Positions 1 through 64,000 of a stretch of 64,000 nucleotides of DNA are shown one piece after another. Location of the stretch: the NCBI GenBank assembly GCA_008632985.1, contig QPGO01000204.1, forward strand, positions 62,001-126,000. Reading direction: 5' to 3'. The DNA comes from Psammoneis japonica (lineage: Eukaryota). The position numbers and the translations under genes were made by a program. Each line of letters starts with the position of its first letter. Positions within the stretch are counted from its first letter, which is position 1. The notes beneath the pieces were generated by a model. The model was not told the origin of the DNA, did not search any database, and saw only the letters and a program-made list of their open reading frames with translations.

Positions 1-59
1 AATGTGACACCTGTCGAGAACTCCTCAAAACAGCACACCTGCTTCTGGCACCTCATCTC

Positions 60-1500
60 CATCTTCCACCTTTGCTGCAACACCCCCAATGCCCATTGGT
101 GCTGCAACTCTGGTGGCTTCTGGCAGTCCCTGCCACAGCCCAATGGCTTTTCCCAAGGATGCCCACACTCACTTCTCCCTTTGCTGCTGTCATCCACAGT
201 GTCATCCTCAAGAAACTCAATGCCAAACTCCACCAACAACTCCCTTCCTCTGACATCATGTCTGCTGCATTTCTCATTGATGACAACAGCATTTGGAAGC
301 TGCCACACAGAGCTGGTCCCAAAAAACAGAGTGTGCCTCAACCGCTCCAAGACCCACACACTCACCTCTGTCTCAGGGACCAACCCCTTGCCAAACTTGC
401 CCCCTGGCAAGTGCTGCCACAACAGGAATCTTTCGAAAATGACCCGTGACGTAAAACGCACAACACAATTGAGGATGTCTGCAGAATCCAAATGTTTTGC
501 ACTGAAACTGTTGTGTTTGCACAATTTGTGCAAAAATGGACTTGACTTTTGTCGGGTCAGGCGCATTTTTGCAAATGTGTTGAAGAAAAATGCGCCTGAT
601 CAGAAAAGAGTCACGTCTGTTTTCACTGAGGACAGACAGACAGACTTTTTGACAATTGTCTTGGCACTGTTCTGCACATTTCCAGATGAATGACTCTACA
701 GCGTGAAAGATTGCTGTTGCCTTTAATGAGCCCTTGCTTTTCTCAACCCCACCAACAACCCTGCCCTCCACCCTGAAATTGCCACTGGCCTCCGCTTCCT
801 TGGCCAACTCAACAGAAGCACTGACTTTGCCCACACTCACCTCCACCAAAAAGCTTCTGCTGTGTTCCATGCCAGCAATCTTGGCCAGCTCTCCTCCTGC
901 CTCCACCACCCCCTCAAACCAAAAGCTCGCTGTGCCACATGTGTGCTGCACATGTGCCACCTCCTCACTTCACAAAAGGACCAGCGCCTCTGCAACACCC
1001 TCCTGCAACACCTTGCAGCACAATCACAGCCCTTGCTGCCTCACACTCAGCTCTTCTTGCACACCTCCCTGCAGCCAATGGCATCATCAGATGTCACTCC
1101 ATCTCCGCCTCTGTCATCCCCTTTCTCATCTCCCAACTTGCCCACTCCCTGTGATGTGCCACACATGGACCCATGGCCACCAACAACAACTCCCTCAAAC
1201 TTCCTTCCTTCTGCATGTGCTCCCTTTGCACATGGGCCGCTTCTTGCCACCCCCTGCATCTTTGCCAAGTCTTCAAACTCTGTGGCTTTGCCACAATGCC
1301 AATGCTTGACCCTGCTCCACTCTCCCATGCTGCTCTTGTCAAGACTTGCCTGCTCCAAAACCTCCTCCACTCTTCATGCCACGTTGACTTTCTCAATGCA
1401 ATGCATCCACCATCCCAAGCCAAGCTGATGCTTGTGTCTGATCATCAGGCACTCACTGGCCTGTTGAACCACACTCTGGCTGCATCATCATGGATTCTGT
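60..1500 (+). mobile_element. Heavily degraded non-LTR retrotransposon (reverse transcriptase remnant), TpA-depleted
   Basis: Across frameshifts reads QPNGFSQGCPHS..FAAVIHSVILKKLN...MSAAF(L)IDD, matching the LINE RT motifs QG.PLSP.LF and YxDD. Downstream C..MDPW-type Cys/His remnant. Limits approximate. Confidence 0.45.
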
Positions 1501-2050
1501 GGCACCAAGTTGGCAATTTTGTTGTCCCCAAGAAGCCACTGCAGCTCAGTGGGATGTCTGATGGCTTGACAACAAGAATCCTGGGATGGTTGTGAACTCC
1601 TCCATGGATTCCTTTGTTACTTCAACCATCTTCTCCTTGGATTTTGATCGTTGTTTGGACGTTTCTTTTTGACATGCCGGTGTTATTTCGTCATTCCGAA
1701 GGCACTGCTTTCGTGCACCATGCGGATAAATGTCCATTTTTTGTGTTTTGTTTCACCATCGCTTCAACTGAGTGCTGTGTGCGGTCGACGTATAGACTCT
1801 ACGATGGAGAGTGTTGGTGTCTCTGGTCATTTTTGTCATTTGCAACAAACGATTGACAGACTGTGTACAACAAGCAGTGCTAGATAGCATGTCCTGAGTC
1901 CTGAATCTGTTTGACAATCGTGCTGTGTATGCTGTGTTTGAATCATCACATCTGCCTTTCATCTGCTGCAAATCGAGTGATGTGGCTGTTTTGTTGGTGG
2001 AAAAGCAGCAACTGCAGGCACAAGAACGTCACTGTGCAATTTTCACAGCA

Positions 2051-3021
2051 ATGAAAGAAACAAAAATAATGACATCATCGACAACGCCCTCCTTGTGTGG
2101 ATCCTTTTTATCCTCCAAACGTTCGCTCGTCACCTTTGCATGGACCATTGCTACGGCATTGTCATTGGCAGCCTTCATCATGGCTCTCGTCATGACATTG
2201 CAAATCAATTCACACTATCGCTATTTGGAGAGTCTGCATGCGCAAGAAAATAATAATAACAATCAAGACGATGAAGAAGAGGAACATGAATCCCAAGACG
2301 AACGAAACAATAATGACAATCCCTACGCATTATTGGCATCGGCGTCGAGTCGCAGCATGGCATTTGTCGGACTGTACACCATGATTCTAGCCATGGGCCT
2401 GTCTCTGTATGGATCGACGGCCATTGTCGGATTTACTTCGCTACGTGGGGATTACATTGCACCGTGCTTTTCCAGTGACAATTCAAGTATGCGTGTCGGG
2501 ATGTTTGGTGGAGCCATTGTTATTTTTGCAAATTTACTGCTACTCTGTGCCGTGATTTTTGGGGAATTTCGAGTGAGTAAGCACAAAAGAATGCTGTGTG
2601 CAAACTTTTGTTTTGCGCTGCTACTGTCTGTTGAAATGAGACGCGTCGCCACACAACGACTGCTGATATGCAGTAGCTCTTGCTGTTTTGTATGAATAGA
2701 CTTTCATTCGATTTTTAATCAGCATCTCGTTTTGTTTCTCTCTTTTGGTAGGTGGAAGACTTTGTGGATCAACGAGAAAAGGAAGAGATGGAACCCTATG
2801 CCGTGGAGCGAATATCCAGCGTATTGGCCATTACGTGCATGTTTTTGAGTGTGCTGTACACGATATTTGCCGTCTTGCTCTTTTTATGTTCTGAATCGGA
2901 GGAACCAAAAAAAGTTGATACGGACCACGAGTCGTCCCATCACACCAAGCCGTTGGTGACGGTGGGTCCTCGTGATCCAAACGTGTCTTCGGGATTTCTT
3001 ACAATGGAGACAGCGACGTAG
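2051..3021 (+). CDS. Two-exon membrane protein of unknown function (about 4 TM helices)
   Basis: ATG 2051. Phase-0 intron 2573-2751 (GTGAGT...TTTTGGTAG) joins ORFs 1925..2695 and 2752..3021 in frame. Hydrophobic segments, normal Tyr content. Confidence 0.75.
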
Positions 3022-3345
3022 TATAGTCCGCGTTTGGACCGAATCTAGAGTAGTAAAGCATCTACTCGGTGCATTATTATTTAGGGATCTTCTTTTGTAT
3101 TGGGCCTTTATCATTGTGTTGACGCTTTGCAAGCCCTTGCAAGCATGCAGTTATGCCATGTGTTGACTCCCTGTTTAAAGACACAGCCTTCCTGCAAAGA
3201 CTAGCTAGCTAGAGTATGCCTCTACTTCTACTCTATCTCTACTCTACTAGTAGAGCTAGAGCTACCGATAGCTACTCTAGACTAGCTACTAGAGAGTAGA
3301 GCGAGATAGAGAGGACCGACCGACCGATCGGCAAAATAGGAGACG

Positions 3346-3737
3346 ACTCCTAGTTGTAACTAGCAATTAAAAGCATTAGTGCATGCTAATTTATCATATC
3401 ACGCATTAAAAATCTATTCTTGTCATTGCAGGGATGATTTCTAGCGCTTGGAGCCTTTAAGAGAGAACTACTTGCGCTCACCAAGATCCGGATCAAACCC
3501 ACTTTAGGGCTTCAATGGCACTTGTTGTGTTTGTTGACTCTTGCTATTGCTCATGTTTAATGTCCTTCTATATGGTAGATGCTTCCTGGACTATTGTAAA
3601 GCCTTCAATCTATATTATGAACAATCTATGCATCCTTCCGTGTAAGCAAATAATGAAAATGGGTGTCCCACAGAAGGGTTCCGGCCTGCTGTCGTCATTT
3701 ACCTGTCACTGGTAGTATTTTCTACAGTCTGATCCCA
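3346..3737. repeat. Dispersed repeat, copy A (homologous to 63606-64000); may extend further
   Basis: Shared colinear blocks, e.g. ATGATTTCTAGCGCTTGGAGCCTT, GATGCTTCCTGGACTATTGTAAAG, AAGGGTTCCGGCC, TCGTCATTTACCTGTC. Confidence 0.85.
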
Positions 3738-5971
3738 ATCTAAAGAAGCATTGTCCGCATAAAAAAGCATCTTTCAAGTCAACATGAGCAATTTAAGCCG
3801 GGCTCCGAGTCGATTTGGTTGGAGCTTGTGTGTTCAAGGGATCCGAGGTCCAACTGCTTGCGGCTCCTCAGGAACTCGCATAAATTTTTGACACCTGACA
3901 ACTGTCCAGACACGTCTCATACAGTCATAGAGGGTGGAGTTTGAGCCATTGATTGAAACTTTTGGATGGATTAAAGTCGGCATTGAGTAGATTTGATTGT
4001 CGCAAACGATCTTGAAAGCAAGGATTGCCGCGTTTGCTTTTTTTTTTGACACGGAGAACACTGCCAAAGAAAGAGCTTGTGCTTTTCTATGTCATCTTTA
4101 TCGAATAAATCGTCCAAGTCATGGGTACCTGTATAATACATTCCACTTTAGACCTTCAAAACATTTGCTGTCGTGTCGGATGCAGAAGAAACAAAGAAAT
4201 TGAGTGAAAAGTTCAGATGACGATTAAAGGCATCAAATGAAGATGCCTTGCTTTAGTGCCCTTACCTTATGATCATAATGAGGTTTTAATATACTATCCA
4301 GGTGCTTCTTACACTTGGTGTTAAAGATTGCCGCCGCCGCAACCGATCCCATTGTCGACTTGAGTTGCGTCGCGTGTCTGCGTTTTGGATGAAAAAACAT
4401 TGATTTTATGGGTTATGAGCGTTTTGTCGAAAATCACAGCTATTGCCGCGCGGACGTGGTCGTGGAAAGGGGCTTCAATTAGATGGAACACGTTGTTTCT
4501 CGCTCAAAACGAATCATAAGTTTCCGTGTGTTCAAGGTGTGTTCCCACTACTTATTGAAGCCCACGGTGGTTCAGTTCTACGCGCGAGTGGCATTAGCTT
4601 CGACTTGTACGACTAAAATCTAAATAAATATTCAGGAGCTCGATCGACCTCGAACATTTTTAAAATTCCTTGCTTTGATGCATGAAACGCTATTTTACGG
4701 AATCCCATTATTTAATGACACAGAGCTGCAAGTTTCAAGATGTCATTCCAACATCAAAACTGCTGTGGCATTTGGAGCACCTTCCATGGCCCTTCACTTT
4801 ACTCGTTTGAGTGACCGTTCCTCAGACGTGCTCCAAATGGCAAGCTCATTTTGACTGCAAAGCAGCAGCTTTAAATTGGTGCTCCGTTTTCTGTGTAGAG
4901 TGTGCGCACTTTTCCGGCACATGACGTCACATTGAGAACACTCGATCACAAAAAACAATGCATTTTGTGAACTGGCTGGATTGACGATGATCGATGATTG
5001 TCTTGTGTGACACGCCTTTCCACTGGCTGTTTTTGAGCGCTTCTGATGTGGGCTGTCGCCCATGAGTTGCACTGCAGTCTTATGACCAAAGCACATTTTT
5101 GTGAAATTGCTTTACGCAGCTCTCAGCTCGCAAACCGAAAGCGTTCCGACATCTTTGCTGCTGACCTGCAGCACCATTGACCGTCATGCACTCTCCCCAC
5201 TTTGCCAAGAACAAACCGTTGTGTTGTCAATGGGTCAATCTAATTTTCTTTTTACATTGTGAAATCTTCTACATTTGCTTTAAACGTGAGCTGTCTGCAC
5301 AGCAGGAGACATCTAAATCCACGAGACAAACAAGTGGAGTCGGATGTTTTGATGTCAACTTTCGGTGGAGCACGGTTGCAGCGAGCACAGCTTGCTTGTT
5401 CGAGTCACCAACAGGAAAGACGGACAATCGGCGACACATTACATTCCTTTGGTGATGCTTGAAAATGGATTCGAGTGTTGACACAACATGGCGGTCGACG
5501 GCCACATGTTTGCTGATCTCCGATGCAAAGACAGGTTTCTCCAAAAGCTTCATGGCCTCAGGGAACCGTGCCCCGGACGATTGATGACACCCTGGCAAAT
5601 CAAGTGAAAGAGCAGCAAAATGCTGTTCAGTTGGGCGTTTGCAATAAAAATGCGAGGTTGACAACAACAAACAACTCGCGCCTGCTTTTGATTTTTGCCT
5701 TGTGTTGATGTCATCGATTGTCTGGATTGTGGCTGGAGAAAAGGCAATTTCAAAGGAACACATGAATTGAGAAGAGGGTGACGAGTGACATGCCATGGGT
5801 TTGATGACAATTGAAGTGCTTTCAGTGGCGCAACAGCTGCGAACCTCGACCGCCGCCATTGCCGAAGATTGCAGAAAATGGTTGGGCTGTCGGCATGATT
5901 TTTGTGTGCCAGACACACACGTACATTTTTTCTACGCTGGTACAAAAAAATTATTTCTACGAAGCTAATGC

Positions 5972-6230
5972 CGCTACATTTTTCAGTTCACTTGTCCGTC
6001 GATTTTTTTAATTAAGGGACCTCGATGAAAAATTGAAATATTTCAATCGTAGCCCGTGGTATCTTTTCTACGAAGGCGGATGCGCACGATGATGGTGCTG
6101 TCTCAGCTGATCTCGACCCATCCGGCCTTCGTAGAAAAGATACCACGGGCTACGATTGAAATATTTCAATTTTTCATCGAGGTCCCCTAATTAAAAAAAT
6201 CGACGGACAAGTGATCTGAAAAATGTAGCG
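5972..6230. mobile_element. Foldback/MITE-like inverted repeat: ~110-bp near-perfect arms, ~36-nt spacer
   Basis: 5972-6082 (CGCTACATTTTTCAGTTCACTTGTCCGTCG...CTACGAAGGCGGATG) is the reverse complement of 6119-6230 with only a few mismatches. No clear target-site duplication. Confidence 0.8.
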
Positions 6231-6392
6231 CTTTGAACCACTGTGAGCCCCTCTAATTTTTCCTTGTCCGTGAGTCATCCGTTGCATGCTCGAGTCGTCG
6301 TCGCACTGCCACACAAAATATTCTCATGAAAGAAGGGTAGCCTCAACAACAAAGCAACAACTTGTTTGCTGCTAATAAATACAGCAAACACC

Positions 6393-9148
6393 ATGTCTTT
6401 CAAACGCACCGCTAGTAGTAGTAACACAGGATCAGCCTCCAAGAAACGACTCAAAGCAAAAGTTGGAAAACGAGCCACTACCAAGAATAATGAGACGGAC
6501 ACGGATTTCAAGGCTGTTTCGGTACAAGTTTCACATCAACGAATTTCTGTAGAACAATCCTTGCAAGAATTGCTACCCAAAGCAAGTCATCCCTCGGCTG
6601 CTGTACGCAAATCATGTCTCCAGACCATGTTGTTGCAACAGAATTTGTTAAAAGAAAAATCCGTTTCATCGTTGTGGATACCCGTCGTGACCAAGTGTGC
6701 CAGTGTCGATGAGGACGAGAGTGTGCGACGGGTGGGATTTCAAATTTTGCAACAAGAGTGTTTCGAGATATCGTCACACCATTTATCCATTGTTCTGGCC
6801 TATGTGGCATCCGCCATGGTTCATCTCAATGAGGATATTCGATTTCACGGATGCAAACTATTGACGCTCTTGTGTAGCAACAACAAGCATGTTTTGCGAG
6901 AACAAGAGCGCGTCTTTTTACCGCTCTTTCCGAGACTGTTACGGGATGCCTCGAGTGTGGTCAAGAGCAATTACAACAACAACAAGAGGAATCAATATGG
7001 TGAAAAATCTAAAAAGAAAAAGAGCACATTGGAAGATCGGTTATCGATTGTGTTGGAGGCGCTCGTGGCGTTTCTAAGAGCATCGTTTCCAAAACAAAAA
7101 GCTTCTGCCGACGTGAGAGAGTCATTTCCAATCGAATTCCGTACCGCTTCGTCCAACGGCGTATTTATGGCTTCTTCACGTGCAGTTTCTACGAAAGGTA
7201 CACCAATCCAGAGCATGAGTGGCTTTTGCAACATGTTGCAACAACAACAAGAAACTTTGGGGAAAAAGAAGAATCGAGACTTGCCTTTTGTAACCGACTG
7301 CGTGTCGATCCTGGAACGACTCTGTGACGTGTTGATTGAGTTACAACAACAATCGAACAATTCTTCTCCATCACAGCTGTTGCTTGTACTGGAATCGGTT
7401 CGCATTCTGTGGAAACAAATCGTATCCTTGGAAAAGTTGTCTGGACGTTTGCTCAAGCTCTTGTTGGAACTCTATCCCATTCACGAGGGTAACTCTGCAA
7501 ACGTGGCAATATTACAAGTCAATGCATTGTTGGTTTGTCTCTTGGTGGAACTTGGGCGTGACCAAAAGAATAGCAACAAGGCTTGGATGCATCCGGTTGT
7601 TTCGTTTTGTACTAGTACTACACAGAATTCGAGTAGTTTCGAAGCGATTGAAACCTTGTTGGGAGATTGGAACCCAAACGAAGACGACTGCAATACTACG
7701 AGTATAGTAGTGCCATGTGTCACAAGGTATTTCAATCCGTGTGTGATTTGTTCTTTTCGCATGACCAAGAAACAACGGTGGATCCATTGTCTGCCCGCAA
7801 AGCCGTAAAACTCGTGCTGGGTATAATCACTCGATACAACGATTCGAATGACAATGTGAAGAATGAAAAGTCTCGGAAACGATTCATTGCCTTGACGCGA
7901 AATGTCATTTCAGGATTAGCAAAGTATATCACAGCATGGGACACATCCTATTTGGACGATTCGAATGTGGTATGGAAGTTCTTGTTGGATGCGATACGAA
8001 AGCGCGATTTGAGCGAAAAGAAAAAGAGTGCAATCATGACGAAGGATTTGATGCAAATCTTGTCGACGGATGTTTCTCGTTGTCTTTTGAAAGGTACAAA
8101 AAAGAAGCAACCAATGTTATTTGTACGGTATCCTGAGCGTATTCAGCGTATAGTGGTGGCATTCCTCGGGACGCTAATTCAGTCTCACGAGGGCAACGCA
8201 GACACTATTGTACGGGGACTGGCCAAGTCGTGTCAACCACAAGCTACTATTACGCTGAGTCCTATGATTTGCGATTATGTGTTTGACGTGATGCACACGG
8301 TCCGACGATGCGTGTCTATGCAAACGTATTTGGAATTCGTCATGGACAGTGTGACTATAAACCGAGGGAAAACGAATGACAATCCAGACGAATGTATCTC
8401 GTGCCAAGCAATCATGAAACACGACGAGTCATTCAAGCGTGCATGCCGCGCCCTTGTGGAATGTGGGAGTGCATCCAAGGTTTTGATGGCTCTTGATGAA
8501 GTCTTGTTGAGCTGGATTACTAGCAGTACGGAATCCTCTAGTCTCGACTCGATTCGAACGAAGAGAGCGGCAATCCTAGTGTTTGCGAGCTTTTCTCTAC
8601 ACCTCAACAGAGACGACTCGTCTGTGTTTCAAGTGCTGCCACATCTCTATGATCCCGCAGCAATTGGCGTTTGTGACTTGCTTTCGAATTTCATGTTTGC
8701 TAATGAAAATGCCAGCAATAGCGATAGCCAGTTTGACGCTCTGATGCGGCCCATTGTGGTGAGAAAATTACAGTATCGTTAATTCGCATGCATGTTATTG
8801 TTTGCCGCGTTTGCCATTCTCATTTACATTCCCTTGTTCTTTTAGGTCTTGATCAACTGCGAGCCGCGTTTACTATCGACCATCTTTCAAGAAGCCGCCA
8901 ATAGAATTGTTGGCTATGAGAAATTTACGGATGAAGCAGAGGCATTGCCGTCCGATACGCTTCTCTTGCGAGCATTGATTGAACTGATTCCGTCACCAAG
9001 GATTGTCAGTGCGGTTCGACAAGAGTCGGAGCAACTGAAAAGACATTGTCAAACGATTGAGTCCCACATTGCAAACAGTGGATCTCGGAACGATCACCTC
9101 GGCGGGAACCTCCGGACAAGACTCGATGCGATTGTTGGATTTTCCTAG
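6393..9148 (+). CDS. IPI1: IPI1/TEX10-like pre-rRNA processing (Rix1 complex) protein; one apparent frameshift near 7690-7712, intron 8759-8845
   Basis: N-terminus KKRLKAKVGKR..NETDTDFKAVSVQVSHQ...LQELL....HPSAAVRKSCL resembles the Ipi1/TEX10 N-terminal signature; HEAT-like helical body. GTGAGA...TTTTAG intron joins ORF 7667..8782 to 8846..9148 in frame. Confidence 0.75.
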
Positions 9149-9605
9149 AGTACACGTACTGTAATGTCACTCAACGAATGCAAAGTTTTGCGTCTTTGAC
9201 CGGTGACTGCTTCTACTGTTCAAGCAAGCAATATGTAGATGGAGCACCAAATCGTAATGATTTGTGTGTCTACTACCATACTCCTCCTTCGCACTCTGTT
9301 GGCGCTGGAGGTGCAGGACAGTTTCAATTTTTAGCTAGGAATGCGACAGTAGACTACTACTACTACTACTCCGTTCGATGCATTAACCCATACATATGTT
9401 AGCCTTACGCAAGCAACTGTGATACAGACAAAGTATTCCTACCACAACCATGCAACTTCAATCGTCCCGTGTTGCTGCAATGCTATTTGCGTAACAACAA
9501 AGAATGAACTGCAACTGCAGCATGATTGGCAAAAAGGATGAAATAAAAATCACAGATCTAATTGTTGTCTACCGTGAATGCATATGCGGATCCAGAATTA
9601 TAGCC

Positions 9606-9887
9606 TTACTGTCGGCCATCTTTCAAGAAGCCGCCAATAGAATTGTTGGCTATGAGAAACTTTTGGACGAAGCAGAGGCATTGCCGTCGATGCGCTTCTC
9701 TTGCGAGCATTGATTGAACTGATTCCGTCACAAAGGATTGTCAGTGTGGTTCGACAAAAGTTGGAGCAACTGAAAAGGCACTGTCAAACGATTGAGTCCC
9801 ACATTGCAAACTGTGGATAATCTCGGAACGATCACCGCTCGGCGGGAACCTCCGGACAAGACTCGACGCGATTGTTGGATTTTCTTA
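9606..9887 (+). pseudogene. Isolated frameshifted duplicate of the IPI1 last exon
   Basis: Near-identical to ~8870-9147 with small indels. Preceded (9557-9605) by a fragment matching the 3' end of the FG-GAP gene at 14068-14115. Confidence 0.85.
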
Positions 9888-10343
9888 AGAGAGGGTGTAG
9901 GTAGAGCGCTGCAGGCAGTAAAGTGCAGAGCTCGAAAATCCAAATCAGGCGGCTCAGTTTCAGCTCATGCGAGAATACATTGCTGCCAAAAGAGACTTGT
10001 GGACTACTACTAGCGAGAAGGCCAAGGTGGTTGTCACTTCGGACCCAACTAGTGATATTCTAGGGAAAGCTTTGGCCTTTTATGACTTGAGAAAAGACGG
10101 ATTGAAGTGACAGTGCTGATATCATTACATTTGCTCCCACTGATTGTATCACAAAATATGCGTCTTACCATTCCCTCTAGAGCCTATTCTCAATTATTCA
10201 TCGATAAGAAGATCTATAATAAACGCACGCTCTAGTTCCTAAACCAACACTTCTTTCGCGAGAGAAGACGGCCTTTGCTTTCTTCAAGATCCACTAATGA
10301 TGCTAATGCTCTACAATCCCAATCCCCCAACCCCGGCCAATTA

Positions 10344-11605
10344 CTACTCCTTTGGCGTGTCGACCTTGTCATGGTCGGTCTTCGCCTCGTCGGTCTTTGC
10401 CTTGTTGTTGCTTGCGGCGTTGGCGGCATCGGATTTCAAGTGAGCATCATCAAGCCTTGCACGCTTGCTGGAAGGCTGCTCGTCATCGTCGTCGTCATCC
10501 TCTTCAATAGAGGACAAGGCCAAGGCCTGAATCTTCCTCAAGGCCCGTTTGCGGTCTTTAGGGGAAGTGTTGGGAGCACAGGCCGTCTCCGTGAGCTGCC
10601 GAATGTACTCCTTCTCGGCGGAGAGAGCCGTTTCCGTGGTGCGGTGGGTGAGCTCTGACATTGCGTTCGGCGATGAGGCAGGGAGGGATTCCGACGAGAC
10701 ACGCACTTGGGCTTGGGCAGAGAGGGATTTAGGGGGCTTGTATCCCATGCCGTCCTTTACCATGTCCTTGAACACAGCCGACTTTTCGTGTTTGTTCCGC
10801 CAGATGCGCATGGTGGAATTTGGACAATGAGGGCTCCTCTTGTAGCCAGCGTTCATCATCAACTGAACCTTTGCGGATATCTTGTCAGGGTGTTCCATCC
10901 AGTTGTCCTCGTCTGCAAGACCTCCGTACGCAAGAGCTTTCTCGGGAAGCGCTTCAGACAACAAGTCTACGTCGTCGTTGACGATCATTTTGGCGGTCAA
11001 GTCCTTGCGGTCAAGCATCAGCATTTCGTAGTTGACACGTTTGATGTCTGCGTTGGCGATTTTTGCTTCTTCCTCTGCTTTTTTCATCACGAGTTTCAGC
11101 TCCCGGAATTCCTGCGAGATCTTCCTAACCTTCGTGGAGGCCTCATCATACTCTTCAAAAGCCCCTTTGAGTCTGCCTTCGTACCTCCCCAAGGCCTCTT
11201 TCGCTTCGCTTCTCTCCTTGGGAAATTGCCTCTGCCTCTTGTCCTTAAGCACGCGTTTTGGCTCACTTGCCAACTCGCGAAAGTCCTCGCTGTGGAAGTC
11301 GAAGTGCTCGACATCGTCCAGCTGAGGTGCTGGGCGCTGAAGGAACACTGCGCAGGCGTGTGCAAAGCATGGAATGTGATGAGAATTGGGCCAGTGCGCA
11401 GTCCGTGACAGACACAAAACTCACACGGACAAGAACTGTGCAACTCACCTGAAGGTAAAGAAAAGCATTCTTCCAAGAAAGACTTCACCGTGCCGCCAAG
11501 CGACTTCGACTCGTCACGGGCGACGGGTTGAGTGGGGCCAGGGATGACCAGTTGCATGTCCTCGATTTCGGGGTCACCGTTGGGGTCACCGTTGTTTTCG
11601 CTCAT
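10344..11605 (-). CDS. Two-exon orphan protein with coiled-coil and acidic C-terminal tail
   Basis: ATG 11605 (MSENNGDP). Phase-1 intron 11448-11348 (GTGAGT...CGCAG) joins to long ORF 10344..11417. GC-rich codons, heptad-like segment. Confidence 0.65.
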
Positions 11606-11846
11606 GGTCGTGCGGTCAGTGAGCTGACGATCTTCCGTAAAAAAGTGATCGTGAACTTGTGGCTCCACAGTACTGCGGGTTTTCCTCGCCGGTTCTCTTA
11701 GGAAATGCGTAGAGTTCTACGTGAATGTATTGGGACTGATTACGTAGGTTTTGTACAAATTTTTGTCGTAGAAACTGTACCTGTTTTGCGTATGTAGGAT
11801 ACATGTTGTTTAGTACCACATACAAAAATTCCTGTAGACCTCTACA

Positions 11847-11962
11847 GGATGAGAGCGGTGAGAAATTTGGATGAGAGCGATGAGAAATTTGGATGAGAGC
11901 GATGAGGAATTTGGATGAGAGTTCGATGAGAGTGGGGGAGTCGGATGAGAGTCGGATGAGAG
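11847..11962. repeat. Imperfect tandem array of GGATGAGAG(C/T)-based units
   Basis: GATGAG recurs about 9 times, including ~22-bp units GGATGAGAGCGATGAGAAATTT. Confidence 0.85.
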
Positions 11963-12461
11963 TACGACAATCAACAAATAATCGACGTATCGAGGTGCTC
12001 TTTTCTTTTACCAGAAAGATCGTAACAATATACATTGATTAAGGTATGGAACGTCGAATTTCGTTGTAAAATGGCTTCAAACGACGTCGACGATTGACGC
12101 GACGCCATGGTCGTTTTTCGTCGTTGCATCGGTTGACGGTGCGATATTTTGACCATTACATTTATTGATGACCAAAAAAATATATTGTAAATTCTAACTT
12201 TCCTGTTCGAAGCTTAGGAATGTATATCAAGTAATAATGAAGGAATATTAATATTTTCCGTTTATGCCTGCTTATGTATGTTGCGATAATAGGATGAGTA
12301 CACCAAATCGGCGAAATCGGCATATCGGCCATCGTCGCTTCATCCGGAAAACACATTCATCACAAAACAACACGGAACAGTGTAACATCGAGAGCATTAT
12401 CATGAGCTCGCTCGAGGAGGGTTCTGGGAGGTGATATCTCAAGGAATTTTCAGGTTGGATA

Positions 12462-14050
12462 AGTGAAGTTGGAAAACGAGCTACTGCTAAGCATGAAACA
12501 GACACGGATCTCAAGGCTGTTTCTGTACAGGTTTCACATCAACGTATTTCTGTAGAACAATCCTTGCAAGAATTGCTTCCCAAAGCAAGTCATCCCACGG
12601 CCGTGGTACGCAAATTGACGCGAAATGTCATTTCAGGATTACCAAAGTATATCACAGCATGGGACTTATCCTATTTGGACGATTCGACTGTGGTATGGAA
12701 GTTCTTGTTGGATGCGATACGAAAGCACGATTTGAGCGAAAAGAAAAAGAGTGCAATCTTTTGAAAGGTACAAAAAAGAAGCAACCAATGTTATTTGTAC
12801 GGTATCCCGAGCATATCCAGCGTATAGTGGTGGCATTCCTGGGGACGCTAATTCAGTCTCACGAGGGAAACGCAGACACTATTGTACGGAGACTTGCCAA
12901 GTCGTGTCAACCACAAGCTACTATGACGCTGAGTCCTATGATTTGCGTTTATGTGTTTGACGTGATGCACACGGTCCGACGATGCGTGTCTATGCAAACG
13001 TATTTGGAATTTGTCATGGACAGTGTGACTATCAAGGGAACGAAAACGAATGACAATCCAGACGAATGTATCTCGTGCCAAGCAATCATGAAACACGACG
13101 AGTCATTCAAGCGTGCATGCCGCGCTCTTGTTGAATGTGGGAGTGTATCCAAGGTTTTGATGGCTCTTGATGAAGTCTTGTTGAGCTGGATTACTAGCAG
13201 TACGGAATCCTCTTGTCTCGACTCGATTCGAACGAAGAGAGCGGCAATCCTAGTGTTTGCGAGCTTTTCTCTACACCTCAACAGAGACGACTCGTCTGTG
13301 TTCAAAGTGCTGCCACATCTCTATGATCCCACAGCAATTGGCGTTTGTGACTTGCTTTCGAATTTCATGTTTGCTAATGAAAATGCCAGCAATAGCGATA
13401 GCCAGTTTGACTCTCTGATGCGGCCCATTGTGGTGAGAAAATTACAGTATCGTTAATTCGCATGCATTCCTTTGTTCTTTTAGGTCTTGATCAACTGCGA
13501 GCCGCGTTTACTATCGGCCATCTTTCAAGAAGCCGCCAATAGAATTGTTGGCTATGAGAATTTTACGGACGAAGCAGAGGCATTGCCGTCCGATACGCTT
13601 CTCTTGCGAGCATTGATTGAACTGATTCCGTCACCAAGGATTGTCAGTGCGGTTCGACAAGAGTCGGAGCAACTGAAAAGATATTGTCAAACGATTGAGT
13701 CCCACATTGCAAACAGTGGATCTCGGAACGATCACCTCGGCGGGAACCTCCGGACAAGACTCGATGCGATTGTTGGATTTTCCTAGAGTACACGTACTGT
13801 AATGTCACTCAACGAATGCAAAGTTTTGCGTCTTTGACCGGTGACTGCTTCTACTGTTCAAGCAAGCAATATGTAGATGGAGCACCAAATCGTAATGATT
13901 TGTGTGTCTACTACCATACTCCTCCTTCGCACTCTGTTGGCGCTGGAGGTGCAGGACAGTTTCAATTTTTAGCTAGGAATGCGACAGTAGACTACTGCTA
14001 CTGCTACTCCGTTCGATGCATTAGCCCATACATGTGTTAGCCTCACGCAC
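12462..14050 (+). pseudogene. Internally deleted recent duplicate of IPI1/TEX10 including 3' flank
   Basis: Matches 6458-6612, then jumps to 7892. Further deletions correspond to ~8037-8084 (frameshift) and part of the intron. Otherwise highly identical through ~9410. Confidence 0.9.
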
Positions 14051-14068
14051 GCAATAACAATCATAGTT

Positions 14069-16821
14069 CTAGTTGTTGTCTACCGTGAATGCATATGCGG
14101 ATCCAGAATTGTGGCCATTGGAATCAGCAGAATCCGCACCGACTCCGACGACGCTTCCGTCTGCCGACAAGGACACGGAATGCCCAAAACAATCCTCTTC
14201 AGCCTTGCCATTTAAAGAATCTCCGAATTGATTCCATTTGAGAGTGGTGGTGTTGTGTTGAAATATTCGAACTTGACCCGCCGCAGTCAATCCACCGACT
14301 TCATGCAACCAACTACCGACCGCCAAGACTTTTCCATTTGCACTCAACGAAACTGAACCGCCAAAGTCAAAATCATCGCTTGGCTGCTGCGGGAGCAGAG
14401 TTTGGCCACGTTGATTCCATTTAGACGCCGAACGGTTGTGCGAACAAACAAGAACCCTCTCGTCAATTCCAAATGCACCCACGGCCACGATCAAACCGCT
14501 GTCATCAAGAGAAACAGAAAATCCAAAATCACCGCATTCGACTTGTCCATTGATTGGATCACCCAATGGATCCCAATTGGACGAAGAAGAATTGCATTCA
14601 AAGACCCAAACCTGCCCGGCATCGCACCCACCCGAATCATTCCAATCAGCTCCAACTCCAACAATGGTTCCCGATTGACCCAAGGAAACAGAAATGCCAA
14701 ATCGATCTTCAGTGGCCTGTCCAATTGGTGTTTGTCCAAGTTGCTTCCAGGATGAAGTGCCGCGGTCACATTGAATCAATCGAGCCGATCCAGAACCATC
14801 CCCATTTTCCGCATCATCCGAAAAAGCTCCCACAGCGAGAATGTCGCCCGTGTCCGAGAGCGACATGGACAAACCAAATTGATCACTAGCGTCTTGTCCA
14901 AGAACATCACCACCGAGTTGAACCCAACTGTCCGAAACAGAGTTGCACTCATGCACTCGAACGTGACCGGCATTTTCTCCACCACTGTCATTCCATGAAG
15001 CTCCGACAGCAAGAATTGTGCCGTTGCCATTTAACACAACGGACTCTCCAAAACTGTCCCCGCCAGCTTGTCCAATCAACTCTTGTCCAATTTGCATCCA
15101 TTGTTGGGCACTCGTGTTGCATCGATGGAAAACAACACAGTGTGGCCGGGATTGGAAGAAAAGTGTTGATCCGCTCCAACAGCCATGTGACACTGCCATC
15201 GCGAGACAAGGAGACGGCTTCGCCGAAACAATCATGCTCCACTTTGCTGTGCAAGATCTGTCCAACAGGATTCCAGTCGGCAGGAACAACTGCAATCGGC
15301 GGTTCTGCAATGGGAACGCTGTTTGCAGGTGACGGCGTTGGATTGGCTGCAGTTGTTGATGCTTCGCTGACACTCACCAAATTGTCAAAAGCATCACTTC
15401 TGGCATTTTCACCTGCCAACTGCAGGTCTTTTGCACAGGCCAACCTCCCAGCTGATGTCTTGAATGGCTTGGTCACAATTGATTCCATGGAAACATCTTG
15501 GCTGCTCCTGTCAAGAGCACACGCAACGGCTTGGTCATGCACGATTCGAAGGGAGGGTTCTCCGCCATTGCCATCTTGGACCACAACAGCACCAGAGACT
15601 TGCAGCATCGTCACGACGTCTCGTGCACTTGAAACTTGTAAATTCCGGACCGGGAATCCGACAAGGCCACGACGACGACCGGTGTTGCAACAATTCTTGA
15701 CACATGCCTTGGTTGCGGTGGCCCACAATTCAGAGTCTTCTTGATCAAACGTGGCAGTGATGCCAAACATGCACATTGTCAACCCAGAAGCTTCTTCATT
15801 GGATGCAATGGTGCCTGGCTCGCCGCCACCAGAAGACACGCCGACAGAAATCCCGACTGTCGCCACGATGACCAGCACTGCGGCACCCAGAACAATGAAT
15901 CATTTGCGAAGGCGCTTGTGATGAAGCTGCTCCTCAGCATTCTCATCATCTTCATCAGCTCGCGTTGTTTTGTTGGCTTGTTTGTTCTGCCCACCACCAC
16001 CATCAGCAGCAGCAGTGGCAGAAACCCCCTCCACAACTTTTGCCTGGTGAGTTCCTGCTTCAAGACGATCAACTCATTCCAGAAGAGAAGCGACATCCTT
16101 CGACTCTTCTGCCCAAGTGAGCAACCACCAGCGGAGCGTCACCATCGTCAGTGCGAGCAAGCTCTTCTGAAGGAGGGGGCGCTGAATCATTGGAACGTGT
16201 CGATTCGGGTGCTGACAAGAGCGAAACATTGCAATCAGCATTTCTTCCTCTTCGCACCTCTCGTCCTCCTTGACTGATGGCAAAGGCGCCAGCAGCATCC
16301 GCACCTGCATGGCCAGATGTAAAGTTTGCGGCAATCATGGCAACAGCATCTGCGTCAGTGTTGTTTGCAGCAATGAACAGCCATTGCTGTCCTTCTTCTT
16401 CTTGCTCCTCAACCTCCAAGTCGTCTTCTGCTCGTTGCTGCTCTTGACGGCGGCGATGGGCAGTTTGTCGCTTTTTCTTCTTCTGGTGAGAAGGAGCATG
16501 GGTTTCTCCCACAAGAGTTGGTTCTTCGAATTCTTCCAGAGTGTCTGCGTGAGCATTGTCCACAGCAACGAATTGTTGTTGTTCTTCAACCGCCATGTCG
16601 TCTTCTGCTTGTTGCTGCTCTTGACGGCAGCGATGGGCAGTTTGTCGCTTCTTCTTTTCCTCATGAGAAGAAGCGGCGGTTTCTCCCACAGGAGTTGATT
16701 CTTCAAATTCTTCGAGATGTCTCTCCTTTTTGTCGTTCTTCAAGTTGCCGCTGCTGGCACTTCTGCGAACGCCACGCCTGTCACACACGTCATCGTTGTC
16801 ATTGTTGGAATGATTCATCAT
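14069..16821 (-). pseudogene. FG-GAP-repeat (beta-propeller) type-II membrane protein, frameshifted and TpA-hypermutated
   Basis: Repeats FG.SVSLS..G.ILAVGA...D..G..AG.VRV; TM segment near 15850-15900; charged N-terminal tail with internal duplication (~16428-16535 vs ~16610-16712). Typical Tyr positions read C/H (VRVHECN, DCFGHSVSLS). Confidence 0.8.
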
Positions 16822-17599
16822 GGGGGCCACCAGTTTTGCTGTAGAGAGAGAGACAGATGTGTGGGCACACTGCGCTTGCTGGACACAAAAAGAGAGGTTG
16901 ATGTTCTGCACAATGCGAAGGAGGTCAATGAACAGCCAAGCTTGAAGGTGGAACACGCACATGCCTTGACCTGATTGCAACACTTTGCCAGCACGTCCAA
17001 GCAGAGGGTGTTTGCCTTGGGGCACGTGTCGACTGGGAAAATCCACTTGACAGATTTCTCCATGCATGTTGGATTGCACCGTTGTCAAGTTCTTGAGCGT
17101 GTTGCACCTAATGAGTTGTGTCTCCCCCCCCCTGACAAAAACTTTTGTGTTCTTCAATCTGGGTGCAGGGCCATCCCATGGGTGGCTGCATCCTCCTCTT
17201 TTCCTGCACTTGCTTTTACAACCAAAAAGAGGCACTGGATTTGGTGGGCCATTGTGACTCTCACAGCAAGGGTTGTTGACTCATGGCCCACCTTGAAGCA
17301 AGCAGTGGTGGCTGCTGCCACACATGGCTTCTTCAAAATCAAAGAATGGGTGATCGACCAAGTGCAGCAAGATGTTGAAGCCACTGCAAGTTGGCACACC
17401 TCAGGTCAATGAAGCATGCCAACAAAAGCTGCTGCATCTTTTTCTGGCCTGAAGCCCTCCTCACCCCTTGCCTCCTCTGTGACCTCCTTGTTGCCGCTTG
17501 CTTCAACCTTGTTGCCACAGGTCTGACAGCCACTCATCACGCCCAGCAGGGCCAATGGCATCCTTTTCCAGTTTCATTGTCTTGGCTGAATGAGTGATG

Positions 17600-19181
17600 G
17601 TGGCAATCTCAAGTTGGTCAACATTTGTCGGTCTCTCCCTGGTGAAGACCATGTGTGCTCAAACCCGACTGCAATGACTCAGAGGGTCTTGCTCAAGTTT
17701 GCTTTCAACTCTTTCCTGAAGAGCTCAATCTCTGAGTGTTGCACTTCCTGAAAATCTCGCACTCCAGTCCCCTTCTGCAGTGGTGCTGAAACCCACACAC
17801 CACCCACTTGCTCTTCTGCAGTCTCCAGCACCCACCAATGCCCCAACACCTTGAGTGCTTGCCGTGACACGACCTGGCAGATGAGACAAAGATTCTGCCT
17901 CTTCAACAGGGGCATCTGCAAACTGCTCCTTCATGGCTTGATGCTTGGCCTGCAGGGTGGCAACACCTTGACAATGGCTTGGGTCAGAAAGGTTCTCCAG
18001 CACATCTTCCACCTCGTTGTCCTCATCCCAAAATGGGCTTTGCTCTTTGTTCATGGGGGGACCTCTTCAGCATCGTTGTTGGAAAGGAGGAAGCAGCCAA
18101 CACCTGCCTTGCAGGGGGAGGTTTTGGAGTGCCACCCTTGAGTGCATGGGTGGTGCAATGATCTGATGCAGACAATCTGCCACTCCTCACAACAAGCCTC
18201 AGCTGACCGGGAAATGCAAGAGCTCTGAAGGGCAAGCAATGAAAACACAACTGGCTTTGTTGCCCATGCTTGTTTGTCAAATCTGGGGTGGTTGCTTTCA
18301 TTCCTGTGAGTGACCGTCATCATGCAATGAGTGCTCAATCGCCGCGCCAGTGTTGCAGTGCATTTTGAACACTGCCACAGTGTCCAGATGAGCAAAAAGG
18401 ACCATGCTCACTTCTGAGAGAATGACTGCCAACTCTGATTTGCTGGAGAACCAGGCTGACCCAACCCACCTTTGTCTTTGCCCGTGAGTGCTGAGATGTC
18501 ATCAAATGTGAGAAAGCTCCTTTCCCCACACAGGAGGTGTGATCACACGCCAACACCAGTCACTGTGGTGCTTTCATGAGCTGGTTTCGTGTGATGGCGC
18601 ACCTTCCATGATGCAGCTGCCTGAGAGGTGACATCCCCTGCCACATCACTCTGCATCAAAGCAGTTGAGGAGGCAACCACTGTTTGTCAGCAAAGCCACT
18701 CTGAGCTCCCAGGCTGCACAACAAAGAGAAGCGAACACCACCACTCTTCCCCAAAGAAGTGAAAAAAATCCAAAAATTCAAACGGTCCAGGTTGCATGAA
18801 AACCAGAACCAGGCCAACAGGACGCTCAACACTCAACACACCCAACACCTGGTCGTGATCAAATTCATGGGCCGATGGCAACTTACTCAAGCAGCGAATA
18901 AATCCCGCACGCTCTCGACGTCCGTCCGTCCTTGTTTCGACGACACTCGTCTTGCACTCACACAGGCTCAGAGCAAACACTCGCCCCCGATGAGCAGATT
19001 CCACAAAAGGCGCAAGTGCTGTGGCGGATGGAAGACATGTTTCGTTCGTTATGTTAGTAGGGCCCTAATGTTTGTTGGTTCGTTCGTTCGTTCGTTGATC
19101 GCAAAAAGCCTGCCGCCGACTAACGAAGCTCGGTGACGCTTATTGTGATGGCGTCAATTAAAATCTGTGGTCCTCATTCAT
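17600..19181 (-). pseudogene. Degraded gene remnant; internally deleted sister fragment at ~29990-30204
   Basis: EVEDVLENLSD encoded at both ~17982-18016 and ~30021-30055; 18978-19200 aligns with 30061-30222. Product not recognised. Confidence 0.45.
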
Positions 19182-19285
19182 TCTAAATTCTCTCGAATTG
19201 ACAGCTATTCAGGCTAGCTAGAGAGTTGTCCGTGCAAACAAGAAGAAACTATACACTGTACATACATTCATAACTCTCAAAAATC

Positions 19286-22200
19286 CTACTCGTCGGGGAG
19301 CTCATCCACGGCATCGTCAACAGGAGCTCCAGCTAATCCAGTTCGCAAACCGATCCTCACCCCTTCACCATATTCGGCGACGTTTTCAACAAACTTCTTT
19401 TTTCTCTCATCTTCCTTTTCTTGTGCCTTCTTCTTTGCAAATGCAGCAATTGAGTCCGTGATTCTCTTATCATTAAAGACTCGATACTTCATCATCCACG
19501 GCATGAGAGCAACGACAAAGAGCTGCCTCCAACACGAGCCAGCCTCAGTGCAAAACTTCTTCCCGTGCTTGAGCTTCATCATGTACATGGTGCCCAAACG
19601 ATCAATATAAGGATGCCGGTGAGCATCATGCCCTAACAAGTCTTTCTCGAAATTGAAAGGCACGTAATCGAAACCGTACCCCACCAAGTTGACCTCTTCA
19701 TCAAGAAACCTAGCGTCGATCCTGCCAACCCAAAACGCCGCTGCTAGAATGAATTGCGTGAATCGCCCAATCAAGACACCACCACCCAAGCCTGTAGGTG
19801 AGGACAAAAAGAGGCAAATGCTTAGTCAATCGTAATACCAGATTCAAGATGAGCGGTCGGTCGCACCAATGTGCCAGCATTCCAGAGCAAGTAGAGTCAC
19901 GTTTGCTGCACAGGGTCGAGTCCGATAGTAAGCAGCATAGAATTTCTTTCGACAAACCATTGTCATTGCCATTTTGAGTACAATTGTAATCGTTAGACCA
20001 ATCCCCCACGCAACCAATAGAATCATGAAGTCCCGCGTGAACTCCCAAGCGAATAGAAAGACTACCAGCCCTACCAAGGCAAAGAAGATTACACTGCTCC
20101 AATCATTGCGTACACCGCATCTAAGAAAGAGAAAAAGAGAGAAAAGTTAGAGAGGGTCAACAGAGAGCACGCACTCCGAAACACGATCAAGAGGTACTCA
20201 CTACCAATGTTCAGATAAACCGTGTCGGCATTCTTCCGGTAGGTGTTGAAAAGTCTCGACGTCAATGACGGTTTTACTCCGCTACGGTACTGCAAAGTTG
20301 TTCCCGTTGCACTAGATTTCATAAACGAGGCAGAGAAGTGAAAAGAAACATGAGTATGTCATAATGACGCAGATGACAGCTATCAATTCAACACGAGCAA
20401 CTTATTACCTTGGCAGATAAATGAGCATGATGCACACCATCACAGCAATCAGAACAGCCGTTGCCGGGTAGAATGCGGCATAGACGACTTCCCGCGTTGG
20501 CACTATTTCGTACACCCAATCTGGCAAATCCTCATACTCTTCCAGGGACTTAGTGGCATCTTCTGCAGCGTTAGCGACTGCCTCGGTAAAAGTAAATGAG
20601 GCGTAGGTTAAGGCAATCGCCAGAATGATTTGCGCTGCTTGAATGATGTAGATACGTGAATTGATCCATACACCTTCAGTGTCGAAAAGTTCGGCGCTTA
20701 GGATTCGTTTCCATGTCCAAATCAGACCACCACAATTCTCGAACCTCTCGCCCCGAAGAACAAAATTCAACATGGTCTCATCTGTCGCTGAGCCACCCTT
20801 AAGATTGGTAATGATACTTTGTGATGGATTCCTTTCGCCGATCACAGGATGCAAAGCGTGCGCATTCTTCATCATTGCGCTTAGTTTTCGAGTGCACTCC
20901 ATCTTGGTGCGGCGACAACCACGCAAATTCGAACTTGCAAAGAAACCCTTGAAAGTGTCACTTTTACTCTTACGAATTCGCCGTTTTCCAACCATGGACT
21001 TTATGAATTGAATAACGAGCGCGAATAGGACGGCATTTCCAAGAGCAAAAGTCAGATTCTGGTAATTATCGTAGTTGCGATCATTCACCGTTGACTCGGC
21101 ATTGTTATACGGTTGTTCAGAGTTGTTTCGGTAGTAGATCACTGTCACGTACGGCACAAATGTGAAGACTGCTCCACAGAAGAAAGCAAACAACACTACC
21201 TTGGGACTTGCAATAACCGGGGTGTTACCAAAACTCAGAGGAATCATGATGATGAGACCTGAGATAGTTAGACAGCAAGCAATATAGATCCAGGAAACGA
21301 CAGTTTGGCCCAGTTTGCAGCCGAATGCATCGCCACAATCTGCGCGTATTCCCTCAATCTGTTGATAAAGGGTGGTGTATATAAGAGCTGTGCAAACAAA
21401 AAAGGCCCAAATAAGGGCAGCCATGGCGGCAGAACCATGGCAATCGACAGCAAAGTCAATACTTGGCATCATCATTGGATACTTGGCTATGTAGCGATCC
21501 TCTTCTTCGGGATCAATATCACGTTTCTCGGCAGCTGAAGCATCTTTTGTCAGATTTGCAGAGGTGGCGGCCTCTTTCTCCACAAGTTGCTCAGCCTCCA
21601 CCATTTCCTTCTCTTGAAAACTGTCGAATTTCCAGACATCAAAGTGTGGCGTTGTAAGCTTGTCTTCGGTCCCGACCTCCCATTCAGCCAAGTCGGACGT
21701 GAGCGCCGATACGAATGCCTCTTCATCCATAAGAGCTCCCTCGCTACCAGCAGCCTCGACCATTTCTGCAATTAATTTTGTATCACGCGCTCGTTCGTGC
21801 TCGCCCCCGGCTTCGAGGAGCCTTACCACAAAATCAGCAGAAACGGTGGGTGGAGCACCTGTGCTCTCACTATGATTCGGCTCCTCTGTACCCGGCTGCT
21901 CGTTGAGTGCCCGAAGCATTATGGCCAAGACATCCTGGATGATACCCTCAGGTTTTGGCCTCAGAGACTCTTGTTCCTCTTTCTTTCGCTCAGCCTTTAA
22001 TACCATGCGCTCAGCTTTACGCTTTCTGTACAAGGCGAACGGATTCCAGGACGAGGAAGAGAGCTCTTCTACCTCTTGAGCATCTTCTTCGTCTTGCTCA
22101 TGACTGCTTCCATCGACGCCGTCTCGAAACTCTTTTCCGGCACGAGCAAGTGTAGGAATAAGAATAATGGAGAGAAGCTGGACTAAATCCAGATACTCTT

Positions 22201-22699
22201 CAGGCAAATCGTCGGGATTCTCCACGTCTTCGTTCGGGTCTTCAATCTCTTCCTCTTCCTCTTCTGATAATTCAGTAGCAAAATGTTCTTCCTTGGCTTG
22301 CTGAATAATTCTCTCGCTCTCAGCCTTGAGCAGTCGCTTCTTTACAGCCCCAACTCCCTTCCCAACGCCTTTACCTGCGCCTTTTAGGAATCTGAGCCGA
22401 TCCCTTGCTTCATCCGTCTGTTCTCCTTCTAAATCAACTTGATCTTCTTCATACATCTCTTCTAGAATGCGATTAATAACCTCTTCACCAATCACTCCAC
22501 CGCCCAAACTCCGGACAATTCCCAGAGCGTGCTTGTGAGGCACCTTGAGAGCAAAACGGCTGCGCAAGTAGCGTGCCACATCGATGCTGCTCACGGTTGC
22601 GTTCTCCCGACAAATGGGCAGGCATGTCTGATGCAAGGCAGACACATACTCAAGCTCCTTGACATCGGCAGCTGCACCGACGGGGCGGCGAAACGGCAT
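19286..22699 (-). CDS. Large multipass membrane protein, STRA6/RBP-receptor-like C-terminus; 4 exons, 1-bp deletion near 20098 relative to its duplicate
   Basis: ATG 22699; GT-AG introns 20408-20312, 20201-20121, 19866-19792. Multiple TM helices. C-terminal GRID...D.....F..DLL..DAHRHP and [17 protein letters not shown] motifs. Confidence 0.75.
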
Positions 22700-23329
22700 G
22701 GTGAATGACTACTACTACTCTCTCTGATACACTAGCTAGGGCCCTCCTCCCTACTGCCGCAGATAGGTGTGTTTGATCGGGTGCTCGTTGAGTTGAGAGT
22801 TGAGAGTGTTGGGCGAAAGGATGACCTTGTGAGTTTGTCCGTGTTGGGTGTGCTATGCGGAACGAAATGACTTGGTTTCCCGCGCTTTTTTTTCGTAATC
22901 CTCTAGCCCTACTCTAGCTAGCTAGCCGACCACTTAGGGCCCCATCGGCACAGACCTCCCAGTTGGGAGTGTTCGTTCTCGAGCCGAGCGCGAGGGGGGA
23001 GATTACCTCGCTCCGCTGTCTGGTCCTCTCGTCTGTTCTCGTGACTGAAGATCAACCTCATCATCGCGCAGTGCCACAGCCAAGAAAGTTGCCCTCTGCT
23101 CTGCCTCTGCCAGCAACCAGCAACTGCTCTTGTGCAGCTTCCTCTTCAGCACCTCCTTTTGGTTTAGCCTTTGATGATTCGCAATGCTCCCAGTTCCTCA
23201 CAAATCTGCAACAGAAGCTGTGCCCATGGATTGCAACTTGCCGACTGTGCGTTGCCCATTGGCGCCGTTTGCATCGACCCAAAACCGCATTTGTCATGGC
23301 GAACGACCCAGGCCTTCTCTTTGCCGGCT

Positions 23330-24130
23330 TGTTGGTGCTCAACCACAAGGGCACCAAAACATGGAAAAGCCAAAATTTTGTAGATCATGTCACATTTCGG
23401 GTGGTTGTGGGTTGTGGACCTCAAAAAAATAAATGTGTTTGGCAATTGACTTGATGGTTCCAATGGCGACCCACGATGATGCCGGGGACACTGCATTCTA
23501 CATTCAAAGGAATGGTCAATCGAATCAAAAAATGCCAATTTGGAGCCAAGTGGCACTCGGGAATTGTTCGTCGCCACTTGTTTCAAGTGGGCCCGTGCGA
23601 AGAAGCCAGTGGATTGGGTGCAGAGCTTTGGAGGCATGTCAGGAGCATTCCACTCGCCAATCACAGTGAGTTGCAGCAAGCAACAGGAATCACAACGGGT
23701 TGGACAGCAAGCTCATTGCGTTTTGCTTGTCCTGACCGACGGCGCTGTGAAAGACATGAATGCCACAAAGAATGACATTCAATCCGCCAGCACTGACACT
23801 CCATCTGTGATTGTTGTTGGCATGGGGAACGCCGACTTGTCAAGCAGCATGCGTTTCCTTGATGAACTTTGCCGATCAGGATGTGCCTCAGGACATTTTG
23901 CCGATTCGTTGAGTTTCGTCATTGCCAGCACAGCAAAATTGCTCTAACACAAGCAACCCTTGATGAGATTCAGGATCACAAGCAGTCGACTGTGTTTGCT
24001 CCAAAGACATGGCATCATGCCTCTGCCTGGGCTGAGTGGGAGCAAGATGAATTTTGGTGCCAGACAACTGTCATCCACAAGAAGATGTCGATTTGACCGT
24101 GGATGTTGGCAACGGATGTTTGCGGCAACA
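23330..24130 (+). pseudogene. Copine (C-terminal vWA domain) pseudogene, TpA-depleted
   Basis: Across frames: CLAID...SNGDP..PGTLH, FGAK..GIVR.HLFQVG, VLLVLTDGAVKDM..T...I..AS...SVIVVGMGNADLS.M.FLD, all copine hallmarks. Confidence 0.8.
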
Positions 24131-24252
24131 ATGGGCCATCCGAGTGGAAATCGAAGATTGGCGCCTTTTGGTTGGCAAAGCGCTCTTGCCAGTGTGTGTG
24201 AGTCGCAACGGGTTCAAAGAAAGGGCATTGTTTCTCCCATTTTTCTACAAAT

Positions 24253-24830
24253 TTAAGAAAGGAAGGAATCAACTTGCCGCCCTCGCTCGGCCACGTCTTG
24301 TGCTCCGACATGTGCGGGATCATTGACTTGGTGATGCCGACTTGGCATGGTCTCGCAGTGCCACCTGCAGGTGAAGACGATCTGCACCCTCCACCTTTCA
24401 AGGAGAGGAATCAAGCACTTGAACAGAAGGACTTCTTCTGTGTTGCTGTTGAACGATGAAAAGTTTTCCTCCGAGACAAAAACCGCGTGATTCTGCCCGT
24501 GGTGGCAACCAAGCAGCTCCCCAAATTCTCTCCAAGCAGCCTTGCATTCTTTGTGGCCTCTGTTGTGACAGCACCTGACCAAGGCGTGGGTTCAGTGCCC
24601 TCCTTCCGCGTGACAGTTGCCGAGGCAGCAGACATTGTCGTTCCGAATGGCAAATTCTTGAATCGTCATTGTGCCGGTCTTGGCGGGTCCAATGTGAAGG
24701 ACAAAGAGAGGTTTTTTGCCATCGGCTGTCTTTTCTTTGGGACCGTCACTTTGAACAGCTTGGAACTGTTGGGCGACATCGAATGCGACCCCCGCCTGGA
24801 ACACGACAAGAGCGATGCACAGACCAATCA
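24253..24830 (-). pseudogene. Sulfotransferase-like/P-loop family fragment, TpA-depleted
   Basis: N-terminal TM followed by FVLHIGPAKTGTMTIQ (HIG.xKTG[TS]T motif) and downstream FVSEENF; frameshifted. Confidence 0.55.
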
Positions 24831-25879
24831 ATGAAACAACATGGCAGCACGCAGTGGGAGATTGCGGAGCGATCACAGTGTGTCGCAATGTGTTGAAAGA
24901 AGTTGGAAGAGCAACAACGTCAATGGCGCTATCAACAAGCAGTGATTGATCCATTGATCATTGATCCCAGAAAGAGCCGTTACGTCACATTCGAAATTGA
25001 GTGCTGTGTATGTACGTGGATCTTCACGTACGTACAGTTTGACGAGCGAGCTGTGTACACGCTGTCTGTACTTGTACGTCTCCCCCTTTTCCATCTGTCT
25101 GATTTAGTTCGAAGTGCTTTCCCGCGAGCAAACTACTAAACATAACACATAACATACACCGCACGCGACACGACACACAGTTAGTACAGTATGTGCTGTA
25201 GAATAGTTTAGTTGGTCAAAGCTGGGCATTTGAAAGGCAAGGCCCTCAATACCGCAAATAGTCCACCTGCAACCTTTTTTAAATCAGTGGCTAGTTTGTT
25301 GACGAGACTCGAGAATGGTTTTGGAGGCACAACAGCCCAAAAACAACAGCTCTGTTTTTCGATGGACAACGTGCGACCTTGGTTGCTGGAACATGTCGAG
25401 CTGTGAAAAGCCAAGTCGAACTCTCTCATTCTTGAACAGATGGCCATGCCCCCTCTCAGGCAAGAACTGCGCCTTGACTTGTGACTGAATGCAAGCAGGG
25501 CGGCGGATCTCATACAAAAATGGGGTCGTTGGTTGCTCTTGACTCTTGATGCCGGCTGGCCAACAAAAGAGACTGACCCCCATTGTGCTCACTTGTCATG
25601 GCTTCTCCTTGATCGACATTGTCAGCTTGAACATGATGCATGGCTTTCATGCTTCTTACGACGGCATGATGCCGCTTGGGTGGTAGCGGTGAGGCGTTTC
25701 GACTGTCGTGCATCGCGCTGCTTTTCGATATGTGTTTCATACTTCATATTGGTCTGTGGACTGTGGAGGCTACTTACCTGGAGGTCTGTTATCCAAGAAC
25801 GAACGGCATTTTTTGCGTTGCTCGAGGAGGTCGTCACTCTCCTTCGTATCTTGTGTATTAAGCGCGTCATTCCGAAAAA

Positions 25880-27092
25880 TCCTCGATAGGAGAAGGAGAG
25901 TCCTTCCCTCGAATGATGAGAAAGTTCATGACGAACGCAGACGGCAGCTGCTGCTTCGCTTTCTTTGCATCGTGGCCCTTTTGACCGTTGTTTTCCTGCG
26001 CCAACCGCCCCCGGTGGTGACAATTAACAATAATGGCGGACCGCTTTCGACTGCTCTCTCGTTCAAGACTGCGAAGAATCCTCACTCTGGGGTTATCGTT
26101 TTGAACATTTTGGGTCGTTTGGCTAACAATCTGTTTGAGATTAGCATGGCCAATCGACTTTCTGCACAACTTGGCTGGCCATTTCTCTACCGTCCGTGTT
26201 GGGAGGCAGCCTTTCCCGATGAAGAACCCATCCTTCGATGCTTTCAAAAGGCAATGCTACCCAACAGCCCAAAAACCTGGGAAGCGCTTCCACCGTCGTT
26301 ACGAGAAGACAACATCTTTCAAAATCTCACCTCCAAGTCCCTGTGGGAAAGCTCATGATCGTGGTACAAACCGGCAATACGATGCTTGGAAAGAGGAGCT
26401 CGAAAACAAAACCAACCTCTCGCTGACGCTCAATCATCGTCTGTTTGATTTCAATCCTTCAGAAGACTTTACGAGCAATCTCGTGCAGACACTCACCGCT
26501 CCCGAGTCGACGGTCCGCATTTTGCACCTGAAAGCCTTTTTCATTCATTACGATTGGATGAAGGATTGGCTTCCCCAAATTCGAGAATGGACCGAGATTA
26601 GCAACGACTGCTGCCAGAGCATTCCCACTCCCGAGACTGTAGTCATTCATTGGAGGGACTTTCCCCAAGGCGATGCCAAGCGCGTCACGGACGGGATGAC
26701 TTACGTACAAATCTATCTCGACATTCTCCGTCATTATTCGTACATTGGACGACCAATCTGGATTGTTTGCCAACCCCACAGTGCCGAAACCGAGGCCGTG
26801 CAGAGTCTAGTACGAGCGACGGGAGCCAAGGTCATGCCCGGAGCGGACGATATCGATGCCATGTGCATCCTTTACAAGCCCAAACGCTCCTCTTGACGAC
26901 GAGCAGCACCTATTCCCAATTTCCGGCGCTCGTGGGAAGGCCACGACGGTGCACTATCCACTAACCCAACTGATGAAACCACGCGTGACGTTAAAGGTCC
27001 CCACGTGGCACTACCATCTCGTGAATCAAACCTACAACGGCATTGAACAATTTGACGTTCCCCACGAGCAAATCAGCGTTTGGTATGACTAG
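25880..27092 (+). pseudogene. Glycosyltransferase family 11-like (alpha-1,2-fucosyltransferase) with two frameshifts (~26350, ~26878); start uncertain
   Basis: Type-II TM anchor, GRLANNLFE (cf. GRLGNQMFQ), VVIHWRD (cf. VHxRRGD), and D.DAM.IL....LLLTTSSTYS (cf. STFSWW) spread over three ORFs. Confidence 0.65.
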
Positions 27093-27700
27093 GTGGTCTG
27101 TAGTTGTGTAGTAGCCCAGAATTCTTGCACATTAGAGATACTGTACTTTTAACTATTACTGCTACCATCAAAGAATGGATTCCTCACGACTTAAATGATG
27201 GAAAGACATATCAGCCGCTTTGTAATCGAATAAGCGTTGCAAGATACACACGTCGTGTACTTTTAATGAGTCTTTTATTGTTTAAACGACAAGGCATTCC
27301 TTCTCACACGTGTGCTGTTTTTTTTATTGTTTTGGATGGTACAGAGGCAGCGTTGAAGCAATTTCAAGAAGAAGCTAAGTGCGAGCTTGATTGTGCGTTT
27401 AAAGTGCTTCGAGGAATCCCAGGACCTCTTCGTGGAAAGATTTATGGCGGCGCGGAACAATTTCCAGATTGCCCTTGGTCTCGTCGAAATCATGATATAG
27501 GACGCTAGAGCTATGAACGATATGAGTAGAAAATCTTGTAACATGCCTTTTCTAATTTATTGATGAATGCCAAAGCTAGTAGTGTTTCGTCTGACAATCA
27601 ACCTGAGCAACCAAATGACACCCACAAAACTTACAATCTCCAGGAGTTTCACCATTCGAGCACTGCACCGTGAATCGCATTTGTCGAAGCCGCGGCTCAA

Positions 27701-28546
27701 TTACTGGTGGTACACAGGAAGGTGGGAGGATCGGTGTACAATCATCTTGCTAAAACGCCCATGCATGGCTGCCGCCGTCAAAGTGGCTAAGAAGAGTGGC
27801 GAAACATAAATCATAAAACCGGCATCCGCGTTACTCATCTCGTTAAAAGGACCCATCTCGACAGAGAGAAACGTCCAAAATGTCGCATACATGCTCCAAA
27901 AGGGAAAGCGAAAGAAAACGAGAAATCCAATGAACATCACCCCCCACAAAGCTTGAGCCCCATGCCATGCAATCCGAAGAATGGACATTTCACGGACGAG
28001 CGCGCCAACTTGTACGTATGAAAAGACCAAAGTTGCAACGGCGCAAATGGCAGTGGTGCTGATTGGCCAGCCTGCGAGGTTCATCAACCACATGACGTCG
28101 TTCACAAGAAGGTGGGAGGATCGGTTTAAAATCGTCCTGGGAAACCGGTGTACAATCATCTTGCTAAAACATCCACGCAGAGTCACCACTGTTAGAGTGG
28201 CTAAGAATGGTGGTGAAACATAAATCGCATAACCGGCATTGACGTTACTCGTCCCGTCAAAAAGACCCATCTTGACATGCAGCAACGTCCAAAATGTCGC
28301 ACACATGCTCCAAAAGGGAAAGCGAGAGAGGACGAGAAATCCGAAGAACATCACGTCCGACAAAGCTTGAGCCCCATGCCTTGCAATTCGAAGAATGGAC
28401 ATTTCACGGACGAGCGCGCCAACTTTTACGTATGCAAAGACCAAAGTTGCAACGGCACAAACGGTCGTGGTGTTGATTGGCCAGCCTGCCAGGTACACCC
28501 ACCACAAGACAGCCAAAAAAACGTACTGCTGAAGTAATCCCATCAT
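27701..28546 (-). CDS. Membrane protein built from an internal tandem duplication (~2 x 120 aa)
   Basis: Open ORF. LAGWPI.TT..CAVATLVF.YV.VGALVREMSILRIA.HGAQAL occurs twice; DNA 27715-28085 resembles 28108-28495. Confidence 0.6.
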   Translation of the reverse strand: MMGLLQQYVFLAVLWWVYLAGWPINTTTVCAVATLVFAYVKVGALVREMSILRIARHGAQALSDVMFFGFLVLSRFPFWSMCATFWTLLHVKMGLFDGTSNVNAGYAIYVSPPFLATLTVVTLRGCFSKMIVHRFPRTILNRSSHLLVNDVMWLMNLAGWPISTTAICAVATLVFSYVQVGALVREMSILRIAWHGAQALWGVMFIGFLVFFRFPFWSMYATFWTFLSVEMGPFNEMSNADAGFMIYVSPLFLATLTAAAMHGRFSKMIVHRSSHLPVYHQ

Positions 28547-30060
28547 TGTTGTTGAAGCTTTCGTTTGTCGATTCAGCAATAAACGAACTTTTTCAGACCC
28601 AAGTCCAAAAGTGATCGTTGTGATTTCAATGGCGATTCATCGATCGGAAAAGTGATCAGCTCAGTTTCAAACAGAGTTCGCAGATGACGCAATGAGTCCT
28701 GTGATGATGACGCACTCAGTCGTGATCCATGATCAAATGAATCGTGACTCCTCCTCTACCCAGCTGTGTGGTCTTTTTTTGGCGAGGAAACAAAAACTCA
28801 AGAGAACAGTCGAGCAGACCATGGGTACTAATAAAAAATCACAGAAACAGACGAAAAAGAGCTCGATGAGAAACTGGCGCTTGCGACGCCCATTCGAGAA
28901 ATTCTAGAGAAACTGGAGGTAGCATGTGCAACAAACACAAACCCGGACAACACATTTCAATACGCCTGTTGCCTCAGCAAGTCGGATAAGAAATCGGAAC
29001 TTCGTTACGCTGTCACAATCCTGGACGGCTTGGTCAAGGATGGATACGAATATCAGTATGACTGCATGTACGGTAGTGCTGTTGCATTGTAATCTTTTGA
29101 AAGAATACGACGATGCTCGAGTAAGTTTGTGATTTGTCAGTTTGAGTTGGGACTGAGGACTGAGTGTAGCATCTCTCATCATGTTGTCTCTTTTCCTCTA
29201 TCTAGTCAAGATGCGAAGCAATCCTAAGAACAATACCTGCGAGTCGACTAGCATTTGAGCTACATTTAGCCTGCGTAGCCGGAGCAGAACAATAGGAGGC
29301 AGATCAGGTTAAGAAAGTGGCCGTGGGAGGAACGGTTGCAGTTGCTGCGGTTGGAGTAGTTGCCGGTGTCGCTTCCATGATGTCAAAAAAGTAGAGAATA
29401 TTGATACATTGTTTTTGCTGCCATTCCAAGTGGTTTTGTTCAAAATGTTCTTTAGCGACATGAGTCACGGCTGCTTGCTCTTTAGACGGGAGTGGAACGC
29501 AGACTAACCTAAGAAAAGCTTGTTTCATTTAATGTGCTCCATCTCTTTATTTGTAGCTGTTGCTTTTGTTCTAGTCGGACGGATTGCAAAAAAAAAAAAG
29601 AGGGCCATCTTAGATTTCCTGAAGTGAGAAGGGGTCTATTGGCCTGAAAGCAACAGTAGCCTCTCAAGTGGTTTACAGTGAACGGTACGCATGAAATTGA
29701 TGCCAGGTTCTTTCTTAAACTTACTGATACCTACAAAAATCCTCGTGTGAAGGACTCTTTACACGTTGACTCTCTAGCTTTGAAATTGTCGTTTAGAATA
29801 TAGTGATGAGCTTGGAAGGTACAGCAAGTGTATTGTTGCTCTGTCCCAGCGCAATGACACAGTTGATCTTTTTGTATGAATGCTTTGTCTCATTCGATGT
29901 TCTTTTGAAATAACAAGATTGCTGGAAACGATTCTGTTGCAACGATAGGATACGCTGGAGTGAAGACATGCAGAGCACAATACGCTGCAGTTCTGGCTGG
30001 GTGCCGGTCGCCGTGGTCCAGGTCAGAAAGGTTCTCCAGCACATCTTCGACCTCTTCGTG

Positions 30061-33000
30061 CACTCGCCCCCCACCGAGCAGATTCCACAAGCGCTGTAGC
30101 GGATGAACGACACGTTCATTGATCTCAAAAAGCCTGCCGCCGACGAACGAGGCTCGGTGACGCTCATTGCGGTGGCTTCTGTGAAATCCGTGGTCCTCAT
30201 TCATTCTAAGTTCTCTCGAATCAACGGCTTTTCAAGCTAGCTTGACTTGACCATACAAACAGGAAGAAACTATAAACGTATTCATAACTCTCCAACAATC
30301 CTACTCGTCGGGGAGCTCATCCACGCCATCGTCAACAGGAGCTCCAGCTAATCCAGTTCGCAAACCGAACCTCACCCCTTCACCATATTCGGTAACGTTT
30401 TCAACAAACTTCTTTTTTCTCAAATCTTCCTTTTCTTGTGCCTTCTTCTTTGCAAATGCCGCAATTGAGTCCGTGATTCTCTTATCATTAAAGACGCGGT
30501 ACTTCATCATCCACGGCATGAGAGCAACGACAAAAAGCTGCCTCCAACAAGAGCCAGCCTCAGTGCAAAGTTCTTCCCGTGTTTGAGCTTCATCATGTAC
30601 ATGGTGCCCAAACGATCGATATACGGATGCCGGTGAGCATCATGCCATAACAAGTCTTTCTCGAAATTGAAAGGCACGTAATCGAAACCGTACCCCACCA
30701 GGTTTACCTCTTCATCAAGAAACCTAGCGTCGATCCTGCCAACCCAAAACGCCGCTGCTAGAATGAATTGCGTGAATCGCCCAATCAAGACACCACCACC
30801 CAAGCCTATAGGTGAGGATTGCTTAGTCAATCGTAATACCAGATTCACGATGAGCGGTCGGTCGTACCAATGTGCCAGCATTTCAGAGCAAGGAGAGTCA
30901 CGTTTGCTGCACAGGGTCGAGTCCGACAGTAAGCCGCATAGAATTTCTTTCGACAAACCATTGTCATTGCCATTTTAAGTACAATTGTAATCGTTAGACC
31001 AACCCCCCACGCAACCAATAGAATCATAAAGTCCCGCGTGAACTCCCAAGCGAATAGAAAGACTACCAGCCCTACCAAGGCAAAGAAGATTACACTGCTT
31101 CCAATCATTGCATACACCGCATCTAGTCTCACAAAGAGAAAAAGAGAGAAAAGTTAGAGAGGGTCAACAGAGAGCACGCACTCCGAAACACGATCAAGAG
31201 GTACTCACTACCAATGTTCAGATAAACAGTATCTGCATTCTTCCGGTAGGTGTTGAAAAGTCTCGACGTCAATGACGGTTTTACTCCGCTACGGTACTGC
31301 AAAGTTGTTCCCGTTGCACTAGATTTCATAAACGAGGCAGAGAAGTGAAAAGAAACATGAGTATGTCATAATGACGCAGATGACAGCTATCAATTCAACA
31401 CGAGCAACTTATTACCTTGGCAGATAAATGAGCATGATGCACACCATCACAGCAATCAGAACAGCCGTTGCCGGGTAGAATGCGGCATAGACGACTTCCC
31501 GCGTTGGCACTATTTCGTACACCCAATCTGGCAAATCCTCATACTCTTCCAGGGACTTAGTGGCATCTTCTGCAGCGTTAGCGACTGCCTCGGTAAAAGT
31601 AAATGAGGCGTAGGTTAAGGCAATCGCCAGAATGATTTGCGCTGCTTGAATGATGTAGATACGTGAATTGATCCATACACCTTCAGTGTCGAAAAGTTCG
31701 GCGCTTAGGATTCGTTTCCATGTCCAAATCAGACCACCACAATTCTCGAACCTCTCGCCCCGAAGAACAAAATTCAACATGGTCTCATCTGTCGCTGAGC
31801 CACCCTTAAGATTGGTAATGATACTTTGTGATGGATTCCTTTCGCCGATCACAGGATGCAAAGCGTGCGCATTCTTCATCATTGCGCTTAGTTTTCGAGT
31901 GCACTCCATCTTGGTGCGGCGACAACCACGCAAATTCGAACTTGCAAAGAAACCCTTGAAAGTGTCACTTTTACTCTTACGAATTCGCCGTTTTCCAACC
32001 ATGGACTTTATGAATTGAATAACGAGCGCGAATAGGACGGCATTTCCAAGAGCAAAAGTCAGATTCTGGTAATTATCGTAGTTGCGATCATTCACCGTTG
32101 ACTCGGCATTGTTATACGGTTGTTCAGAGTTGTTTCGGTAGTAGATCACTGTCACGTACGGCACAAATGTGAAGACTGCTCCACAGAAGAAAGCAAACAA
32201 CACTACCTTGGGACTTGCAATAACCGGGGTGTTACCAAAACTCAGAGGAATCATGATGATGAGTCCTGAGATAGTTAGACAGCAAGCAATATAGATCCAG
32301 GAAACGACAGTTTGGCCCAGTTTGCAGCCGAATGCATCGCCACAATCTGCGCGTATTCCCTCAATCTGTTGATAAAGGGTGGTGTATATAAGAGCTGTGC
32401 AAACAAAAAAGGCCCAAATAAGGGCAGCCATGGCGGCAGAACCATGGCAATCGACAGCAAAGTCAATACTTGGCATCATCATTGGATACTTGGCTATGTA
32501 GCGATCCTCTTCTTCGGGATCAATATCACCTTTCTCGGCAGCTGAAGCATCTTTTGTCAGATTTGCAGAGGTGGCGGCCTCTTTCTCCACAAGTTGCTCA
32601 GCCTCCACCATTTCCTTCTCTTGAAAACTGTCGATTTTCCAGACATCAAAGTGTGGCGTTGTGAGCTTGTCTTCAATTCCGACCTCCCATTCGGCCAAGT
32701 CGGACTTGAGCGCCGGTACGAATGCCTCTTCATCCATAAGAGCTCCCTCGCCACCAGCAGCATCGACCATTTCTGCAATTAATTTTGTATCACGCGCTCG
32801 TTCGTGCTCGCCCCCGGCTTCGAGGAGCCTTACCACAAAATCAGCAGAAACGGTGGGTGGAGCACCTGTGCTCTCACCATGATTCGGCTCCTCTGTACCC
32901 GGCTGCTCGTTGAGTGCCCGAAGCATTATGGCCAAGACATCCTGGATGATACCCTCAGGTTTTGGCCTCAGAGACTCTTGTTCCTCTTTCTTTCGCTCAG

Positions 33001-33192
33001 CCTTTAATACCATGCGCTCAGCTTCACGCTTTCTGTACATGGCGATAGGATTCTCTCTACCGGTACAGATAGAGGACGAGGAAGAGAGTTCTTCTCTCTC
33101 TATACTCTCTCTCTCTCTCTCTTTCTACTCTCTCTAGTAGTAGAGAGTACTGTAGAGACTCTCTAGCTAGAGAGTCGACTTACCTACCTCTT
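30061..33192 (-). pseudogene. Segmental duplicate of 18978-22077 (3' two-thirds of the STRA6-like gene), cut by a transposon at 33193
   Basis: Near-identical over ~3 kb. 1-bp deletion near 30569, altered splice acceptor near 31122-31132, simple-sequence inserts at 33050-33185. Confidence 0.92.
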
Positions 33193-34889
33193 CACTGCAC
33201 GCGAGAGGTGGGAAATCCGACAATGGCCAAAATGCCGTTCGTTCTCTCGAAAACTGAGGCACGTTCCCACCCCGATAATTTCGGCCGTAAAATAAATATA
33301 ATTTCGTTCTACACAAAATTCCTGTAGAAACTCTCGTACAAGAAAAATCGCACGTCTGTTTTCCATCCGCCAATTTACAGCCGAAATTATCAGCAAATTA
33401 CGACGACCGTTTTACCCAGAGAACAATTTACTGGATTTCAATTTTTTTAATGGATTGATTGCCTGGATGAGGCATTTTGGGTAATATAATAACCGAATTA
33501 CTCCGAAATACCAGAAAACGACCTTTTTTACAGGATTTTTCCTGGATGCCTTGCATCGTCCGTTTTTCCGTTCTGCATGCATACGTGGGGCACAGCTTTT
33601 CTCTCACTTTTTCTATTGTTTTGTGGTCGCTCATAGGTCTACCCGGCACCCATTGCAACGACGGCATGAACACCGCTATGGACTAATGTGACTATGGAAA
33701 AAAATGATACTTGCAGTGGATTTGTTGCTACTCCTCACCTCTTGGGTGTTTCGCGACTTTTGCTCCCAGAGAGGACACTGACAGGACTGCCGCGTCTGAC
33801 ACAGCAGCATTCACAATCAAGCTCGGCTTCGGACTGCAAAGGCAAGAACAACAAAATTTGCTAATGACAGTGTCGAAAATGTGATGGTAATGTTTGTTTG
33901 TTGTGCACATCTCATGTTTTGGGCGTTTGATGATTTTTGAGTGTGGCAGAGTTTGCTCCTCACTGTTTCTCCGGTCTCGTCGTCGCTCACAGGTCCACTC
34001 AGCACCCATTGCAGCAAAAGTGCCAAGGTCATTGCGGACCAAATGGTTGTTAAAAAATGCATCTCAAGCCGGGGATGTGGAACAATCTAGAAATGTCAAC
34101 GGTTGCAACCTTTGGTCGTGCCTTCAGCACTGGGGAGCAGCTTCTTGTTTTCTTGTCAAGCTGGCGGAAGTGCGATGAGATGCTGACAATTCTTTTGTCC
34201 AGTGCAATTGTTTGGCACCATTGAACATAGAACTCACAATGACAATCTCAAACAGGTGCTTTAGAGCTTGTCAAAGTTAGAAGTGGTGCAAGTCATCCGT
34301 CTGTTTTCGCCGCAAGTGGCGCGAATGTTTGGGCTCTGCTCAGGACACCTGTGAGTGCTGCTTTCCATGCCAAAACATGTGAAGTTGGCATTGGCACATT
34401 TTCTGGGGTTGCACTCGGTGACGCTCATGGTTGAGATGCCGCATTGAGATGAGCAGAACTTTCAACATTTTTTTGTTCATGCCGTCGCACCCGACCTCAC
34501 TGAGGACAGACGGCCTGGATCGCGCGAAAGGGGCGCCCAGGGTGGAATTTCTTTTGGCTCCGAAAATTCCACTGTGCCTTCTACCTGAGTGGAATAAACA
34601 GTGGATGTACGGCAGATCTTTTTAGAAGATGCCAACACCGCATTGACAGTTCTGCGTACGACAGCTCCACTTTTCAGCAGAAAAATGCCACTTGGGTAGA
34701 ATTTTGGGTGTGACGGTGTGGCACAGAGACATGCCCCTCGGATGAGCGTCAACTGTCATCAATTCATTGCGCACCTGCCATGCACGACTCACCATGATGG
34801 CACACAGCAGCTGCAGCCCTCATTCTCAATCTCTTTCCTTGCTGGGTTTGATGCAAACAATGACAGAATGACACAGCGCTGGCAACCTC

Positions 34890-36900
34890 AAAGGCTTGAT
34901 TGCAGTTTCAGTGTGTTTCTTGGCTCAGCAGCCAGTTGTGGTGGCAGAGCAACCTCTGGTTGGTTGTGCATCAGAGAAACCTGGCGCAACAAGAAAGTGG
35001 TGTGAGCCAGCAGAAAAAGTCACTTCTGCCAAAGTGCTTGCACCCTCAGCTTCTGAGCTTGCTTTCCATGCACCAAGGAACAGTCTCTCAAAGGGTTGAG
35101 CACAGTTTGAGTGGTTTGTTTGACTGCATTTGTGGTGGCAGAGCAAAATCAGGGCACCCAACAGAGATGCCTGGTGTGGCAAAATGTCAGCCAACAGAAA
35201 AAGTCTCTCGTGCCAAATTGTTTGCAGTCTCAGCTTCTGAGCACACAGCTCATGTCCCAAGAAGCAGCATCAAAGGCTTGGTTGCAGTTTGGGTGTGTTT
35301 CTTGGCTGCAGTTTTGGCAGCAGAGCAGCCTCTGGGTGTGCACAGAAACCTGGTGGCAAAGTGTGAGCCAGCAGAAAAAGTCACTTCTGCCAAAGTGTTT
35401 GCACTCTCAGCTTCTGAGCTCACTTTCCATTTCTCAAGGAACAGTCTCAAAAGGTTGAGCACAGTTTGGGTGGTTGGTTTGACTGCAGTTGTGTGGTGGG
35501 AGAGCAAAATCAGGGCAGCCAACAGAGAGACCTGGTGGCAAAGTGTCAGCCAGCAGAAAAAGTTGCTTCTGCCAAAGTGTTTGTACTTGCAGCTTCTGAG
35601 CTCACTTTCCATGTCTCAAAAAACAGCCTCAAAAGGTTGAGCACAGATTGGGTGGTTTGTTTGACTGCAGTTGTGGTGGGAGAGCAAAATGTGGGCAGCC
35701 AACAGAGAAACCTGGTGGCAAAGTGTGAGCCAACAGAAAAAGTCTCTTCTGCCAAATGGCTGGCAGCCTCAGCTTCTGAGCACACAGCTCATGTCCCAAA
35801 AAGTGGCCTCAATGGCTTGGTTGCATTGGTGTGTTTCTTGGCTGCAAATGTGGTGGCAGAGCAACCTCTGGTTGTGCACCACATAGAAACCTGGCAGCTG
35901 GAAAGTGCAAGCCAGCAGAGAAAGTTGCTTCTGCCAAAGTGTTTGCAACATCAGCTTCTGAGCTCAATTCCCATGTCTGAAGGAACAGCCCAAAAGGGTT
36001 GAGCACATTTTTTGTGGTTTGTTTGGCTTCAGTTGTGGTGGCAGAGCAAAATCAGGGCAGTCAACAGTGAGACCTGGTGGCAAAGTGTGAGCCAGCAGAA
36101 AACAGAAAGAGTCTCTTCTGCAAATTGGTTTGCAGCTTCAGTTGCTGAGCACACACTTCACATCCCAAGAAGCAGCCTCAAAGGCTTGATTGCAGTTTGG
36201 GTGTGATTGCGGCAAAGTGTGAGCCAACAGAAAAAGTCTCTTCTGCAAATTGGTTTGCACTCTCAGCTTCTGAGCTCACTTTCCATGTCTCAAAGAACAG
36301 CCTCAAAAGGTTGAGCACAGGTTGGGTGGTTTGTTTGACTGCAGTTGTGGTGCAAGAGCAAAATCAGGGCAGCCAACAGAGAGACCTTGTGGCAAAGCAT
36401 CAGCCAACAGAAAAAGACTCTTCTGCCAAATGGTTTGCAGTCTCAGCTTCTGAGCACACATTTCACATCCCAAGGATCAACCTCAGTGGCTTGATTGCAG
36501 TTTGGGTGTGTTTCTTGGCTGCAGTTTTGGCAGCAGAGCAGCCTCTGGGTGTGCACACAGAAAAATGGTGGCAAAGTGTGAGCCAGCAGAAAATGTCACT
36601 TCTGCTGAAGTGTTTGCATTCTCAGAAGCTGTGCTTGCTTTCTGCACAGCTTGGTTGTTGGGTTGGTTTTGGTCAGAACTGTGGTGGCAGAGCAGCCCAT
36701 GTGTGCACAGAAGCACTTGGTGGCCAGTCAGCCACACAGCTGAAAAAGGTGCTTCTGACAAGTTGTCCACTCTCCAAGCTTCTGAGCACACTGTGCACAC
36801 CCCCCAAGGCGCACAAAATTCAAAGTGTTGATGAGCAGCCACAGTTTGGTTTGGTTGTGTGGCCACACTTGGGCATGCTTGAGTGTTGAGCACTGAGCAC
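34890..36900. repeat. Tandem array of ~180-bp units (~11 copies, two subtypes)
   Basis: Anchor GGCAAAGTGT(G/C)AGCCA(G/A)CAGAAAA at ~34998, 35178, 35355, 35537, 35717, 35900, 36079, 36211, 36391, 36570; degenerate at ~36722. Confidence 0.92.
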
Positions 36901-37219
36901 TGACTGCTTCAACCACAAACCGCCACAACCAACCTGCCCAGCTTGTGTCAAATGCAGCAATTCAAAACTGGTTGTGATTTGTCATGTGAAATGGCTCCAC
37001 AGCTCCACCCATCAGTTTGCACTGGCATTTTCATTAGATTGCTGGGAGGCAAGTGACTGCAGACTGCCCATGCCTCTAATCAGAGAGGTTGGCTTTCAAG
37101 TGCACTCCTTCTAAAGTGTGGTGCATTGTGCATCATCTCAGTGGTTTGATGTGGCTGTGTTGCAGGCTGAAAAACAACCATGGCAACAACATCAATGACA
37201 GCAGCAGGAGCAGCAGTGG

Positions 37220-37266
37220 CAACAACAACAACAACAAGAACAACAAGAACAACAACAACAAAACAA
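37220..37266. repeat. Imperfect (AAC)n microsatellite
   Basis: Direct reading. Confidence 0.9.
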
Positions 37267-39714
37267 TGAAAAAATGGGATTGCACCGCTGTCCATGTCAA
37301 CAATGTTGGTCCCTGGCAAAAAAGGAGGGAAGACAAATTAAATTGCTGGTGGAGTGCAAATGTTCAAACATGATTCACTCTCAGTTTTTGAGAGGTCACA
37401 GTGTGAAATGACAATTTTCATGGCCAGCAAAGTGATCTGATTTGCTCAAGAGTTGTTGGCAATGCAATTTTGGTGGTGAAGATGGGGGGGAAATGTCCAC
37501 AACCTCCCCAGCAGTTTCCTCCAAAGCCATCACAGTTGCACCCTTTTGATTGGTCATTGTGTCAGAGTCAGAGTCAGAGTGAAGACCCAACTGACTCTCC
37601 TTTCTCTCCAAATGTTTCAACAGATTTTTTGTGCAGCTCTTGATCTCCAGAAGCCAGAAAGTCAGCAACAAACCTCCTTGTGAACTTTTTGGGGTGGAGA
37701 ATGTTCTCCAAGTGGCACTGCAATTGTGATGGTGAAGATGGGGGCAATGTCCACAACATTCCCAGTTTCCTCCAAAGCACCATCACAGTTGCACCCTGGT
37801 TTTGGTTGGTCATCACATCAGAGTCAGAGTGAAGACCTGCTGAGTCTTTTTTCTGGCTTTTGTTCTTCCTGCTTGTGCTCTGCTCTTGCCTGTCTTCTTT
37901 CCAACTTTTTGGCTCTTTGATCCTTGCCTTTCACTTCTCAATCACAGCACACCTGACTTCTCTGCCTTTCTTGCCAAACCAGACCTCTCTTCTCTGTTCA
38001 ATGACCTGTCTGAGGACATTTGCCAACTGGCTGCACTTCTGATCTCTGAGGCTTGCTGCAACCTGAGCCACCTGCAGCTGCAGGTGGGCATCCTTGTTGT
38101 CTGAAGCACCACTCTCTTTGCCTGTGCCATCATGAAACACAGTGCCTCATGCCAAGATTTGTTTGCTGGTGCTCTTTCAAGAAAAATGTTTGCCATTTCA
38201 CAGTTTGAGAAGAAATCTGGTGGGTTGGTCAACCCTGCTCTCTTGTCCATTGCTCCAAGGAATCTGCAGGCACTTCCTTTCCTGATCTGAATGAGGGAAG
38301 TCAGCAGCAGCATCTGTCATCTCTGAACATTTGCTCTGGTTGTTGCCCCTGGTGTGACTTGGTGGTGGATGATCTCCACATTTGAAGAGCCTGGGCCCAC
38401 ACCCTCTGGACAAGGCACCTTTGTTTGCATCTAGCATGCTGGGCTGTTTTCACAATGTGGTTTGTTTGCTGGTCACAAAAAATGCAGAGGTTCCAGGCTG
38501 AGTTGCACACTTTTCACAACTCTCCCCTCTGTGGTTTGCACCACTGCTGCAGCTGGTGGACATTCTGTGTGCTTTCACACCCACAATGTGCGCCCTGTCC
38601 CTTTGAGCAATCCTGCTGCAGATCACATTGCAGCTGAGCTTTGAGCAGCACAGAAGATGGGATGTCTTTGACTGCAGGTCTGGGAGAGGAGGGGCACTTT
38701 TGAGCATTTTGTTGCAGAGGGGGCTCTTTGCTCATCACAGCAGGTCATCTGACAGAGGGGACAGTGTTGGGTCACCTGCTCCAACAGCTTTTATTCCTGC
38801 CAAAAAGAGAGGGAAGATAAATTGGGCATGTGGTTCTTGTGTGCAAGTGACATTCAAATGCGCCGCCTGCCTCCTCACCATCAATTTTTGAGAGACATTG
38901 ACACGTCCAGCACTTCAAGTGGGCCCCACATTGGACACACACACAGTTGCATCTCTGCACGCCATTTCAAATTGACAAAATTTTGAAGATGACGTTGTGT
39001 GTCCTTGAAAATGTGAGATTAAAAATTTCAACCAAAAAACAAAATCAAAGCTGTCATGAGCACAACCCCATCATGCAGAGCATCCAATGAATCACAATGA
39101 ATCCTTTCCTGCAAGTGTCAGGAGGATGGCTCACACCACAAGGCAGAGATGCAGCACAAGCAATTGTGCCCTTCTTGCCCTCACTTCTGCTGGGACAAGA
39201 AAACCAAGGAAGAGGCTTGGAGATTGAATGCTTTCTGCATTGAAGAGAGCAAGAAACTGCGCAGTGTGATGACTTTGTTTGTTGAATTGCATTTTAATTG
39301 ACTCTGTGTGTTGGTGTGCAGCATCGCAGTTTGTCAGCAGCACACATGCGTCGCACCATGTGTGGTTGCGAATGATGCTGTAAACCAGGAACATCATCCA
39401 GGAATTGAGGAGAGCACTGATTCCTGGTGTTCCAGAAATGGGCCGTCCCCAGAAGATTTGACAAGAAAGCTCAAACCCAGACATGTCAGACATCAATTTG
39501 GCATCCAGGAATGAAAACCAGTGACATCCCAGAAGGAAGACCAGCAACTGTTCCAGGAAAAAGTGAAAAATCCAGCAATGTGTGCAGGAAAACCCCACCT
39601 GCCCAGTGATTCCTCCAGAAAATGCACCGTGCAACATCCAAAGTCACACGCAAAGAAGCGCATGAAGAAAATCCTTAAAAAGAAAGAACACATCTGAAAC
39701 TTTTGCATGCAGTG

Positions 39715-40034
39715 TTGAGCATCTTCTTCGTCTTGCTCACAGCTGCTTCCGTTGACACCGTCTTGAAACTCTTTTCCGGCATGAGCAACTGCAGGAACAA
39801 GAACAATGGTGAGAAGCTGGGCTAAATCCAGATGCTCTCAGGCAAATTGTTGGGATTCTCCATGTCTTTGTTTGGGTCTTCTGTCTCTTCCTCTTCCTCT
39901 TCTGCCAGCTCAGCAGCAAGCTGTTCTTCATTTGCTTGCTGAGCAATTTTCTTGCCCTCTCAGCCTTGAGCAGTCACTTCTTCACAGCCCCAACTCCTTT
40001 CCCAATGCATTTGCCTGTGCCTTTTGGGAATCTG
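39715..40034 (-). pseudogene. Distal piece of the duplicated STRA6-like gene (= 22076-22394), hypermutated
   Basis: Colinear with 22076-22394 and resumes exactly where the 30061-33192 copy stops. Confidence 0.9.
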
Positions 40035-41184
40035 GTGGGTCGCCGAGACTCACGATGGAGAGTGGGTCTGAGCCGACAGCTCCAGGACCCTGACACAGCA
40101 TCTTGAACTTGTGTGTTGATGCAAACCCTGCATCAGCGGAGAGCATGGTTGGCGATGTCACAATGATGCATGCTCGCATCATGGCATTTTTGCATTTGCA
40201 CACAAATGCAAACTGAGCTGCATTTGTTCACAAATGCTCGCAGTTGCTGGAAAAATCCTGAACCGATGCACGCCGTGATCACTCATTCACATGTGTGCAC
40301 ATGCCCTGAATGCGAACATTCTCTTCTCAACGCATGTGATGACATCATCACACATCACACACATGCAACACATCCCGCAGTGCCACTGATGCAGGGGGTG
40401 TGTTGATGCATGCTTTTTTGTTGGTCCGCGTTGCTGTGGCATGCGCGCTCAACAGAAGATGAGTCTTGCAAGCATGATGCGGTCTATGTTTCTATGTTCA
40501 ATTCCTGAAAGGGATGCAGGGGGTGTGTTGACGCTTGCTTTTTTGTTGGTCCGCGGTGCTGTGGAATGAGCATTCAACAGAAGATGAGTCTTGCATGCAC
40601 GATGCAGTCTGTGTTTTTATGTTCAATTCCTGAAAGGGTTGGTGGTTGCTGACATGTCTTTTGCAATCCTCAGGACAGGATAAATCACAATGCATGCAAA
40701 ATGCTCCTGAGACTGCGTCTGGCCGTGGGGAGTGGGGGGCGGGGAGGAGGTGTACGTAGGTCGGGAAAATCCCACTCCCGGCTTGGGAGGTCTGCAATTG
40801 GAAAAATCCGAGAACCTGATTGCCGACAGACGTGGTGAGCAGAGGGCAAATGAATACTGTACCTTCATTCACGATGAGAAATATGAACGGGGGGTTCGCA
40901 AATTTCATTCGAACCTTCAATTACCGATATGTAAGTGAAAAGATAGCGGCATGCTGTTTTCATTTTCTGCGATGAGCGATGATATGACAGCACAAAGACG
41001 ACGGCCCATTCATCATCGTATTCGTATGTACCACCTCTCTTCTCTTTGTTACTGTGGAAGCAGCTACTCTAGAGCACCCTATTACAACCCTCTCTAGCCA
41101 GACGACGACAAATCATACTGTAGTATTGGAAATCCTGTGGATACTCGACATTTTCTCTCAAAACAAAACACATACTCAATAATC

Positions 41185-42672
41185 ATGAGCACAAATAACG
41201 ATGATGATGGAGTGGAAATGTTTTTATCTCAGGGATCCTACAAGCCCATCATTTTGCCATCGGCATCGTATCGAAGCAAACACGAATCCGAATCCAAACG
41301 CCGTTGGAAATTGTTAAAAAATGTGGCTCGGTTTACGACGCGCCGATCGTCTCTTACCCCAGCCGAACAAGATTTGTTGCACGCTCTTTCGGAGAAAAAG
41401 CAGAGCGCAGGAGTAACGTTTTCGGCTACACAAGAAAAGCAAGACGATTCTATCAAGACACGAAAAATCAGTCATCGTCAATCGTTGCGCCAATCCATTT
41501 TACGGAAAAGCCATGCCTTGAATCGACAGGAAGCAGATTTCTTACAGAGTCTCGTATTGGCGGAAAATGTACCCGAGGAACAGTTGGAAAAGGTTCAGCA
41601 CGTACTAAGCAGTGATCCACTCTATGATGACGATAATGAAAGCAATGCCGAAGTTGTCAAGCAATCTACTGCAATCCAGTCGTTTTCTCGACCCAAATTG
41701 AATCAAGAGGGACCATCCTTTCGAAAGGAAGTATGGCTCGAGTATACTCCCAAACCGCCACCATCCTCCACGCGTTCTCTCCAAGAAGAAGAAGAACCAC
41801 CGCAGCAACAACAAGAAGAACGGACACTCAGCTTGCTTGACAAACTCTTTGGAATAAAACAACAAGAAAATCCAAAACAAATACTACAAGACAAAGATTC
41901 AAAAGAAGAAAAAGAAGAGAGTACGATTCCAACTGTCATTTTGGCGACGCACGTGCACGACACGGGTTGCTACCCACACGTCCTGTCACCACCCATGATG
42001 GATGCACTCCGTCCGTATTTGCCCTTTTGTATTCAACAAGATAATTATTGGCTCAAGTACTCCTTACTGCGAGATGGCGCTTCGATGAGATGTCTGCTAT
42101 CGCACATTCGCGGTTCGGCTCGAACCATTCTCGCCATTGAAACCTTGGACGGGAACGTCTTTGGTTCCTTTACAAGCAGTCCATGGCGTCCTCAGGGTCG
42201 CCACTATTATGGAAGTGGTGAAGCATTTTGTTGGAAACTAGGTCAGAATCGATTCACGCCGTGCGATACTCCTCAAGATCAAATTGAATTGGAATCCAAT
42301 CTAGACGTGTATCCGTGGACGGGACAGAATCGCAATGTCCAATCGTTGGAAACCATGGATTCCCATTTGGTATTGGGTGGTGGTGGAGTCGACAAGGACG
42401 TCTTGGTGACGGATCATCATGACAATGTCGACGAGAAGGACGACGACGACGGTTCTGCCCTTGTCCTTGATCCAACCCTGGAACGGGGTACGACACAAGC
42501 CAGCATTACCTTTGGAAATCCTCCACTTGTCACCACCAACAATAATACTGTCTTTGAGATTGCCAATATCGAAGTATGGACCATGACACCGGTCCAACAC
42601 GTTTCTCAAGCCATGCAATTGGAACTGGGTCGACAATTCATTTTTGATCATGGAAATTTTGTTGAACAATAA
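41185..42672 (+). CDS. TLDc-domain protein (OXR1/NCOA7 family-like)
   Basis: Intact single ORF with WLKYSLLRDGASM..L....RGS..TILAIET.DG.VFGSFTSSPW.....YYGSGEAF.W, LVLGGG, S.TFGNPPL and FEIANIEVW. Confidence 0.92.
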   Translation: MSTNNDDDGVEMFLSQGSYKPIILPSASYRSKHESESKRRWKLLKNVARFTTRRSSLTPAEQDLLHALSEKKQSAGVTFSATQEKQDDSIKTRKISHRQSLRQSILRKSHALNRQEADFLQSLVLAENVPEEQLEKVQHVLSSDPLYDDDNESNAEVVKQSTAIQSFSRPKLNQEGPSFRKEVWLEYTPKPPPSSTRSLQEEEEPPQQQQEERTLSLLDKLFGIKQQENPKQILQDKDSKEEKEESTIPTVILATHVHDTGCYPHVLSPPMMDALRPYLPFCIQQDNYWLKYSLLRDGASMRCLLSHIRGSARTILAIETLDGNVFGSFTSSPWRPQGRHYYGSGEAFCWKLGQNRFTPCDTPQDQIELESNLDVYPWTGQNRNVQSLETMDSHLVLGGGGVDKDVLVTDHHDNVDEKDDDDGSALVLDPTLERGTTQASITFGNPPLVTTNNNTVFEIANIEVWTMTPVQHVSQAMQLELGRQFIFDHGNFVEQ

Positions 42673-42860
42673 AGAATTGCCACGAGCGTAACACGCGTGG
42701 TGTCGATGCGATCTTGATGAAAGAGCGCAGTGTGTATACATTATTGTAGTCTTGAAGGCCTGCATATGCTTGTCATGAAACATAATACGGTACTGTGAGG
42801 TACTCGTTTAGAAGGACTAGCTAGAGTAACGATAAACATAGTGAGTATTTACCAAAAGCA

Positions 42861-43050
42861 GCTACCTGTCTCTATTTTAGCAAACTACAAAAACAGTATA
42901 AGTACAAGTGCCGCGCAATTTGACTTTCCTGAATACTGCACGTCGTATTTCCCGAATAAGGCATGTTGTATTTCCCGACCGTATCTCGTCGCATTCCCCG
43001 AATATTGCATGTTGATTTCCCTTTTCCAAAAACATGGGTTGAGTGGTGTC
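42861..43050. repeat. Dispersed repeat, copy 1 (also ~50113-50260 and ~62905-63120)
   Basis: GCTACCTGTCTCTATTTTAGCAAA(C/T)TACAAAAA(C/T)AGTATAAGTACAAGTG shared with 62905; internal TTTCC(C/T)GAATA(C/T)TGCA subrepeats. Confidence 0.85.
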
Positions 43051-43053
43051 GCT

Positions 43054-43884
43054 TCAAGGCATAGGTAGATTTGCGTTGTTGCGCTGGGAACGAGTCATGC
43101 GAGCCGGAGTCTCGGCAGTCCAGCTCCTGGGTTGCCCCATAGAGCGGTCATTGAGCTGAAGAAGCGCCCTGACAACAGAGAAAACAGAATCAAGTTTGTG
43201 AGCACAATGAAAGGCAATGGAATGTGGAAGCTGGCACACCACTTACAGCTCTTCAGTAACATCTGCCTGTTCACTTTCTGACGCTAGAGTTTCCCTCTGA
43301 GCTTCTACGAGATCGTTCTCTGCGTCCTGAAGCTCTCTGTCATCCACCACATATTGCATGGAACGTTGATCAAACTCTCGCGCTAAATCATTTTTGAACT
43401 GGAGCACTTGTAGAACGTCACGGTGAAACTTTTCCTCGATGGCTTTCCTCTTGCGCAAGAGGGCTTCCTTCTTCTTACACGCCGCAACCTCCTTGATAAG
43501 TCTCTCCTTTTCGAGCTCCAACTTCGCAAGCTTGGTATCGGTATCGTCGGAGGCTGCACTCTCCGGGGTACCATCCTCCTTTTCAGCAGCTCTAGTAGCA
43601 GCAGCCTTGGGCATCGGAGTGGCGACCGTGGCGTCACGGGGCGCCATGTTGGCGTCACGAGCATCCTTCCAGCAGCCCTTGTTCTGCGATAGCCATTCCC
43701 CTACCTCCCCTTGTCGTCCCGGAAATTCATCGTGGAGCTGAGGAATCATCGCATACAATTCCGATGCTTGGAAGTTGTTATCGAAGATATAGTTCAACTC
43801 TCCACGAGTGGCGGGCTTGACGACGAGCTCTTCCAAAGTGGGGTGGCTGGATAAGATCTTGGTTTCGTTGGACGAAATACTCAT
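43054..43884 (-). CDS. Two-exon orphan coiled-coil protein
   Basis: ATG 43884. Intron 43246-43169 (GTAAGT...TGTCAG) joins ORF 43243..43941 to the frame of 43054..43242. KLAKLELEKERLIKE heptads. Confidence 0.65.
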
Positions 43885-44396
43885 CTTGAAGGTAGATACA
43901 GTGATCGTAGGAACCGAAAAAAACAACAACAGCAACAGCAACTACGCCGCTAGTCTACAACGCAACAATGACGGCGTCATCGAGAAACGCGTTTTCGATC
44001 GTTCCATCTCCCGAGCGCCAGCCTCGGCGACGTTATTTTTGAACAGAATATGAAGCTATATATATGAACTAAGTAAAATGATATGGAAATTTAACTGGCC
44101 GGCTAATCTTTTTATTAATCTATAATGGTTGTATAAGGATTTTGAATCATTTTAAACCTACATGGTACAAGGATTGAAAAATATCATTATCTTTGGACTC
44201 TAAGATATTTGAACTATGAATATGTCAGTAAAGTTTCTACCAAGAAATCACGCATGTAGAAAAGTTACGTAGTCACACGCAAGGCATGACTATCAACGGA
44301 AAAGAAAAATATTTTTTTAGCACGAATCAACATCGTGCTACGCGCAACGGATGGAGCCTGTTCGCGAGACGCTCCCATGCATCTCATGCATTCACA

Positions 44397-46429
44397 ATGT
44401 CACTTCTGGAAGCGCCGCGACGACGGAAAATGACGACGACACCCGGCGCTGTGCCTCCTCAGATCCCATCTGCGTTGGAGGAGCTTCGCACACCCTCGAG
44501 CTGCTCCAATTCAGAGGATGCGGCAAGCTGTCTTTTCTTGTTCTGCACACGTGAGGACGAAATCTCTCAGTTGCTCACCGAAGCCGGATTTCTTGAGACA
44601 ATCATTGGTGCAATGGATCACGATGGGCAAAGTGTCGACTTTCACTCATCTCTCATTCATGTGATCCACATTTTCATTTGGTCGAACGAAGATGGTTCAA
44701 AAGAAATCCTTGAAAAGGGCGGTCTCAAAAGAACAATTTTTCTCATGGACACATTTGTCACGGACGAAAGCGTTCAGACGGCGGGAGTTCAGTGCCTTTA
44801 TAACCTTTTTCACCTCATGCTCAGAATCAGTAAGACGAGCGCGGTTGAAATGGGGACAAGCATCATGGAATGCATTGTCACAGCCATGGAAATTCACAAA
44901 GACTCAGCCTCGATCGCTAAATTTGGTTCTGGAGTTCTAGCACAGGCGTCGCTCTTTCTGGAAAATTCGTTTCATAATGATTTGATGCTTCGGTGCAAAA
45001 GGTGCCTCGAGCATTTCCTCTCGAACCACCAACCTCATGCTGAGGAAGGCAAGGAGAGGACAGTTTGTGCACGGTTGCGATCTTTGACAGAATGCTCTCC
45101 ATCCGTCGTGAGCCAGAGAAACTGAGCAATCCATCTCTCGGTGCGTCGGAGGCCACGCAGCTCTTTGATGCTGTGGCATTCTTTGCTGAGTCGGATGTGT
45201 CAAGAGCACCAGTCGGCGGCGGTTTTTTTGAAATGGCCACTGCTTCATTGAATGATGGTGGACAGAGCCAAGAGGTCTGTGAACGACTTTGTTTGATGCT
45301 CACTTTATTCATGGGCTTCGACGACAAAGGCAAGGGTTGCACGGAACAAATCCTTTGCACTGGCGGCCTCGAAAGCGCTCTTTGTTTCGTCAACAGTTTC
45401 CCCAAAGACGAAAGGCATCAGAGATCGGCGCTTGAGCTTTTCCGCTCTTTCTGCGTGAATGGCATTGATGCAAAAAACGGGGCGGACATTGCGAACACGG
45501 TGCTCAAAAGCACAATCAACATCATGAGCAACCATGAAGACTTGGCGCTTGTCTTCAGGCCATCTTGCCAGACGATTCGTGAGGCGTTGGCTGTTCTTGA
45601 CTTCTCTGTCAATGACGAAGCGCTCTTTGACCAATGCATCAACTGTCTTTCTGCTGGGGTTGCGAAGCATTGGAAAGACATTGAATCTGTCAGAGTCGGT
45701 CGATCTGTGCTGGAAGGTTTGATTGGAGTGGACGCTTCAAATGAGGTGTTGGCAAAGTGCTCTATGGCACATTTCAACTCCCAACTAGAGGAACTTCGTA
45801 ATCCATCTCGCAATTCCGTGAAGGCGCTCGCGGCCGCACAGGAGCTTTGCTCCGCAATCGACGCGGAAAAATTCCCCCCGTCCCTTGTCGATGCTGATTT
45901 TTTGGATGCAATCACCCGTGCCATGAATCACCTTGGCCAGTCCGGAAGGTTCTATTTTCCTTTGTTGAGGATCCTTGTAAATCTCATTTCACTGGAAGAC
46001 GCAACTGAGAAAATCGTTGAGATGGGAGGCGTCGCAAGATTGCTTGGTTTTGTGAAATCCTTTGATGCTCTTTACGTCATCCAACATTTTGCTTCCGAGA
46101 AGGGCGGTGCCTTTGCTGCTGCCATTGTCAAGAACGTTGCAGAGGCAATGCAAGCCCACAAGGACTCGACAAAAATCTACTCCACGGGTTGCAAGGCACT
46201 TGAGCGCTCGTTGAAATCGATTGGATGGTGTGTTGAAGATGAAAAATTGCTCAAGAGAGTTGTGGACTGTGTTTGGCATGGCATTGCAAATCATCCCTGC
46301 GATGACGACTTGCAGTTGCGAGGTCGCAGGCTGCTGCATGCATTGGTTGGAGACGAGGCTGCCAAAGAAATGATTTCACATTCTGAGCATCGTCATTGTG
46401 CCGATGCTTGCTGCAGTGCCGCTGCTTGA
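44397..46429 (+). pseudogene. Armadillo/HEAT-like repeat protein with three ~220-aa modules; frameshift near 45065-45125; partly TpA-depleted
   Basis: Modules start LEELRTPS / EKLSNPS / LEELRNPS and each contains I...GG...., AM..H and C..L patterns of ARM repeats. Confidence 0.6.
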
Positions 46430-46959
46430 GAGGCACAGTTTTGAACTCCGGGAATGCTTTGTGCTTTTATTTAGATTTGCAGTTTTTTGTCCTTTGGTGG
46501 ACTAAGACGAGCTGCGGCACCCAACCATCCGTTCTTGATCTCTCCTTCCCCATTCCACGAAACAAGGATCAAGAGGGCCGTGCATCCAACCCAAGTCTCT
46601 CGCAGGAAACTGATGGTGGCCTTTGATTTCGACAGACATCCTCTCTGCCAGTGGCTGGCAGCCAGTGGCTGCTGCCACAGTGCCCCCCTGCTGCTGGCTC
46701 TGTTCTGGCTAAAGGCCTGCGCATCCTGCATCACAGTCCTCCAGTTTCAAGTTAGCATCCCGATGTTGAGACATGCCGACACAGATGCTTGCACCGGTGT
46801 TACATTCCTCCTGCTCCTGGCAAAAGCAAATCAGAAATGACTGTCACATGCAAACGAGTGGTCCGCTGAACTTTGAAAGGGCAGAGCTCTAATGTTGCAC
46901 CAGACAGGAGCAGACAGAACGACGAGACTGCTTCAGAATCTAATCAATGAGAACTACAA

Positions 46960-47800
46960 AGAGAAGGCACGGGAAGTGCAATTGCCTTCCAGATCGTTGG
47001 ACAACATGTGCAAAATGTCGAGATTCGCAAGCGATTGGATTGGCAGCCGTGAAATCAAATTGTTGTGACTTGAGTCTGAGGATGCTACAATGTTGAATGT
47101 GATGTCAAGCGGGGAGTTTGACGCCATTGGTGAAGATCGTTGACACATGACAATTGCTTCTTATCCACGCCTGCAAAGCTTGCCCAGCTGCGAAAGCTGT
47201 GAAATGGAAGGCGAAATGGGCCCCTCCAGTTCACAAGCCCGCATGGAGAGCATCTCTTTTCGTTCAAGGCGAGAACAAGAGGTGATGAACGTAAGCGCAA
47301 GGTGCCATGCGACAAAGTAGAGCAGCTCATTCCACTCACCCAGCAACGTTGGCTCGTAAATTGCAGACGGCATGGCACCCAACCAGTCTTCATCATTGAG
47401 GTTCAACGCAACTGGAATGTGCAAAAAGGTGTGGGGGCATCAGCACGAGCCATCCAAAGACAATGCCAGGATGAACAAGACATTTGCCTAGCTGGTTGAA
47501 ACTGCGAAGCTTCATTTGAATGTCAGCAATGGAGTTGCGTGGCAGATTCATCGAATGCATCGTCGATGATTCATGCAGTTCTTCGGGAAGAGCTCCACCA
47601 ATCCGATTTCCTTTGTTTCCAGTGTCGAGTTGAACAACTTCTCCCATGGAGTTGCAAGAGACAAACCTCCATTTGCATTCACCCATGTGGGGACTCAACC
47701 AGAAGCAATCGTTTGTCCACGTTCAGTCTCTTCCAGCAGTGTGACAGAGAACAGCCATGACATGACGTTGGACGAGCTTCTTTGCATCATCGCTCAGGCC
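46960..47800 (-). pseudogene. Leucine-rich-repeat (LRRNT + plant-type LRR) gene remnant, TpA-depleted
   Basis: ECKWRFVSCNSMGEVVQLD...NRIGGALPEEL, LGAMPSAI, CELEGPISPSISQLSQL and NDLEG in broken frames. Confidence 0.7.
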
Positions 47801-49399
47801 GCATTGAGCTGCCCAACCAATTTGTGAAAGTTTGTCTGTGTTCACTTGCCAACAACGTGCCTTGCTTTGAGGGGACTCAGTTGTGCCAATGACAAAGATG
47901 CCTGGGGTTCAGAGGAGAGACTTCAAACCCGCTTGCACCTTCTTTCTAGATTGCCGCACACATTGCCCCAAAGAGGCAGGTGGAAGGGTTGTCTGCTGCC
48001 ACCACCCACAAAAATCATGTGTGTGCACAGATTGCTGCTGCAAAGCACACCAGATTGGGTCATTTGTTGACTGTTGACCAGCACACCCAGTGCCGCCACA
48101 AGGCTCACAAGGACATGCAAGAATGTTGGCGAGCCGGTGGGCTGAGAACAAGAAGTTCTCTAAGTTCCTGACTTCATCTTTGACCCCAGGTTGGAGACCA
48201 GGAAGAGTGTGGTGGATGGAAACCATGTGGTGCCAAGCTTGCAAGCTTTGAGACTTGCCAGCAGCATGTCAAAGCTCTGGTCAAGTGTGCCAAGAGCCGG
48301 CACAGGGCCAAAACTCACACAACTGCCTGTGTTGGTCAACATGAAAACAACTGACACAGAAAAAGCAAAGTGGCAAGCAAGGTGCAATGAAGGAAATGCC
48401 TGGGATTGGGGTGGGCTGCTGATGAGTGATGAGGCTGGCTCTGTCTGCTCTGCAGCTCCAGTGCATGCATGTGTGACCCCCTCATTTTTTGGAATGCTCT
48501 GCGTGACAAAGTCTCACAGAAAAATCAAACTTGCAGATCCAATGATGATCAATTGCGCACAGCATCAACAAAGCCAGCACCCTTCACCATCCAACAGATG
48601 CTGTCAAACTTGTCATTGTGGAAGTGTGCCATGTGGCATTGGAATGAGGAGAATCGGTGGTCAATTCGTTCCATTTCTTCCAAGACTGAACGGGTGCAAA
48701 ATTGTCACTTTTTTGTTTTTTGGTTGGTGCTGACATGCATCATTGATTGTCATCATGCACTCAGCTTTGTTGCACCTTGCAAGCTTTGGTGTGGAAATGT
48801 GTGTGTCTTGTGGTTGTCTGGGCTGTTGTTGCTGTCGTGAAATGGTTCTGTCATTTGTGAGAGTTGACTTGCCAGACATGTGCCCACACTTGCGGGTGGA
48901 ACTCTTTCTTGTTGTGATGCAGGTTCTCAGCCCACACAGTGCCAACAACAATGATCAAAGATGCAGTGGATGCAGCAGAGCCATTGTTGCTCTCATTGCC
49001 TGCTTGTTTTCATGCTTGCATGCTGCTTGACGACAGAGCCTTGACTGCTTTGACAAGCCCTGCTTTTGAAAAGAACAGAGAAACTGAGCAAGATTGAACA
49101 TGGCAACCAATGCAAGGAGGAGCGGTGCAGACCTGGCCATTTTGTTCTTTCCGGGGGGGGGGGGGGGGGGGGGGGAGATGATGCCAGCCCCGATGAGAGC
49201 TCAGTGAAGAAGGGTTGTTCAAGCAGTTGTCAGATTGGAGCTGTTGACAGGGTGTGTCATGTTCCCATTTTCCTTGTTGCTGACACAACACATTGTGTGT
49301 CTTCAAGGTCCACTTTAAATCATTGCAAAGCCCGGCAAATCAACCAAAGCGGTGCCCTCCCAGTGGTGAATTCTGTCACTGCAAAGTTTCCTGTGACAA

Positions 49400-50080
49400 G
49401 CACTGCCTGAATTGAATGTTGATGATGGAATGGATGGGTGGTTCTTGCATGTCCTGTGGCAACAATGATCCACACTGCACCCAAACTGCAGGCTTGGTCC
49501 CAAATGTTGGAATCGCAGATTGGGCATGAGAAAGTTTGCAAAATGCAGCCATCATCAAGAAAAGAGCAAAATCTGGGGGGCTCATTGCCGTCAATGGCGC
49601 AAGAGAGGGTGAGCTCATCCAGGAGCACACGGGTGAAGTCATTGACCAAGAAACAAGGAAGAAATGCCTCGGAACATGGGCCAGATCATCCAAACAACCC
49701 GCACTGCTGTGTGATGTGTCTTGACACCTGAAGGCACATTGATGCCATAAAATCCTGCAGGAAGAACATTGCTCCTGTTGGTGAATTCCTGTGACACAAC
49801 TGCCATTTTGACACAAAGGATGGTGCCAGTGTTGAGGCACCTTGGCAGGATGGGAGTCAGAGGAAAACAGGAACAAGAAGTTGCAAGAGCACGCTTTGAA
49901 CGCAACAAGAAATTTCTGTTGGACCTTGACAAAGACAAAGTGCGCAGACGTTGGCATGTTTCCAATCTTGTGCCGGGTGCTGCCAAAGATGAGACCGTTG
50001 CAAGCAGACCACAATTCAAGAGTTTGCAGTGAACAGCAGGCTCTTCTTGTGGCGCATTGTTGTTCTGGGGGCTAACTTTG
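49400..50080 (+). pseudogene. SET-domain (SETD2/NSD/ASH1-type) remnant, hypermutated paralog of ~61180-62000
   Basis: GLIAVNGAREGELIQEHTGEVID aligns to GLVAVNGAEWGELIQEYTG*VID; colinear DNA through TGTTCTGGGGGCT. May extend upstream to ~48300. Confidence 0.75.
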
Positions 50081-50112
50081 AGTGCCAATTAACAGCAAGA
50101 GCATTTCAAAAG

Positions 50113-51010
50113 CACTTTGCAAACCACAAAAACAGAAGAAGTGCAAGTGCCGTACATTTTGACTTTCCCGAGTGTTGCATGTCATGTTTCCTGAATGCAC
50201 GTCACATTTCCTGAATGTTGCACGTTGCATTTCCTTCCCAAACACATTGTGGTTGAGTGGAATCTTTTCAAAACAATGGCAAAGGGAGACCGGCTTTCCA
50301 GCATTGGGAACCAGTCAGGCCGGTGGTCAGAGCATCTGCAGCCCACTCAATTTGAAGAAGCCTGCTGGCAACAGCAGCAGTGGAAAGAGAAAACCAAAGC
50401 AACATTGTGAGCACAATAAAAGGCAATGGACTGTGGCTGCTGGCACAACACTTGCATCTTTTCTGCAAGAGCATTCGTTTCCAGGAGCTCTGCATGTAAC
50501 GCTTTGGAATCAGAGATGATCTCTTCCTTGGAAACAATGGAATTGCTGATGATTGCTGCCCTCTCCTTCTCCAACTCAGCTTTTGTGATGAGGGTCTTCC
50601 TTTTGATCTTCAACATGGCAATCTTTCCGTCCGCATCCATGTTGTCGGAGGCTAAAGCTGCAAGGATCTTGCATTCCCCAGCGGCACTTGAGGTTTAAAA
50701 GCCAATGCCAGAAGGCCTGTTGCTGGCCCAGATGTTCCTCCAGCATCTCTGCTTGAGATTCAAGGTGGAGCTGTTCCTCCAAGTCAGCAATGTTCTTGCT
50801 GATGGTTGCCACCTGCTTCTCCAGCAACTCAGACTTCTTGATGCAAATGCTTCCTTTTAAATTTCAATGAGGCAACATTCTTTTCTCAGCCATCAACAAG
50901 ATGTTCTTTGCATCCGTGTTGTGGAAAGAGGGCGGGGTTGCGGGACAAAGTGCTCATGCTGCCGCAATGTGTGCAACCCTTTCAGATTGCGATGATTCTC
51001 AAGATGGAAG
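50113..51010 (-). pseudogene. TpA-depleted paralog of the repeat + coiled-coil gene unit at 42861-43884
   Basis: 50113-50260 matches 42873-43047. 50405-50458 matches the intron at 43197-43246 (GTGAGCACAAT.AAAGGCAATGGA.TGTGG). Coiled-coil remnants in ORFs 50347..50640 and 50576..50827. Confidence 0.6.
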
Positions 51011-52979
51011 GTGCACACACAGTGCACACCAGGGTTGCATGTGTGCATGTACGCTGTGAGCCCTGTGATGCCCTGGCCTGCCTGCCGGCCTTGCCTGGCC
51101 AGCTGCTGTGAGACCCAGGCCTTGAGGATGGATCATTGTTTTGCGGTCAATTTTATTTAGAGCTCATGCACATTTAAAAATAACCCGGATTTGTTGCACT
51201 GACAATGCGCGTGTTCGCCAAAAAAAAAATCAGCGATGGGTTGAACTTTGTCTGTTTGTGAGACAACATAGAGCGCACATGTGACGGTTGCGACCATGCG
51301 CGACATGTGGCTTGACAACTGCAGACATGTCTGTGGCCAGTCAAATGCCAATCATTGGCATTTCCTGGAAAGATGTGGCTTGTCTGTCTGCCACAACAGC
51401 CCAATTTTGGCGGAAAGTGGCGGTTTGTTGCATGTGACAACCAAGGCAAGCACAACAATTGGTGTTTGAAGGTCAATGCGTGTAGTTCACATGAAGGTCT
51501 AACAGCCCTGATGGGGGCTGGACACACTCATGTGTTTTTGGGGGTGCTCAGAGGCTTCGCAAAACAACACGGGCAAAGCACAGGGAAATTTGAAAATCAC
51601 GAGCCATTTAAAAGAACAGCAATGGGAGTGAAAATGCAGAATGAAGTTGGCGTGCGGTTCAAGAAAAAAAGTCAAACACAAATCCCTCTGGCAATGGCAT
51701 GAGACAAATGATGCGGTTGCAGCCCTGCGAACAGGGTGTGGCAGAAGATCATGCGATCAGTCGGTCAACGCGCCGCTTTGCAGCAATGCGCACCAGAGAT
51801 AAAAGGTCAAGGAAAAATTGCACCAGAATGAGATCATTGCTTTCTTTTGGAGAGGATTTAATGCACCCAAACCGCCACAGCAAGGACAATCACGTTAAGT
51901 GGAGAATTCAAAGTCAGTGCAACCTCTGAGAGAAAATCTTTGCCTCTGAGGGAGAATCTTGTCTTCAACAAAGACTGACAGAATTTCACAATTGCATGGA
52001 CCAGAACAACAGCATGCAGTTCACTGCTTGGAACAGTGATCTTGGTGGGCCAGCAAGTGGAAAAGGGAATGTTCAGGACTTGCAAGGATGAAACAGGAAG
52101 TTGTGCTGATGTGACAAGAAGGTCGTTGGAAGAAATGTCATTCTCGTGTAGAATTGACACTGAATCTTGCACAGAAAAGCCAATCCACGCAGCAAAAGGA
52201 CGGTCGTCAGGTGATGCCAATGGTTCACCACAACAGGGACTGTGCTTTCACCACATGCACAAAGGAGACATGTTAGAAGCCATGCAAAGATAAAGTGGTG
52301 AGTTTGTGTTATGATTTTGCTCACAGTTGTTGACTCATCTTGAAATCTGTGTCTCAGATGTTCTCACTGCTTACACCCTCCCGTCTCTTTTGGCCTTCTA
52401 CAGCAACTGGCTTACAATCACCTGCCAGCATGGCAGTTTTTGGTGATTGATGAACTGTGCAACAAACATTGGGTGTGTTGCCCTGACCATGGCAACGAAC
52501 AAGGAGAGCCAGCATTCAATGTGTGGCTGGCTCGATCGAGCCGAGAGAAAGGATCAACATGTCCAATTGCAGGGTTCTGTTGTGGTGTGCTCAAAACGTC
52601 CCAACAAAAGATTCATTTTACAGTGTTGGATGGCCTTGGGAGTCGTTCATGCCGACAACCGCAATGGCTGCGAAACGATGGAGAGTGCCAGCTCTAGGAA
52701 CAGCCAGGTCTGCTCTAGAGAGGCGCGCAGCCCATCATGCGGCAGTCTGTGTCCCGCGCCCCGGTGCGTGCTTGAAGACAATGGACAAAGCATGCCAACA
52801 ACAACAAAAATGGCGAGAACGAAGAACCATCGATCATCGTTTGTGCGATGGCGCACACGCACACACAAGAGCAGCAATTGCACCTGGAGAGCATCTAAAA
52901 ACAACATTGGAAACATGTGGTAAGTTGACAACGCTCTGACTTTCAGTGACAATGCCATTTTTGAAGTTGCACCCCTCAA

Positions 52980-53234
52980 TGTCAATGTTCTGGGTTTCAA
53001 TCGGAACTCGTGCGCGATCTCATGCGCGTCTCTGCTTCAAGACACACACCAAGACTGGCTCTTGTGTGCTGCAGTTTTTCATTCGATTTTCTCCTCACAA
53101 TTTCAAGATGACAACAGTGCAACAACACCTTTTTTTTGGTCTCATCACCTTGATCTGCCTCTGCCCAGCCAGATCAACCTCTCTTCGACCTCTTCACGTC
53201 GAAATCCCAATTGCTCCGTTCCTGAGTCATTGCA
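52980..53234 (+). repeat. 5' LTR (contains no TpA)
   Basis: Aligns end to end with 60139-60399. Confidence 0.95.
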
Positions 53235-53249
53235 GGTTATGAGCCCAAG
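53235..53249 (+). promoter_or_regulatory. Primer-binding site of the internal/half tRNA-iMet type
   Basis: GGTTATGAGCCCAAG directly after the LTR, resembling the Drosophila copia PBS GGTTATGGGCCCAG. Confidence 0.75.
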
Positions 53250-53726
53250 TGTCATGCTTGCGACTCTGCCGCATTGCGCCATCGTTTCCTCAAGAAGCGA
53301 ATTCTCACCCCAGCACATCTAGGTGCATTTCCATGCACCACGTCGACACATTTCAGACGCTCATGACAGAGACGCCATCTCTGGCAATGGACGAACTCAT
53401 CACTCAACCAAACAACCTTCAGCTTCAGAGTGCTGAACTCCTGCGACAAATCGAGGAAGAACGAGAATGGCCAGCCCACAATCCTCCTCCGACTGCCCCT
53501 TGAGAAGACACTTCAAGGGGAGAACTCACCACCCAAGACTTTCACGCAGGAGACCGCGTGTGCATCACGAACGAAATCCGTGGTGTCCGGTTCAGACAAG
53601 CAAACGTCCAAGACCGCCAGGCCACAGTCACTCAAATCACTGCCAAACACGTCTTCGTACGCACGGACAACGGCAGCACAACAAATTGTCATCCAAAGAA
53701 CCTTGTTTTCCTTGCCCAATCTCAAG

Positions 53727-55274
53727 ATGACTACGAACGCTGCTCCAGTCTCTGCTCCCGACTCTGCCAAGACAGGGACGACTCCTCCTCCTTCGGTTGC
53801 GCAGACCAAGCTTGGCCAGGCCACTCCAACGACGACCGTCACGATTAACGGCCGCACTGTTCAAGTTCGGAAACAGCCAGAAAACTCACTCTCAGATGAC
53901 CTCAGCCCTGCACACGAAGAAGCAGAGGGAGACGCTTGCTCCAGACAAGCTCAACGACATCTTCTCTCATGCCACAGCACCCAAGCAGCAAACCAAATTT
54001 GACCTTCTTGACATCAACATCGCCGATCCTGACAAGTCAGAGGACACCTGCGACTTCTCCATGTCGATCCAGACCATGCGCGCAAATCACATCAAGTGCA
54101 ACATGGACGACATTTTCCAGGTCGTCGATCATGTCACCCTCAAGACTCGCAACTTGCACACCAACTGTTCGACTGTCACCGTTGCTGAAGTCACTGCGAG
54201 CAACAAGTGGCACTCCACCATGCTCGACAACCCGATGGCAAGTGGGCTTCTCAGAATCTGAACCTCACCTGTGATTGCGCCATCAAGCACGCTTCTCCAC
54301 CTTTGACCAAGAAAGTCAACGAGACTTGCCTGCGTCATTCTAACGAAGAGCGCGGTGGACCGCTCCACTTCATCATCATGATGAAACTCCTTCAGAGCGA
54401 CTCTGAAGAAGCCGCACTTTATCTCGTCAAGCTGCTCTCATTGATCAAAATCACCGATTTTGATGGCAAAGACATCAGCAAGGTTGTCTCGCTCATCCGT
54501 GGTGGTGTTTCTCGCCTCGAGAATCTCAAGGACCCCACCGGCAAGACTTGCATCCCAACCGATTTTCTTGCTCAGCTGACAAAGGTCTTCCAGACTTCCA
54601 GCATGGCCAAATTCAACGGACTCTTTGATCATCTCTCCAAAAAGTCCAAACTCAAGAAGTTTGTTTCTGTGGCTGCTTCAACTTCTGCTTCTGTGCCTGT
54701 CGAATCGATTGCGAACCTCCTTGACATTGCCGAGCGCAAATGTCATGCTCTGTGCGCACGCGACAAGTGGTCCGGCGTGACCACCAAGGCCAATGCCTCC
54801 TCCTTTGTCGCGAGCATCCTCAGCAAGTGCTTTGGTTGCGGCACCGAAGGATGCTCTGTGGACAAGTGTCCCAAGCCTTGCGATGAAGCTCGCATCAAGG
54901 CCAACAAGAAGCTTTGTTTCGACACCAAGCACAACAAGTCCAAAGCCGCCTCACCGGGCAAGCCTGCCAAACAGCCCCCAGCGAAGTGGAAGCCTCCGAC
55001 CGACGAGGAACGCAAGAACAAGAATCGCCGTGACATCGACGGCAAGGATTGCTTTTGCCATTTCAAGACCAAACGTTGGAAGCCTGTCAGCGCCAACGTC
55101 GCTGCGCCGCCTCCTGCATCAGCTCCTCCAGCTCTTCCGACACCTCCTGCAGCTCCGACACCGGGTGCCGATGCTCGTGTCGCCGCCACTGAGGCAGCAA
55201 AGGAGCTCGCCATCGCTGACGCGACTCAGGCCATGCAAGACACCTTCCGTGGTCTCCTGGGCGCCTTCACTTGA
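53727..55274 (+). pseudogene. gag: gag (frameshifted) with Cys knuckle CFGCGTEGCSVDKC
   Basis: ORFs 53430..54002, 53797..54261 and 54207..55274 chain together; GGPLHFIIMM..LQ and ITDFDG.D.SK motifs; position in element. Confidence 0.8.
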
Positions 55275-56249
55275 CTTCCCGGGCGCGCCACTGCCCTGCT
55301 CCCCACTTGGCACACAGCCCACCCTCAACCACCCGATCCTGGAAGGGACACCCAGGTTTGGCTCCATTGTTTGTGTCTGTGGTTTGTTGTTTCGTTTCTT
55401 CAAGAGGGTGATTTCGGACATTGCGTGCCATCTGACTGTTTTCAGCTGTTGTCTCCAGCAGTCATGGGATTGTCTTTCACATGCTGTTCTTTGCAAAGAA
55501 ACCCACAATGCTGCACTTCTCCAAGCAACCTGCACACGCTGACTTCATCTTCGAGCCAACCCCACAACCTGCTTCACCAACTCCAAATCGCCGACTGCCT
55601 CGAGCGAAGCAGCATCCACTGCATTTGTGTCATGCGGCGTCCTGTCCTGCATCCAACAAGGACTCCTCCAGTCTGTCTCTGGAAACCCTGGACTTGGACG
55701 TTCAAGCGCAGGACTCCAGCTCCTCCTCGAAATCTGGATCCCGAACCAGACAATCCCTCAAGACGTCTCACATTGCGCCATCGCCGACACTCAAGACGCT
55801 ACAAGCGCCCAAGAGGGCACTGCTCCAATCGCTCCTGTCGGAACCCTCAATGTGAAAACCAGATCTTCATGCAAGGATTCAAACAACTGGTCCTCTGAAC
55901 CAGATGACAATCCTGGCAACAAAGAATTCGCCCGCATTCGTCATCGATTGCTCCATCAATCATGGATCATGCATGATCTACAATTTGGCATCAATCTGGA
56001 CTCTTTTGTCAAGTCCATTGACCCACTGCGACAGCTCTGTTGCTGGAGAATCTTGACTGCTCCTGAAGTCCTCGAATCCATCAACAATCGCGATCCGTTT
56101 TGCTGTCTCACCACCACCTTGAGCAACAACGAGCGCCAAATTGTCACCTCACCTCAGTTTGGTGGAATTGCCATGTTTTCAAAACAGGCAAAACACATTC
56201 AGACCGCTGGAACACCAAGGAAGAAAGAACATTTTCAAGCTTGCCTTTC

Positions 56250-59200
56250 TTCCACAAAAACGGACACTCCAATCATCCCAGATGCCGGCGCTTCATCCTC
56301 TTTAACCCCGCACATCTCACCAACTTCATTGGACCTCTTGAACCAGCTTCGCATGCCGAGATCAAGGGCCTTGCATCCAGTGCCCGCGTTGTTGGAAAAG
56401 GCACCGTCAAATGGGACATTGTCGACTGCTGGAACGTCACTCGCACCGTTCGGACAACTGCCTGTCACGTCCCTGACTGCTCAATCAGACTCTTCAGTCC
56501 TCAAACCCATTTCCAAGAGAATGAGAACAATGGATGCTGCCACATCTGTGGCAACAAGTCCATCCTCGAGCTGGCAAATGGCAACAAACTTGAGTTCCCC
56601 TGCAATGCTGGGAATGACTTGCCTCTCATGCTCACTGCTCATCCTTTCAAAGGCGGCATTGACTCCTGTCATGTTGCCCCACTTTTGGATTCTAACTGTT
56701 CATTTTTGTCAGTTGCTGCTCAGACAAATCAGAACATGACACCAGCTCAAAAGGAGCTCCTTCTCCTTCACCAGAAATTCGGACATGCTGGATTCCAGTG
56801 GATCCAATGCCTTTGCAAGATTCCCTGGAGTGAACAGCACAGCCAAGTGCTCAAGCCGCGAAACCCAACAACCAATTCATGCGATGCACCTCTCTGTGCA
56901 GCTTGCCAACTGGCAAAGCAACAACGACGCAATCCCGACCATCGCAGCACATCCAAACCTCAAGAAATGACCCTTCGTTCCAAGGATCTTTGCCCCGGAC
57001 AAGGTGTCTCCATTGACCAGTGCATCAGCCATCTCCCTGGCTGCTTGCCCAAGTCAAAAGGAAAGGAAGCCCCAAGAACAAGTGCAATGGCGGCACACTT
57101 TTTGTCGACCATGCATCGGGCTACGTCCATGTCAACCATCAAGTTGGACTCACTGCTGGCGAGATGCTTCATGCCAAGCAACGCTTTGAACAGCACTGCA
57201 ACACCTTTGGAGTCCAGGTGCAGCACTGCCATGCTGACAACGCATCCTTCGGTTCCAAGGCATTCCAAAGTCACATCAATGACAACGGGCAGAAACTCAC
57301 CTTTTCTGGCGTTGGAGCTCATCATCAAAATGGGGTTTCCGAGCGTGCACACAAACCATGACCTCATGGGGTCGAGCTCTGTTGCTCACGCCATCCTCAT
57401 GTGGCCTGATCAAGCCAATCTCGAACTGTGGCCTTTCGCCATGGAACACGCCGCTTGCATTTGGAATCATTTGCCCCGTCAAGATTCCCGACTTGCTCCT
57501 GTCGAGATTTTCTCCGGCCAACGCTTGTGTGGGGTTGTCCCGCGTACGTTCTCGACCCGAAACTACAAGACAACAAAAAGATCCCAAAGTGGAACGCACG
57601 ATCTTGTCGTGGACAGCATCTGGGCGTCTCCTCAGATCACTCCATTGGCATCGGACGGATCCTGAATCCAAACACCGGTTTCACAAGTCCACAGCATCAC
57701 GTGGTCCATGATGACCATTTTGCTTCAGTCCCAAATGCTGATTCCGGCGGCATCTTTCACAATGCTCCGTTTGACGCTGGATCCTTCTGACAATCCAAGA
57801 CACGGCCAACCATGCCTCCACGATCATTGGTTGACTGCGCGCGAACGTGCGCATCGCAACTGCCACCGCCAGTGACAAAAAGCCAACAAATCCGCTGCCA
57901 AGAATGCCCAACCCGCCACCCAGGACATTTCTGACTCCTCTTCTGTCTCTGCTCCAGAGGAGTGACAACACCAAAACATCAAACTGACGATGATGCAGTG
58001 GACGTGGGAGCATTCACTCCAGAGGGAGCCAAACCTCCAGAGGAAGAGACAGACTCTCTGCCTCCACCGGAACCACCGGATGACAACGAGTTGTCTCTTG
58101 TGGATCATTTTGATCTGCCAGACGACGATGATGCCGTCGCAAGCAACAACACGCCACAGCCATCACCTCCACTGCAAGATGTGCAACCACGACGACCACT
58201 CAGAGTGGCCGCACAAGTGGAAACCGTCACGTTTTATCAAATCGATGATGGCTCACATGTCCTTCCCAAACACTGAGTCTCCACAAGCTCACAAGAACCC
58301 GAAACGGACGGTCAAGGCTGAATCCTCTGAACCAGCAATTCTTGATGTCCTTGCAATGGGAAAAGATCACTCACACTCTCCAATCTCGTGACCTCAGTGC
58401 AATGTTCAACATTCTGCGTGCCAATGCCGACATTGACCACAACACAGTTGAAGAATTTCACCCTTTGGCCTTCGCAGCAAAGGCAAACTCGGGGCTGACA
58501 ACCCTGCTTGGGACCAAGCAATGAACGGACCAGACCGTGCAGCCCATTTGAAGGCTTGCGACGTCAAACTGGATGCTTTGGCAAAAGGCAAAGACGCTTG
58601 GGATGTTGTGGATTGTGAAGATTGGATGAACGTCCTGCCATCTGCTTGGGCGTTCAAATGCAAACGATTTCCAGACAGTCGCATCAAGAAACACAAGGCT
58701 CGATTTTGTGTTCATGGCAACAAGCACTCGAAGGCATCGACCACTTTGACACCTTTGCTCCAGTGGCAAATTGGACAACTGTGCACCTCATGCTCATTCT
58801 GTCTCAAATCTTGCAACTCTCTACAAAACAGGTCGACTGTGTTACGGCTTTCGTACATGCTCCGATCGACAAGGACCCCGACTTCGACAAGTTGTCGCCA
58901 GAGGAACAAGCTCGTTCCGGCGTCTACGTTGAAATGCCTCGTGGCTTTGCGGAACCTGGGAAAGTCCCAAAGCTCAAGAAATCCGTCTGTGGACTCAAAC
59001 AAGCACCGCGAAACTTCTTTTTGCACCTCAAGTCCAAACTAGAAGGTGCCGGATTCACCGCTCAAGACGACGTCGATCCGTGCCTCTTCATCTCGGACAA
59101 AGTCATCTGTCCAGTCTACGTCGATGACACCCTCTTCTTCTCTCCCAAGCAAGAGCACATCGATGAAGTCATTGAAAAGATTCGCCTTTCTGGACTCGCC

Positions 59201-60111
59201 ATCGAAGAAGAAGACTCAGTCGCGGGATTTCTCGGCGTGCACGTCAAGCGCGACACCGATTCAGGTGCTGTCAAGCTCACCCAGAGCGGCCTGGCCCGCC
59301 GTGTCGTGGAAGCCCTGAACATGCCTCATCTCCCAAAGAAATGTGCACCAGCAACTGCCACTCCACTCATTCAAGATGCCGACGGCGACCCTCCTGCAGG
59401 CGCCTGTGACCATGCAAGCGTCATTGGCATGTTGCAGCATCTCGCCGGCCACTCTCGGCCGGACATCTCGTGTGCAGTGAGTTCCGCTGCCCGCTTTGTT
59501 CACTCACCTGAACGCTCGCACGAAATTGCTTTAGAGCGGATTGGACAATGTCTCAAAGGGACCCTCGACGAAGGTCTCATTTTGCGCCCAACCGGAAATC
59601 TCGATGTCGACGCACACGTCGATTCTGACTTCGCCGGTCTGTGGCCACACGAAGACAAGCAAGACCCTGCGTGTGTCAAGAGCCGCTCATTTGTGTCTCC
59701 AACTGTCCCATCATCTGGACAAGTAAACTCGCTCCCGAAATCGCACTCTTGACGATGGAAGCCAAGCACAACGCTCTGTCCTTCTGTGTGAAGAGCGTTC
59801 TTCCGTTTCAACGCGCCGTGTGCTGCATCTCTGAGTGCACCGGCATTGGCACCTGCATGTCTGCCACCTTCAAGACTGCTGTCTGGGAGGACAATGCCGG
59901 AGCTCTGACTCTCGCGAACATGGAACCTGGTCGGATCACTCCGCGATCCAAGCACTGTGCTGTCAAGTGCCGCTGGCTCCGGTCCCATCTCAAGCCCAAC
60001 GATGTCACTGTCCAGAAGATCTCTACCGATCTGCAAAGGGCAGATTGCCTAACCAAAGGGCTTACAAGGGACGCATTCGAGTCCATTCGCAAACTACTCT
60101 GTGGATGGTAA
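56250..60111 (+). pseudogene. pol: pol (protease, GAG-pre-integrase/integrase, RT, RNase H), multiple frameshifts, Tyr to Cys/His
   Basis: DAGAS; H.KFGH...C.AC; LWPFAMEHA..IWN; SAWAFKCKR; CGLKQAPR; YVDD; HVDSDFAG; WEDNAGA; QRADCLTKGL. Confidence 0.93.
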
Positions 60112-60129
60112 TTGATCTCTCACTCGTTC

Positions 60130-60138
60130 GAGAGGGAG
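60130..60138 (+). promoter_or_regulatory. Polypurine tract
   Basis: GAGAGGGAG abutting the 3' LTR. Confidence 0.8.
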
Positions 60139-60399
60139 TGTCAACATTCCGGGTTTCAATCCGAACTCGTGCGCGATCTCGCGCGTATCTCTACTTCAAG
60201 ATACACATCAAGACTATCTCTTACGTACTACAGTTTTTCATTCGATTTTCTCCTCACAATTCACAATTTCAAGATAATAACAGTGTAACAACACCTTTTT
60301 TCAGTCTTATCACCTTGATCTGCCTCTACCTAGCCAGATCAACCTCTCTTCGACCTCTTCACGTCGAAATCCCAATTGCTCCGTTCCTGAGTTATCGCA
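60139..60399 (+). repeat. 3' LTR (retains 14 TpA)
   Basis: Aligns end to end with 52980-53234. Confidence 0.95.
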
Positions 60400-60404
60400 C
60401 TCAA

Positions 60405-62000
60405 CATGCTTTCATCGGTTGCTGCTGCAGACGAATTCTGGCGACGCTTCCAAAGGTCCTGCATCGAATTTGCGTCTCCTCTACCAGCTGCCACAGTCAA
60501 TCACGGGTATGTTTTGCAGTTCCAATGGAGAATTCGCTGCTGCTTGTCAAGTAGTAACGCCGTCACCAACATTGGTACCGTCGGCGGCAACCAGCAGTAG
60601 CCTGTATGGCTCTGCTTGTCTTGTCATGCGGGTTTATGCCATTGCAACGAGTTTGTTCATGGTCTTTACTACAATGGTTTGAACCATTGCTAACGAGCGG
60701 AGCAGGATTGGGGAAAAACTAATGGTCAATTTCTCAAAGTATTGAAAGGGGACGTGAAGAGGGATCGAGACGCAGACACATGAACAGGCGGTTTCAGAGC
60801 AGTTAAATTTGTTTGTTCGATTGCAATGGCGGCCAAAAATACACGAGGCCCGAAAGGAACGTTCAAAGACGAAATCGAGGGGAAAAAGGGTGCCGTAGTA
60901 GCCTCGATGATGCACGAATGTCTACCACAAACAGCTGGACTCGAAGGCAGCATGGTTAAGTATCATATATGGAGAAAATTGTGTCATGCTTCTCTACTGG
61001 CACCGGTAATTTGGATAATGCTCAATCCGAGTAAGAAAATGGCGATGAATTCGACGAGAGCTTGCCAAGAATATTCCCCTCTCCAAGTTTGAATGGAAGT
61101 TACGTTATGTGGCGAAGAAGGGAACTGCTTTCGGTCGACTCTTTTGCTTTACTTTAAGATACCGTACGACACCAGTGACGAGCATTGTCTGAATCGAATG
61201 GTGATGATGTAATGTACGGGTGTTTCTCGCACGTCCCGTGGCGAGAATAATCCATACTTAAACTGTAAGCTTGGTCTCAAATATGGGAATCTCAGTTTGG
61301 GTATGAGAAAGTTTGCAAAATGCAGGCCTCAGCGAGAAAAGGGAAAAGGCTGGGGGCTCGTTGCCGTCAACGGTGCAGAATGGGGTGAGCTCATTCAGGA
61401 GTACACTGGTTAAGTTATCGACGAAGAAAGAACGAAGAAACGCCTTGAAGCATGGGCTAGAGACCGTCCAAACGACGCCATTTTCTACGTGATGTATCTT
61501 GACACCGGCTGGTACATTGATGCGAGCAATGAGGCCAACAGAGTTGATTCGTTAATCATTCGTTTGATCCAACCTGCAAACTGGTCCGAGTCAATGTTGG
61601 AGGGTACTTGCACGTTGCCATCAAATCCTGTATGAACATTGTTCCTGGAGAATTTCTGATTTACGACTACCAGTTTGATACAAGGGATATTTACAAGTTT
61701 CTCTGTAGATGCGGTGCTGCTAAACGTCAAGGCACCTTGGTGGGAAAGGAGTTCCAAGATTGTGCCGAGCAGAAAACAAAGGGACAGGAATGAGGAGGTG
61801 CGAGGGTACGCTTGTACCGCGACAAGACATTTCTTGAGGACCTTAAGAGACACGCAGCACACAGACGTTTGCATGTTTCAGATCTTGTGCCGTGTACTAC
61901 CAAGACGAGACCGTTGCGAGTGGACCGCAAGATTGCGATCGAGAGTTTGCAGTGAAAAGCAGGCTGTTCTTGTGTCGTAATGTCGTTCTGGGGGCTGACT
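60405..62000 (+). pseudogene. Degenerate AWS-SET-postSET histone methyltransferase (H3K36-type) gene; probably continues upstream of the copia insertion (~52400-52979)
   Basis: KGWGLVAV....GELIQEYTG*VID, FYVMYLDTGWYIDA, INHS.DP.C, PGEFLIYDYQF and FLCRCGA (post-SET); HCLNRM (AWS-like); Cys-rich upstream remnants; stops and frameshifts. Confidence 0.8.
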
Positions 62001-62254
62001 TCTCGGCAAGGTGCTTATCACTGGAGAAAGCTTGCAAAAAGTCTTGATATACATGAAACAATGAAGCGATAGGCATCTTTTCTCTCTTCGAAAGGGCGTC
62101 TTAGTGGAGGTTCTTGTGAACACTCCCTGTACCGAGTGTTTTGTACATTCAGAAAAGTTGAATGTGCTCTGTATCCTTATCTTCTACATACTGGTGGCGC
62201 GATTGGAGGTGACGCTGCTTCTTGGGATGGTACAGTAGTGATAGATACCTGGAG

Positions 62255-62462
62255 TGGCGGCGGCGGTTGCGGCGTACCATAACGAAGAAGAAGTTGGGAT
62301 GGACCTGCTGCTGCTAACCTTGGACCTTCTGCTGCTAACCTTGGACCTACGAAAGTAATATAGTAATTTGTGGTGATGCTTGGCGGCGGCGGCGGAGCAT
62401 AACGAAGAAGAGGAATTTGGGATGGACCTGCTGCTGCTAACTTTGGATCTACGAAAGTAATT
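62255..62462. repeat. Two-copy tandem duplication (~120 bp) with internal GGACCT..TGCTGCTAACC subrepeats
   Basis: CATAACGAAGAAGA...TTGGGATGGACCTGCTGCTGCTAAC...CTACGAAAGTAAT occurs twice. Confidence 0.8.
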
Positions 62463-62904
62463 GGTGGTGATGCTTATGGGCCACGAAGCATTGCAGAGCA
62501 TAATAGACCTGGACCAAGAATACACGGTGACGACACGTACGGCCCTGCTTCTCTAGCATTCTAGGAACCCCTGTGGATACCCGAGATGGTCTGGACACGT
62601 ATTGAGCATGGGCCTGGACCTTACGCACGCCGAAGTGTTGGGAACACGTACGGACCCGGGCGTGGAATGAGTGCAGATCGATTTCGCCTCCTAGACTAAG
62701 TGAGGTGATTCGTACGGACCATCACAGCCACACGCACCTCGTGTCCTACCACACACTCATACGGTTTGGTGTAAGGTATGCTCTCTAGAACAAAAATCCC
62801 GAGCTTACTGCCGCTGCTCGCTCTTGCGATCGCAGCTTCTCTTGCATTATGTGGTACTCGTACAGAAGGGCGAGTAGCGATACCACAGAATTCAAAATCA
62901 CCTT

Positions 62905-63120
62905 GCTACCTGTCTCTATTTTAGCAAATTACAAAAATAGTATAAGTACAAGTGCTACAAGTGCCGCACATTTTGACTTTCCCGAATATTGCATGTCGTA
63001 TTTCCTGAATAATGCATGTCGTATTTTCCGAATACTACATCTTGCATTCCCAAAGGTTTTTCGTTGCATTCCCCGAACATTGCACGGTGCATTCCCCTTT
63101 CCCAAACACATCACATGGTC
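62905..63120. repeat. Dispersed repeat, copy 3 (see 42861-43050)
   Basis: Direct alignment. Confidence 0.85.
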
Positions 63121-63605
63121 ATTGTTGCTCATGATGCCCGAGCCTCCCTGGCTGCCACCCATGACATGGACAACATTGTTGAGCACCTGCAGGTAAAGTG
63201 CATCCGTCGCCTTGGTCCTGTCGCAACCACCTGATCGACTCAGAATGCCAAGAAATTATAGAGGAGGGGTTGTTCAAGGAATTAGAGAGCCCGTCTATGT
63301 AACAAAGGAAGCTGCTATGGGCAATACAAGGAAACAAAAGAGCAATTCAAGGACGTGAGGACCCGCAAGCATGTGGACTCAGACTTCTGTGAATCTTGCA
63401 CCTGTAGCCAAATCGATGCAAAGCACAGTTGCACCCCTCGTTTGTAACTCAAAGGGGCTTTATCGAGTCCCTCATACCATCATAATCGAAATGTAACTAT
63501 GACCAGTAGAGAACAGATGTTGATGCGAGTGTTTTCTCGGCATGCTGGGGTTTGCCAGTTCAATCTGTCGTGGCATGTTGCCTCTCCTCGAGGTCGTGGC
63601 ATGTA

Positions 63606-64000
63606 GCTCCTAGTCGCAATTAACCATTAACAGCACTAGACTATATTACTTTGTCAAATTACTCATTGATAAACCCATTCTCACCATTGCAGCAATGATT
63701 TCTAGCGCTTGGAGCCTTGCAGAGAGAACCACCTGCACACACCAAGTTCCGGATCAATCCTGCTTTCGGGCCTCAATGTCACTAATTGTGTTTGTTGACT
63801 TTTGACATTGCTTATATTCAATGCACTCCTATGTGTTAGATGCTTCCTGGACTATTGTAAAGTATTCAATCTATATTGATAACGAACTACGCATCTTTCC
63901 GTGCATGCAAAACGATGGAAACAGGTGTCCGACAAAAGGGTTCCGGCCAGCTATCGTCATTTACCTGTCGCTGGCAGCATTTTCTACAGTTTGATCCCGA
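63606..64000. repeat. Dispersed repeat, copy B (see 3346-3737), runs off window end
   Basis: Direct alignment. Confidence 0.85.

Follow-up and report, generated by a model that had tools for sequence, protein, structure and literature searches.

Kilobase blocks of a diatom contig have lost TpA to CpA and TpG while intact gene units between them kept it, consistent with a targeted DNA mutator

In methylated transposons, CpG decays to TpG or CpA by deamination of 5-methylcytosine, and in repeat-induced point mutation (RIP) mobile elements and gene copies are destroyed where they sit by a dinucleotide-specific transition mutator, which leaves a sharp-edged compositional footprint. RIP operates in Neurospora and other ascomycetes and serves here as a comparison system (see also PMC7296669). 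In animals, APOBEC3 and ADAR act on RNA or pre-integration cDNA and on one strand, according to the available text of a preprint on the rhizarian alga Bigelowiella natans (Mettrop et al., bioRxiv 10.64898/2026.01.13.699255, 2026). The same text describes the system closest to ours: in B. natans mutation-accumulation lines, de novo A:T>G:C changes were restricted to TpA and arose in two viral regions integrated in the genome (giant-virus and virophage DNA) at about 1000x the genome rate, an ADAT2-like deaminase was proposed, and TpA-poor genes were enriched in reverse transcriptase and DDE domains (10.64898/2026.01.13.699255).

Here we describe a related signature in a 64,000-bp stretch of DNA, the window, from the diatom Psammoneis japonica. 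As far as the available preprint text goes, the likeness to B. natans is close: A:T>G:C change is restricted to TpA and yields TpG or CpA by strand, it is confined to kilobase-scale regions whose rate differs enormously from that of the remaining genome, and its long-term footprint is TpA depletion with CpA and TpG enrichment in clustered windows. The viral inserts are described there as far from saturated (rho TpA 0.45, TpA 3.3% of dinucleotides), whereas the diatom footprint is near-saturated (O/E 0.03-0.14) and lies on copia, satellite, dispersed repeat and host-gene copies; the diatom edges, unlike those of B. natans, are mapped to within tens to a few hundred bp, to gene-unit borders and once inside an element. 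The available preprint text reports neither nested CpG decay, nor duplications of the same age that were spared, nor a flank bias of surviving TA, and it contains none of the words diatom, stramenopile, heterochromatin, flanking or trinucleotide (0 occurrences of each). Like RIP, the diatom process is an in-place dinucleotide transition mutator with a sharp-edged footprint, but it runs in the opposite direction: RIP makes TpA from CpA and creates stop codons, whereas the diatom process destroys TpA and removes TAA and TAG, and duplication is insufficient to provoke it. With APOBEC3 and ADAR, as portrayed in the same available text, it shares transition hypermutation of the deaminase type aimed at mobile or foreign nucleic acid, but the diatom change is post-integration, affects both strands, depends on position and includes non-retroelement DNA. 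As in methylated transposons, CpG has gone to TpG or CpA in part of the erased DNA, but deamination of 5-methylcytosine cannot remove TpA. In the literature on diatoms, we found no report of a TpA-erasure signature.

The window was segmented with sliding 500-bp windows and, in bins of 100 bp, with a Poisson HMM of two states. The low and normal states differed in TpA O/E (0.08 versus 0.62), in CpA/TpG O/E (1.54/1.62 versus 1.15/1.19) and in CpG O/E (0.56 versus 1.00); block by block, TpA O/E ranged from 0.03 to 0.14 in the six low blocks and from 0.58 to 0.69 in the normal ones. Among 128 non-overlapping 500-bp windows, a mixture of two components was strongly favoured (BIC -13.1 versus 58.1), and 45 held three or fewer TA; 200 simulations under a first-order Markov model gave 0.15 such windows on average and never more than 2. 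The longest run without TA was 1667 bp (17217-18884, in block 3) versus a simulated maximum of 470 bp. These results bear out the proposal of an earlier note on this DNA that the mosaic has two states, with O/E not unimodal, and that about half of the window is TpA-poor: the six blocks sum to 32,521 of 64,000 bp (50.8%). One HMM-low stretch, 25301-25600, was left out of the block count as too short to judge. Another, 10401-11600, was rejected as an erased block: this GC-rich ORF has CpA/TpG in the ordinary range and a Tyr content of 2.0%. The blocks, and a gene fragment within the fourth, are as follows:

1-1616: erased block 1, continuing past the window start; 3 TA, TpA O/E 0.03, CpG O/E 0.18
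4715-5920: erased block 2, less complete; 12 TA, TpA O/E 0.14, CpG O/E 0.76
14095-19050: erased block 3; 13 TA, TpA O/E 0.04
22940-24980: erased block 4; 9 TA, TpA O/E 0.07
23480-23944, plus strand: Copine/VWA fragment in block 4
33730-40750: erased block 5, the most decayed; TpA O/E 0.07, CpG O/E 0.23
44340-60020: erased block 6, 15.7 kb; 88 TA, TpA O/E 0.09

Maximum-likelihood change points with support intervals of 30-395 bp placed the 11 edges at 1616, 4715, 5920, 14095, 19050, 22940, 24980, 33730, 40750, 44340 and 60020, which is 0-160 bp from where the block edges had been claimed to lie. Six of the 11 precede by 241-690 bp the ATG of an intact gene facing away from the block, and two lie at the 3' ends of intact genes; those at 14095 and 19050 are within 41 and 39 bp of segmental duplication ends (14054 and 19089), and that at 44340 coincides with the start of an ORF near 44350. 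The erased state runs across unrelated units and stops at intact gene-unit borders. Block 6 crosses at least four unrelated units without a break (an ARM-like ORF, decayed DNA of no known kind, a dispersed repeat and copia, with CpG O/E from 0.12 to 1.16), and sliding windows found no normal-density island inside 44340-60020. Block 3 contains an FG-GAP pseudogene and a zf-BED scrap with the low state uninterrupted, and CpG O/E is about 0 over 35000-38500 in block 5. Pfam recovered the copia and the host gene copies that the earlier note had named in these blocks; its LINE was not confirmed, with no Pfam family in eight ORFs of 1-1616, and its DNA transposon has as sole basis the zf-BED match, slightly below the Pfam cut-off. 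No viral genes were detected in the erased DNA.

The right edge of block 6 cuts a retrotransposon:

52980-60399, plus strand: copia, single insertion, with gag-pre-integrase, SH3-like and RVT_2 domains
52980-53234, plus strand: copia 5' LTR, erased; 0 TA
60139-60399, plus strand: copia 3' LTR, normal; 14 TA

The insertion is flanked by a perfect 5-bp target-site duplication (TSD), CTCAA, at 52975-52979 and 60400-60404. It is erased from its first base up to about 60020 and intact past that, and the DNA upstream of it is erased as well; the edge had been claimed at the start of the 3' LTR and lies instead 119 bp upstream of 60139. Because this edge falls inside one TSD-flanked copia, LTRs that were originally identical met opposite fates: all 14 TA of the 3' LTR are replaced in the 5' LTR (7 by TG, 6 by CA and 1 by CG), and TA density is normal in the non-coding 3' LTR and its flank. 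The change occurred in place, after insertion. Between the LTRs, A>G affected 15 of 28 target bases at TpA versus 3 of 115 A's outside TpA, C>T affected 5 of 30 cytosines at CpG versus 2 of 78 elsewhere, and none of 42 ApA changed; background divergence of the pair was 2.76%. CpG decay alone would not behave in this way, as the pair lost 14 of 14 TA and changed only those 5 of 30 CpG cytosines. Ectopic gene conversion from an intact copy elsewhere could be the source of the intact 3' end.

Other erased units were compared with intact relatives or among their own copies:

14069-15373, minus strand: mutator-rewritten copy of an FG-GAP repeat gene; block edge 26 bp inside its 3' end
34900-36650: satellite of about 180 bp in block 5, without TA and CpG
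39715-40034: erased gene-family fragment; intact family copy at 22076-22394
44397-46429, plus strand: two long ORFs, encoding a lineage-specific repeat protein, where block 6 begins
49390-50463: dispersed repeat, erased copy; intact copies at 42861-43254 and 61172-63111

At about six places in the three-copy dispersed repeat, read by eye off the alignment rather than computed as a count, TA stands in both intact copies and CA or TG in the erased one; copies of this single family are erased or intact according to their location. In the FG-GAP copy, Tyr has fallen to 0.23% versus 3.5% in 29 homologues, Cys is 2.8% versus 0.3%, and none of six conserved Tyr is kept. The three-copy repeat and this loss of tyrosine codons fix the polarity: the direction is TA to CA/TG, that is, T:A to C:G at 5'-TpA-3', on both strands. 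Indeed, the asymmetry between CA and TG ranged only from -0.08 to +0.07 by block, and the mass balance was 1073 TA and 926 CG missing with 1742 CA plus TG gained. Satellite monomers showed CA/TG mixing in 7 alignment columns versus 0-1 for other double-change pairs, indicating that the array was mutated in place. The gene-family fragment lost 10 of 11 TA (7 to CA, 3 to TG), and 12 of its 32 CpG cytosines changed. The ORFs at 44397-46429, which may be a gene or a pseudogene, combine TpA O/E of 0.03-0.22 with intact CpG; block 6 begins at the ORF start, and the AT-rich DNA upstream is unaffected.

CpG O/E reaches 0 in part of the erased DNA, and all 25 CpG-poor windows (CpG O/E <0.5) are among the 65 TpA-low windows (TpA O/E <0.3) of the 128. 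TpA loss is nevertheless complete at CpG O/E of 0.9-1.1, for example at 14251-15250 and 59001-60000. TpA loss is quicker than, and separable from, the CpG to TpG/CpA decay nested in the same blocks.

Two intact duplications served as controls:

19089-22046, minus strand: 3-kb gene duplication, intact copy 1, between two erased blocks
30113-33053, minus strand: 3-kb gene duplication, intact copy 2
7892-9416, plus strand: 1.5-kb duplication, intact copy; partner at 12615-14054

The 3-kb copies, 11 kb apart, hold 125 and 121 TA, the 1.5-kb copies, 4.7 kb apart, hold 72 and 66, and background divergence is 1.81% in each duplication. Both are of roughly the copia's age yet kept their TA, which argues that the process is targeted; that a real, targeted TpA mutator has been at work here we regard as highly probable. 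Duplication by itself was insufficient to trigger erasure, and the TpA change ran at least two orders of magnitude above the background rate, a lower bound worked by hand from the LTR-pair and duplication counts. The intact gene island at 19051-22939 (3.9 kb), with an erased block on either side, has persisted over roughly the time that erasure of the copia took, and its survival indicates that the low state does not simply spread over everything in the region.

The earlier note had raised the alternative that the blocks coincide with coverage or polishing boundaries, and we checked this against contigs of a public run (X1; Logan contigs). Contigs of up to 2717 nt match erased DNA: 16614-19331 and 22675-24470 are spanned with 0 differences, bridging the edges at 19050 and 22940. 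Single-copy word depth was 29-36 in erased versus 27.8 in normal DNA, 17001-19000 was single-copy at >=90% likeness with a depth of 29.3, and the FG-GAP copy had a summed contig depth of 237-415 versus about 30 for single-copy DNA. The run is independent of the assembly and its polishing, may share the assembly's sample and perhaps the same sequencing chemistry, and has an unrecorded library type. Since the blocks are reproduced and two edges bridged at even depth, a coverage or polishing artefact is unlikely.

A technical origin in the wider sense, in which a modified TpA base is miscalled in silent DNA or polishing rewrote the blocks, we consider very improbable. Strand-specific miscalls merged in a consensus could also turn TA into CA or TG at about 1:1, and a run of unrecorded library type may come from the assembly's own sample; however, contigs with 0 differences at even depth would not be expected of noisy long reads, the copia LTR, FG-GAP copy and satellite carry ordinary divergence besides the erasure, and Illumina-sequenced lines of another alga acquired the same signature de novo. 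Editing of retroelement RNA or cDNA by an ADAR- or APOBEC-like enzyme, followed by insertion, would suit the retroelements among the erased units and the preference of ADAR-type enzymes for U before the edited A, as given in the available preprint text (10.64898/2026.01.13.699255). It is scarcely credible for a copia with one LTR erased, one intact and an edge inside the element, and for a signature that affects the strands equally and also covers the upstream flank of copia, the satellite and host gene copies. We likewise give very little credence to a genome-wide TA to CA/TG bias with purifying selection retaining TA in functional DNA only. The erased state does occupy exactly the gaps between intact gene units, and even intact duplicates differ with some frequency by TA<->CA/TG, which accounts for 15 of the 77 mismatches of the 3-kb pair, but the non-coding 3' LTR and flank have normal TA density, the 3-kb duplicates retain their TA at silent and non-coding sites too while the LTR lost all of its own, and edges resolved to tens of bp misfit graded selection.

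Of more substance, though still unlikely, is a version in which the same TpA mutator is aimed at single repeated or foreign units by homology, as in RIP, or by small RNAs; a large erased block would then amount to many targeted units lying side by side, a per-element view to which we give the same limited credence. The blocks do contain copia, satellite, dispersed repeat and multi-copy gene-family scraps and copies, with the FG-GAP copy at high depth, several edges meet junctions between units (at 14054/14095, at 19050/19089 and where the ORF near 44350 begins), and an intact gene island endures between two erased blocks. Against this, the 3-kb and 1.5-kb duplications (about 1.8% background divergence) are untouched at about the age of the erased copia LTR, LTRs of one insertion that were identical at birth differ in fate, the old dispersed repeat has an erased copy at 49.4-50.5 kb and intact ones at 42.9-43.3 and 61.2-63.1 kb, and some erased DNA, such as 17001-19000, is single-copy. 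Targeting that is regional rather than per element, as the earlier note had it, is upheld in part: continuity over unrelated units, the edge inside copia and the location-dependent repeat copies speak for it, and several edges at unit junctions fit per-unit targeting as well. Sharp edges would also be expected from unit-by-unit targeting or from later insertion of intact DNA beside old erased DNA. Doubtful, too, is another chemistry under the same targeting, whether oxidation of the T of TpA (TET/JBP-type) to 5-hydroxymethyl- or 5-formyl-uracil that is mispaired or misrepaired to C, or repeated error-prone repair synthesis in silent DNA. Thymine modification prefers TpA in some protists, 5-formyluracil pairs with G, and T>C before A and A>G after T leave identical patterns; as TpA reads the same on both strands, the sequence does not distinguish deamination of adenine from modification of thymine. 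Polymerase-eta-like errors carry a WA signature, but ApA was unchanged in the LTR pair and ApA O/E is higher, not lower, in the erased blocks. No result in the window counts against thymine oxidation.

On balance, we favor a DNA-level TpA mutator that is near-saturated in silent, gene-free parts and spares intact gene units. The blocks are the product of a TA to CA/TG mutator and thus more than a compositional state, for which the earlier note had named no mechanism. Such a mutator would act post-integration, converting TA to TG or CA on both strands; its targeting may follow silent chromatin state rather than sequence homology, with active promoters and gene ends as putative barriers, and we see the case for guidance by domain or chromatin as evenly poised. 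The enzymatic step might be deamination of A after T (A to I, read as G), as proposed for B. natans, and we put adenine deamination forward as the chemistry only tentatively. The block anatomy supports reading the mosaic as a map of silent chromatin, from which we infer that the blocks would be heterochromatin. In Phaeodactylum, the available text of a chromatin study places H3K27me3 and H3K9me2/3 mainly on transposons, with H3K27me3 blanketing domains of at least 2 kb (PMC4504042).

The signature points to a targeted DNA mutator with one earlier report, in an unrelated alga, and it has consequences for coding capacity. By the genetic code, loss of TpA turns Tyr codons into codons for His or Cys, and Tyr content is 0-0.7% in seven erased-block ORFs versus 1.1-3.5% in nine normal-block ORFs. 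Because TAA and TAG stops vanish, long ORFs arise spuriously; TpA erasure would likewise remove signals that contain TA, for example TATA-like promoter elements. Across all erased blocks 156 TA survive, and a flank bias is seen among the surviving TA of the window.

When counted in 500-bp windows, TpA dropped to 0-3 occurrences across long stretches, in which CpA and TpG climbed to 1.5-2.1 times expectation. We refer to such DNA, in which TpA has been almost wholly changed to CpA or TpG, as erased. A two-state HMM separated a low state, with observed/expected ratios (O/E) of 0.08 for TpA, 1.54 and 1.62 for CpA and TpG, and 0.56 for CpG, from a normal state in which the same ratios were 0.62, 1.15 and 1.19, and 1.00. 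Change-point fits placed the edges at 1616, 4715, 5920, 14095, 19050, 22940, 24980, 33730, 40750, 44340, and 60020 (support intervals 30-395 bp wide), and the six erased blocks that they delimit, the first beginning at position 1, together make up 32,521 bp, or 50.8% of the window. Near 44339, TA occurs every 10-20 bp and is then followed by a 460-bp gap. Two further HMM low calls were kept out of the count: 10401-11600, a GC-rich ORF with ordinary CpA and TpG and 2.0% tyrosine, and 25301-25600. Across the 128 windows, TpA O/E was bimodal (BIC -13.1 for two components vs. 58.1 for one); 45 of them held three TA or fewer, compared with a mean of 0.15 such windows in 200 Markov simulations, and the longest stretch without TA was 1667 bp, whereas no simulated one exceeded 470. 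An earlier note, made from the sequence alone, had described a sharply bounded two-state TpA mosaic; the HMM, the change points, and the bimodality all agree with this description, and the block coordinates it proposed lay 0-160 bp off the change-point edges.

Assembly contigs from a public sequencing run (X1, compared with the window as Logan contigs) matched erased DNA with 0 differences at 14546-15581, 15721-16294, 16614-19331, and 22675-24470, and the edges at 19050 and 22940 were each bridged by a contig. Word depth was 29-36 on the erased contigs and 27.8 on a single-copy contig in normal DNA; these contigs represent one sample, maybe the assembly's own, with an unrecorded library type, and are not a fully independent check of technology. 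Among the runs listed as matching 13001-23000 none was RNA, and a further run (X3) contributed no contig. The earlier note had raised coverage or polishing boundaries as another possible origin of the blocks, but because the contigs cross edges at even depth and without a difference, they carry neither a coverage step nor a sign of a polishing boundary. In the alga Bigelowiella natans, the same TpA signature is reported to have been measured among mutations newly arisen in lines sequenced by Illumina (bioRxiv 10.64898/2026.01.13.699255).

The direction of the change could be read from a copia element at 52980-60399, which encodes gag-pre-integrase, SH3-like, and RVT_2 domains and is flanked by LTRs of 255 and 261 bp and a perfect 5-bp target-site duplication (CTCAA). 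It is therefore a single insertion, with LTRs that were identical at birth:

52980-53234, forward strand, 5' LTR of the copia element, erased
60139-60399, forward strand, 3' LTR of the copia element, normal

The 3' LTR contains 14 TA and the 5' LTR none, the 14 sites having become TG (7), CA (6), or CG (1). A>G change affected 15 of 28 TpA bases vs. 3 of 115 A's in other contexts, and C>T change 5 of 30 cytosines at CpG vs. 2 of 78 elsewhere. With TpA loss above 93% and background changes at 7 of 254 sites, hand calculation from the counts puts TpA loss several-fold ahead of CpG loss and at least two orders of magnitude above background change per site; since TpA is saturated, both ratios are lower bounds. 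Three further pairs of normal and erased copies repeated this pattern. A repeat present as one erased and two intact copies had about six places (alignment read by eye) that were TA in both intact copies and CA or TG in the erased one, indicating that TA is ancestral. Taking the normal state as the starting point, erased DNA is missing 1073 TA and 926 CG and has 1742 extra CA plus TG, and conversions of TA and CpG explain most of its compositional shift. We saw no sign of processive action on one strand: the 13 informative LTR sites formed 6 runs of CA or TG fates (about 7.5 expected), and 10 sites in the second pair formed 4 runs (both hand calculations).

To set against the LTR pair, normal DNA holds two recent segmental duplications:

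19089-22046 / 30113-33053, duplication in normal DNA, 2934 aligned bases, copies 11 kb apart
7892-9416 / 12615-14054, duplication in normal DNA, 1440 aligned bases

Excluding TA- and CpG-type differences, background divergence was 1.81% for each duplication vs. 2.76% for the LTR pair. The two copies of the longer duplication nevertheless kept 125 and 121 TA and those of the shorter one 72 and 66, so that in similar time the LTR lost 14 of 14 TA and both duplications lost essentially none. As the retained TA include silent and non-coding sites, a genome-wide bias held in check by selection is excluded. The duplicated genes are diatom-specific and have no Pfam domain. Summed contig depth over the duplications was 90-170 vs. 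about 30, which suggests that the genome has further copies. One intact duplication encodes a 767-aa ORF for which an atlas search was uninformative (best score 0.79) and a sequence search returned nothing but unnamed hypothetical proteins of diatom type, none with a Pfam domain.

Several mutational processes were weighed against these data. Fungal RIP produces C>T at CpA and so raises TpA, is set off when a few hundred bp or more are duplicated, and depends on cytosine methyltransferase homologues of RID/DIM-2. TpA is destroyed here, a polarity set by the three-copy repeat, the LTR pair, and the loss of tyrosine from encoded proteins, and the two duplications, 2.9 kb and 1.4 kb long and each at a background divergence of about 1.8%, remain unmutated; duplication is therefore not the trigger, unlike in RIP. 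Editing before integration, of the APOBEC or ADAR type, would mark both LTRs, the element only, and one strand preferentially, but one LTR is intact, the upstream flank is erased, and CA/TG asymmetry in erased DNA, per block and per 500 bp, did not exceed that of normal genes. Mutagenesis by polymerase eta at its WA motif causes A>G at TpA and ApA alike, yet the LTR pair had changes at 0 of 42 ApA sites and 15 of 28 TpA sites, and the second pair at 5 of 52 and 10 of 22, respectively.

In a full-text search, the only description of the TpA signature that we found was the B. natans preprint (Mettrop et al., bioRxiv 2026); a SPLASH paper containing the terms "diatom" and "hypermutation" was unrelated to it. 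In this chlorarachniophyte, 231 of 302 nuclear point mutations of mutation-accumulation lines are reported to have fallen in two integrated viral regions, where the changes were almost exclusively A>G or T>C and always at TpA, and the rate was about 1000 times that of the genome in some lines only (bioRxiv 10.64898/2026.01.13.699255). TpA-poor windows rich in CpA plus TpG are clustered in that genome, the footprint reaches RT- and DDE-bearing genes, and an ADAT2-like DNA adenine deaminase is proposed; diatoms, stramenopiles, heterochromatin, and flank effects do not appear in the text as available (bioRxiv 10.64898/2026.01.13.699255). The changes in the window are of the same type, A>G or T>C confined to TpA and yielding TpG or CpA, and are likewise regional with a very large rate contrast, as seen in the bimodality, the sharp edges, and the comparison of the LTR with the duplications. 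The window shows the TpA chemistry of B. natans in a diatom. The mutated regions of B. natans are viral inserts, whereas in the window transposons, a satellite, and gene copies are hit; among 104 ORFs of the window scanned against Pfam, copia and host-type domains were recovered and no viral hallmark. Erasure in the window is, moreover, saturated, with mapped edges, nested CpG decay, and spared duplications of the same age. A metagenome scan with the copia RT gave two relatives (L001 and L002) among 113 candidate stretches, both decayed, with in-frame stops and 46% and 56% protein identity. Their TpA was ordinary (O/E 0.65 and 0.66) and their CpG low (0.51-0.61), and at their tyrosine columns, which are few, the window's element reads C, C, H, P, and Y. 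TpA erasure is thus not general to this copia lineage, a statement that concerns two relatives and is silent on how widely erasure is spread.

The earlier note had also proposed that targeting is regional rather than per element, and this held in part. In its favor, the edge at 60020 (interval 59980-60050) falls inside the copia element, 119 bp before the 3' LTR, so that identical LTR sequences were treated differently, although the intact 3' end could instead be a gene-conversion tract from an intact copy. A dispersed repeat is erased at 49.4-50.5 kb and intact at 42.9-43.3 kb and 61.2-63.1 kb, and some erased DNA occurs only once in X1 when matches of at least 90% likeness are counted. Against a purely spreading state, the edges at 14095 and 19050 lie 41 and 39 bp from the ends of intact duplications and 44340 lies at an ORF start, meaning that edges often coincide with unit junctions, and an intact 3.9-kb gene island persists between two erased blocks. 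On balance, targeting would follow a silent state that extends over all but active gene units, which would resist it. In Phaeodactylum, H3K27me3 and H3K9me2/3 are described as lying mainly on copia-type transposons, with H3K27me3 in blanket domains of at least 2 kb (PMC4504042); a silent-chromatin template is therefore plausible in diatoms.

At six of the 11 edges (1616, 5920, 22940, 33730, 40750, and 44340), an intact ORF is oriented away from the block, and the edge is 241-690 bp upstream of its ATG; 14095 and 19050 lie at the 3' ends of intact genes, 60020 is inside the copia element, and 4715 and 24980 have no clear assignment. By these positions, erased DNA occupies whatever lies between intact gene units, and these units include their promoters. 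We found no tRNA gene, a possible kind of barrier, anywhere in the window, rRNA was likewise absent, and the edges of 4715-5920 and 22940-24980, searched for terminal repeats and target-site duplications, gave short chance-level matches only. All 25 windows with CpG O/E below 0.5 were among the 65 TpA-low windows, and TpA loss was also complete where CpG was untouched; CpG decay is therefore the slower of the two and nested in the same domains.

Erasure runs without a break through unrelated units. The largest block, 44340-60020, spans two lineage-specific repeat-protein ORFs, decayed DNA with CpG O/E of 0.12-0.4, a copy of the dispersed repeat at 49390-50463, and the copia element, and contains no 250- or 500-bp window at normal TA density. 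The two repeat-protein ORFs (44397-46429) are TpA-poor with intact CpG, and may represent either a functional gene that the mutator can reach or a pseudogene of very recent origin. One of them, an ARM-like ORF at 45044-46429, has weak relatives (best E 1e-22) in a family that is itself His- and Cys-rich; both conserved tyrosine columns are still tyrosine, and its 8 surviving TA are distributed over all codon phases. The block at 14095-19050 contains an FG-GAP copy and a zf-BED scrap, and that at 22940-24980 a Copine fragment. The block at 33730-40750 contains a satellite with a repeat unit of about 180 bp; at 7 alignment columns some monomers have CA and others TG, vs. 0-1 columns for other double-change pairs, and the array was therefore mutated in situ. 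At 34900-36650, the satellite consists of two alternating monomer types forming a higher-order repeat, free of TA and CpG and with an ApT O/E of only 0.2-0.5.

Erasure was also legible in the encoded proteins. Tyrosine made up 0-0.7% of residues in 7 ORFs of erased blocks vs. 1.1-3.5% in 9 ORFs of normal blocks. The FG-GAP ORF (14072-15373) has 0.23% tyrosine and 2.8% cysteine, compared with 3.5% and 0.3% in 29 homologues, and none of its six conserved tyrosines is kept (now 2 His, 3 Phe, and 1 Ile). Proteins suffer missense changes such as Tyr>His/Cys and not stops, which is the opposite of the damage done by RIP. TAA plus TAG occur at 3.2 per kb per strand in erased DNA vs. 19.7 in normal DNA, making them about six times rarer, and ORFs of at least 110 codons at 3.17 vs. 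1.49 per kb. Because these stops have been removed, long "intact-looking" ORFs are to be expected by chance in erased blocks, and ORFs that overlap on both strands are chance products. Erased blocks are accordingly a gene-prediction trap in which gene finders will call false genes, and their tyrosine-less transposon proteins will escape homology searches.

TA that survive in erased blocks (156) and TA in normal DNA (1348) differed in their flanks (chi-square 79, 9 d.f., p = 2.5e-13). ATAC/GTAT was absent among survivors (22.6 expected) and ATAT occurred once (9.7 expected), while TTAA (21 vs. 7.2 expected) and CTAA/TTAG (31 vs. about 12.7, an expectation scaled by hand) were enriched. In a rough additive model worked by hand, T after TA, or equally A before it, was the most susceptible flank, and A after it the least. 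This bias may be a lead to an enzyme motif wider than the dinucleotide, and some survivors are perhaps new mutations.

We put forward tentatively, with rather more doubt than belief, a wider reading in which a diatom mutator reads silent chromatin and fixes it in the DNA by turning each TpA within a silenced domain into TpG or CpA; the enzyme would probably be a DNA adenine deaminase with a preference like that of tRNA deaminases for U33-A34. TpA O/E, which the earlier note had taken as a fossil map of a heterochromatin state, would in this reading record past silent domains and their barriers at base-pair resolution. Since a rhizarian alga shows the signature in active form, the process would be an old genome defense of the SAR lineages, mechanistically opposite to fungal RIP. 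Were this true, diatoms would be the second major algal lineage with TpA-specific DNA hypermutation against mobile DNA, here saturated and with mapped edges, and a one-species preprint observation would become a wider principle of genome defense. The mosaic would be a read-out, from sequence only, of where silencing acted and where it ended, and the 11 mapped change points make the question of barriers testable. The pattern also points to an enzyme, occurring in nature, that turns A:T into G:C in double-stranded chromosomal DNA and does so at one defined dinucleotide; to our knowledge, none with this activity has been demonstrated.

A few smaller features were observed close to the edges. The TLDc-domain gene at 41185-42669 has 122 relatives with a best identity of 46%, and the few that are named by organism are diatoms, including Fragilaria crotonensis, Epithemia clementina, and names beginning Asteri-, Atthe-, Tric-, and Chaet-; the window is treated as diatom DNA on this ground. 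Just within the right edge of the block ending at 40750, a 125-bp tandem duplication (40388-40638) is present in two copies that are 90% alike. A hairpin-like element at 5972-6230, made of two 106-nt arms with 98% complementarity and a 47-nt spacer, has normal TA density and lies 52 bp outside the edge at 5920; it may be a MITE-like element that inserted recently and was not reached by the mutator. Finally, the 320 bp at 24980-25300, between the block ending at 24980 and a 300-bp stretch with a single TA, hold 25 TA and many GTAC and ACGT palindromes, and this TA-rich segment may be a promoter or a later insertion.

Follow-up and report, generated by a model that had tools for sequence, protein, structure and literature searches.

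Nearly half of a 64-kb stretch of Psammoneis japonica DNA (the whole stretch analysed, hereafter the window) has been stripped of the dinucleotide TpA, and a process that is confined to discrete blocks and turns TpA into CpA or TpG according to position probably explains both this pattern and a hypermutated gene fragment found at 39715-40034. Five nearly TpA-free blocks, D1 to D5, made up about 29.5 kb (~46%) of the window. The purged DNA contained 127 TpA in 29,526 bp compared to 1,372 in 31,030 bp of normal DNA, and TpA density was 0.24-0.5 per 100 bp in the five blocks vs. 4-5 elsewhere in the window. The observed/expected ratio (o/e) of TA was 0.07 in purged and 0.61 in normal DNA, that of CA/TG was 1.60 and 1.16, and that of CpG was 0.52 and 1.00, respectively. 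Among the 16 dinucleotides compared, TA and CG alone dropped and CA/TG alone gained, while AT, AA, and the others were the same. The GC content was 50.3% in purged and 46.3% in normal DNA. All counts and readings come from this one 64-kb window.

The blocks differed in their contents and in the extent of CpG loss. D1 (1..1642) contained four TpA in 1,642 bp, was depleted in CpG and continues beyond the window. D2 (14231..18907) contains the relic of an FG-GAP gene (14402-15373, reverse strand) with no tyrosine in 324 amino acids, and D3 (23069..24878), which begins ~370 bp upstream of the ATG of the parent gene discussed below, contains a Copine relic recognized by a profile match (23480-23944, forward strand). 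D4 (33843..40602) was nearly CpG-free as well and includes the gene fragment at 39715-40034; its TpA density marked 33843-34744 as a transition zone that is incompletely purged. The 15.5-kb block D5 (44420..59958) was depleted in CpG on its left and near normal in CpG across a copia element. Some TpA survives in islands at 44788-44950, 51031-51303, and 52222-52440. Block boundaries were abrupt, spanning tens to a few hundred bp; for example, TpA was dense as far as 44339 and the next TpA occurred only at 44799. The edges ended a few hundred bp short of intact genes and did not follow the ends of elements, and for this reason we read the target as a state of the chromatin or of the position, and not as sequence homology or copy number. 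A Pfam scan of 73 stop-to-stop frames of at least 120 amino acids from the purged blocks gave matches above or near the curated cut-offs only to FG-GAP_2, Copine, RVT_2, gag_pre-integrase, and SH3_retrovirus, and no viral genes were recognized in the purged blocks of the window. The DNA affected by the purge comprised one copia element, repeats and host-type gene relics (FG-GAP, Copine, and the gene fragment), including relics without a second copy inside the window. The block nature of the TpA loss across the window had gone unnoticed in a first-pass annotation of this DNA.

The parent gene of the fragment (20405..22699, reverse strand) is an intact open reading frame for a diatom-specific membrane protein of 764 amino acids without a Pfam family. 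The first-pass annotation had called it STRA6-like, a name that does not hold, as a Pfam scan of the 764-aa product detected no family at E ≤ 0.1 and the named homologs were all uncharacterized diatom proteins. The right-hand piece of a duplicate of this gene (39715..40034, reverse strand) corresponds to parent positions 22076-22394, or residues ~102-208 of the parent protein. The two sequences were 85.67% identical over 321 columns when the window was compared with itself by BLAST, and a global alignment contained 43 mismatches and three gap columns. Our recount agreed with the earlier hand count that 10 of the 11 parental TpA had become CA or TG (7 CA, 3 TG, 1 kept). The 16 parental CpG were thought to have yielded about 13 TG or CA; 13 had indeed changed, but the outcome was TG at 10, CA at 2 (12 together), and CC at one, and three were kept. 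The fragment carries frameshifts and stops, with indels of 1 and 2 bp. Diatom orthologs share the EEYLDLVQLL..PTLARAGKEF residues of the parent, where the fragment shows Y>H, V>A, R>H, and R>Q; because the orthologs match the parent, the fragment is the mutated copy. The substitution spectrum, proposed at the outset as a check, thus runs from TpA to CpA/TpG.

The left-hand piece of the duplicate (30113..33101, reverse strand), which corresponds to parent 19089-22076, lies in normal DNA and has normal TpA, whereas the fragment lies within the purged block 33843-40602. The left piece was 96.4% identical to the parent, retained 112 of 122 TpA and had an unbiased substitution spectrum. Its sequence includes a truncated open reading frame (31412-33040, reverse strand), and the 13 non-synonymous vs. 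6 synonymous codon differences from the parent indicate that constraint was relaxed. Homology to the parent, earlier thought to extend to 33192 in a pristine left half, stops at 33101 (parent 22076), and near-identity is limited to 31296..32495. This segment differs from parent 20289-21488 by one mismatch in 1,200 bp while both of its flanks differ by ~3.4%, which identifies it as a gene-conversion tract and means that the clock of the left piece was partly reset. The break between the pieces is exact: the left piece stops at parent 22076 and the fragment begins at parent 22076/22077, so the pieces are halves of one original copy. The suggestion that both halves share an age is supported by this junction and qualified by the conversion.

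The two gene pieces are separated by a 6.6-kb insert (33102..39714, from the alignment breakpoints). The first-pass annotation was correct that the copy had been split, but its attribution of the split to a transposon is unproven since the Pfam scan detected no transposon protein domains in the insert. Only weak terminal inverted repeats (72-86% over 20-29 nt) were found in 32900-40800. The left 740 bp of the insert has normal TpA and falls where contig depth is high (summed depth of 746-2131 at 33204-34106 vs. 37-200 in most other bins). A 182-bp tandem array starts at 35000, with related units reaching about 36530-36800.

The contrast between the two pieces was large at both dinucleotides. 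TpA was retained at 1 of 11 sites in the fragment vs. 112 of 122 in the left piece (Fisher p = 5.6e-9) and CpG at 3 of 16 vs. 143 of 156 sites (p = 3.9e-10). Divergence outside TpA and CpG was also four-fold higher in the fragment (19 of 262 sites) than in the unconverted flanks of the left piece (23 of 1,261; p = 1.7e-5), and the changes outside TpA included seven A>G on the forward strand. Either the fragment escaped older conversions or the block mutates faster overall, and the extra changes mean either that the process is less specific than proposed or that the fragment is effectively older. Age and gene conversion alone, with the fragment older or the left half re-homogenized and neutral decay biased toward CpG, could draw on this excess and on the 1.2-kb tract with one mismatch, which demonstrates that conversion occurred, as the first-pass annotation had considered. 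We regard this explanation as very unlikely. Gene conversion cannot account for the pattern specific to TpA and CpG in the fragment, ordinary decay at 7% background divergence does not erase 10 of 11 TpA, and the unconverted 588 bp beside the break in the left piece retained 13 of 18 TpA.

A second comparison was provided by a Ty1/copia LTR retrotransposon (52980..60399, forward strand; RVT_2, gag_pre-integrase, and SH3_retrovirus domains), within which the edge of a purged block falls between 59724 and 60024. Its 5′ LTR (52980-53234, forward strand) is purged and contains no TpA, and its 3′ LTR (60139..60399, forward strand) is unpurged and contains 14. The element is flanked by an exact 5-bp target duplication, CTCAA (52975-52979 and 60400-60404), and has a polypurine tract at 60130-60138, from which it follows that both LTRs were once identical. 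The 14 TpA of the 3′ LTR correspond to seven TG, six CA, and one CG in the 5′ LTR. Five of 15 CpG in the LTR pair had become TG or CA in the purged LTR and none had changed in the reverse direction. All but three of the 27 mismatches belonged to the TpA class, to the CpG class or to two CA/TG columns; these two columns suggest that the normal 3′ LTR has also lost about two TpA. Thus, 14 of 14 TpA were lost compared to changes in 3 of ~254 other columns, which gives, as an indirect bound obtained by arithmetic, a per-site loss of TpA that outpaces change in other columns by two orders of magnitude or more. Age and conversion do not produce such a pair, and an origin of the LTRs from different insertions is disfavored by the exact target duplication. 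Runs of one outcome along elements, such as five consecutive TG in the LTR, hint at strand-wise clustering, although the numbers are small.

A difference between LTRs that belong to a single integrated element means that the changes postdate its integration. Editing before integration was ruled out as a candidate by the LTR pair and its exact target duplication. The same evidence bears on ADAR-like A-to-I RNA editing in which already edited transcripts are reverse-transcribed and then integrated, which we consider the least credible of the explanations examined. ADAR favors a U 5′ of the edited A, a preference that the T of TpA resembles, and one of the targets is a retrotransposon. However, RNA editing would not be expected to affect both strands about equally or to reach DNA other than retroelements (the gene fragment and the FG-GAP and Copine relics), and the block edge crosses the copia element.

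The TpA o/e of the copia element was 0.00-0.13 per 500-bp bin. In this young element, the CpG o/e was still 0.4-1.0 while that of TpA was ~0.05. Seven tyrosine columns of the reverse transcriptase (58619-59749) are conserved among 60 homologs; one was kept in the element and the others had become cysteine (three) or histidine (three). Related copia loci from metagenomes served as a control for family composition and say little on how widespread the process is. TpA o/e was at least 0.43 in 79 of the 80 loci examined (80 of 228 confirmed), and one locus (L024) looked partly purged, with a TpA o/e of 0.21 and four of eight conserved tyrosines kept. The ordinary TpA of 79 of 80 relatives indicates that the purge is not characteristic of this copia family.

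In five pairs of normal and purged sequences, 53 TpA had become 25 CA, 21 TG, and one CG, with one kept and five other outcomes. Both strands were affected about equally (25 CA:21 TG). The 3′ neighbor of the changed A was C in 22 cases, T in 13, A in 8, and G in 2, indicating a preference for TAY, although these pair-based counts are small and the p-values (0.035 and 0.012) nominal and uncorrected. The TpA left over in the blocks were enriched in TTAA, CTAA, and CTAG and included no ATAC, compared to 198 in normal DNA (chi-square p = 1.5e-10); this test contrasts unrelated sequences and differences in composition could contribute to it. A bookkeeping of trinucleotide gains and losses between purged and normal DNA was set aside because both CpG decay and composition confounded it. 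Two further candidates were rejected. GC-biased gene conversion does not fit a loss of TpA alone with ApT and ApA/TpT unchanged, and the direction required by RIP-like C>T change in the parent was refuted by the orthologs and by the tyrosine columns of the copia reverse transcriptase.

Duplication is not required. Pairs of duplicates in normal DNA retained 63 of 70 (at 92% identity), 7 of 10, and 11 of 13 TpA, so neither copy number nor homology is the trigger. An older pair in normal DNA, at 80% identity, retained 15 of 30 TpA with changes in both directions, a symmetric pattern that again counts against age and conversion. The proposal that position rather than age or copy number determines mutation is therefore upheld by location, by the normal duplicates and by the LTR pair, and tempered by the greater divergence of the fragment outside TpA and CpG.

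A sequencing or assembly artefact, in which DNA modification in silent chromatin caused TpA and CpG to be miscalled, is also highly improbable. TpA and CpG are both plausible modification sites. Against miscalling, CG and TA outcomes numbered one each among the 53 sites, which fits single hits that destroy their target and not independent miscalls on each strand, and the purged elements carry frameshifts and broken reading frames as well. A contig of 844 bp (depth 37) from sequencing run X1 was identical to 39495-40338, with zero differences, which speaks against an error of the assembly alone; this run is probably the sample behind the assembly of the window and hence lends no independent support.

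These observations are best explained by a block-restricted process acting on diatom nuclear DNA. A 3.3-kb segment (19089-22394) containing most of the membrane-protein gene was probably duplicated, and another 6.6 kb of DNA later separated the copy into two pieces at parent 22076/22077. The right piece, of 320 bp, would then have come to lie in a silent block, and the left piece, outside it, kept its TpA. Within the block, TpA would be converted to CpA or TpG on either strand, with one hit per site and fastest at TAY, until near saturation. CpG would be converted to TpG or CpA more slowly in the same blocks, as expected of methylated cytosine. The same process would have purged the copia retrotransposon, other repeats and host-gene relics. 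What the window itself demonstrates is the spectrum and its direction, action after insertion, the organization in blocks, and independence from duplication; a connection with heterochromatin and methylation, and a part in defending the genome, are proposed.

By analogy with the proposal for Bigelowiella natans, the chemistry is most likely enzymatic adenine-to-inosine deamination of DNA at 5′-TA-3′, possibly by a DNA adenine deaminase. The same block-restricted process might instead act through modified or oxidized thymine (5-hydroxymethyluracil or 5-formyluracil made by a dioxygenase of the TET/JBP type), giving T>C. 5-Hydroxymethyluracil occurs preferentially at TpA in dinoflagellate DNA, and 5-formyluracil leads to T>C transitions. 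Because TpA is palindromic, T>C is indistinguishable from A>G on the opposite strand, and the ratio of 25 CA to 21 TG and the preference for TAY (= RTA) fit both chemistries. In the literature searched, the only published proposal for such a spectrum is an ADAT2-like adenine deaminase that is itself hypothetical, and we consider the thymine route unlikely but a genuine competitor to adenine deamination.

A single description of TpA-specific regional hypermutation was found in the literature, a 2026 preprint on a chlorarachniophyte, and no report of such hypermutation in diatoms was found in the literature searched. The words diatom and stramenopile do not occur in the preprint text. Integrated viral regions of B. 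natans are reported to undergo TpA-specific hypermutation; in mutation-accumulation lines, 230 of 231 region-restricted mutations were A>G or T>C, all 230 were at TpA, and de novo mutations arose at ~1000-fold the background rate (Mettrop et al., bioRxiv 10.64898/2026.01.13.699255). An ADAT2-like DNA adenine deaminase was proposed there as the cause and not shown, TpA-poor coding sequences were enriched in reverse-transcriptase and DDE domains, and ADAR was noted to prefer U before the edited A (bioRxiv 10.64898/2026.01.13.699255). The resemblance covers the change of TpA to TpG or CpA on both strands in discrete regions and a long-term footprint of clustered TpA depletion with CpA+TpG enrichment. 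[quoted passage not shown] The B. natans host is a rhizarian and ours a diatom (stramenopile). The B. natans mutations are de novo and those in the window a fossil footprint; the viral region there has a rho of 0.45, whereas the diatom blocks are near saturation (TpA o/e 0.00-0.1); and the inserts there derive from giant viruses or virophages rather than from copia, repeats and host-gene relics. Unlike in the B. natans material described, TpA loss in the window coincides with CpG decay, and the diatom sequence reveals a preference for TAY and a block edge that falls within a single element.

The blocks resemble the products of RIP in Neurospora and other fungi in that a dinucleotide-specific transition hypermutation ruins transposons and leaves compositionally distinct blocks. 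However, RIP creates TpA from CpA and lowers GC, whereas TpA is destroyed and GC rises in the diatom blocks. RIP also depends on duplication and mutates both copies, whereas the duplicates in normal diatom DNA were untouched and relics that are single in the window were purged. APOBEC3 (C>U on cDNA) and ADAR (A>I on dsRNA) likewise inactivate retroelements by clustered transitions with a neighbor preference, but they act on one strand before or during integration; the diatom changes were two-stranded, post-integration and positional and extended to DNA other than retroelements. Deamination of 5-methylcytosine at CpG of methylated transposons is known for diatom transposable elements (PMC9998398). 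Such decay matches the change of CpG to TpG or CpA, seen at 12 of the 16 sites of the fragment and at 5 of 15 sites of the purged LTR, but it accounts for the CpG part only and is slower than the TpA loss.

The window contains two built-in controls that go beyond mutation-accumulation data, the split gene copy and the LTRs of one retrotransposon that straddle a block edge. Together, they show that the process is post-integration, positional rather than led by homology, and faster than methyl-CpG decay. Our broader proposal is that diatoms run an active chromatin-block mutator that erases TpA, preferably at 5′-TAY-3′, to saturation and outpaces methyl-CpG decay, a reverse RIP defense without duplication, and that its occurrence in a stramenopile as well as a rhizarian would mark it as an old and widespread eukaryotic system; we hold this tentatively, at slightly less than an even chance. 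If true, a major and unrecognized force would shape the composition of diatom genomes and the decay of their pseudogenes and transposons, and the enzyme yet to be found would either deaminate adenine in DNA or modify thymine, a search narrowed by the TAY motif. Ages of transposons estimated from LTR divergence would be wrong in such genomes. TpA-free DNA lacks TAA and TAG stops and so contains long spurious open reading frames that can be annotated as genes, and replacement of tyrosine by histidine or cysteine offers a simple marker of affected elements. With its saturated footprint present in a diatom, the process would reach one of the major groups of marine primary producers, and a deep origin within SAR lineages would be suggested.

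The dinucleotide profile of the window and a segmentation by TpA density defined five blocks nearly without TpA (purged blocks) at positions 1-1642 (D1), 14231-18907 (D2), 23069-24878 (D3), 33843-40602 (D4) and 44420-59958 (D5). The blocks contain 127 TpA in 29,526 bp, compared to 1,372 in 31,030 bp of DNA with ordinary TpA density (normal DNA). Observed/expected ratios in blocks versus normal DNA decreased only for TA (0.07 vs. 0.61) and CG (0.52 vs. 1.00) among the 16 dinucleotides and increased only for CA/TG (1.60 vs. 1.16). AT, AA and the others were steady, which excludes a general drive from AT to GC such as biased gene conversion. The block edges are sharp. TpA was dense until 44339 and then absent before 44799 at the left edge of D5, and dense until 22935/23004 and sparse afterwards at the left edge of D3; at the right edge of D5, the final TpA is at 59724 and TpA is dense again from 60024. 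CpG was strongly depleted only in some blocks (1-1500, 17000-18500, 35000-40000, and 48000-50500) and mildly across a copia retrotransposon in D5; TpA loss is therefore a distinct process and the faster one.

Purged DNA includes relics of host-type genes, namely an FG-GAP repeat ORF with no Tyr among 324 residues and motifs such as GHVRVHE, and a Copine fragment. Genes that look intact (Ipi1_N, TLDc and the parent of a split duplicate) are in normal DNA and the blocks stop a few hundred bp away; the gap is ~370 bp between the parent ATG and the start of D3 on its upstream side, and about 400-500 bp between the end of D4 and the TLDc ORF. Within purged blocks, small islands (34507-34744, 44788-44950, 51031-51303, and 52222-52440) have nearly normal TpA density and may represent insertions of later date, sites that were protected or patches left by conversion. 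At 44286-45125 (plus strand), an ORF weakly similar to ZER1-like/LRR sequences begins in normal DNA and crosses the left edge of D5, and looks like a gene half-swallowed by the block.

The parent ORF (20405-22699, minus strand) encodes a 764-residue protein whose best homolog has 49% identity and whose named homologs are all from diatoms (Attheya, Fistulifera, Seminavis, Epithemia, and a Corethron transcriptome). The name STRA6-like, used in the first-pass annotation, is unsupported, as a Pfam scan of the protein returned no family. Self-BLAST gave two matches to the parent in the same orientation and collinear with it: 19089-22046 with 30113-33053 (96.4% identity, 2,965 columns; left piece) and 22076-22394 with 39715-40034 (85.7%, 321 columns; the fragment, within D4). 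Local alignment prolonged the left match across an 18-bp insertion to 33101, which corresponds to parent position 22076 and corrects an earlier end coordinate of 33192, and the right match begins at parent 22076/22077. The pieces thus meet at one parental position and derive from a single 3.3-kb duplicate whose parts are now 6.6 kb apart (33102-39714). A 34-bp match (97%; 17982-18015 with 30021-30054) is present just left of both gene copies, ~1 kb farther from the parent copy than from the duplicate, and the duplication may once have reached farther left, into what is now D2.

The fragment was altered at almost every parental TpA and at most CpG. Of 11 TpA, seven became CA, three TG and one was kept, in a CTAA context; the 16 CpG became TG (10), CA (2) and CC (1), with three kept. 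These numbers agree with an earlier hand count. The left piece retained 112 of 122 TpA and 143 of 156 CpG, with changes symmetric between the copies, and retention differed strongly between right and left pieces (Fisher, p = 5.6e-9 for TpA and 3.9e-10 for CpG). The fragment has lost 1 bp at one site and gained 2 bp at another, and every frame contains stops. The only block in this region conserved among ten diatom proteins reads EEYLDLVQLLSIILIPTLARAGKEF; the parent matches its orthologs there and the fragment has EHLDLAQLLTIVLVPAVAHAGKEFQ, where Y>H derives from TpA, R>H and R>Q from CpG, and V>A from another change. The fragment is therefore the mutated copy, and C>T mutation of the parent by a process like fungal repeat-induced point mutation (RIP) is rejected. 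An 844-bp contig of a public sequencing run (depth 37) matched 39495-40338 exactly and without a gap. The run is probably from the same sample as the assembly and no library type is recorded for it, so the match eliminates errors confined to assembly, whereas some platform effects would escape it. Real mutation is favored by the CA-or-TG outcomes and by the frameshifts.

The sequence separating the two pieces looks composite. It opens with a (TC)n run and TpA is normal over its first 740 bp. Summed contig depth of the run was 746-2131 over the first segment versus 37-200 in most other bins, indicating a high-copy repeat; the stretch 33204-34400, whose left part has normal TpA and which directly adjoins the purged block, had 10-50 times the depth of most other bins compared. 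A tandem array of 182-bp units (35000-36102, ~6 copies, 74% matches) lies within a block free of TpA and CpG and is followed by related repeat units of 125-180 bp to about 36530-36800. The array has 246-residue open frames because TAA and TAG stops are absent, and these frames matched no family. The proposal that a transposon split the copy is borne out as to a split at one parental position, but neither a transposon protein domain (Pfam) nor a clear terminal repeat was found in the insert, part of which may plausibly be a transposon.

The left piece, described earlier as pristine, is not: its mismatches to the parent are strongly uneven along its length. Parent 20289-21488 and duplicate 31296-32495, 11 kb apart, differ by one mismatch in 1,200 bp against a flank divergence of ~3.4%, with 20 mismatches in the 588 bp adjoining the break, 34 in 1,000 bp of the 3' flank and, separately, 26 in the 200 bp at the outer end. 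The lack of any synonymous change across 1.2 kb marks a recent conversion tract rather than selection. Codon differences between the copies were 13 non-synonymous and six synonymous, indicating relaxed constraint on the left copy, so selection is not what keeps its TpA. Homogenization of the left half by conversion, raised earlier as an alternative, thus applies in part but leaves the TpA/CpG contrast unaffected. Differences outside TpA and CpG were more frequent in the fragment (19 of 262) than in the unconverted flanks (23 of 1,261; p = 1.7e-5), and eight of the 19 were A:T>G:C at non-TpA sites. Either older conversions also reset the left half, or mutation in the block was generally faster or partly off target; neither reading changes the TpA and CpG result.

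The copia element (52980-60399; RVT_2, gag-pre-integrase and retroviral SH3-like domains) allowed the same comparison between its LTRs (52980-53234 and 60139-60399, TG..CA ends). A polypurine tract directly precedes the 3' LTR and an exact 5-bp target duplication, CTCAA, is present on both sides, so the LTRs were identical at insertion. The block edge, between 59724 and 60024, falls within the element, at least about 115 bp before the 3' LTR. The 3' LTR has 14 TpA and the 5' LTR none, with seven TG, six CA and one CG in their place. The 27 mismatches comprise 15 of TpA class, five CpG>TpG/CpA (all five in the purged copy), four in two CA/TG columns, best read as ancestral TpA hit on a different strand in each LTR, and three others. 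The process thus acted after integration, on DNA, and in a position-dependent manner, and by our arithmetic (14 of 14 vs. 3 of ~254) the per-site rate of the TpA process exceeds background by two orders of magnitude or more.

Lack of TpA is not a trait of the copia family. The named relatives of its reverse transcriptase (RT) are all from diatoms (Seminavis, Cylindrotheca, and Nitzschia), and 79 of the best 80 of 228 confirmed related metagenome loci had TpA observed/expected ratios of 0.43-0.90, compared to 0.00-0.13 per 500-bp bin here. At seven Tyr columns conserved in 60 RT homologs, the element has one Tyr, three Cys and three His, and at eight such columns in a second alignment, two Tyr, three Cys and three His. 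The sole conserved Tyr kept in the purged RT (58619-59749) is that of the catalytic YVDD, whose survival may be due to chance. The remaining locus of the 80 (L024, ratio 0.21), a 1.7-kb metagenome contig with a partly purged look, kept Tyr at four of eight conserved columns, and a 555-residue copia RT in ENA (P0084) has no Tyr at all, its 10 conserved Tyr columns being five His and five Cys; purged copies are thus present elsewhere in public data.

Three further normal/purged pairs gave the same pattern as the LTRs and gene pieces (61172-61523/49390-49745, 61784-62001/49867-50078, and 62921-63051/50116-50234). Over the five pairs, 53 TpA became CA (25), TG (21), CG (1) or other sequence (5), and one was kept. 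Near-equal use of the strands with scarce double hits fits TpA-specific mutation, in which a single hit removes its own target, and is not expected from strand-independent miscalls. In control pairs, of which neither member is in a block, TpA was retained at 63 of 70 sites (7892-9416/12615-14054, 92% identity), 7 of 10 (27732-28096/28146-28510), 11 of 13 (42861-43035/62905-63111) and, in a pair of 80% identity with changes both ways, 15 of 30. Unlike fungal RIP, the process is therefore not set off by duplication as such. The proposal that position rather than age or copy number determines mutation was essentially right in that block location matters and duplicates in normal DNA keep TpA, although the left half was partly homogenized by conversion. 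The 92% segmental duplication (with 8870-9147/9606-9887) adjoins the Ipi1_N-domain ORF.

With the changed base of the pairs read as A, the 3' neighbor was C (22), T (13), A (8) or G (2); at sites where the neighbor differed by strand, C won 17:6 and G lost 10:1 (nominal p = 0.035 and 0.012, small numbers). As an independent test, TpA surviving in blocks was examined and was enriched in TTAA, CTAA/TTAG and CTAG, with ATAC/GTAT at 0 versus 198 in normal DNA and ATAT at 1 versus 85 (chi-square p = 1.5e-10, comparing unrelated sequences). Both tests point to 5'-TAY-3' as the probable preferred site. Bacterial TadA has U-A-C in the anticodon loop of tRNA-Arg as its substrate and, to our knowledge, ADAT substrates all have U33 before A34. 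This preference would fit an adenine deaminase but proves nothing.

The feature is a block-restricted, TpA-erasing hypermutation with methyl-CpG-type decay in a diatom; the chemistry and targeting rule of the TpA process we infer. Our full-text literature search returned no description of TpA-specific hypermutation in a diatom. Diatom DNMT4 has been described as a relative of RID, the enzyme of fungal RIP, with unknown function (PMC9998398), and offers a lead on the CpG part alone. The closest precedent is in Bigelowiella natans (Mettrop et al., bioRxiv 10.64898/2026.01.13.699255), in whose full text the terms "diatom" and "stramenopile" do not occur. According to that preprint, 231 of 302 nuclear mutations in mutation-accumulation lines fell in an integrated giant-virus region and a virophage region. 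Almost all of them changed A to G or T to C at TpA, with a rate of ~6e-7 per site and generation. The authors further described 124 clusters poor in TpA and rich in CpA+TpG, and proposed a DNA adenine deaminase resembling ADAT2. The spectrum and regional character are the same, but the blocks here belong to a different supergroup lineage, are saturated, and have a retrotransposon and gene relics as targets. We rate this case as a new instance of that very recently described kind of hypermutation, to which it adds block-boundary and motif information.

Follow-up and report, generated by a model that had tools for sequence, protein, structure and literature searches.

Block-confined TpA hypermutation of chromosomal DNA, probably post-insertion, in the diatom Psammoneis japonica

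About half of a 64,000-nt window of the Psammoneis japonica genome (the whole stretch of DNA that was analysed; GCA_008632985.1, contig QPGO01000204.1, positions 62,001 to 126,000 of the forward strand) is affected by a loss of TpA dinucleotides to TpG or CpA. The change is TpA-specific and strand-symmetric, and it very probably reflects a process that acts on chromosomal double-stranded DNA after insertion, is confined to blocks, and shows in a diatom the type of signature reported from the chlorarachniophyte Bigelowiella natans. One copia element, laid out below, allows the change to be read from its two LTRs.

52975-52979, plus strand: upstream copy of the target-site duplication, CTCAA, read directly and equal to the copy at 60400-60404
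52980-53234, plus strand: 5' LTR (TG...CA) with 0 TpA and with 5 of the 15 CpG of the 3' LTR lost (LTR alignment)
53235-60138, plus strand: copia internal region with gag, pre-integrase, integrase, RVT_2 reverse transcriptase and RNase H in several frames (Pfam, tblastn)
60130-60138, plus strand: polypurine tract immediately 5' of the 3' LTR (sequence reading)
60139-60399, plus strand: 3' LTR, mostly spared, with 14 TpA (o/e 0.66) and 15 CpG (LTR alignment)
60400-60404, plus strand: downstream copy of the target-site duplication, CTCAA, equal to the copy at 52975-52979

The element at 52980-60399 has all the marks of a Ty1/copia element: TG...CA LTR ends, a perfect 5-bp duplication on both flanks, a polypurine tract, and the copia domain order, with integrase upstream of RVT_2 (Pfam finds RVT_2 at E=4e-22 and gag_pre-integrs). 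Its coding segments are spread over three frames (tblastn against 71 relatives), and among named relatives the nearest are copia polyproteins of Nitzschia inconspicua, at 57-60% identity. Frameshifts are present besides the TpA loss, so the latter is not the sole damage to the element. Because the CTCAA duplication is perfect, we take the element to be a single insertion whose LTR pair was identical on landing. A preliminary description had claimed that every one of the 14 TpA of the 3' LTR is gone from the 5' LTR, and this is borne out, the sites having become 7 TG, 6 CA and 1 CG. The 27 mismatches among 254 aligned bases comprise 13 of the TA<->TG/CA class, 2 at the single TA<->CG site, 4 at two TG-vs-CA sites, 5 of the CpG<->TG/CA class, 1 other transition and 2 transversions; by a rough Fisher test, alteration of 14/14 TpA against 13/226 other bases has p = 1.2e-15. 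At two positions the 3' LTR reads CA and the 5' LTR TG, which implies that the 3' LTR itself took about 2 hits. All 16 inferred TpA are lost in the pair against 3 other substitutions, a ratio of ~100-fold or more over background, and TpA loss outpaced CpG loss (14/14 vs 5/15). The TpA o/e falls to 0.07 in the element body and to 0.00 in the 5' LTR, against 0.66 in the 3' LTR and 0.5-0.8 in the window's ordinary stretches, and the internal region holds 28 TpA in 6904 bp (4.1 per kb) vs 41.8 per kb in the window's ordinary DNA.

An intact target duplication around unequal LTRs means that the changes post-date integration, as had been proposed, and LTR-divergence dating is invalid for such elements. 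Editing before integration, by an ADAR-like A-to-I activity on the element's RNA or by deamination of its cDNA, with the result fixed on insertion, would have a precedent in the hyperediting of retroelements in animals, where a 5' U is favoured (Discussion of the preprint 10.64898/2026.01.13.699255). But such editing should leave a single-strand mark shared by both LTRs, whereas here TG and CA are balanced and the LTRs differ at 14/14 TpA; 8.6 kb of flanking DNA and blocks with FG-GAP and copine sequence would also be out of its reach. One-strand bias, presence in both LTRs and restriction to the element are thus all absent, and we regard this explanation as highly improbable.

Taken alone, LTR differences between TA and TG/CA are direction-neutral, and they would equally suit a RIP-like C>T change at CpA/TpG that created TpA in the 3' LTR and in normal DNA, with the TpA-free state as the original. 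The coding sequence argues otherwise. At 19 columns where Tyr is conserved, the element has Tyr in 3, Cys in 9 and His in 7, so that 16/19 are Cys or His, whereas the same columns across 120 relatives hold Tyr in 1864/2113 cells and Cys/His in just 27/2113; the replacements were not already there in intact relatives. The five motifs quoted earlier as having lost Tyr (VCGLKQ, HVDSDFAG, HASVIGMLQHL, EAKH and KHCAVKC) are all present as described. Among 80 related metagenomic copia loci, 79 have a TpA o/e of 0.46-0.84; the single exception, L019, shows something similar to our element, and the process is therefore not visibly common among relatives. The TG-vs-CA sites are one step each from TA and two from each other, and intact-looking host genes sit in the TpA-rich parts of the window. 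The direction is TpA to TpG/CpA, as had been claimed; the opposite direction is refuted by the Tyr columns and the TpA o/e of the relatives, and we give it next to no credence.

Specificity could be assessed in six repeat pairs that have one copy inside a depleted block and the other outside. A>G occurred at 49/112 TpA strand-sites (56 dinucleotides) vs 36/647 at ApA/CpA/GpA (p = 1.6e-23), that is, at 0.44 per strand-site at TpA vs 0.055-0.056 in the three other contexts, an ~8-fold enrichment per strand that upholds the claim of TpA specificity. Put differently, 49/56 TpA dinucleotides were altered vs 5.6% of A elsewhere, with 47/56 going to TG/CA and 1 kept, and with CG at 1/55 pooled sites. 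Other outcomes at 8 of 55 aligned TpA sites (GA 5, TT 1, AA 1, kept 1) are probably alignment noise, the pairs being 65-78% identical. Where neither copy lay in a block (six control pairs), the differences were symmetric. Action on both strands, also asserted before, is evident from TG:CA balances of 22:24 in the repeat pairs and 7:6 in the LTRs and from the 9 Cys to 7 His at Tyr codons. A wider context is visible as well: ATAT has 0 survivors in blocks vs 87 outside and ATAC/GTAT 0 vs 202, the best-surviving TpA contexts in blocks being TTAA and CTAA. The base 3' of the altered A was C in 23 cases and G in 2, as opposed to 11 and 11 on the strand not chosen, a preference that rests on 46 events and in which the -2 and +1 positions are not separable. 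Such a context is as expected if an enzyme were responsible. It is the first extended sequence preference for this process, and it lets the enzyme be sought more narrowly, among deaminase or T-modifying paralogues that are common to diatoms and chlorarachniophytes and carry chromatin-reader domains.

It is possible, with chances that we put just short of even, that adenine in the DNA is enzymatically deaminated to hypoxanthine, the putative enzyme being TadA/ADAT-like or another deaminase that is recruited to silent chromatin. The 5'-T requirement and the tendency towards TAC over TAG are the pointers to a TadA/ADAT-type candidate; TadA has U-A-C as its target and, to our knowledge, the natural tRNA substrates of TadA/ADAT always present U33-A34. 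It is also possible, if rather unlikely, that the same block-confined hypermutation starts from thymine, with a TET/JBP-type dioxygenase or another T-modifier producing 5-hydroxymethyl- or 5-formyluracil, which mispairs with G and yields T>C. T>C at TpA is A>G on the opposite strand, so all LTR and repeat-pair counts fit equally; moreover, the 5-hydroxymethyluracil of dinoflagellate DNA sits preferentially at TpA and TpC, and 5-formyluracil is a mutagenic base that promotes T>C. Against thymine, near-complete conversion would demand a highly mutagenic lesion, and the excess of TAC over TAG (23 v 2, against 11 v 11) resembles the U-A-C of TadA, although it can also be read as a G-T-A preference.

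TpA loss extends well beyond the element. The TpA profile of the window resolves into five blocks, none of them assigned to a strand:

1-1617: TpA- and CpG-depleted block running off the window start (TpA profile)
14423-19049: TpA-depleted block with its left edge inside an FG-GAP-repeat reading frame (14072-15373, minus strand) (TpA profile, Pfam)
23005-24929: TpA-depleted block with a copine-like gene fragment that has no Tyr (TpA profile, Pfam)
33890-40617: TpA-depleted block, nearly CpG-free (o/e 0.00-0.26), with a tandem array at ~34880-36800 (TpA profile)
44340-60138: TpA-depleted block made up of 8.6 kb of upstream DNA, the 5' LTR and the element body (TpA positions and profile)

Together they hold 141 TpA in 30,314 bp, and the remaining 33,686 bp hold 1409; the longest TpA-free run is 1667 bp, where mean spacing is 24 bp. 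In a 500-bp profile the five blocks have TpA o/e of 0.00-0.25 and TG/CA of 1.2-2.15, and elsewhere TpA is mostly 0.4-0.9 and TG/CA mostly about 1.0-1.4. Block edges are sharp and do not follow element borders, in keeping with the earlier proposal of a chromatin-targeted process: 44034-44339 still has 35 TpA, after which none occurs until 44799, and the right edge of the element's block falls within about 100 bp upstream of the polypurine tract. Beyond the copia element, the blocks contain FG-GAP and copine pseudogene pieces, which are not TE-derived, and unannotated DNA. These observations support the conclusion that position, not sequence, decides what gets mutated. Stop codons go with TpA (91 TAA/TAG in blocks vs 604 outside, over similar lengths), and 8.5 kb of depleted DNA has 51 ORFs of at least 80 aa, in all six frames. 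Most long ORFs in blocks are by-products of stop-codon loss; Pfam searches of 27 of them gave FG-GAP, copine and two sub-threshold matches only, and no viral or transposase domains besides copia. Gene callers will be misled by the lost stops and spurious ORFs.

What marks out a block may be its chromatin. Decay of CpG to TpG/CpA is the footprint of cytosine methylation, and in the repeat pairs CpG of the outside copy is TG/CA in the inside copy at 44/77 sites, with the reverse at 5/34. Because the blocks coincide with CpG decay, silenced chromatin, rather than repetition, is probably the target. Near-normal CpG (o/e 0.7-1.0) is kept in the depleted stretches 14500-16500, 44500-46000 and 53000-60000, so the link to methylation is a correlation of edges and not a strict overlap. 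The process is independent of repeat homology, to which nothing points as a trigger: one repeat family is mutated at 49390-50463 and unmutated at 61172-63111 and 42861-43254, and two 2.9-kb duplicates that are 96.4% identical have escaped, with 125 TpA at 19089-22046, 122 at 30113-33053 and differences that are symmetric between them.

An artefact would explain the pattern if a strand-symmetric modification at TpA of heterochromatin caused A to be read as G (or T as C) in DNA whose true letters are TA. Modified bases do give systematic miscalls on some platforms. However, k-mer contigs of one public run (X1, depth 33-42) match eight depleted stretches, each 338-554 bp long, at 0-2 substitutions; six of the matches are exact and the others have up to 3 gaps, and one of the eight stretches, 52624-53095, reaches into the 5' LTR. 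X1 may be the assembly's own sample, and no record gives its library type, so it counts neither as independent nor as confirming the sequencing chemistry. Two further runs, X2 and X3, contain next to none of this stretch and are uninformative either way. Since contigs of accurate reads reproduce the depleted letters, and do not show the TA that the preliminary description had named as a sign of miscalling, a base-calling artefact is unlikely. Modification of both strands should moreover give mixed TG/CA reads or CG, whereas the X1 contigs have no bubble at former TpA, and CG is seen at just 1/14 LTR sites and 1/55 pooled sites. Other family copies in X1 have made independent TG vs CA choices at the same site, the element shows frameshifts and CpG decay too, and the heritable de novo events in B. 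natans came from Illumina data (10.64898/2026.01.13.699255). We consider an artefact very improbable.

We propose instead, with high confidence, that after the copia element had inserted, a process acting on double-stranded chromosomal DNA turned nearly all TpA of one sharp-edged block, probably of silenced chromatin, into TpG or CpA. The underlying event would be replacement of A by G where T precedes it, and both strands would be equally liable to it; a single hit would remove the palindromic TpA target from both strands, and CG double hits would thus be rare. The affected block takes in 8.6 kb upstream, the 5' LTR and the element body, and ends just short of the 3' LTR. UV TA-photoproducts, biased gene conversion and overcorrection of T:G mismatches (by analogy with very-short-patch repair) were dropped as main causes, as they would leave near-complete, block-confined loss unexplained. 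Genome defence has, in our judgement, an even chance of being the role of the process. More tentatively, and with somewhat more doubt than belief, we speculate that diatoms have a dedicated mutator of silent chromatin, most simply a candidate DNA adenine deaminase, which would erase TpA from transposons and adjacent heterochromatin without the need for repeats and, given its presence in both a stramenopile and a rhizarian, would represent an old or horizontally spread defence arm of SAR eukaryotes. If this were true, it would amount to a natural adenine base editor on chromosomal DNA, and an enzyme making A>G there would be of interest to base-editing research; it would be a functional parallel, and chemical mirror image, of fungal RIP.

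The likeness to RIP lies in dinucleotide-specific transition hypermutation, transposons riddled with missense changes and a bimodal dinucleotide landscape. The chemistry is opposite, as RIP changes C>T at CpA and makes TpA, and RIP creates stops where TpA loss removes TAA/TAG. RIP is also triggered by duplication and mutates all copies above about 80% identity, whereas here one family has both mutated and unmutated copies and the 96%-identical duplicates have been left alone, so that neither C>T at CpA nor a duplication trigger is found in the window. The earlier label "reverse-RIP" is misleading because nothing points to repeats as the trigger. Deamination of 5-methylcytosine in silenced DNA likewise ends in TpG/CpA, and these blocks show it too, but it acts on CpG and the process here on TpA. 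ADAR and APOBEC in animals also make clustered, context-biased transitions that disable retroelements, with a 5' U favoured by ADAR, yet they work before integration, on RNA or single-stranded cDNA, strand-asymmetrically and with marks common to both LTRs, none of which is true here.

In a full-text search of the literature outside subscription-only papers, the signature was not found for diatoms or stramenopiles: a Rhizoctonia paper (PMC7884421) gives ordinary RIP indices, a diatom DNMT paper (PMC9998398) treats DNMT4/RID relatives and has nothing on TpA or deamination, and PMC4504042 matched through "Tpase", which has no bearing on TpA, each in the part available to us. The suggestion that no such system had been described does not hold. 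The kind is already known from B. natans, where TpA-restricted A:T>G:C hypermutation affects integrated giant-virus and virophage DNA (Mettrop et al., bioRxiv April 2026, 10.64898/2026.01.13.699255); this preprint is the only report that we found of TpA-specific A:T>G:C hypermutation, and the diatom occurrence appears to be new. In the parts of the preprint available to us, mutation-accumulation lines show de novo TpA-only A:T>G:C roughly 1000-fold above background (in some lineages, about 1e-7 to 1e-6 per site and generation), TpA-poor coding sequences are enriched in reverse transcriptase and DDE domains, an ADAT2-like adenine deaminase is proposed and unproven, and diatoms, stramenopiles and retrotransposons have 0 mentions each. 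As far as that text goes, both organisms show TpA>TpG/CpA only, on both strands, in discrete regions, with TpA loss coupled to CpA and TpG gain. They differ in host, a diatom (stramenopile) vs a chlorarachniophyte (rhizarian), and in depth, an o/e of 0.00-0.10 near saturation here vs 0.45 in the B. natans viral region. The targets also differ, an LTR retrotransposon and adjoining non-TE DNA here vs integrated viral DNA there; a mobile origin holds for our copia element, while the other blocks are FG-GAP, copine or unannotated DNA and the repeat family also occurs unmutated. De novo events have been seen in B. natans, whereas here the process is known from existing sequence. Set apart from B. 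natans, the diatom blocks coincide with CpG decay and reveal an extended sequence context. The window thus places the process in a second eukaryotic supergroup lineage and in the ecologically dominant phytoplankton group, and connects it to LTR retrotransposons and to blocks with methylation-type CpG decay.

The sequence at 52980-60399 is one Ty1/copia LTR retrotransposon, delimited by the following features:

52980-53234 and 60139-60399, direct repeats (LTRs), each starting with TG and ending with CA
52975-52979 and 60400-60404, perfect 5-bp target-site duplication CTCAA flanking the LTRs
60130-60138, polypurine tract

Its interior matches the Pfam family RVT_2 (E = 4e-22) and, weakly, gag-pre-integrase; the closest of the named copia relatives belong to Nitzschia inconspicua, and alignment to 71 full-length relatives is spread over three frames, so the element also has frameshifts. 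The intact target duplication shows that a single insertion gave rise to both LTRs, which were identical on landing. The TpA loss noted in the preliminary description is borne out: all 14 TpA sites of the 3' LTR are altered in the 5' LTR (7 to TG, 6 to CA, 1 to CG), and the five motif examples it quoted are all found in the element translation. Over 254 aligned bases the LTRs show 27 mismatches. TA<->TG/CA sites account for 13 of them, the TA<->CG site for 2, CpG<->TG/CA sites for 5, and two sites where one LTR has TG and the other CA for 4; the rest are 1 further transition and 2 transversions. A rough Fisher test of TpA (14/14 changed) against other bases (13/226) gives p = 1.2e-15. For TpA, the observed/expected (o/e) ratio falls from 0.66 in the 3' LTR to 0.07 in the interior, where 6904 bp contain 28 TpA, and to 0.00 in the 5' LTR. 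Judged by comparison of the LTRs, the 5' LTR lost 16 of 16 presumed ancestral TpA; substitutions outside TpA and CpG number 3 in about 200 bases, both LTRs together, and the pair suggests a TpA mutation rate some 100 times background or higher. The LTRs differ in length only by a 7-bp indel (TCACAAT, 60254-60260 against 53094/53095), a local tandem duplication or the loss of one, and by 1 bp in a T run.

The change ran from TpA to TpG/CpA, as follows from three observations. In a tblastn alignment of the element to 71 relatives, each 1200 aa or longer, it had the majority residue in 519 of 647 conserved columns (at least 70% agreement among at least 15 relatives). Tyr is the outlier among residue types: the 19 conserved Tyr columns hold Tyr in 3, Cys (TGY) in 9 and His (CAY) in 7, whereas other types are kept in 56-97% of their columns. 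Intact relatives do not carry Cys or His at such columns: across all 120 relatives listed, 21 conserved Tyr columns give 2113 cells, of which 1864 are Tyr, 12 Cys, 15 His and 222 something else. Second, TpA o/e lies between 0.46 and 0.84 in 79 of 80 related copia loci taken from metagenomes. Third, at the two LTR sites with TG against CA, each state is one step from TA and two steps from the other. The opposite, RIP-like direction is excluded by the same three observations. The sole low-TpA locus of the 80, on a metagenome contig (L019:1-1693; o/e 0.21, TG/CA 1.47), has Cys or His in 3 of 9 conserved Tyr columns, against 0 of 100 over eight other loci; it may represent partial hypermutation of a copy in a different environmental organism. 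At 16 conserved Tyr columns, P0121, a protein among the copia relatives, retains Tyr in 6, with Cys in 2, His in 4 and other residues in 4, and may come from a further hypermutated copy represented in public data.

A 500-bp TpA profile of the window is bimodal, with o/e mostly 0.00-0.25 in five blocks and mostly 0.4-0.9 in the rest. The TpA-depleted blocks are:

1-1617
14423-19049
23005-24929
33890-40617
44340-60138

With a slightly rounded mask, the blocks hold 141 TpA in 30,314 bp (4.65 per kb) and the remainder 1409 in 33,686 bp (41.8 per kb); the longest TpA-free runs reach 1667 bp. Block edges are sharp and independent of the borders of elements or genes. At 44340-60138 the left edge is abrupt (35 TpA in 44034-44339, then none until 44799), and the block's right edge lies no more than about 100 bp from the polypurine tract, which is why the 3' LTR was spared. 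Two further features are affected:

14072-15373, minus strand, FG-GAP-repeat reading frame, cut by the left edge of the 14423-19049 block
23480-23944, plus strand, copine/VWA-like fragment (Pfam Copine, E = 1e-12), with 0 Tyr, inside the 23005-24929 block

The FG-GAP frame has no Tyr inside the block (14402-15373), where it shows VRVHEC and VWVFEC at positions that are usually aromatic in FG-GAP repeats, whereas its outside part (14072-14449) keeps Tyr; being a fragment of a host-type gene, the frame shows that transposons are not the only targets. The copine/VWA-like fragment is probably a hypermutated pseudogene. TAA and TAG number 60 and 31 in the blocks against 307 and 297 outside, with TGA unchanged (626 against 644), and this loss opens long frames on both strands (51 ORFs of at least 80 aa in the 8.5 kb of 52500-61000), such that gene finders would over-call there. 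The most decayed part of the window is a tandem or nested repeat array at 34880-36800, with units 68-86% identical and both TpA and CpG o/e at 0.00-0.06.

Specificity for TpA was measured by pairing, within the window, a repeat copy from inside a block with one from outside; there are six such pairs, namely the LTRs and five more from self-BLAST. An outside A corresponds to an inside G at 49 of 112 TpA strand-sites (56 dinucleotides, both strands pooled), against 13/233 at ApA, 11/196 at CpA and 12/218 at GpA (Fisher p = 1.6e-23), so that A>G is enriched at TpA over the other three contexts. By dinucleotide, 47 of 56 TpA turned into TG or CA and 1 stayed TA; where flanking bases were required (55 sites) the outcomes were CA 24, TG 22, CG 1, kept 1 and other 8. 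In six control pairs with both copies outside the blocks, differences are symmetric. The TG:CA balance of 22:24 recurs in the LTRs (7:6) and in the Tyr codons (9 Cys : 7 His). Editing of the element's RNA or cDNA predicts one strand, LTRs alike and host DNA untouched; it is contradicted by this balance, by the differing LTRs, and by depletion that runs on 8.6 kb upstream of the element. Surviving TpA are non-random: ATAT occurs 0 times inside and 87 outside and ATAC/GTAT 0 and 202, while the best survivors are TTAA (18 and 68) and CTAA/TTAG (28 and 120). With the outside copy taken as ancestor, and in a small sample of palindromic sites where -2 and +1 are inseparable, the base after the mutated A is C 23, T 13, A 8 and G 2 (46 events), and on the unchosen strand of the same events C 11, T 11, A 13 and G 11. 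Sequence preference of this kind, extending past the dinucleotide, would be expected of an enzyme, and we regard it as a possible footprint.

We consider it very improbable that a modified base was misread and the DNA still reads TA. Modification of both strands predicts mixed TG/CA reads or CG; neither is seen, CG standing at 1 of 14 LTR sites and 1 of 55 repeat-pair sites. Moreover, contigs from a public sequencing run, X1, carry the depleted letters rather than TA, although X1 is possibly the assembly's own data (its library is off record) and is not independent. X1 contains 80% of sampled 31-mers from 52500-60900, and its contigs (depth 33-42) match eight listed 338-554 bp stretches, including 52624-53095, which reaches within the 5' LTR, with 0-2 substitutions; six are exact, and up to 3 gaps occur in the rest. 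Together with a longest contig of 315 kb, this depth implies accurate reads. Of the 40 best-supported X1 differences to other family copies, 5 put TG/CA where the window has a residual TA, 2 retain TA at a site that is CA/TG in the window, 3 exchange CA and TG as an adjacent pair, and about 11 show CpG for a CpA/TpG of the window. These differences indicate that other copies mutated independently. Host-type ORFs of the TpA-normal parts have only diatoms as named relatives, Thalassionema among them, and include:

41098-42669, plus strand, TLDc-domain protein gene (Pfam E = 6e-27), intact-looking, TpA-normal
6330-7808, plus strand, Ipi1_N-like protein gene, intact-looking, TpA-normal

Named relatives of the TLDc protein are from Asterionellopsis, Fragilaria, Attheya, Chaetoceros and Epithemia. 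Each of the two genes is one long ORF, which suggests an intron-poor host, and best identities of only 45-49% imply a poorly sampled diatom lineage.

The label "reverse-RIP" does not fit, because duplication does not attract the process: the 2.9-kb, 96.4%-identical duplicates 19089-22046 and 30113-33053 keep 125 and 122 TpA with symmetric differences, and one repeat family is mutated at 49390-50463 and unmutated at 61172-63111 and 42861-43254. The 2.9-kb segmental duplication and a second one (7892-9416 and 12615-14054, 91.9% identity), which served as controls, contain host ORFs with normal TpA; the second ends beside the 14423 block edge. CpG decay accompanies TpA loss. CpG of outside copies reads TG/CA inside at 44 of 77 sites, against 5 of 34 in reverse, and some blocks are nearly CpG-free (o/e 0.00-0.26 in 35001-40000), while near-normal CpG persists in three. 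Of 15 CpG retained in the 3' LTR, the 5' LTR lost 5, so the 3' LTR was spared by both processes; of the two, TpA loss went faster (14/14 against 5/15 in the same 255 bp). The coincident edges suggest that the target is probably silenced, cytosine-methylated chromatin. Diatom transposons are known to bear CpG methylation and H3K9me2/3 and H3K27me3 marks (PMC9998398, PMC4504042).

That a real, block-confined TpA>TpG/CpA process acts on chromosomal DNA seems to us highly probable. Its chemistry is a more tentative matter. We give somewhat less than even credence to adenine deamination to hypoxanthine by a candidate deaminase recruited to silent chromatin, and set this beside the substrate form of TadA/ADAT enzymes: all known natural substrates present U33-A34, and the bacterial TadA target is U-A-C. 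Thymine-directed chemistry, in which an oxidised or otherwise modified T pairs with G, is rather unlikely, and other chemistry takes the remainder. The process may act as a genome defence or may instead arise as a side effect of heterochromatin chemistry.

Full-text literature searches found no diatom report of the TpA-to-TpG/CpA signature. The mechanistic reading of the preliminary description was largely right, the "reverse-RIP" label apart, but its view of the system as undescribed gives way to the one directly relevant paper that these searches found, a bioRxiv preprint by Mettrop et al. (10.64898/2026.01.13.699255, April 2026) that followed the chlorarachniophyte Bigelowiella natans in mutation-accumulation lines. 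There, of 302 nuclear point mutations, 231 fell in two regions of integrated viral DNA; with one exception these were A>G or T>C, and every A>G/T>C was at TpA, at a rate of ~6e-7 per site per generation, ~1000 times background. The preprint also reports TpA-poor coding sequences enriched for reverse transcriptase and DDE domains, proposes an ADAT2-like deaminase as candidate, and makes no mention of diatoms, stramenopiles or retrotransposons. The kind of process is therefore known, though barely, and the case here is a member in another lineage. Beyond the B. natans work it shows near-saturation, timing after insertion as read from the LTR pair, coincidence with CpG decay, independence from repeats, and an extended sequence context.
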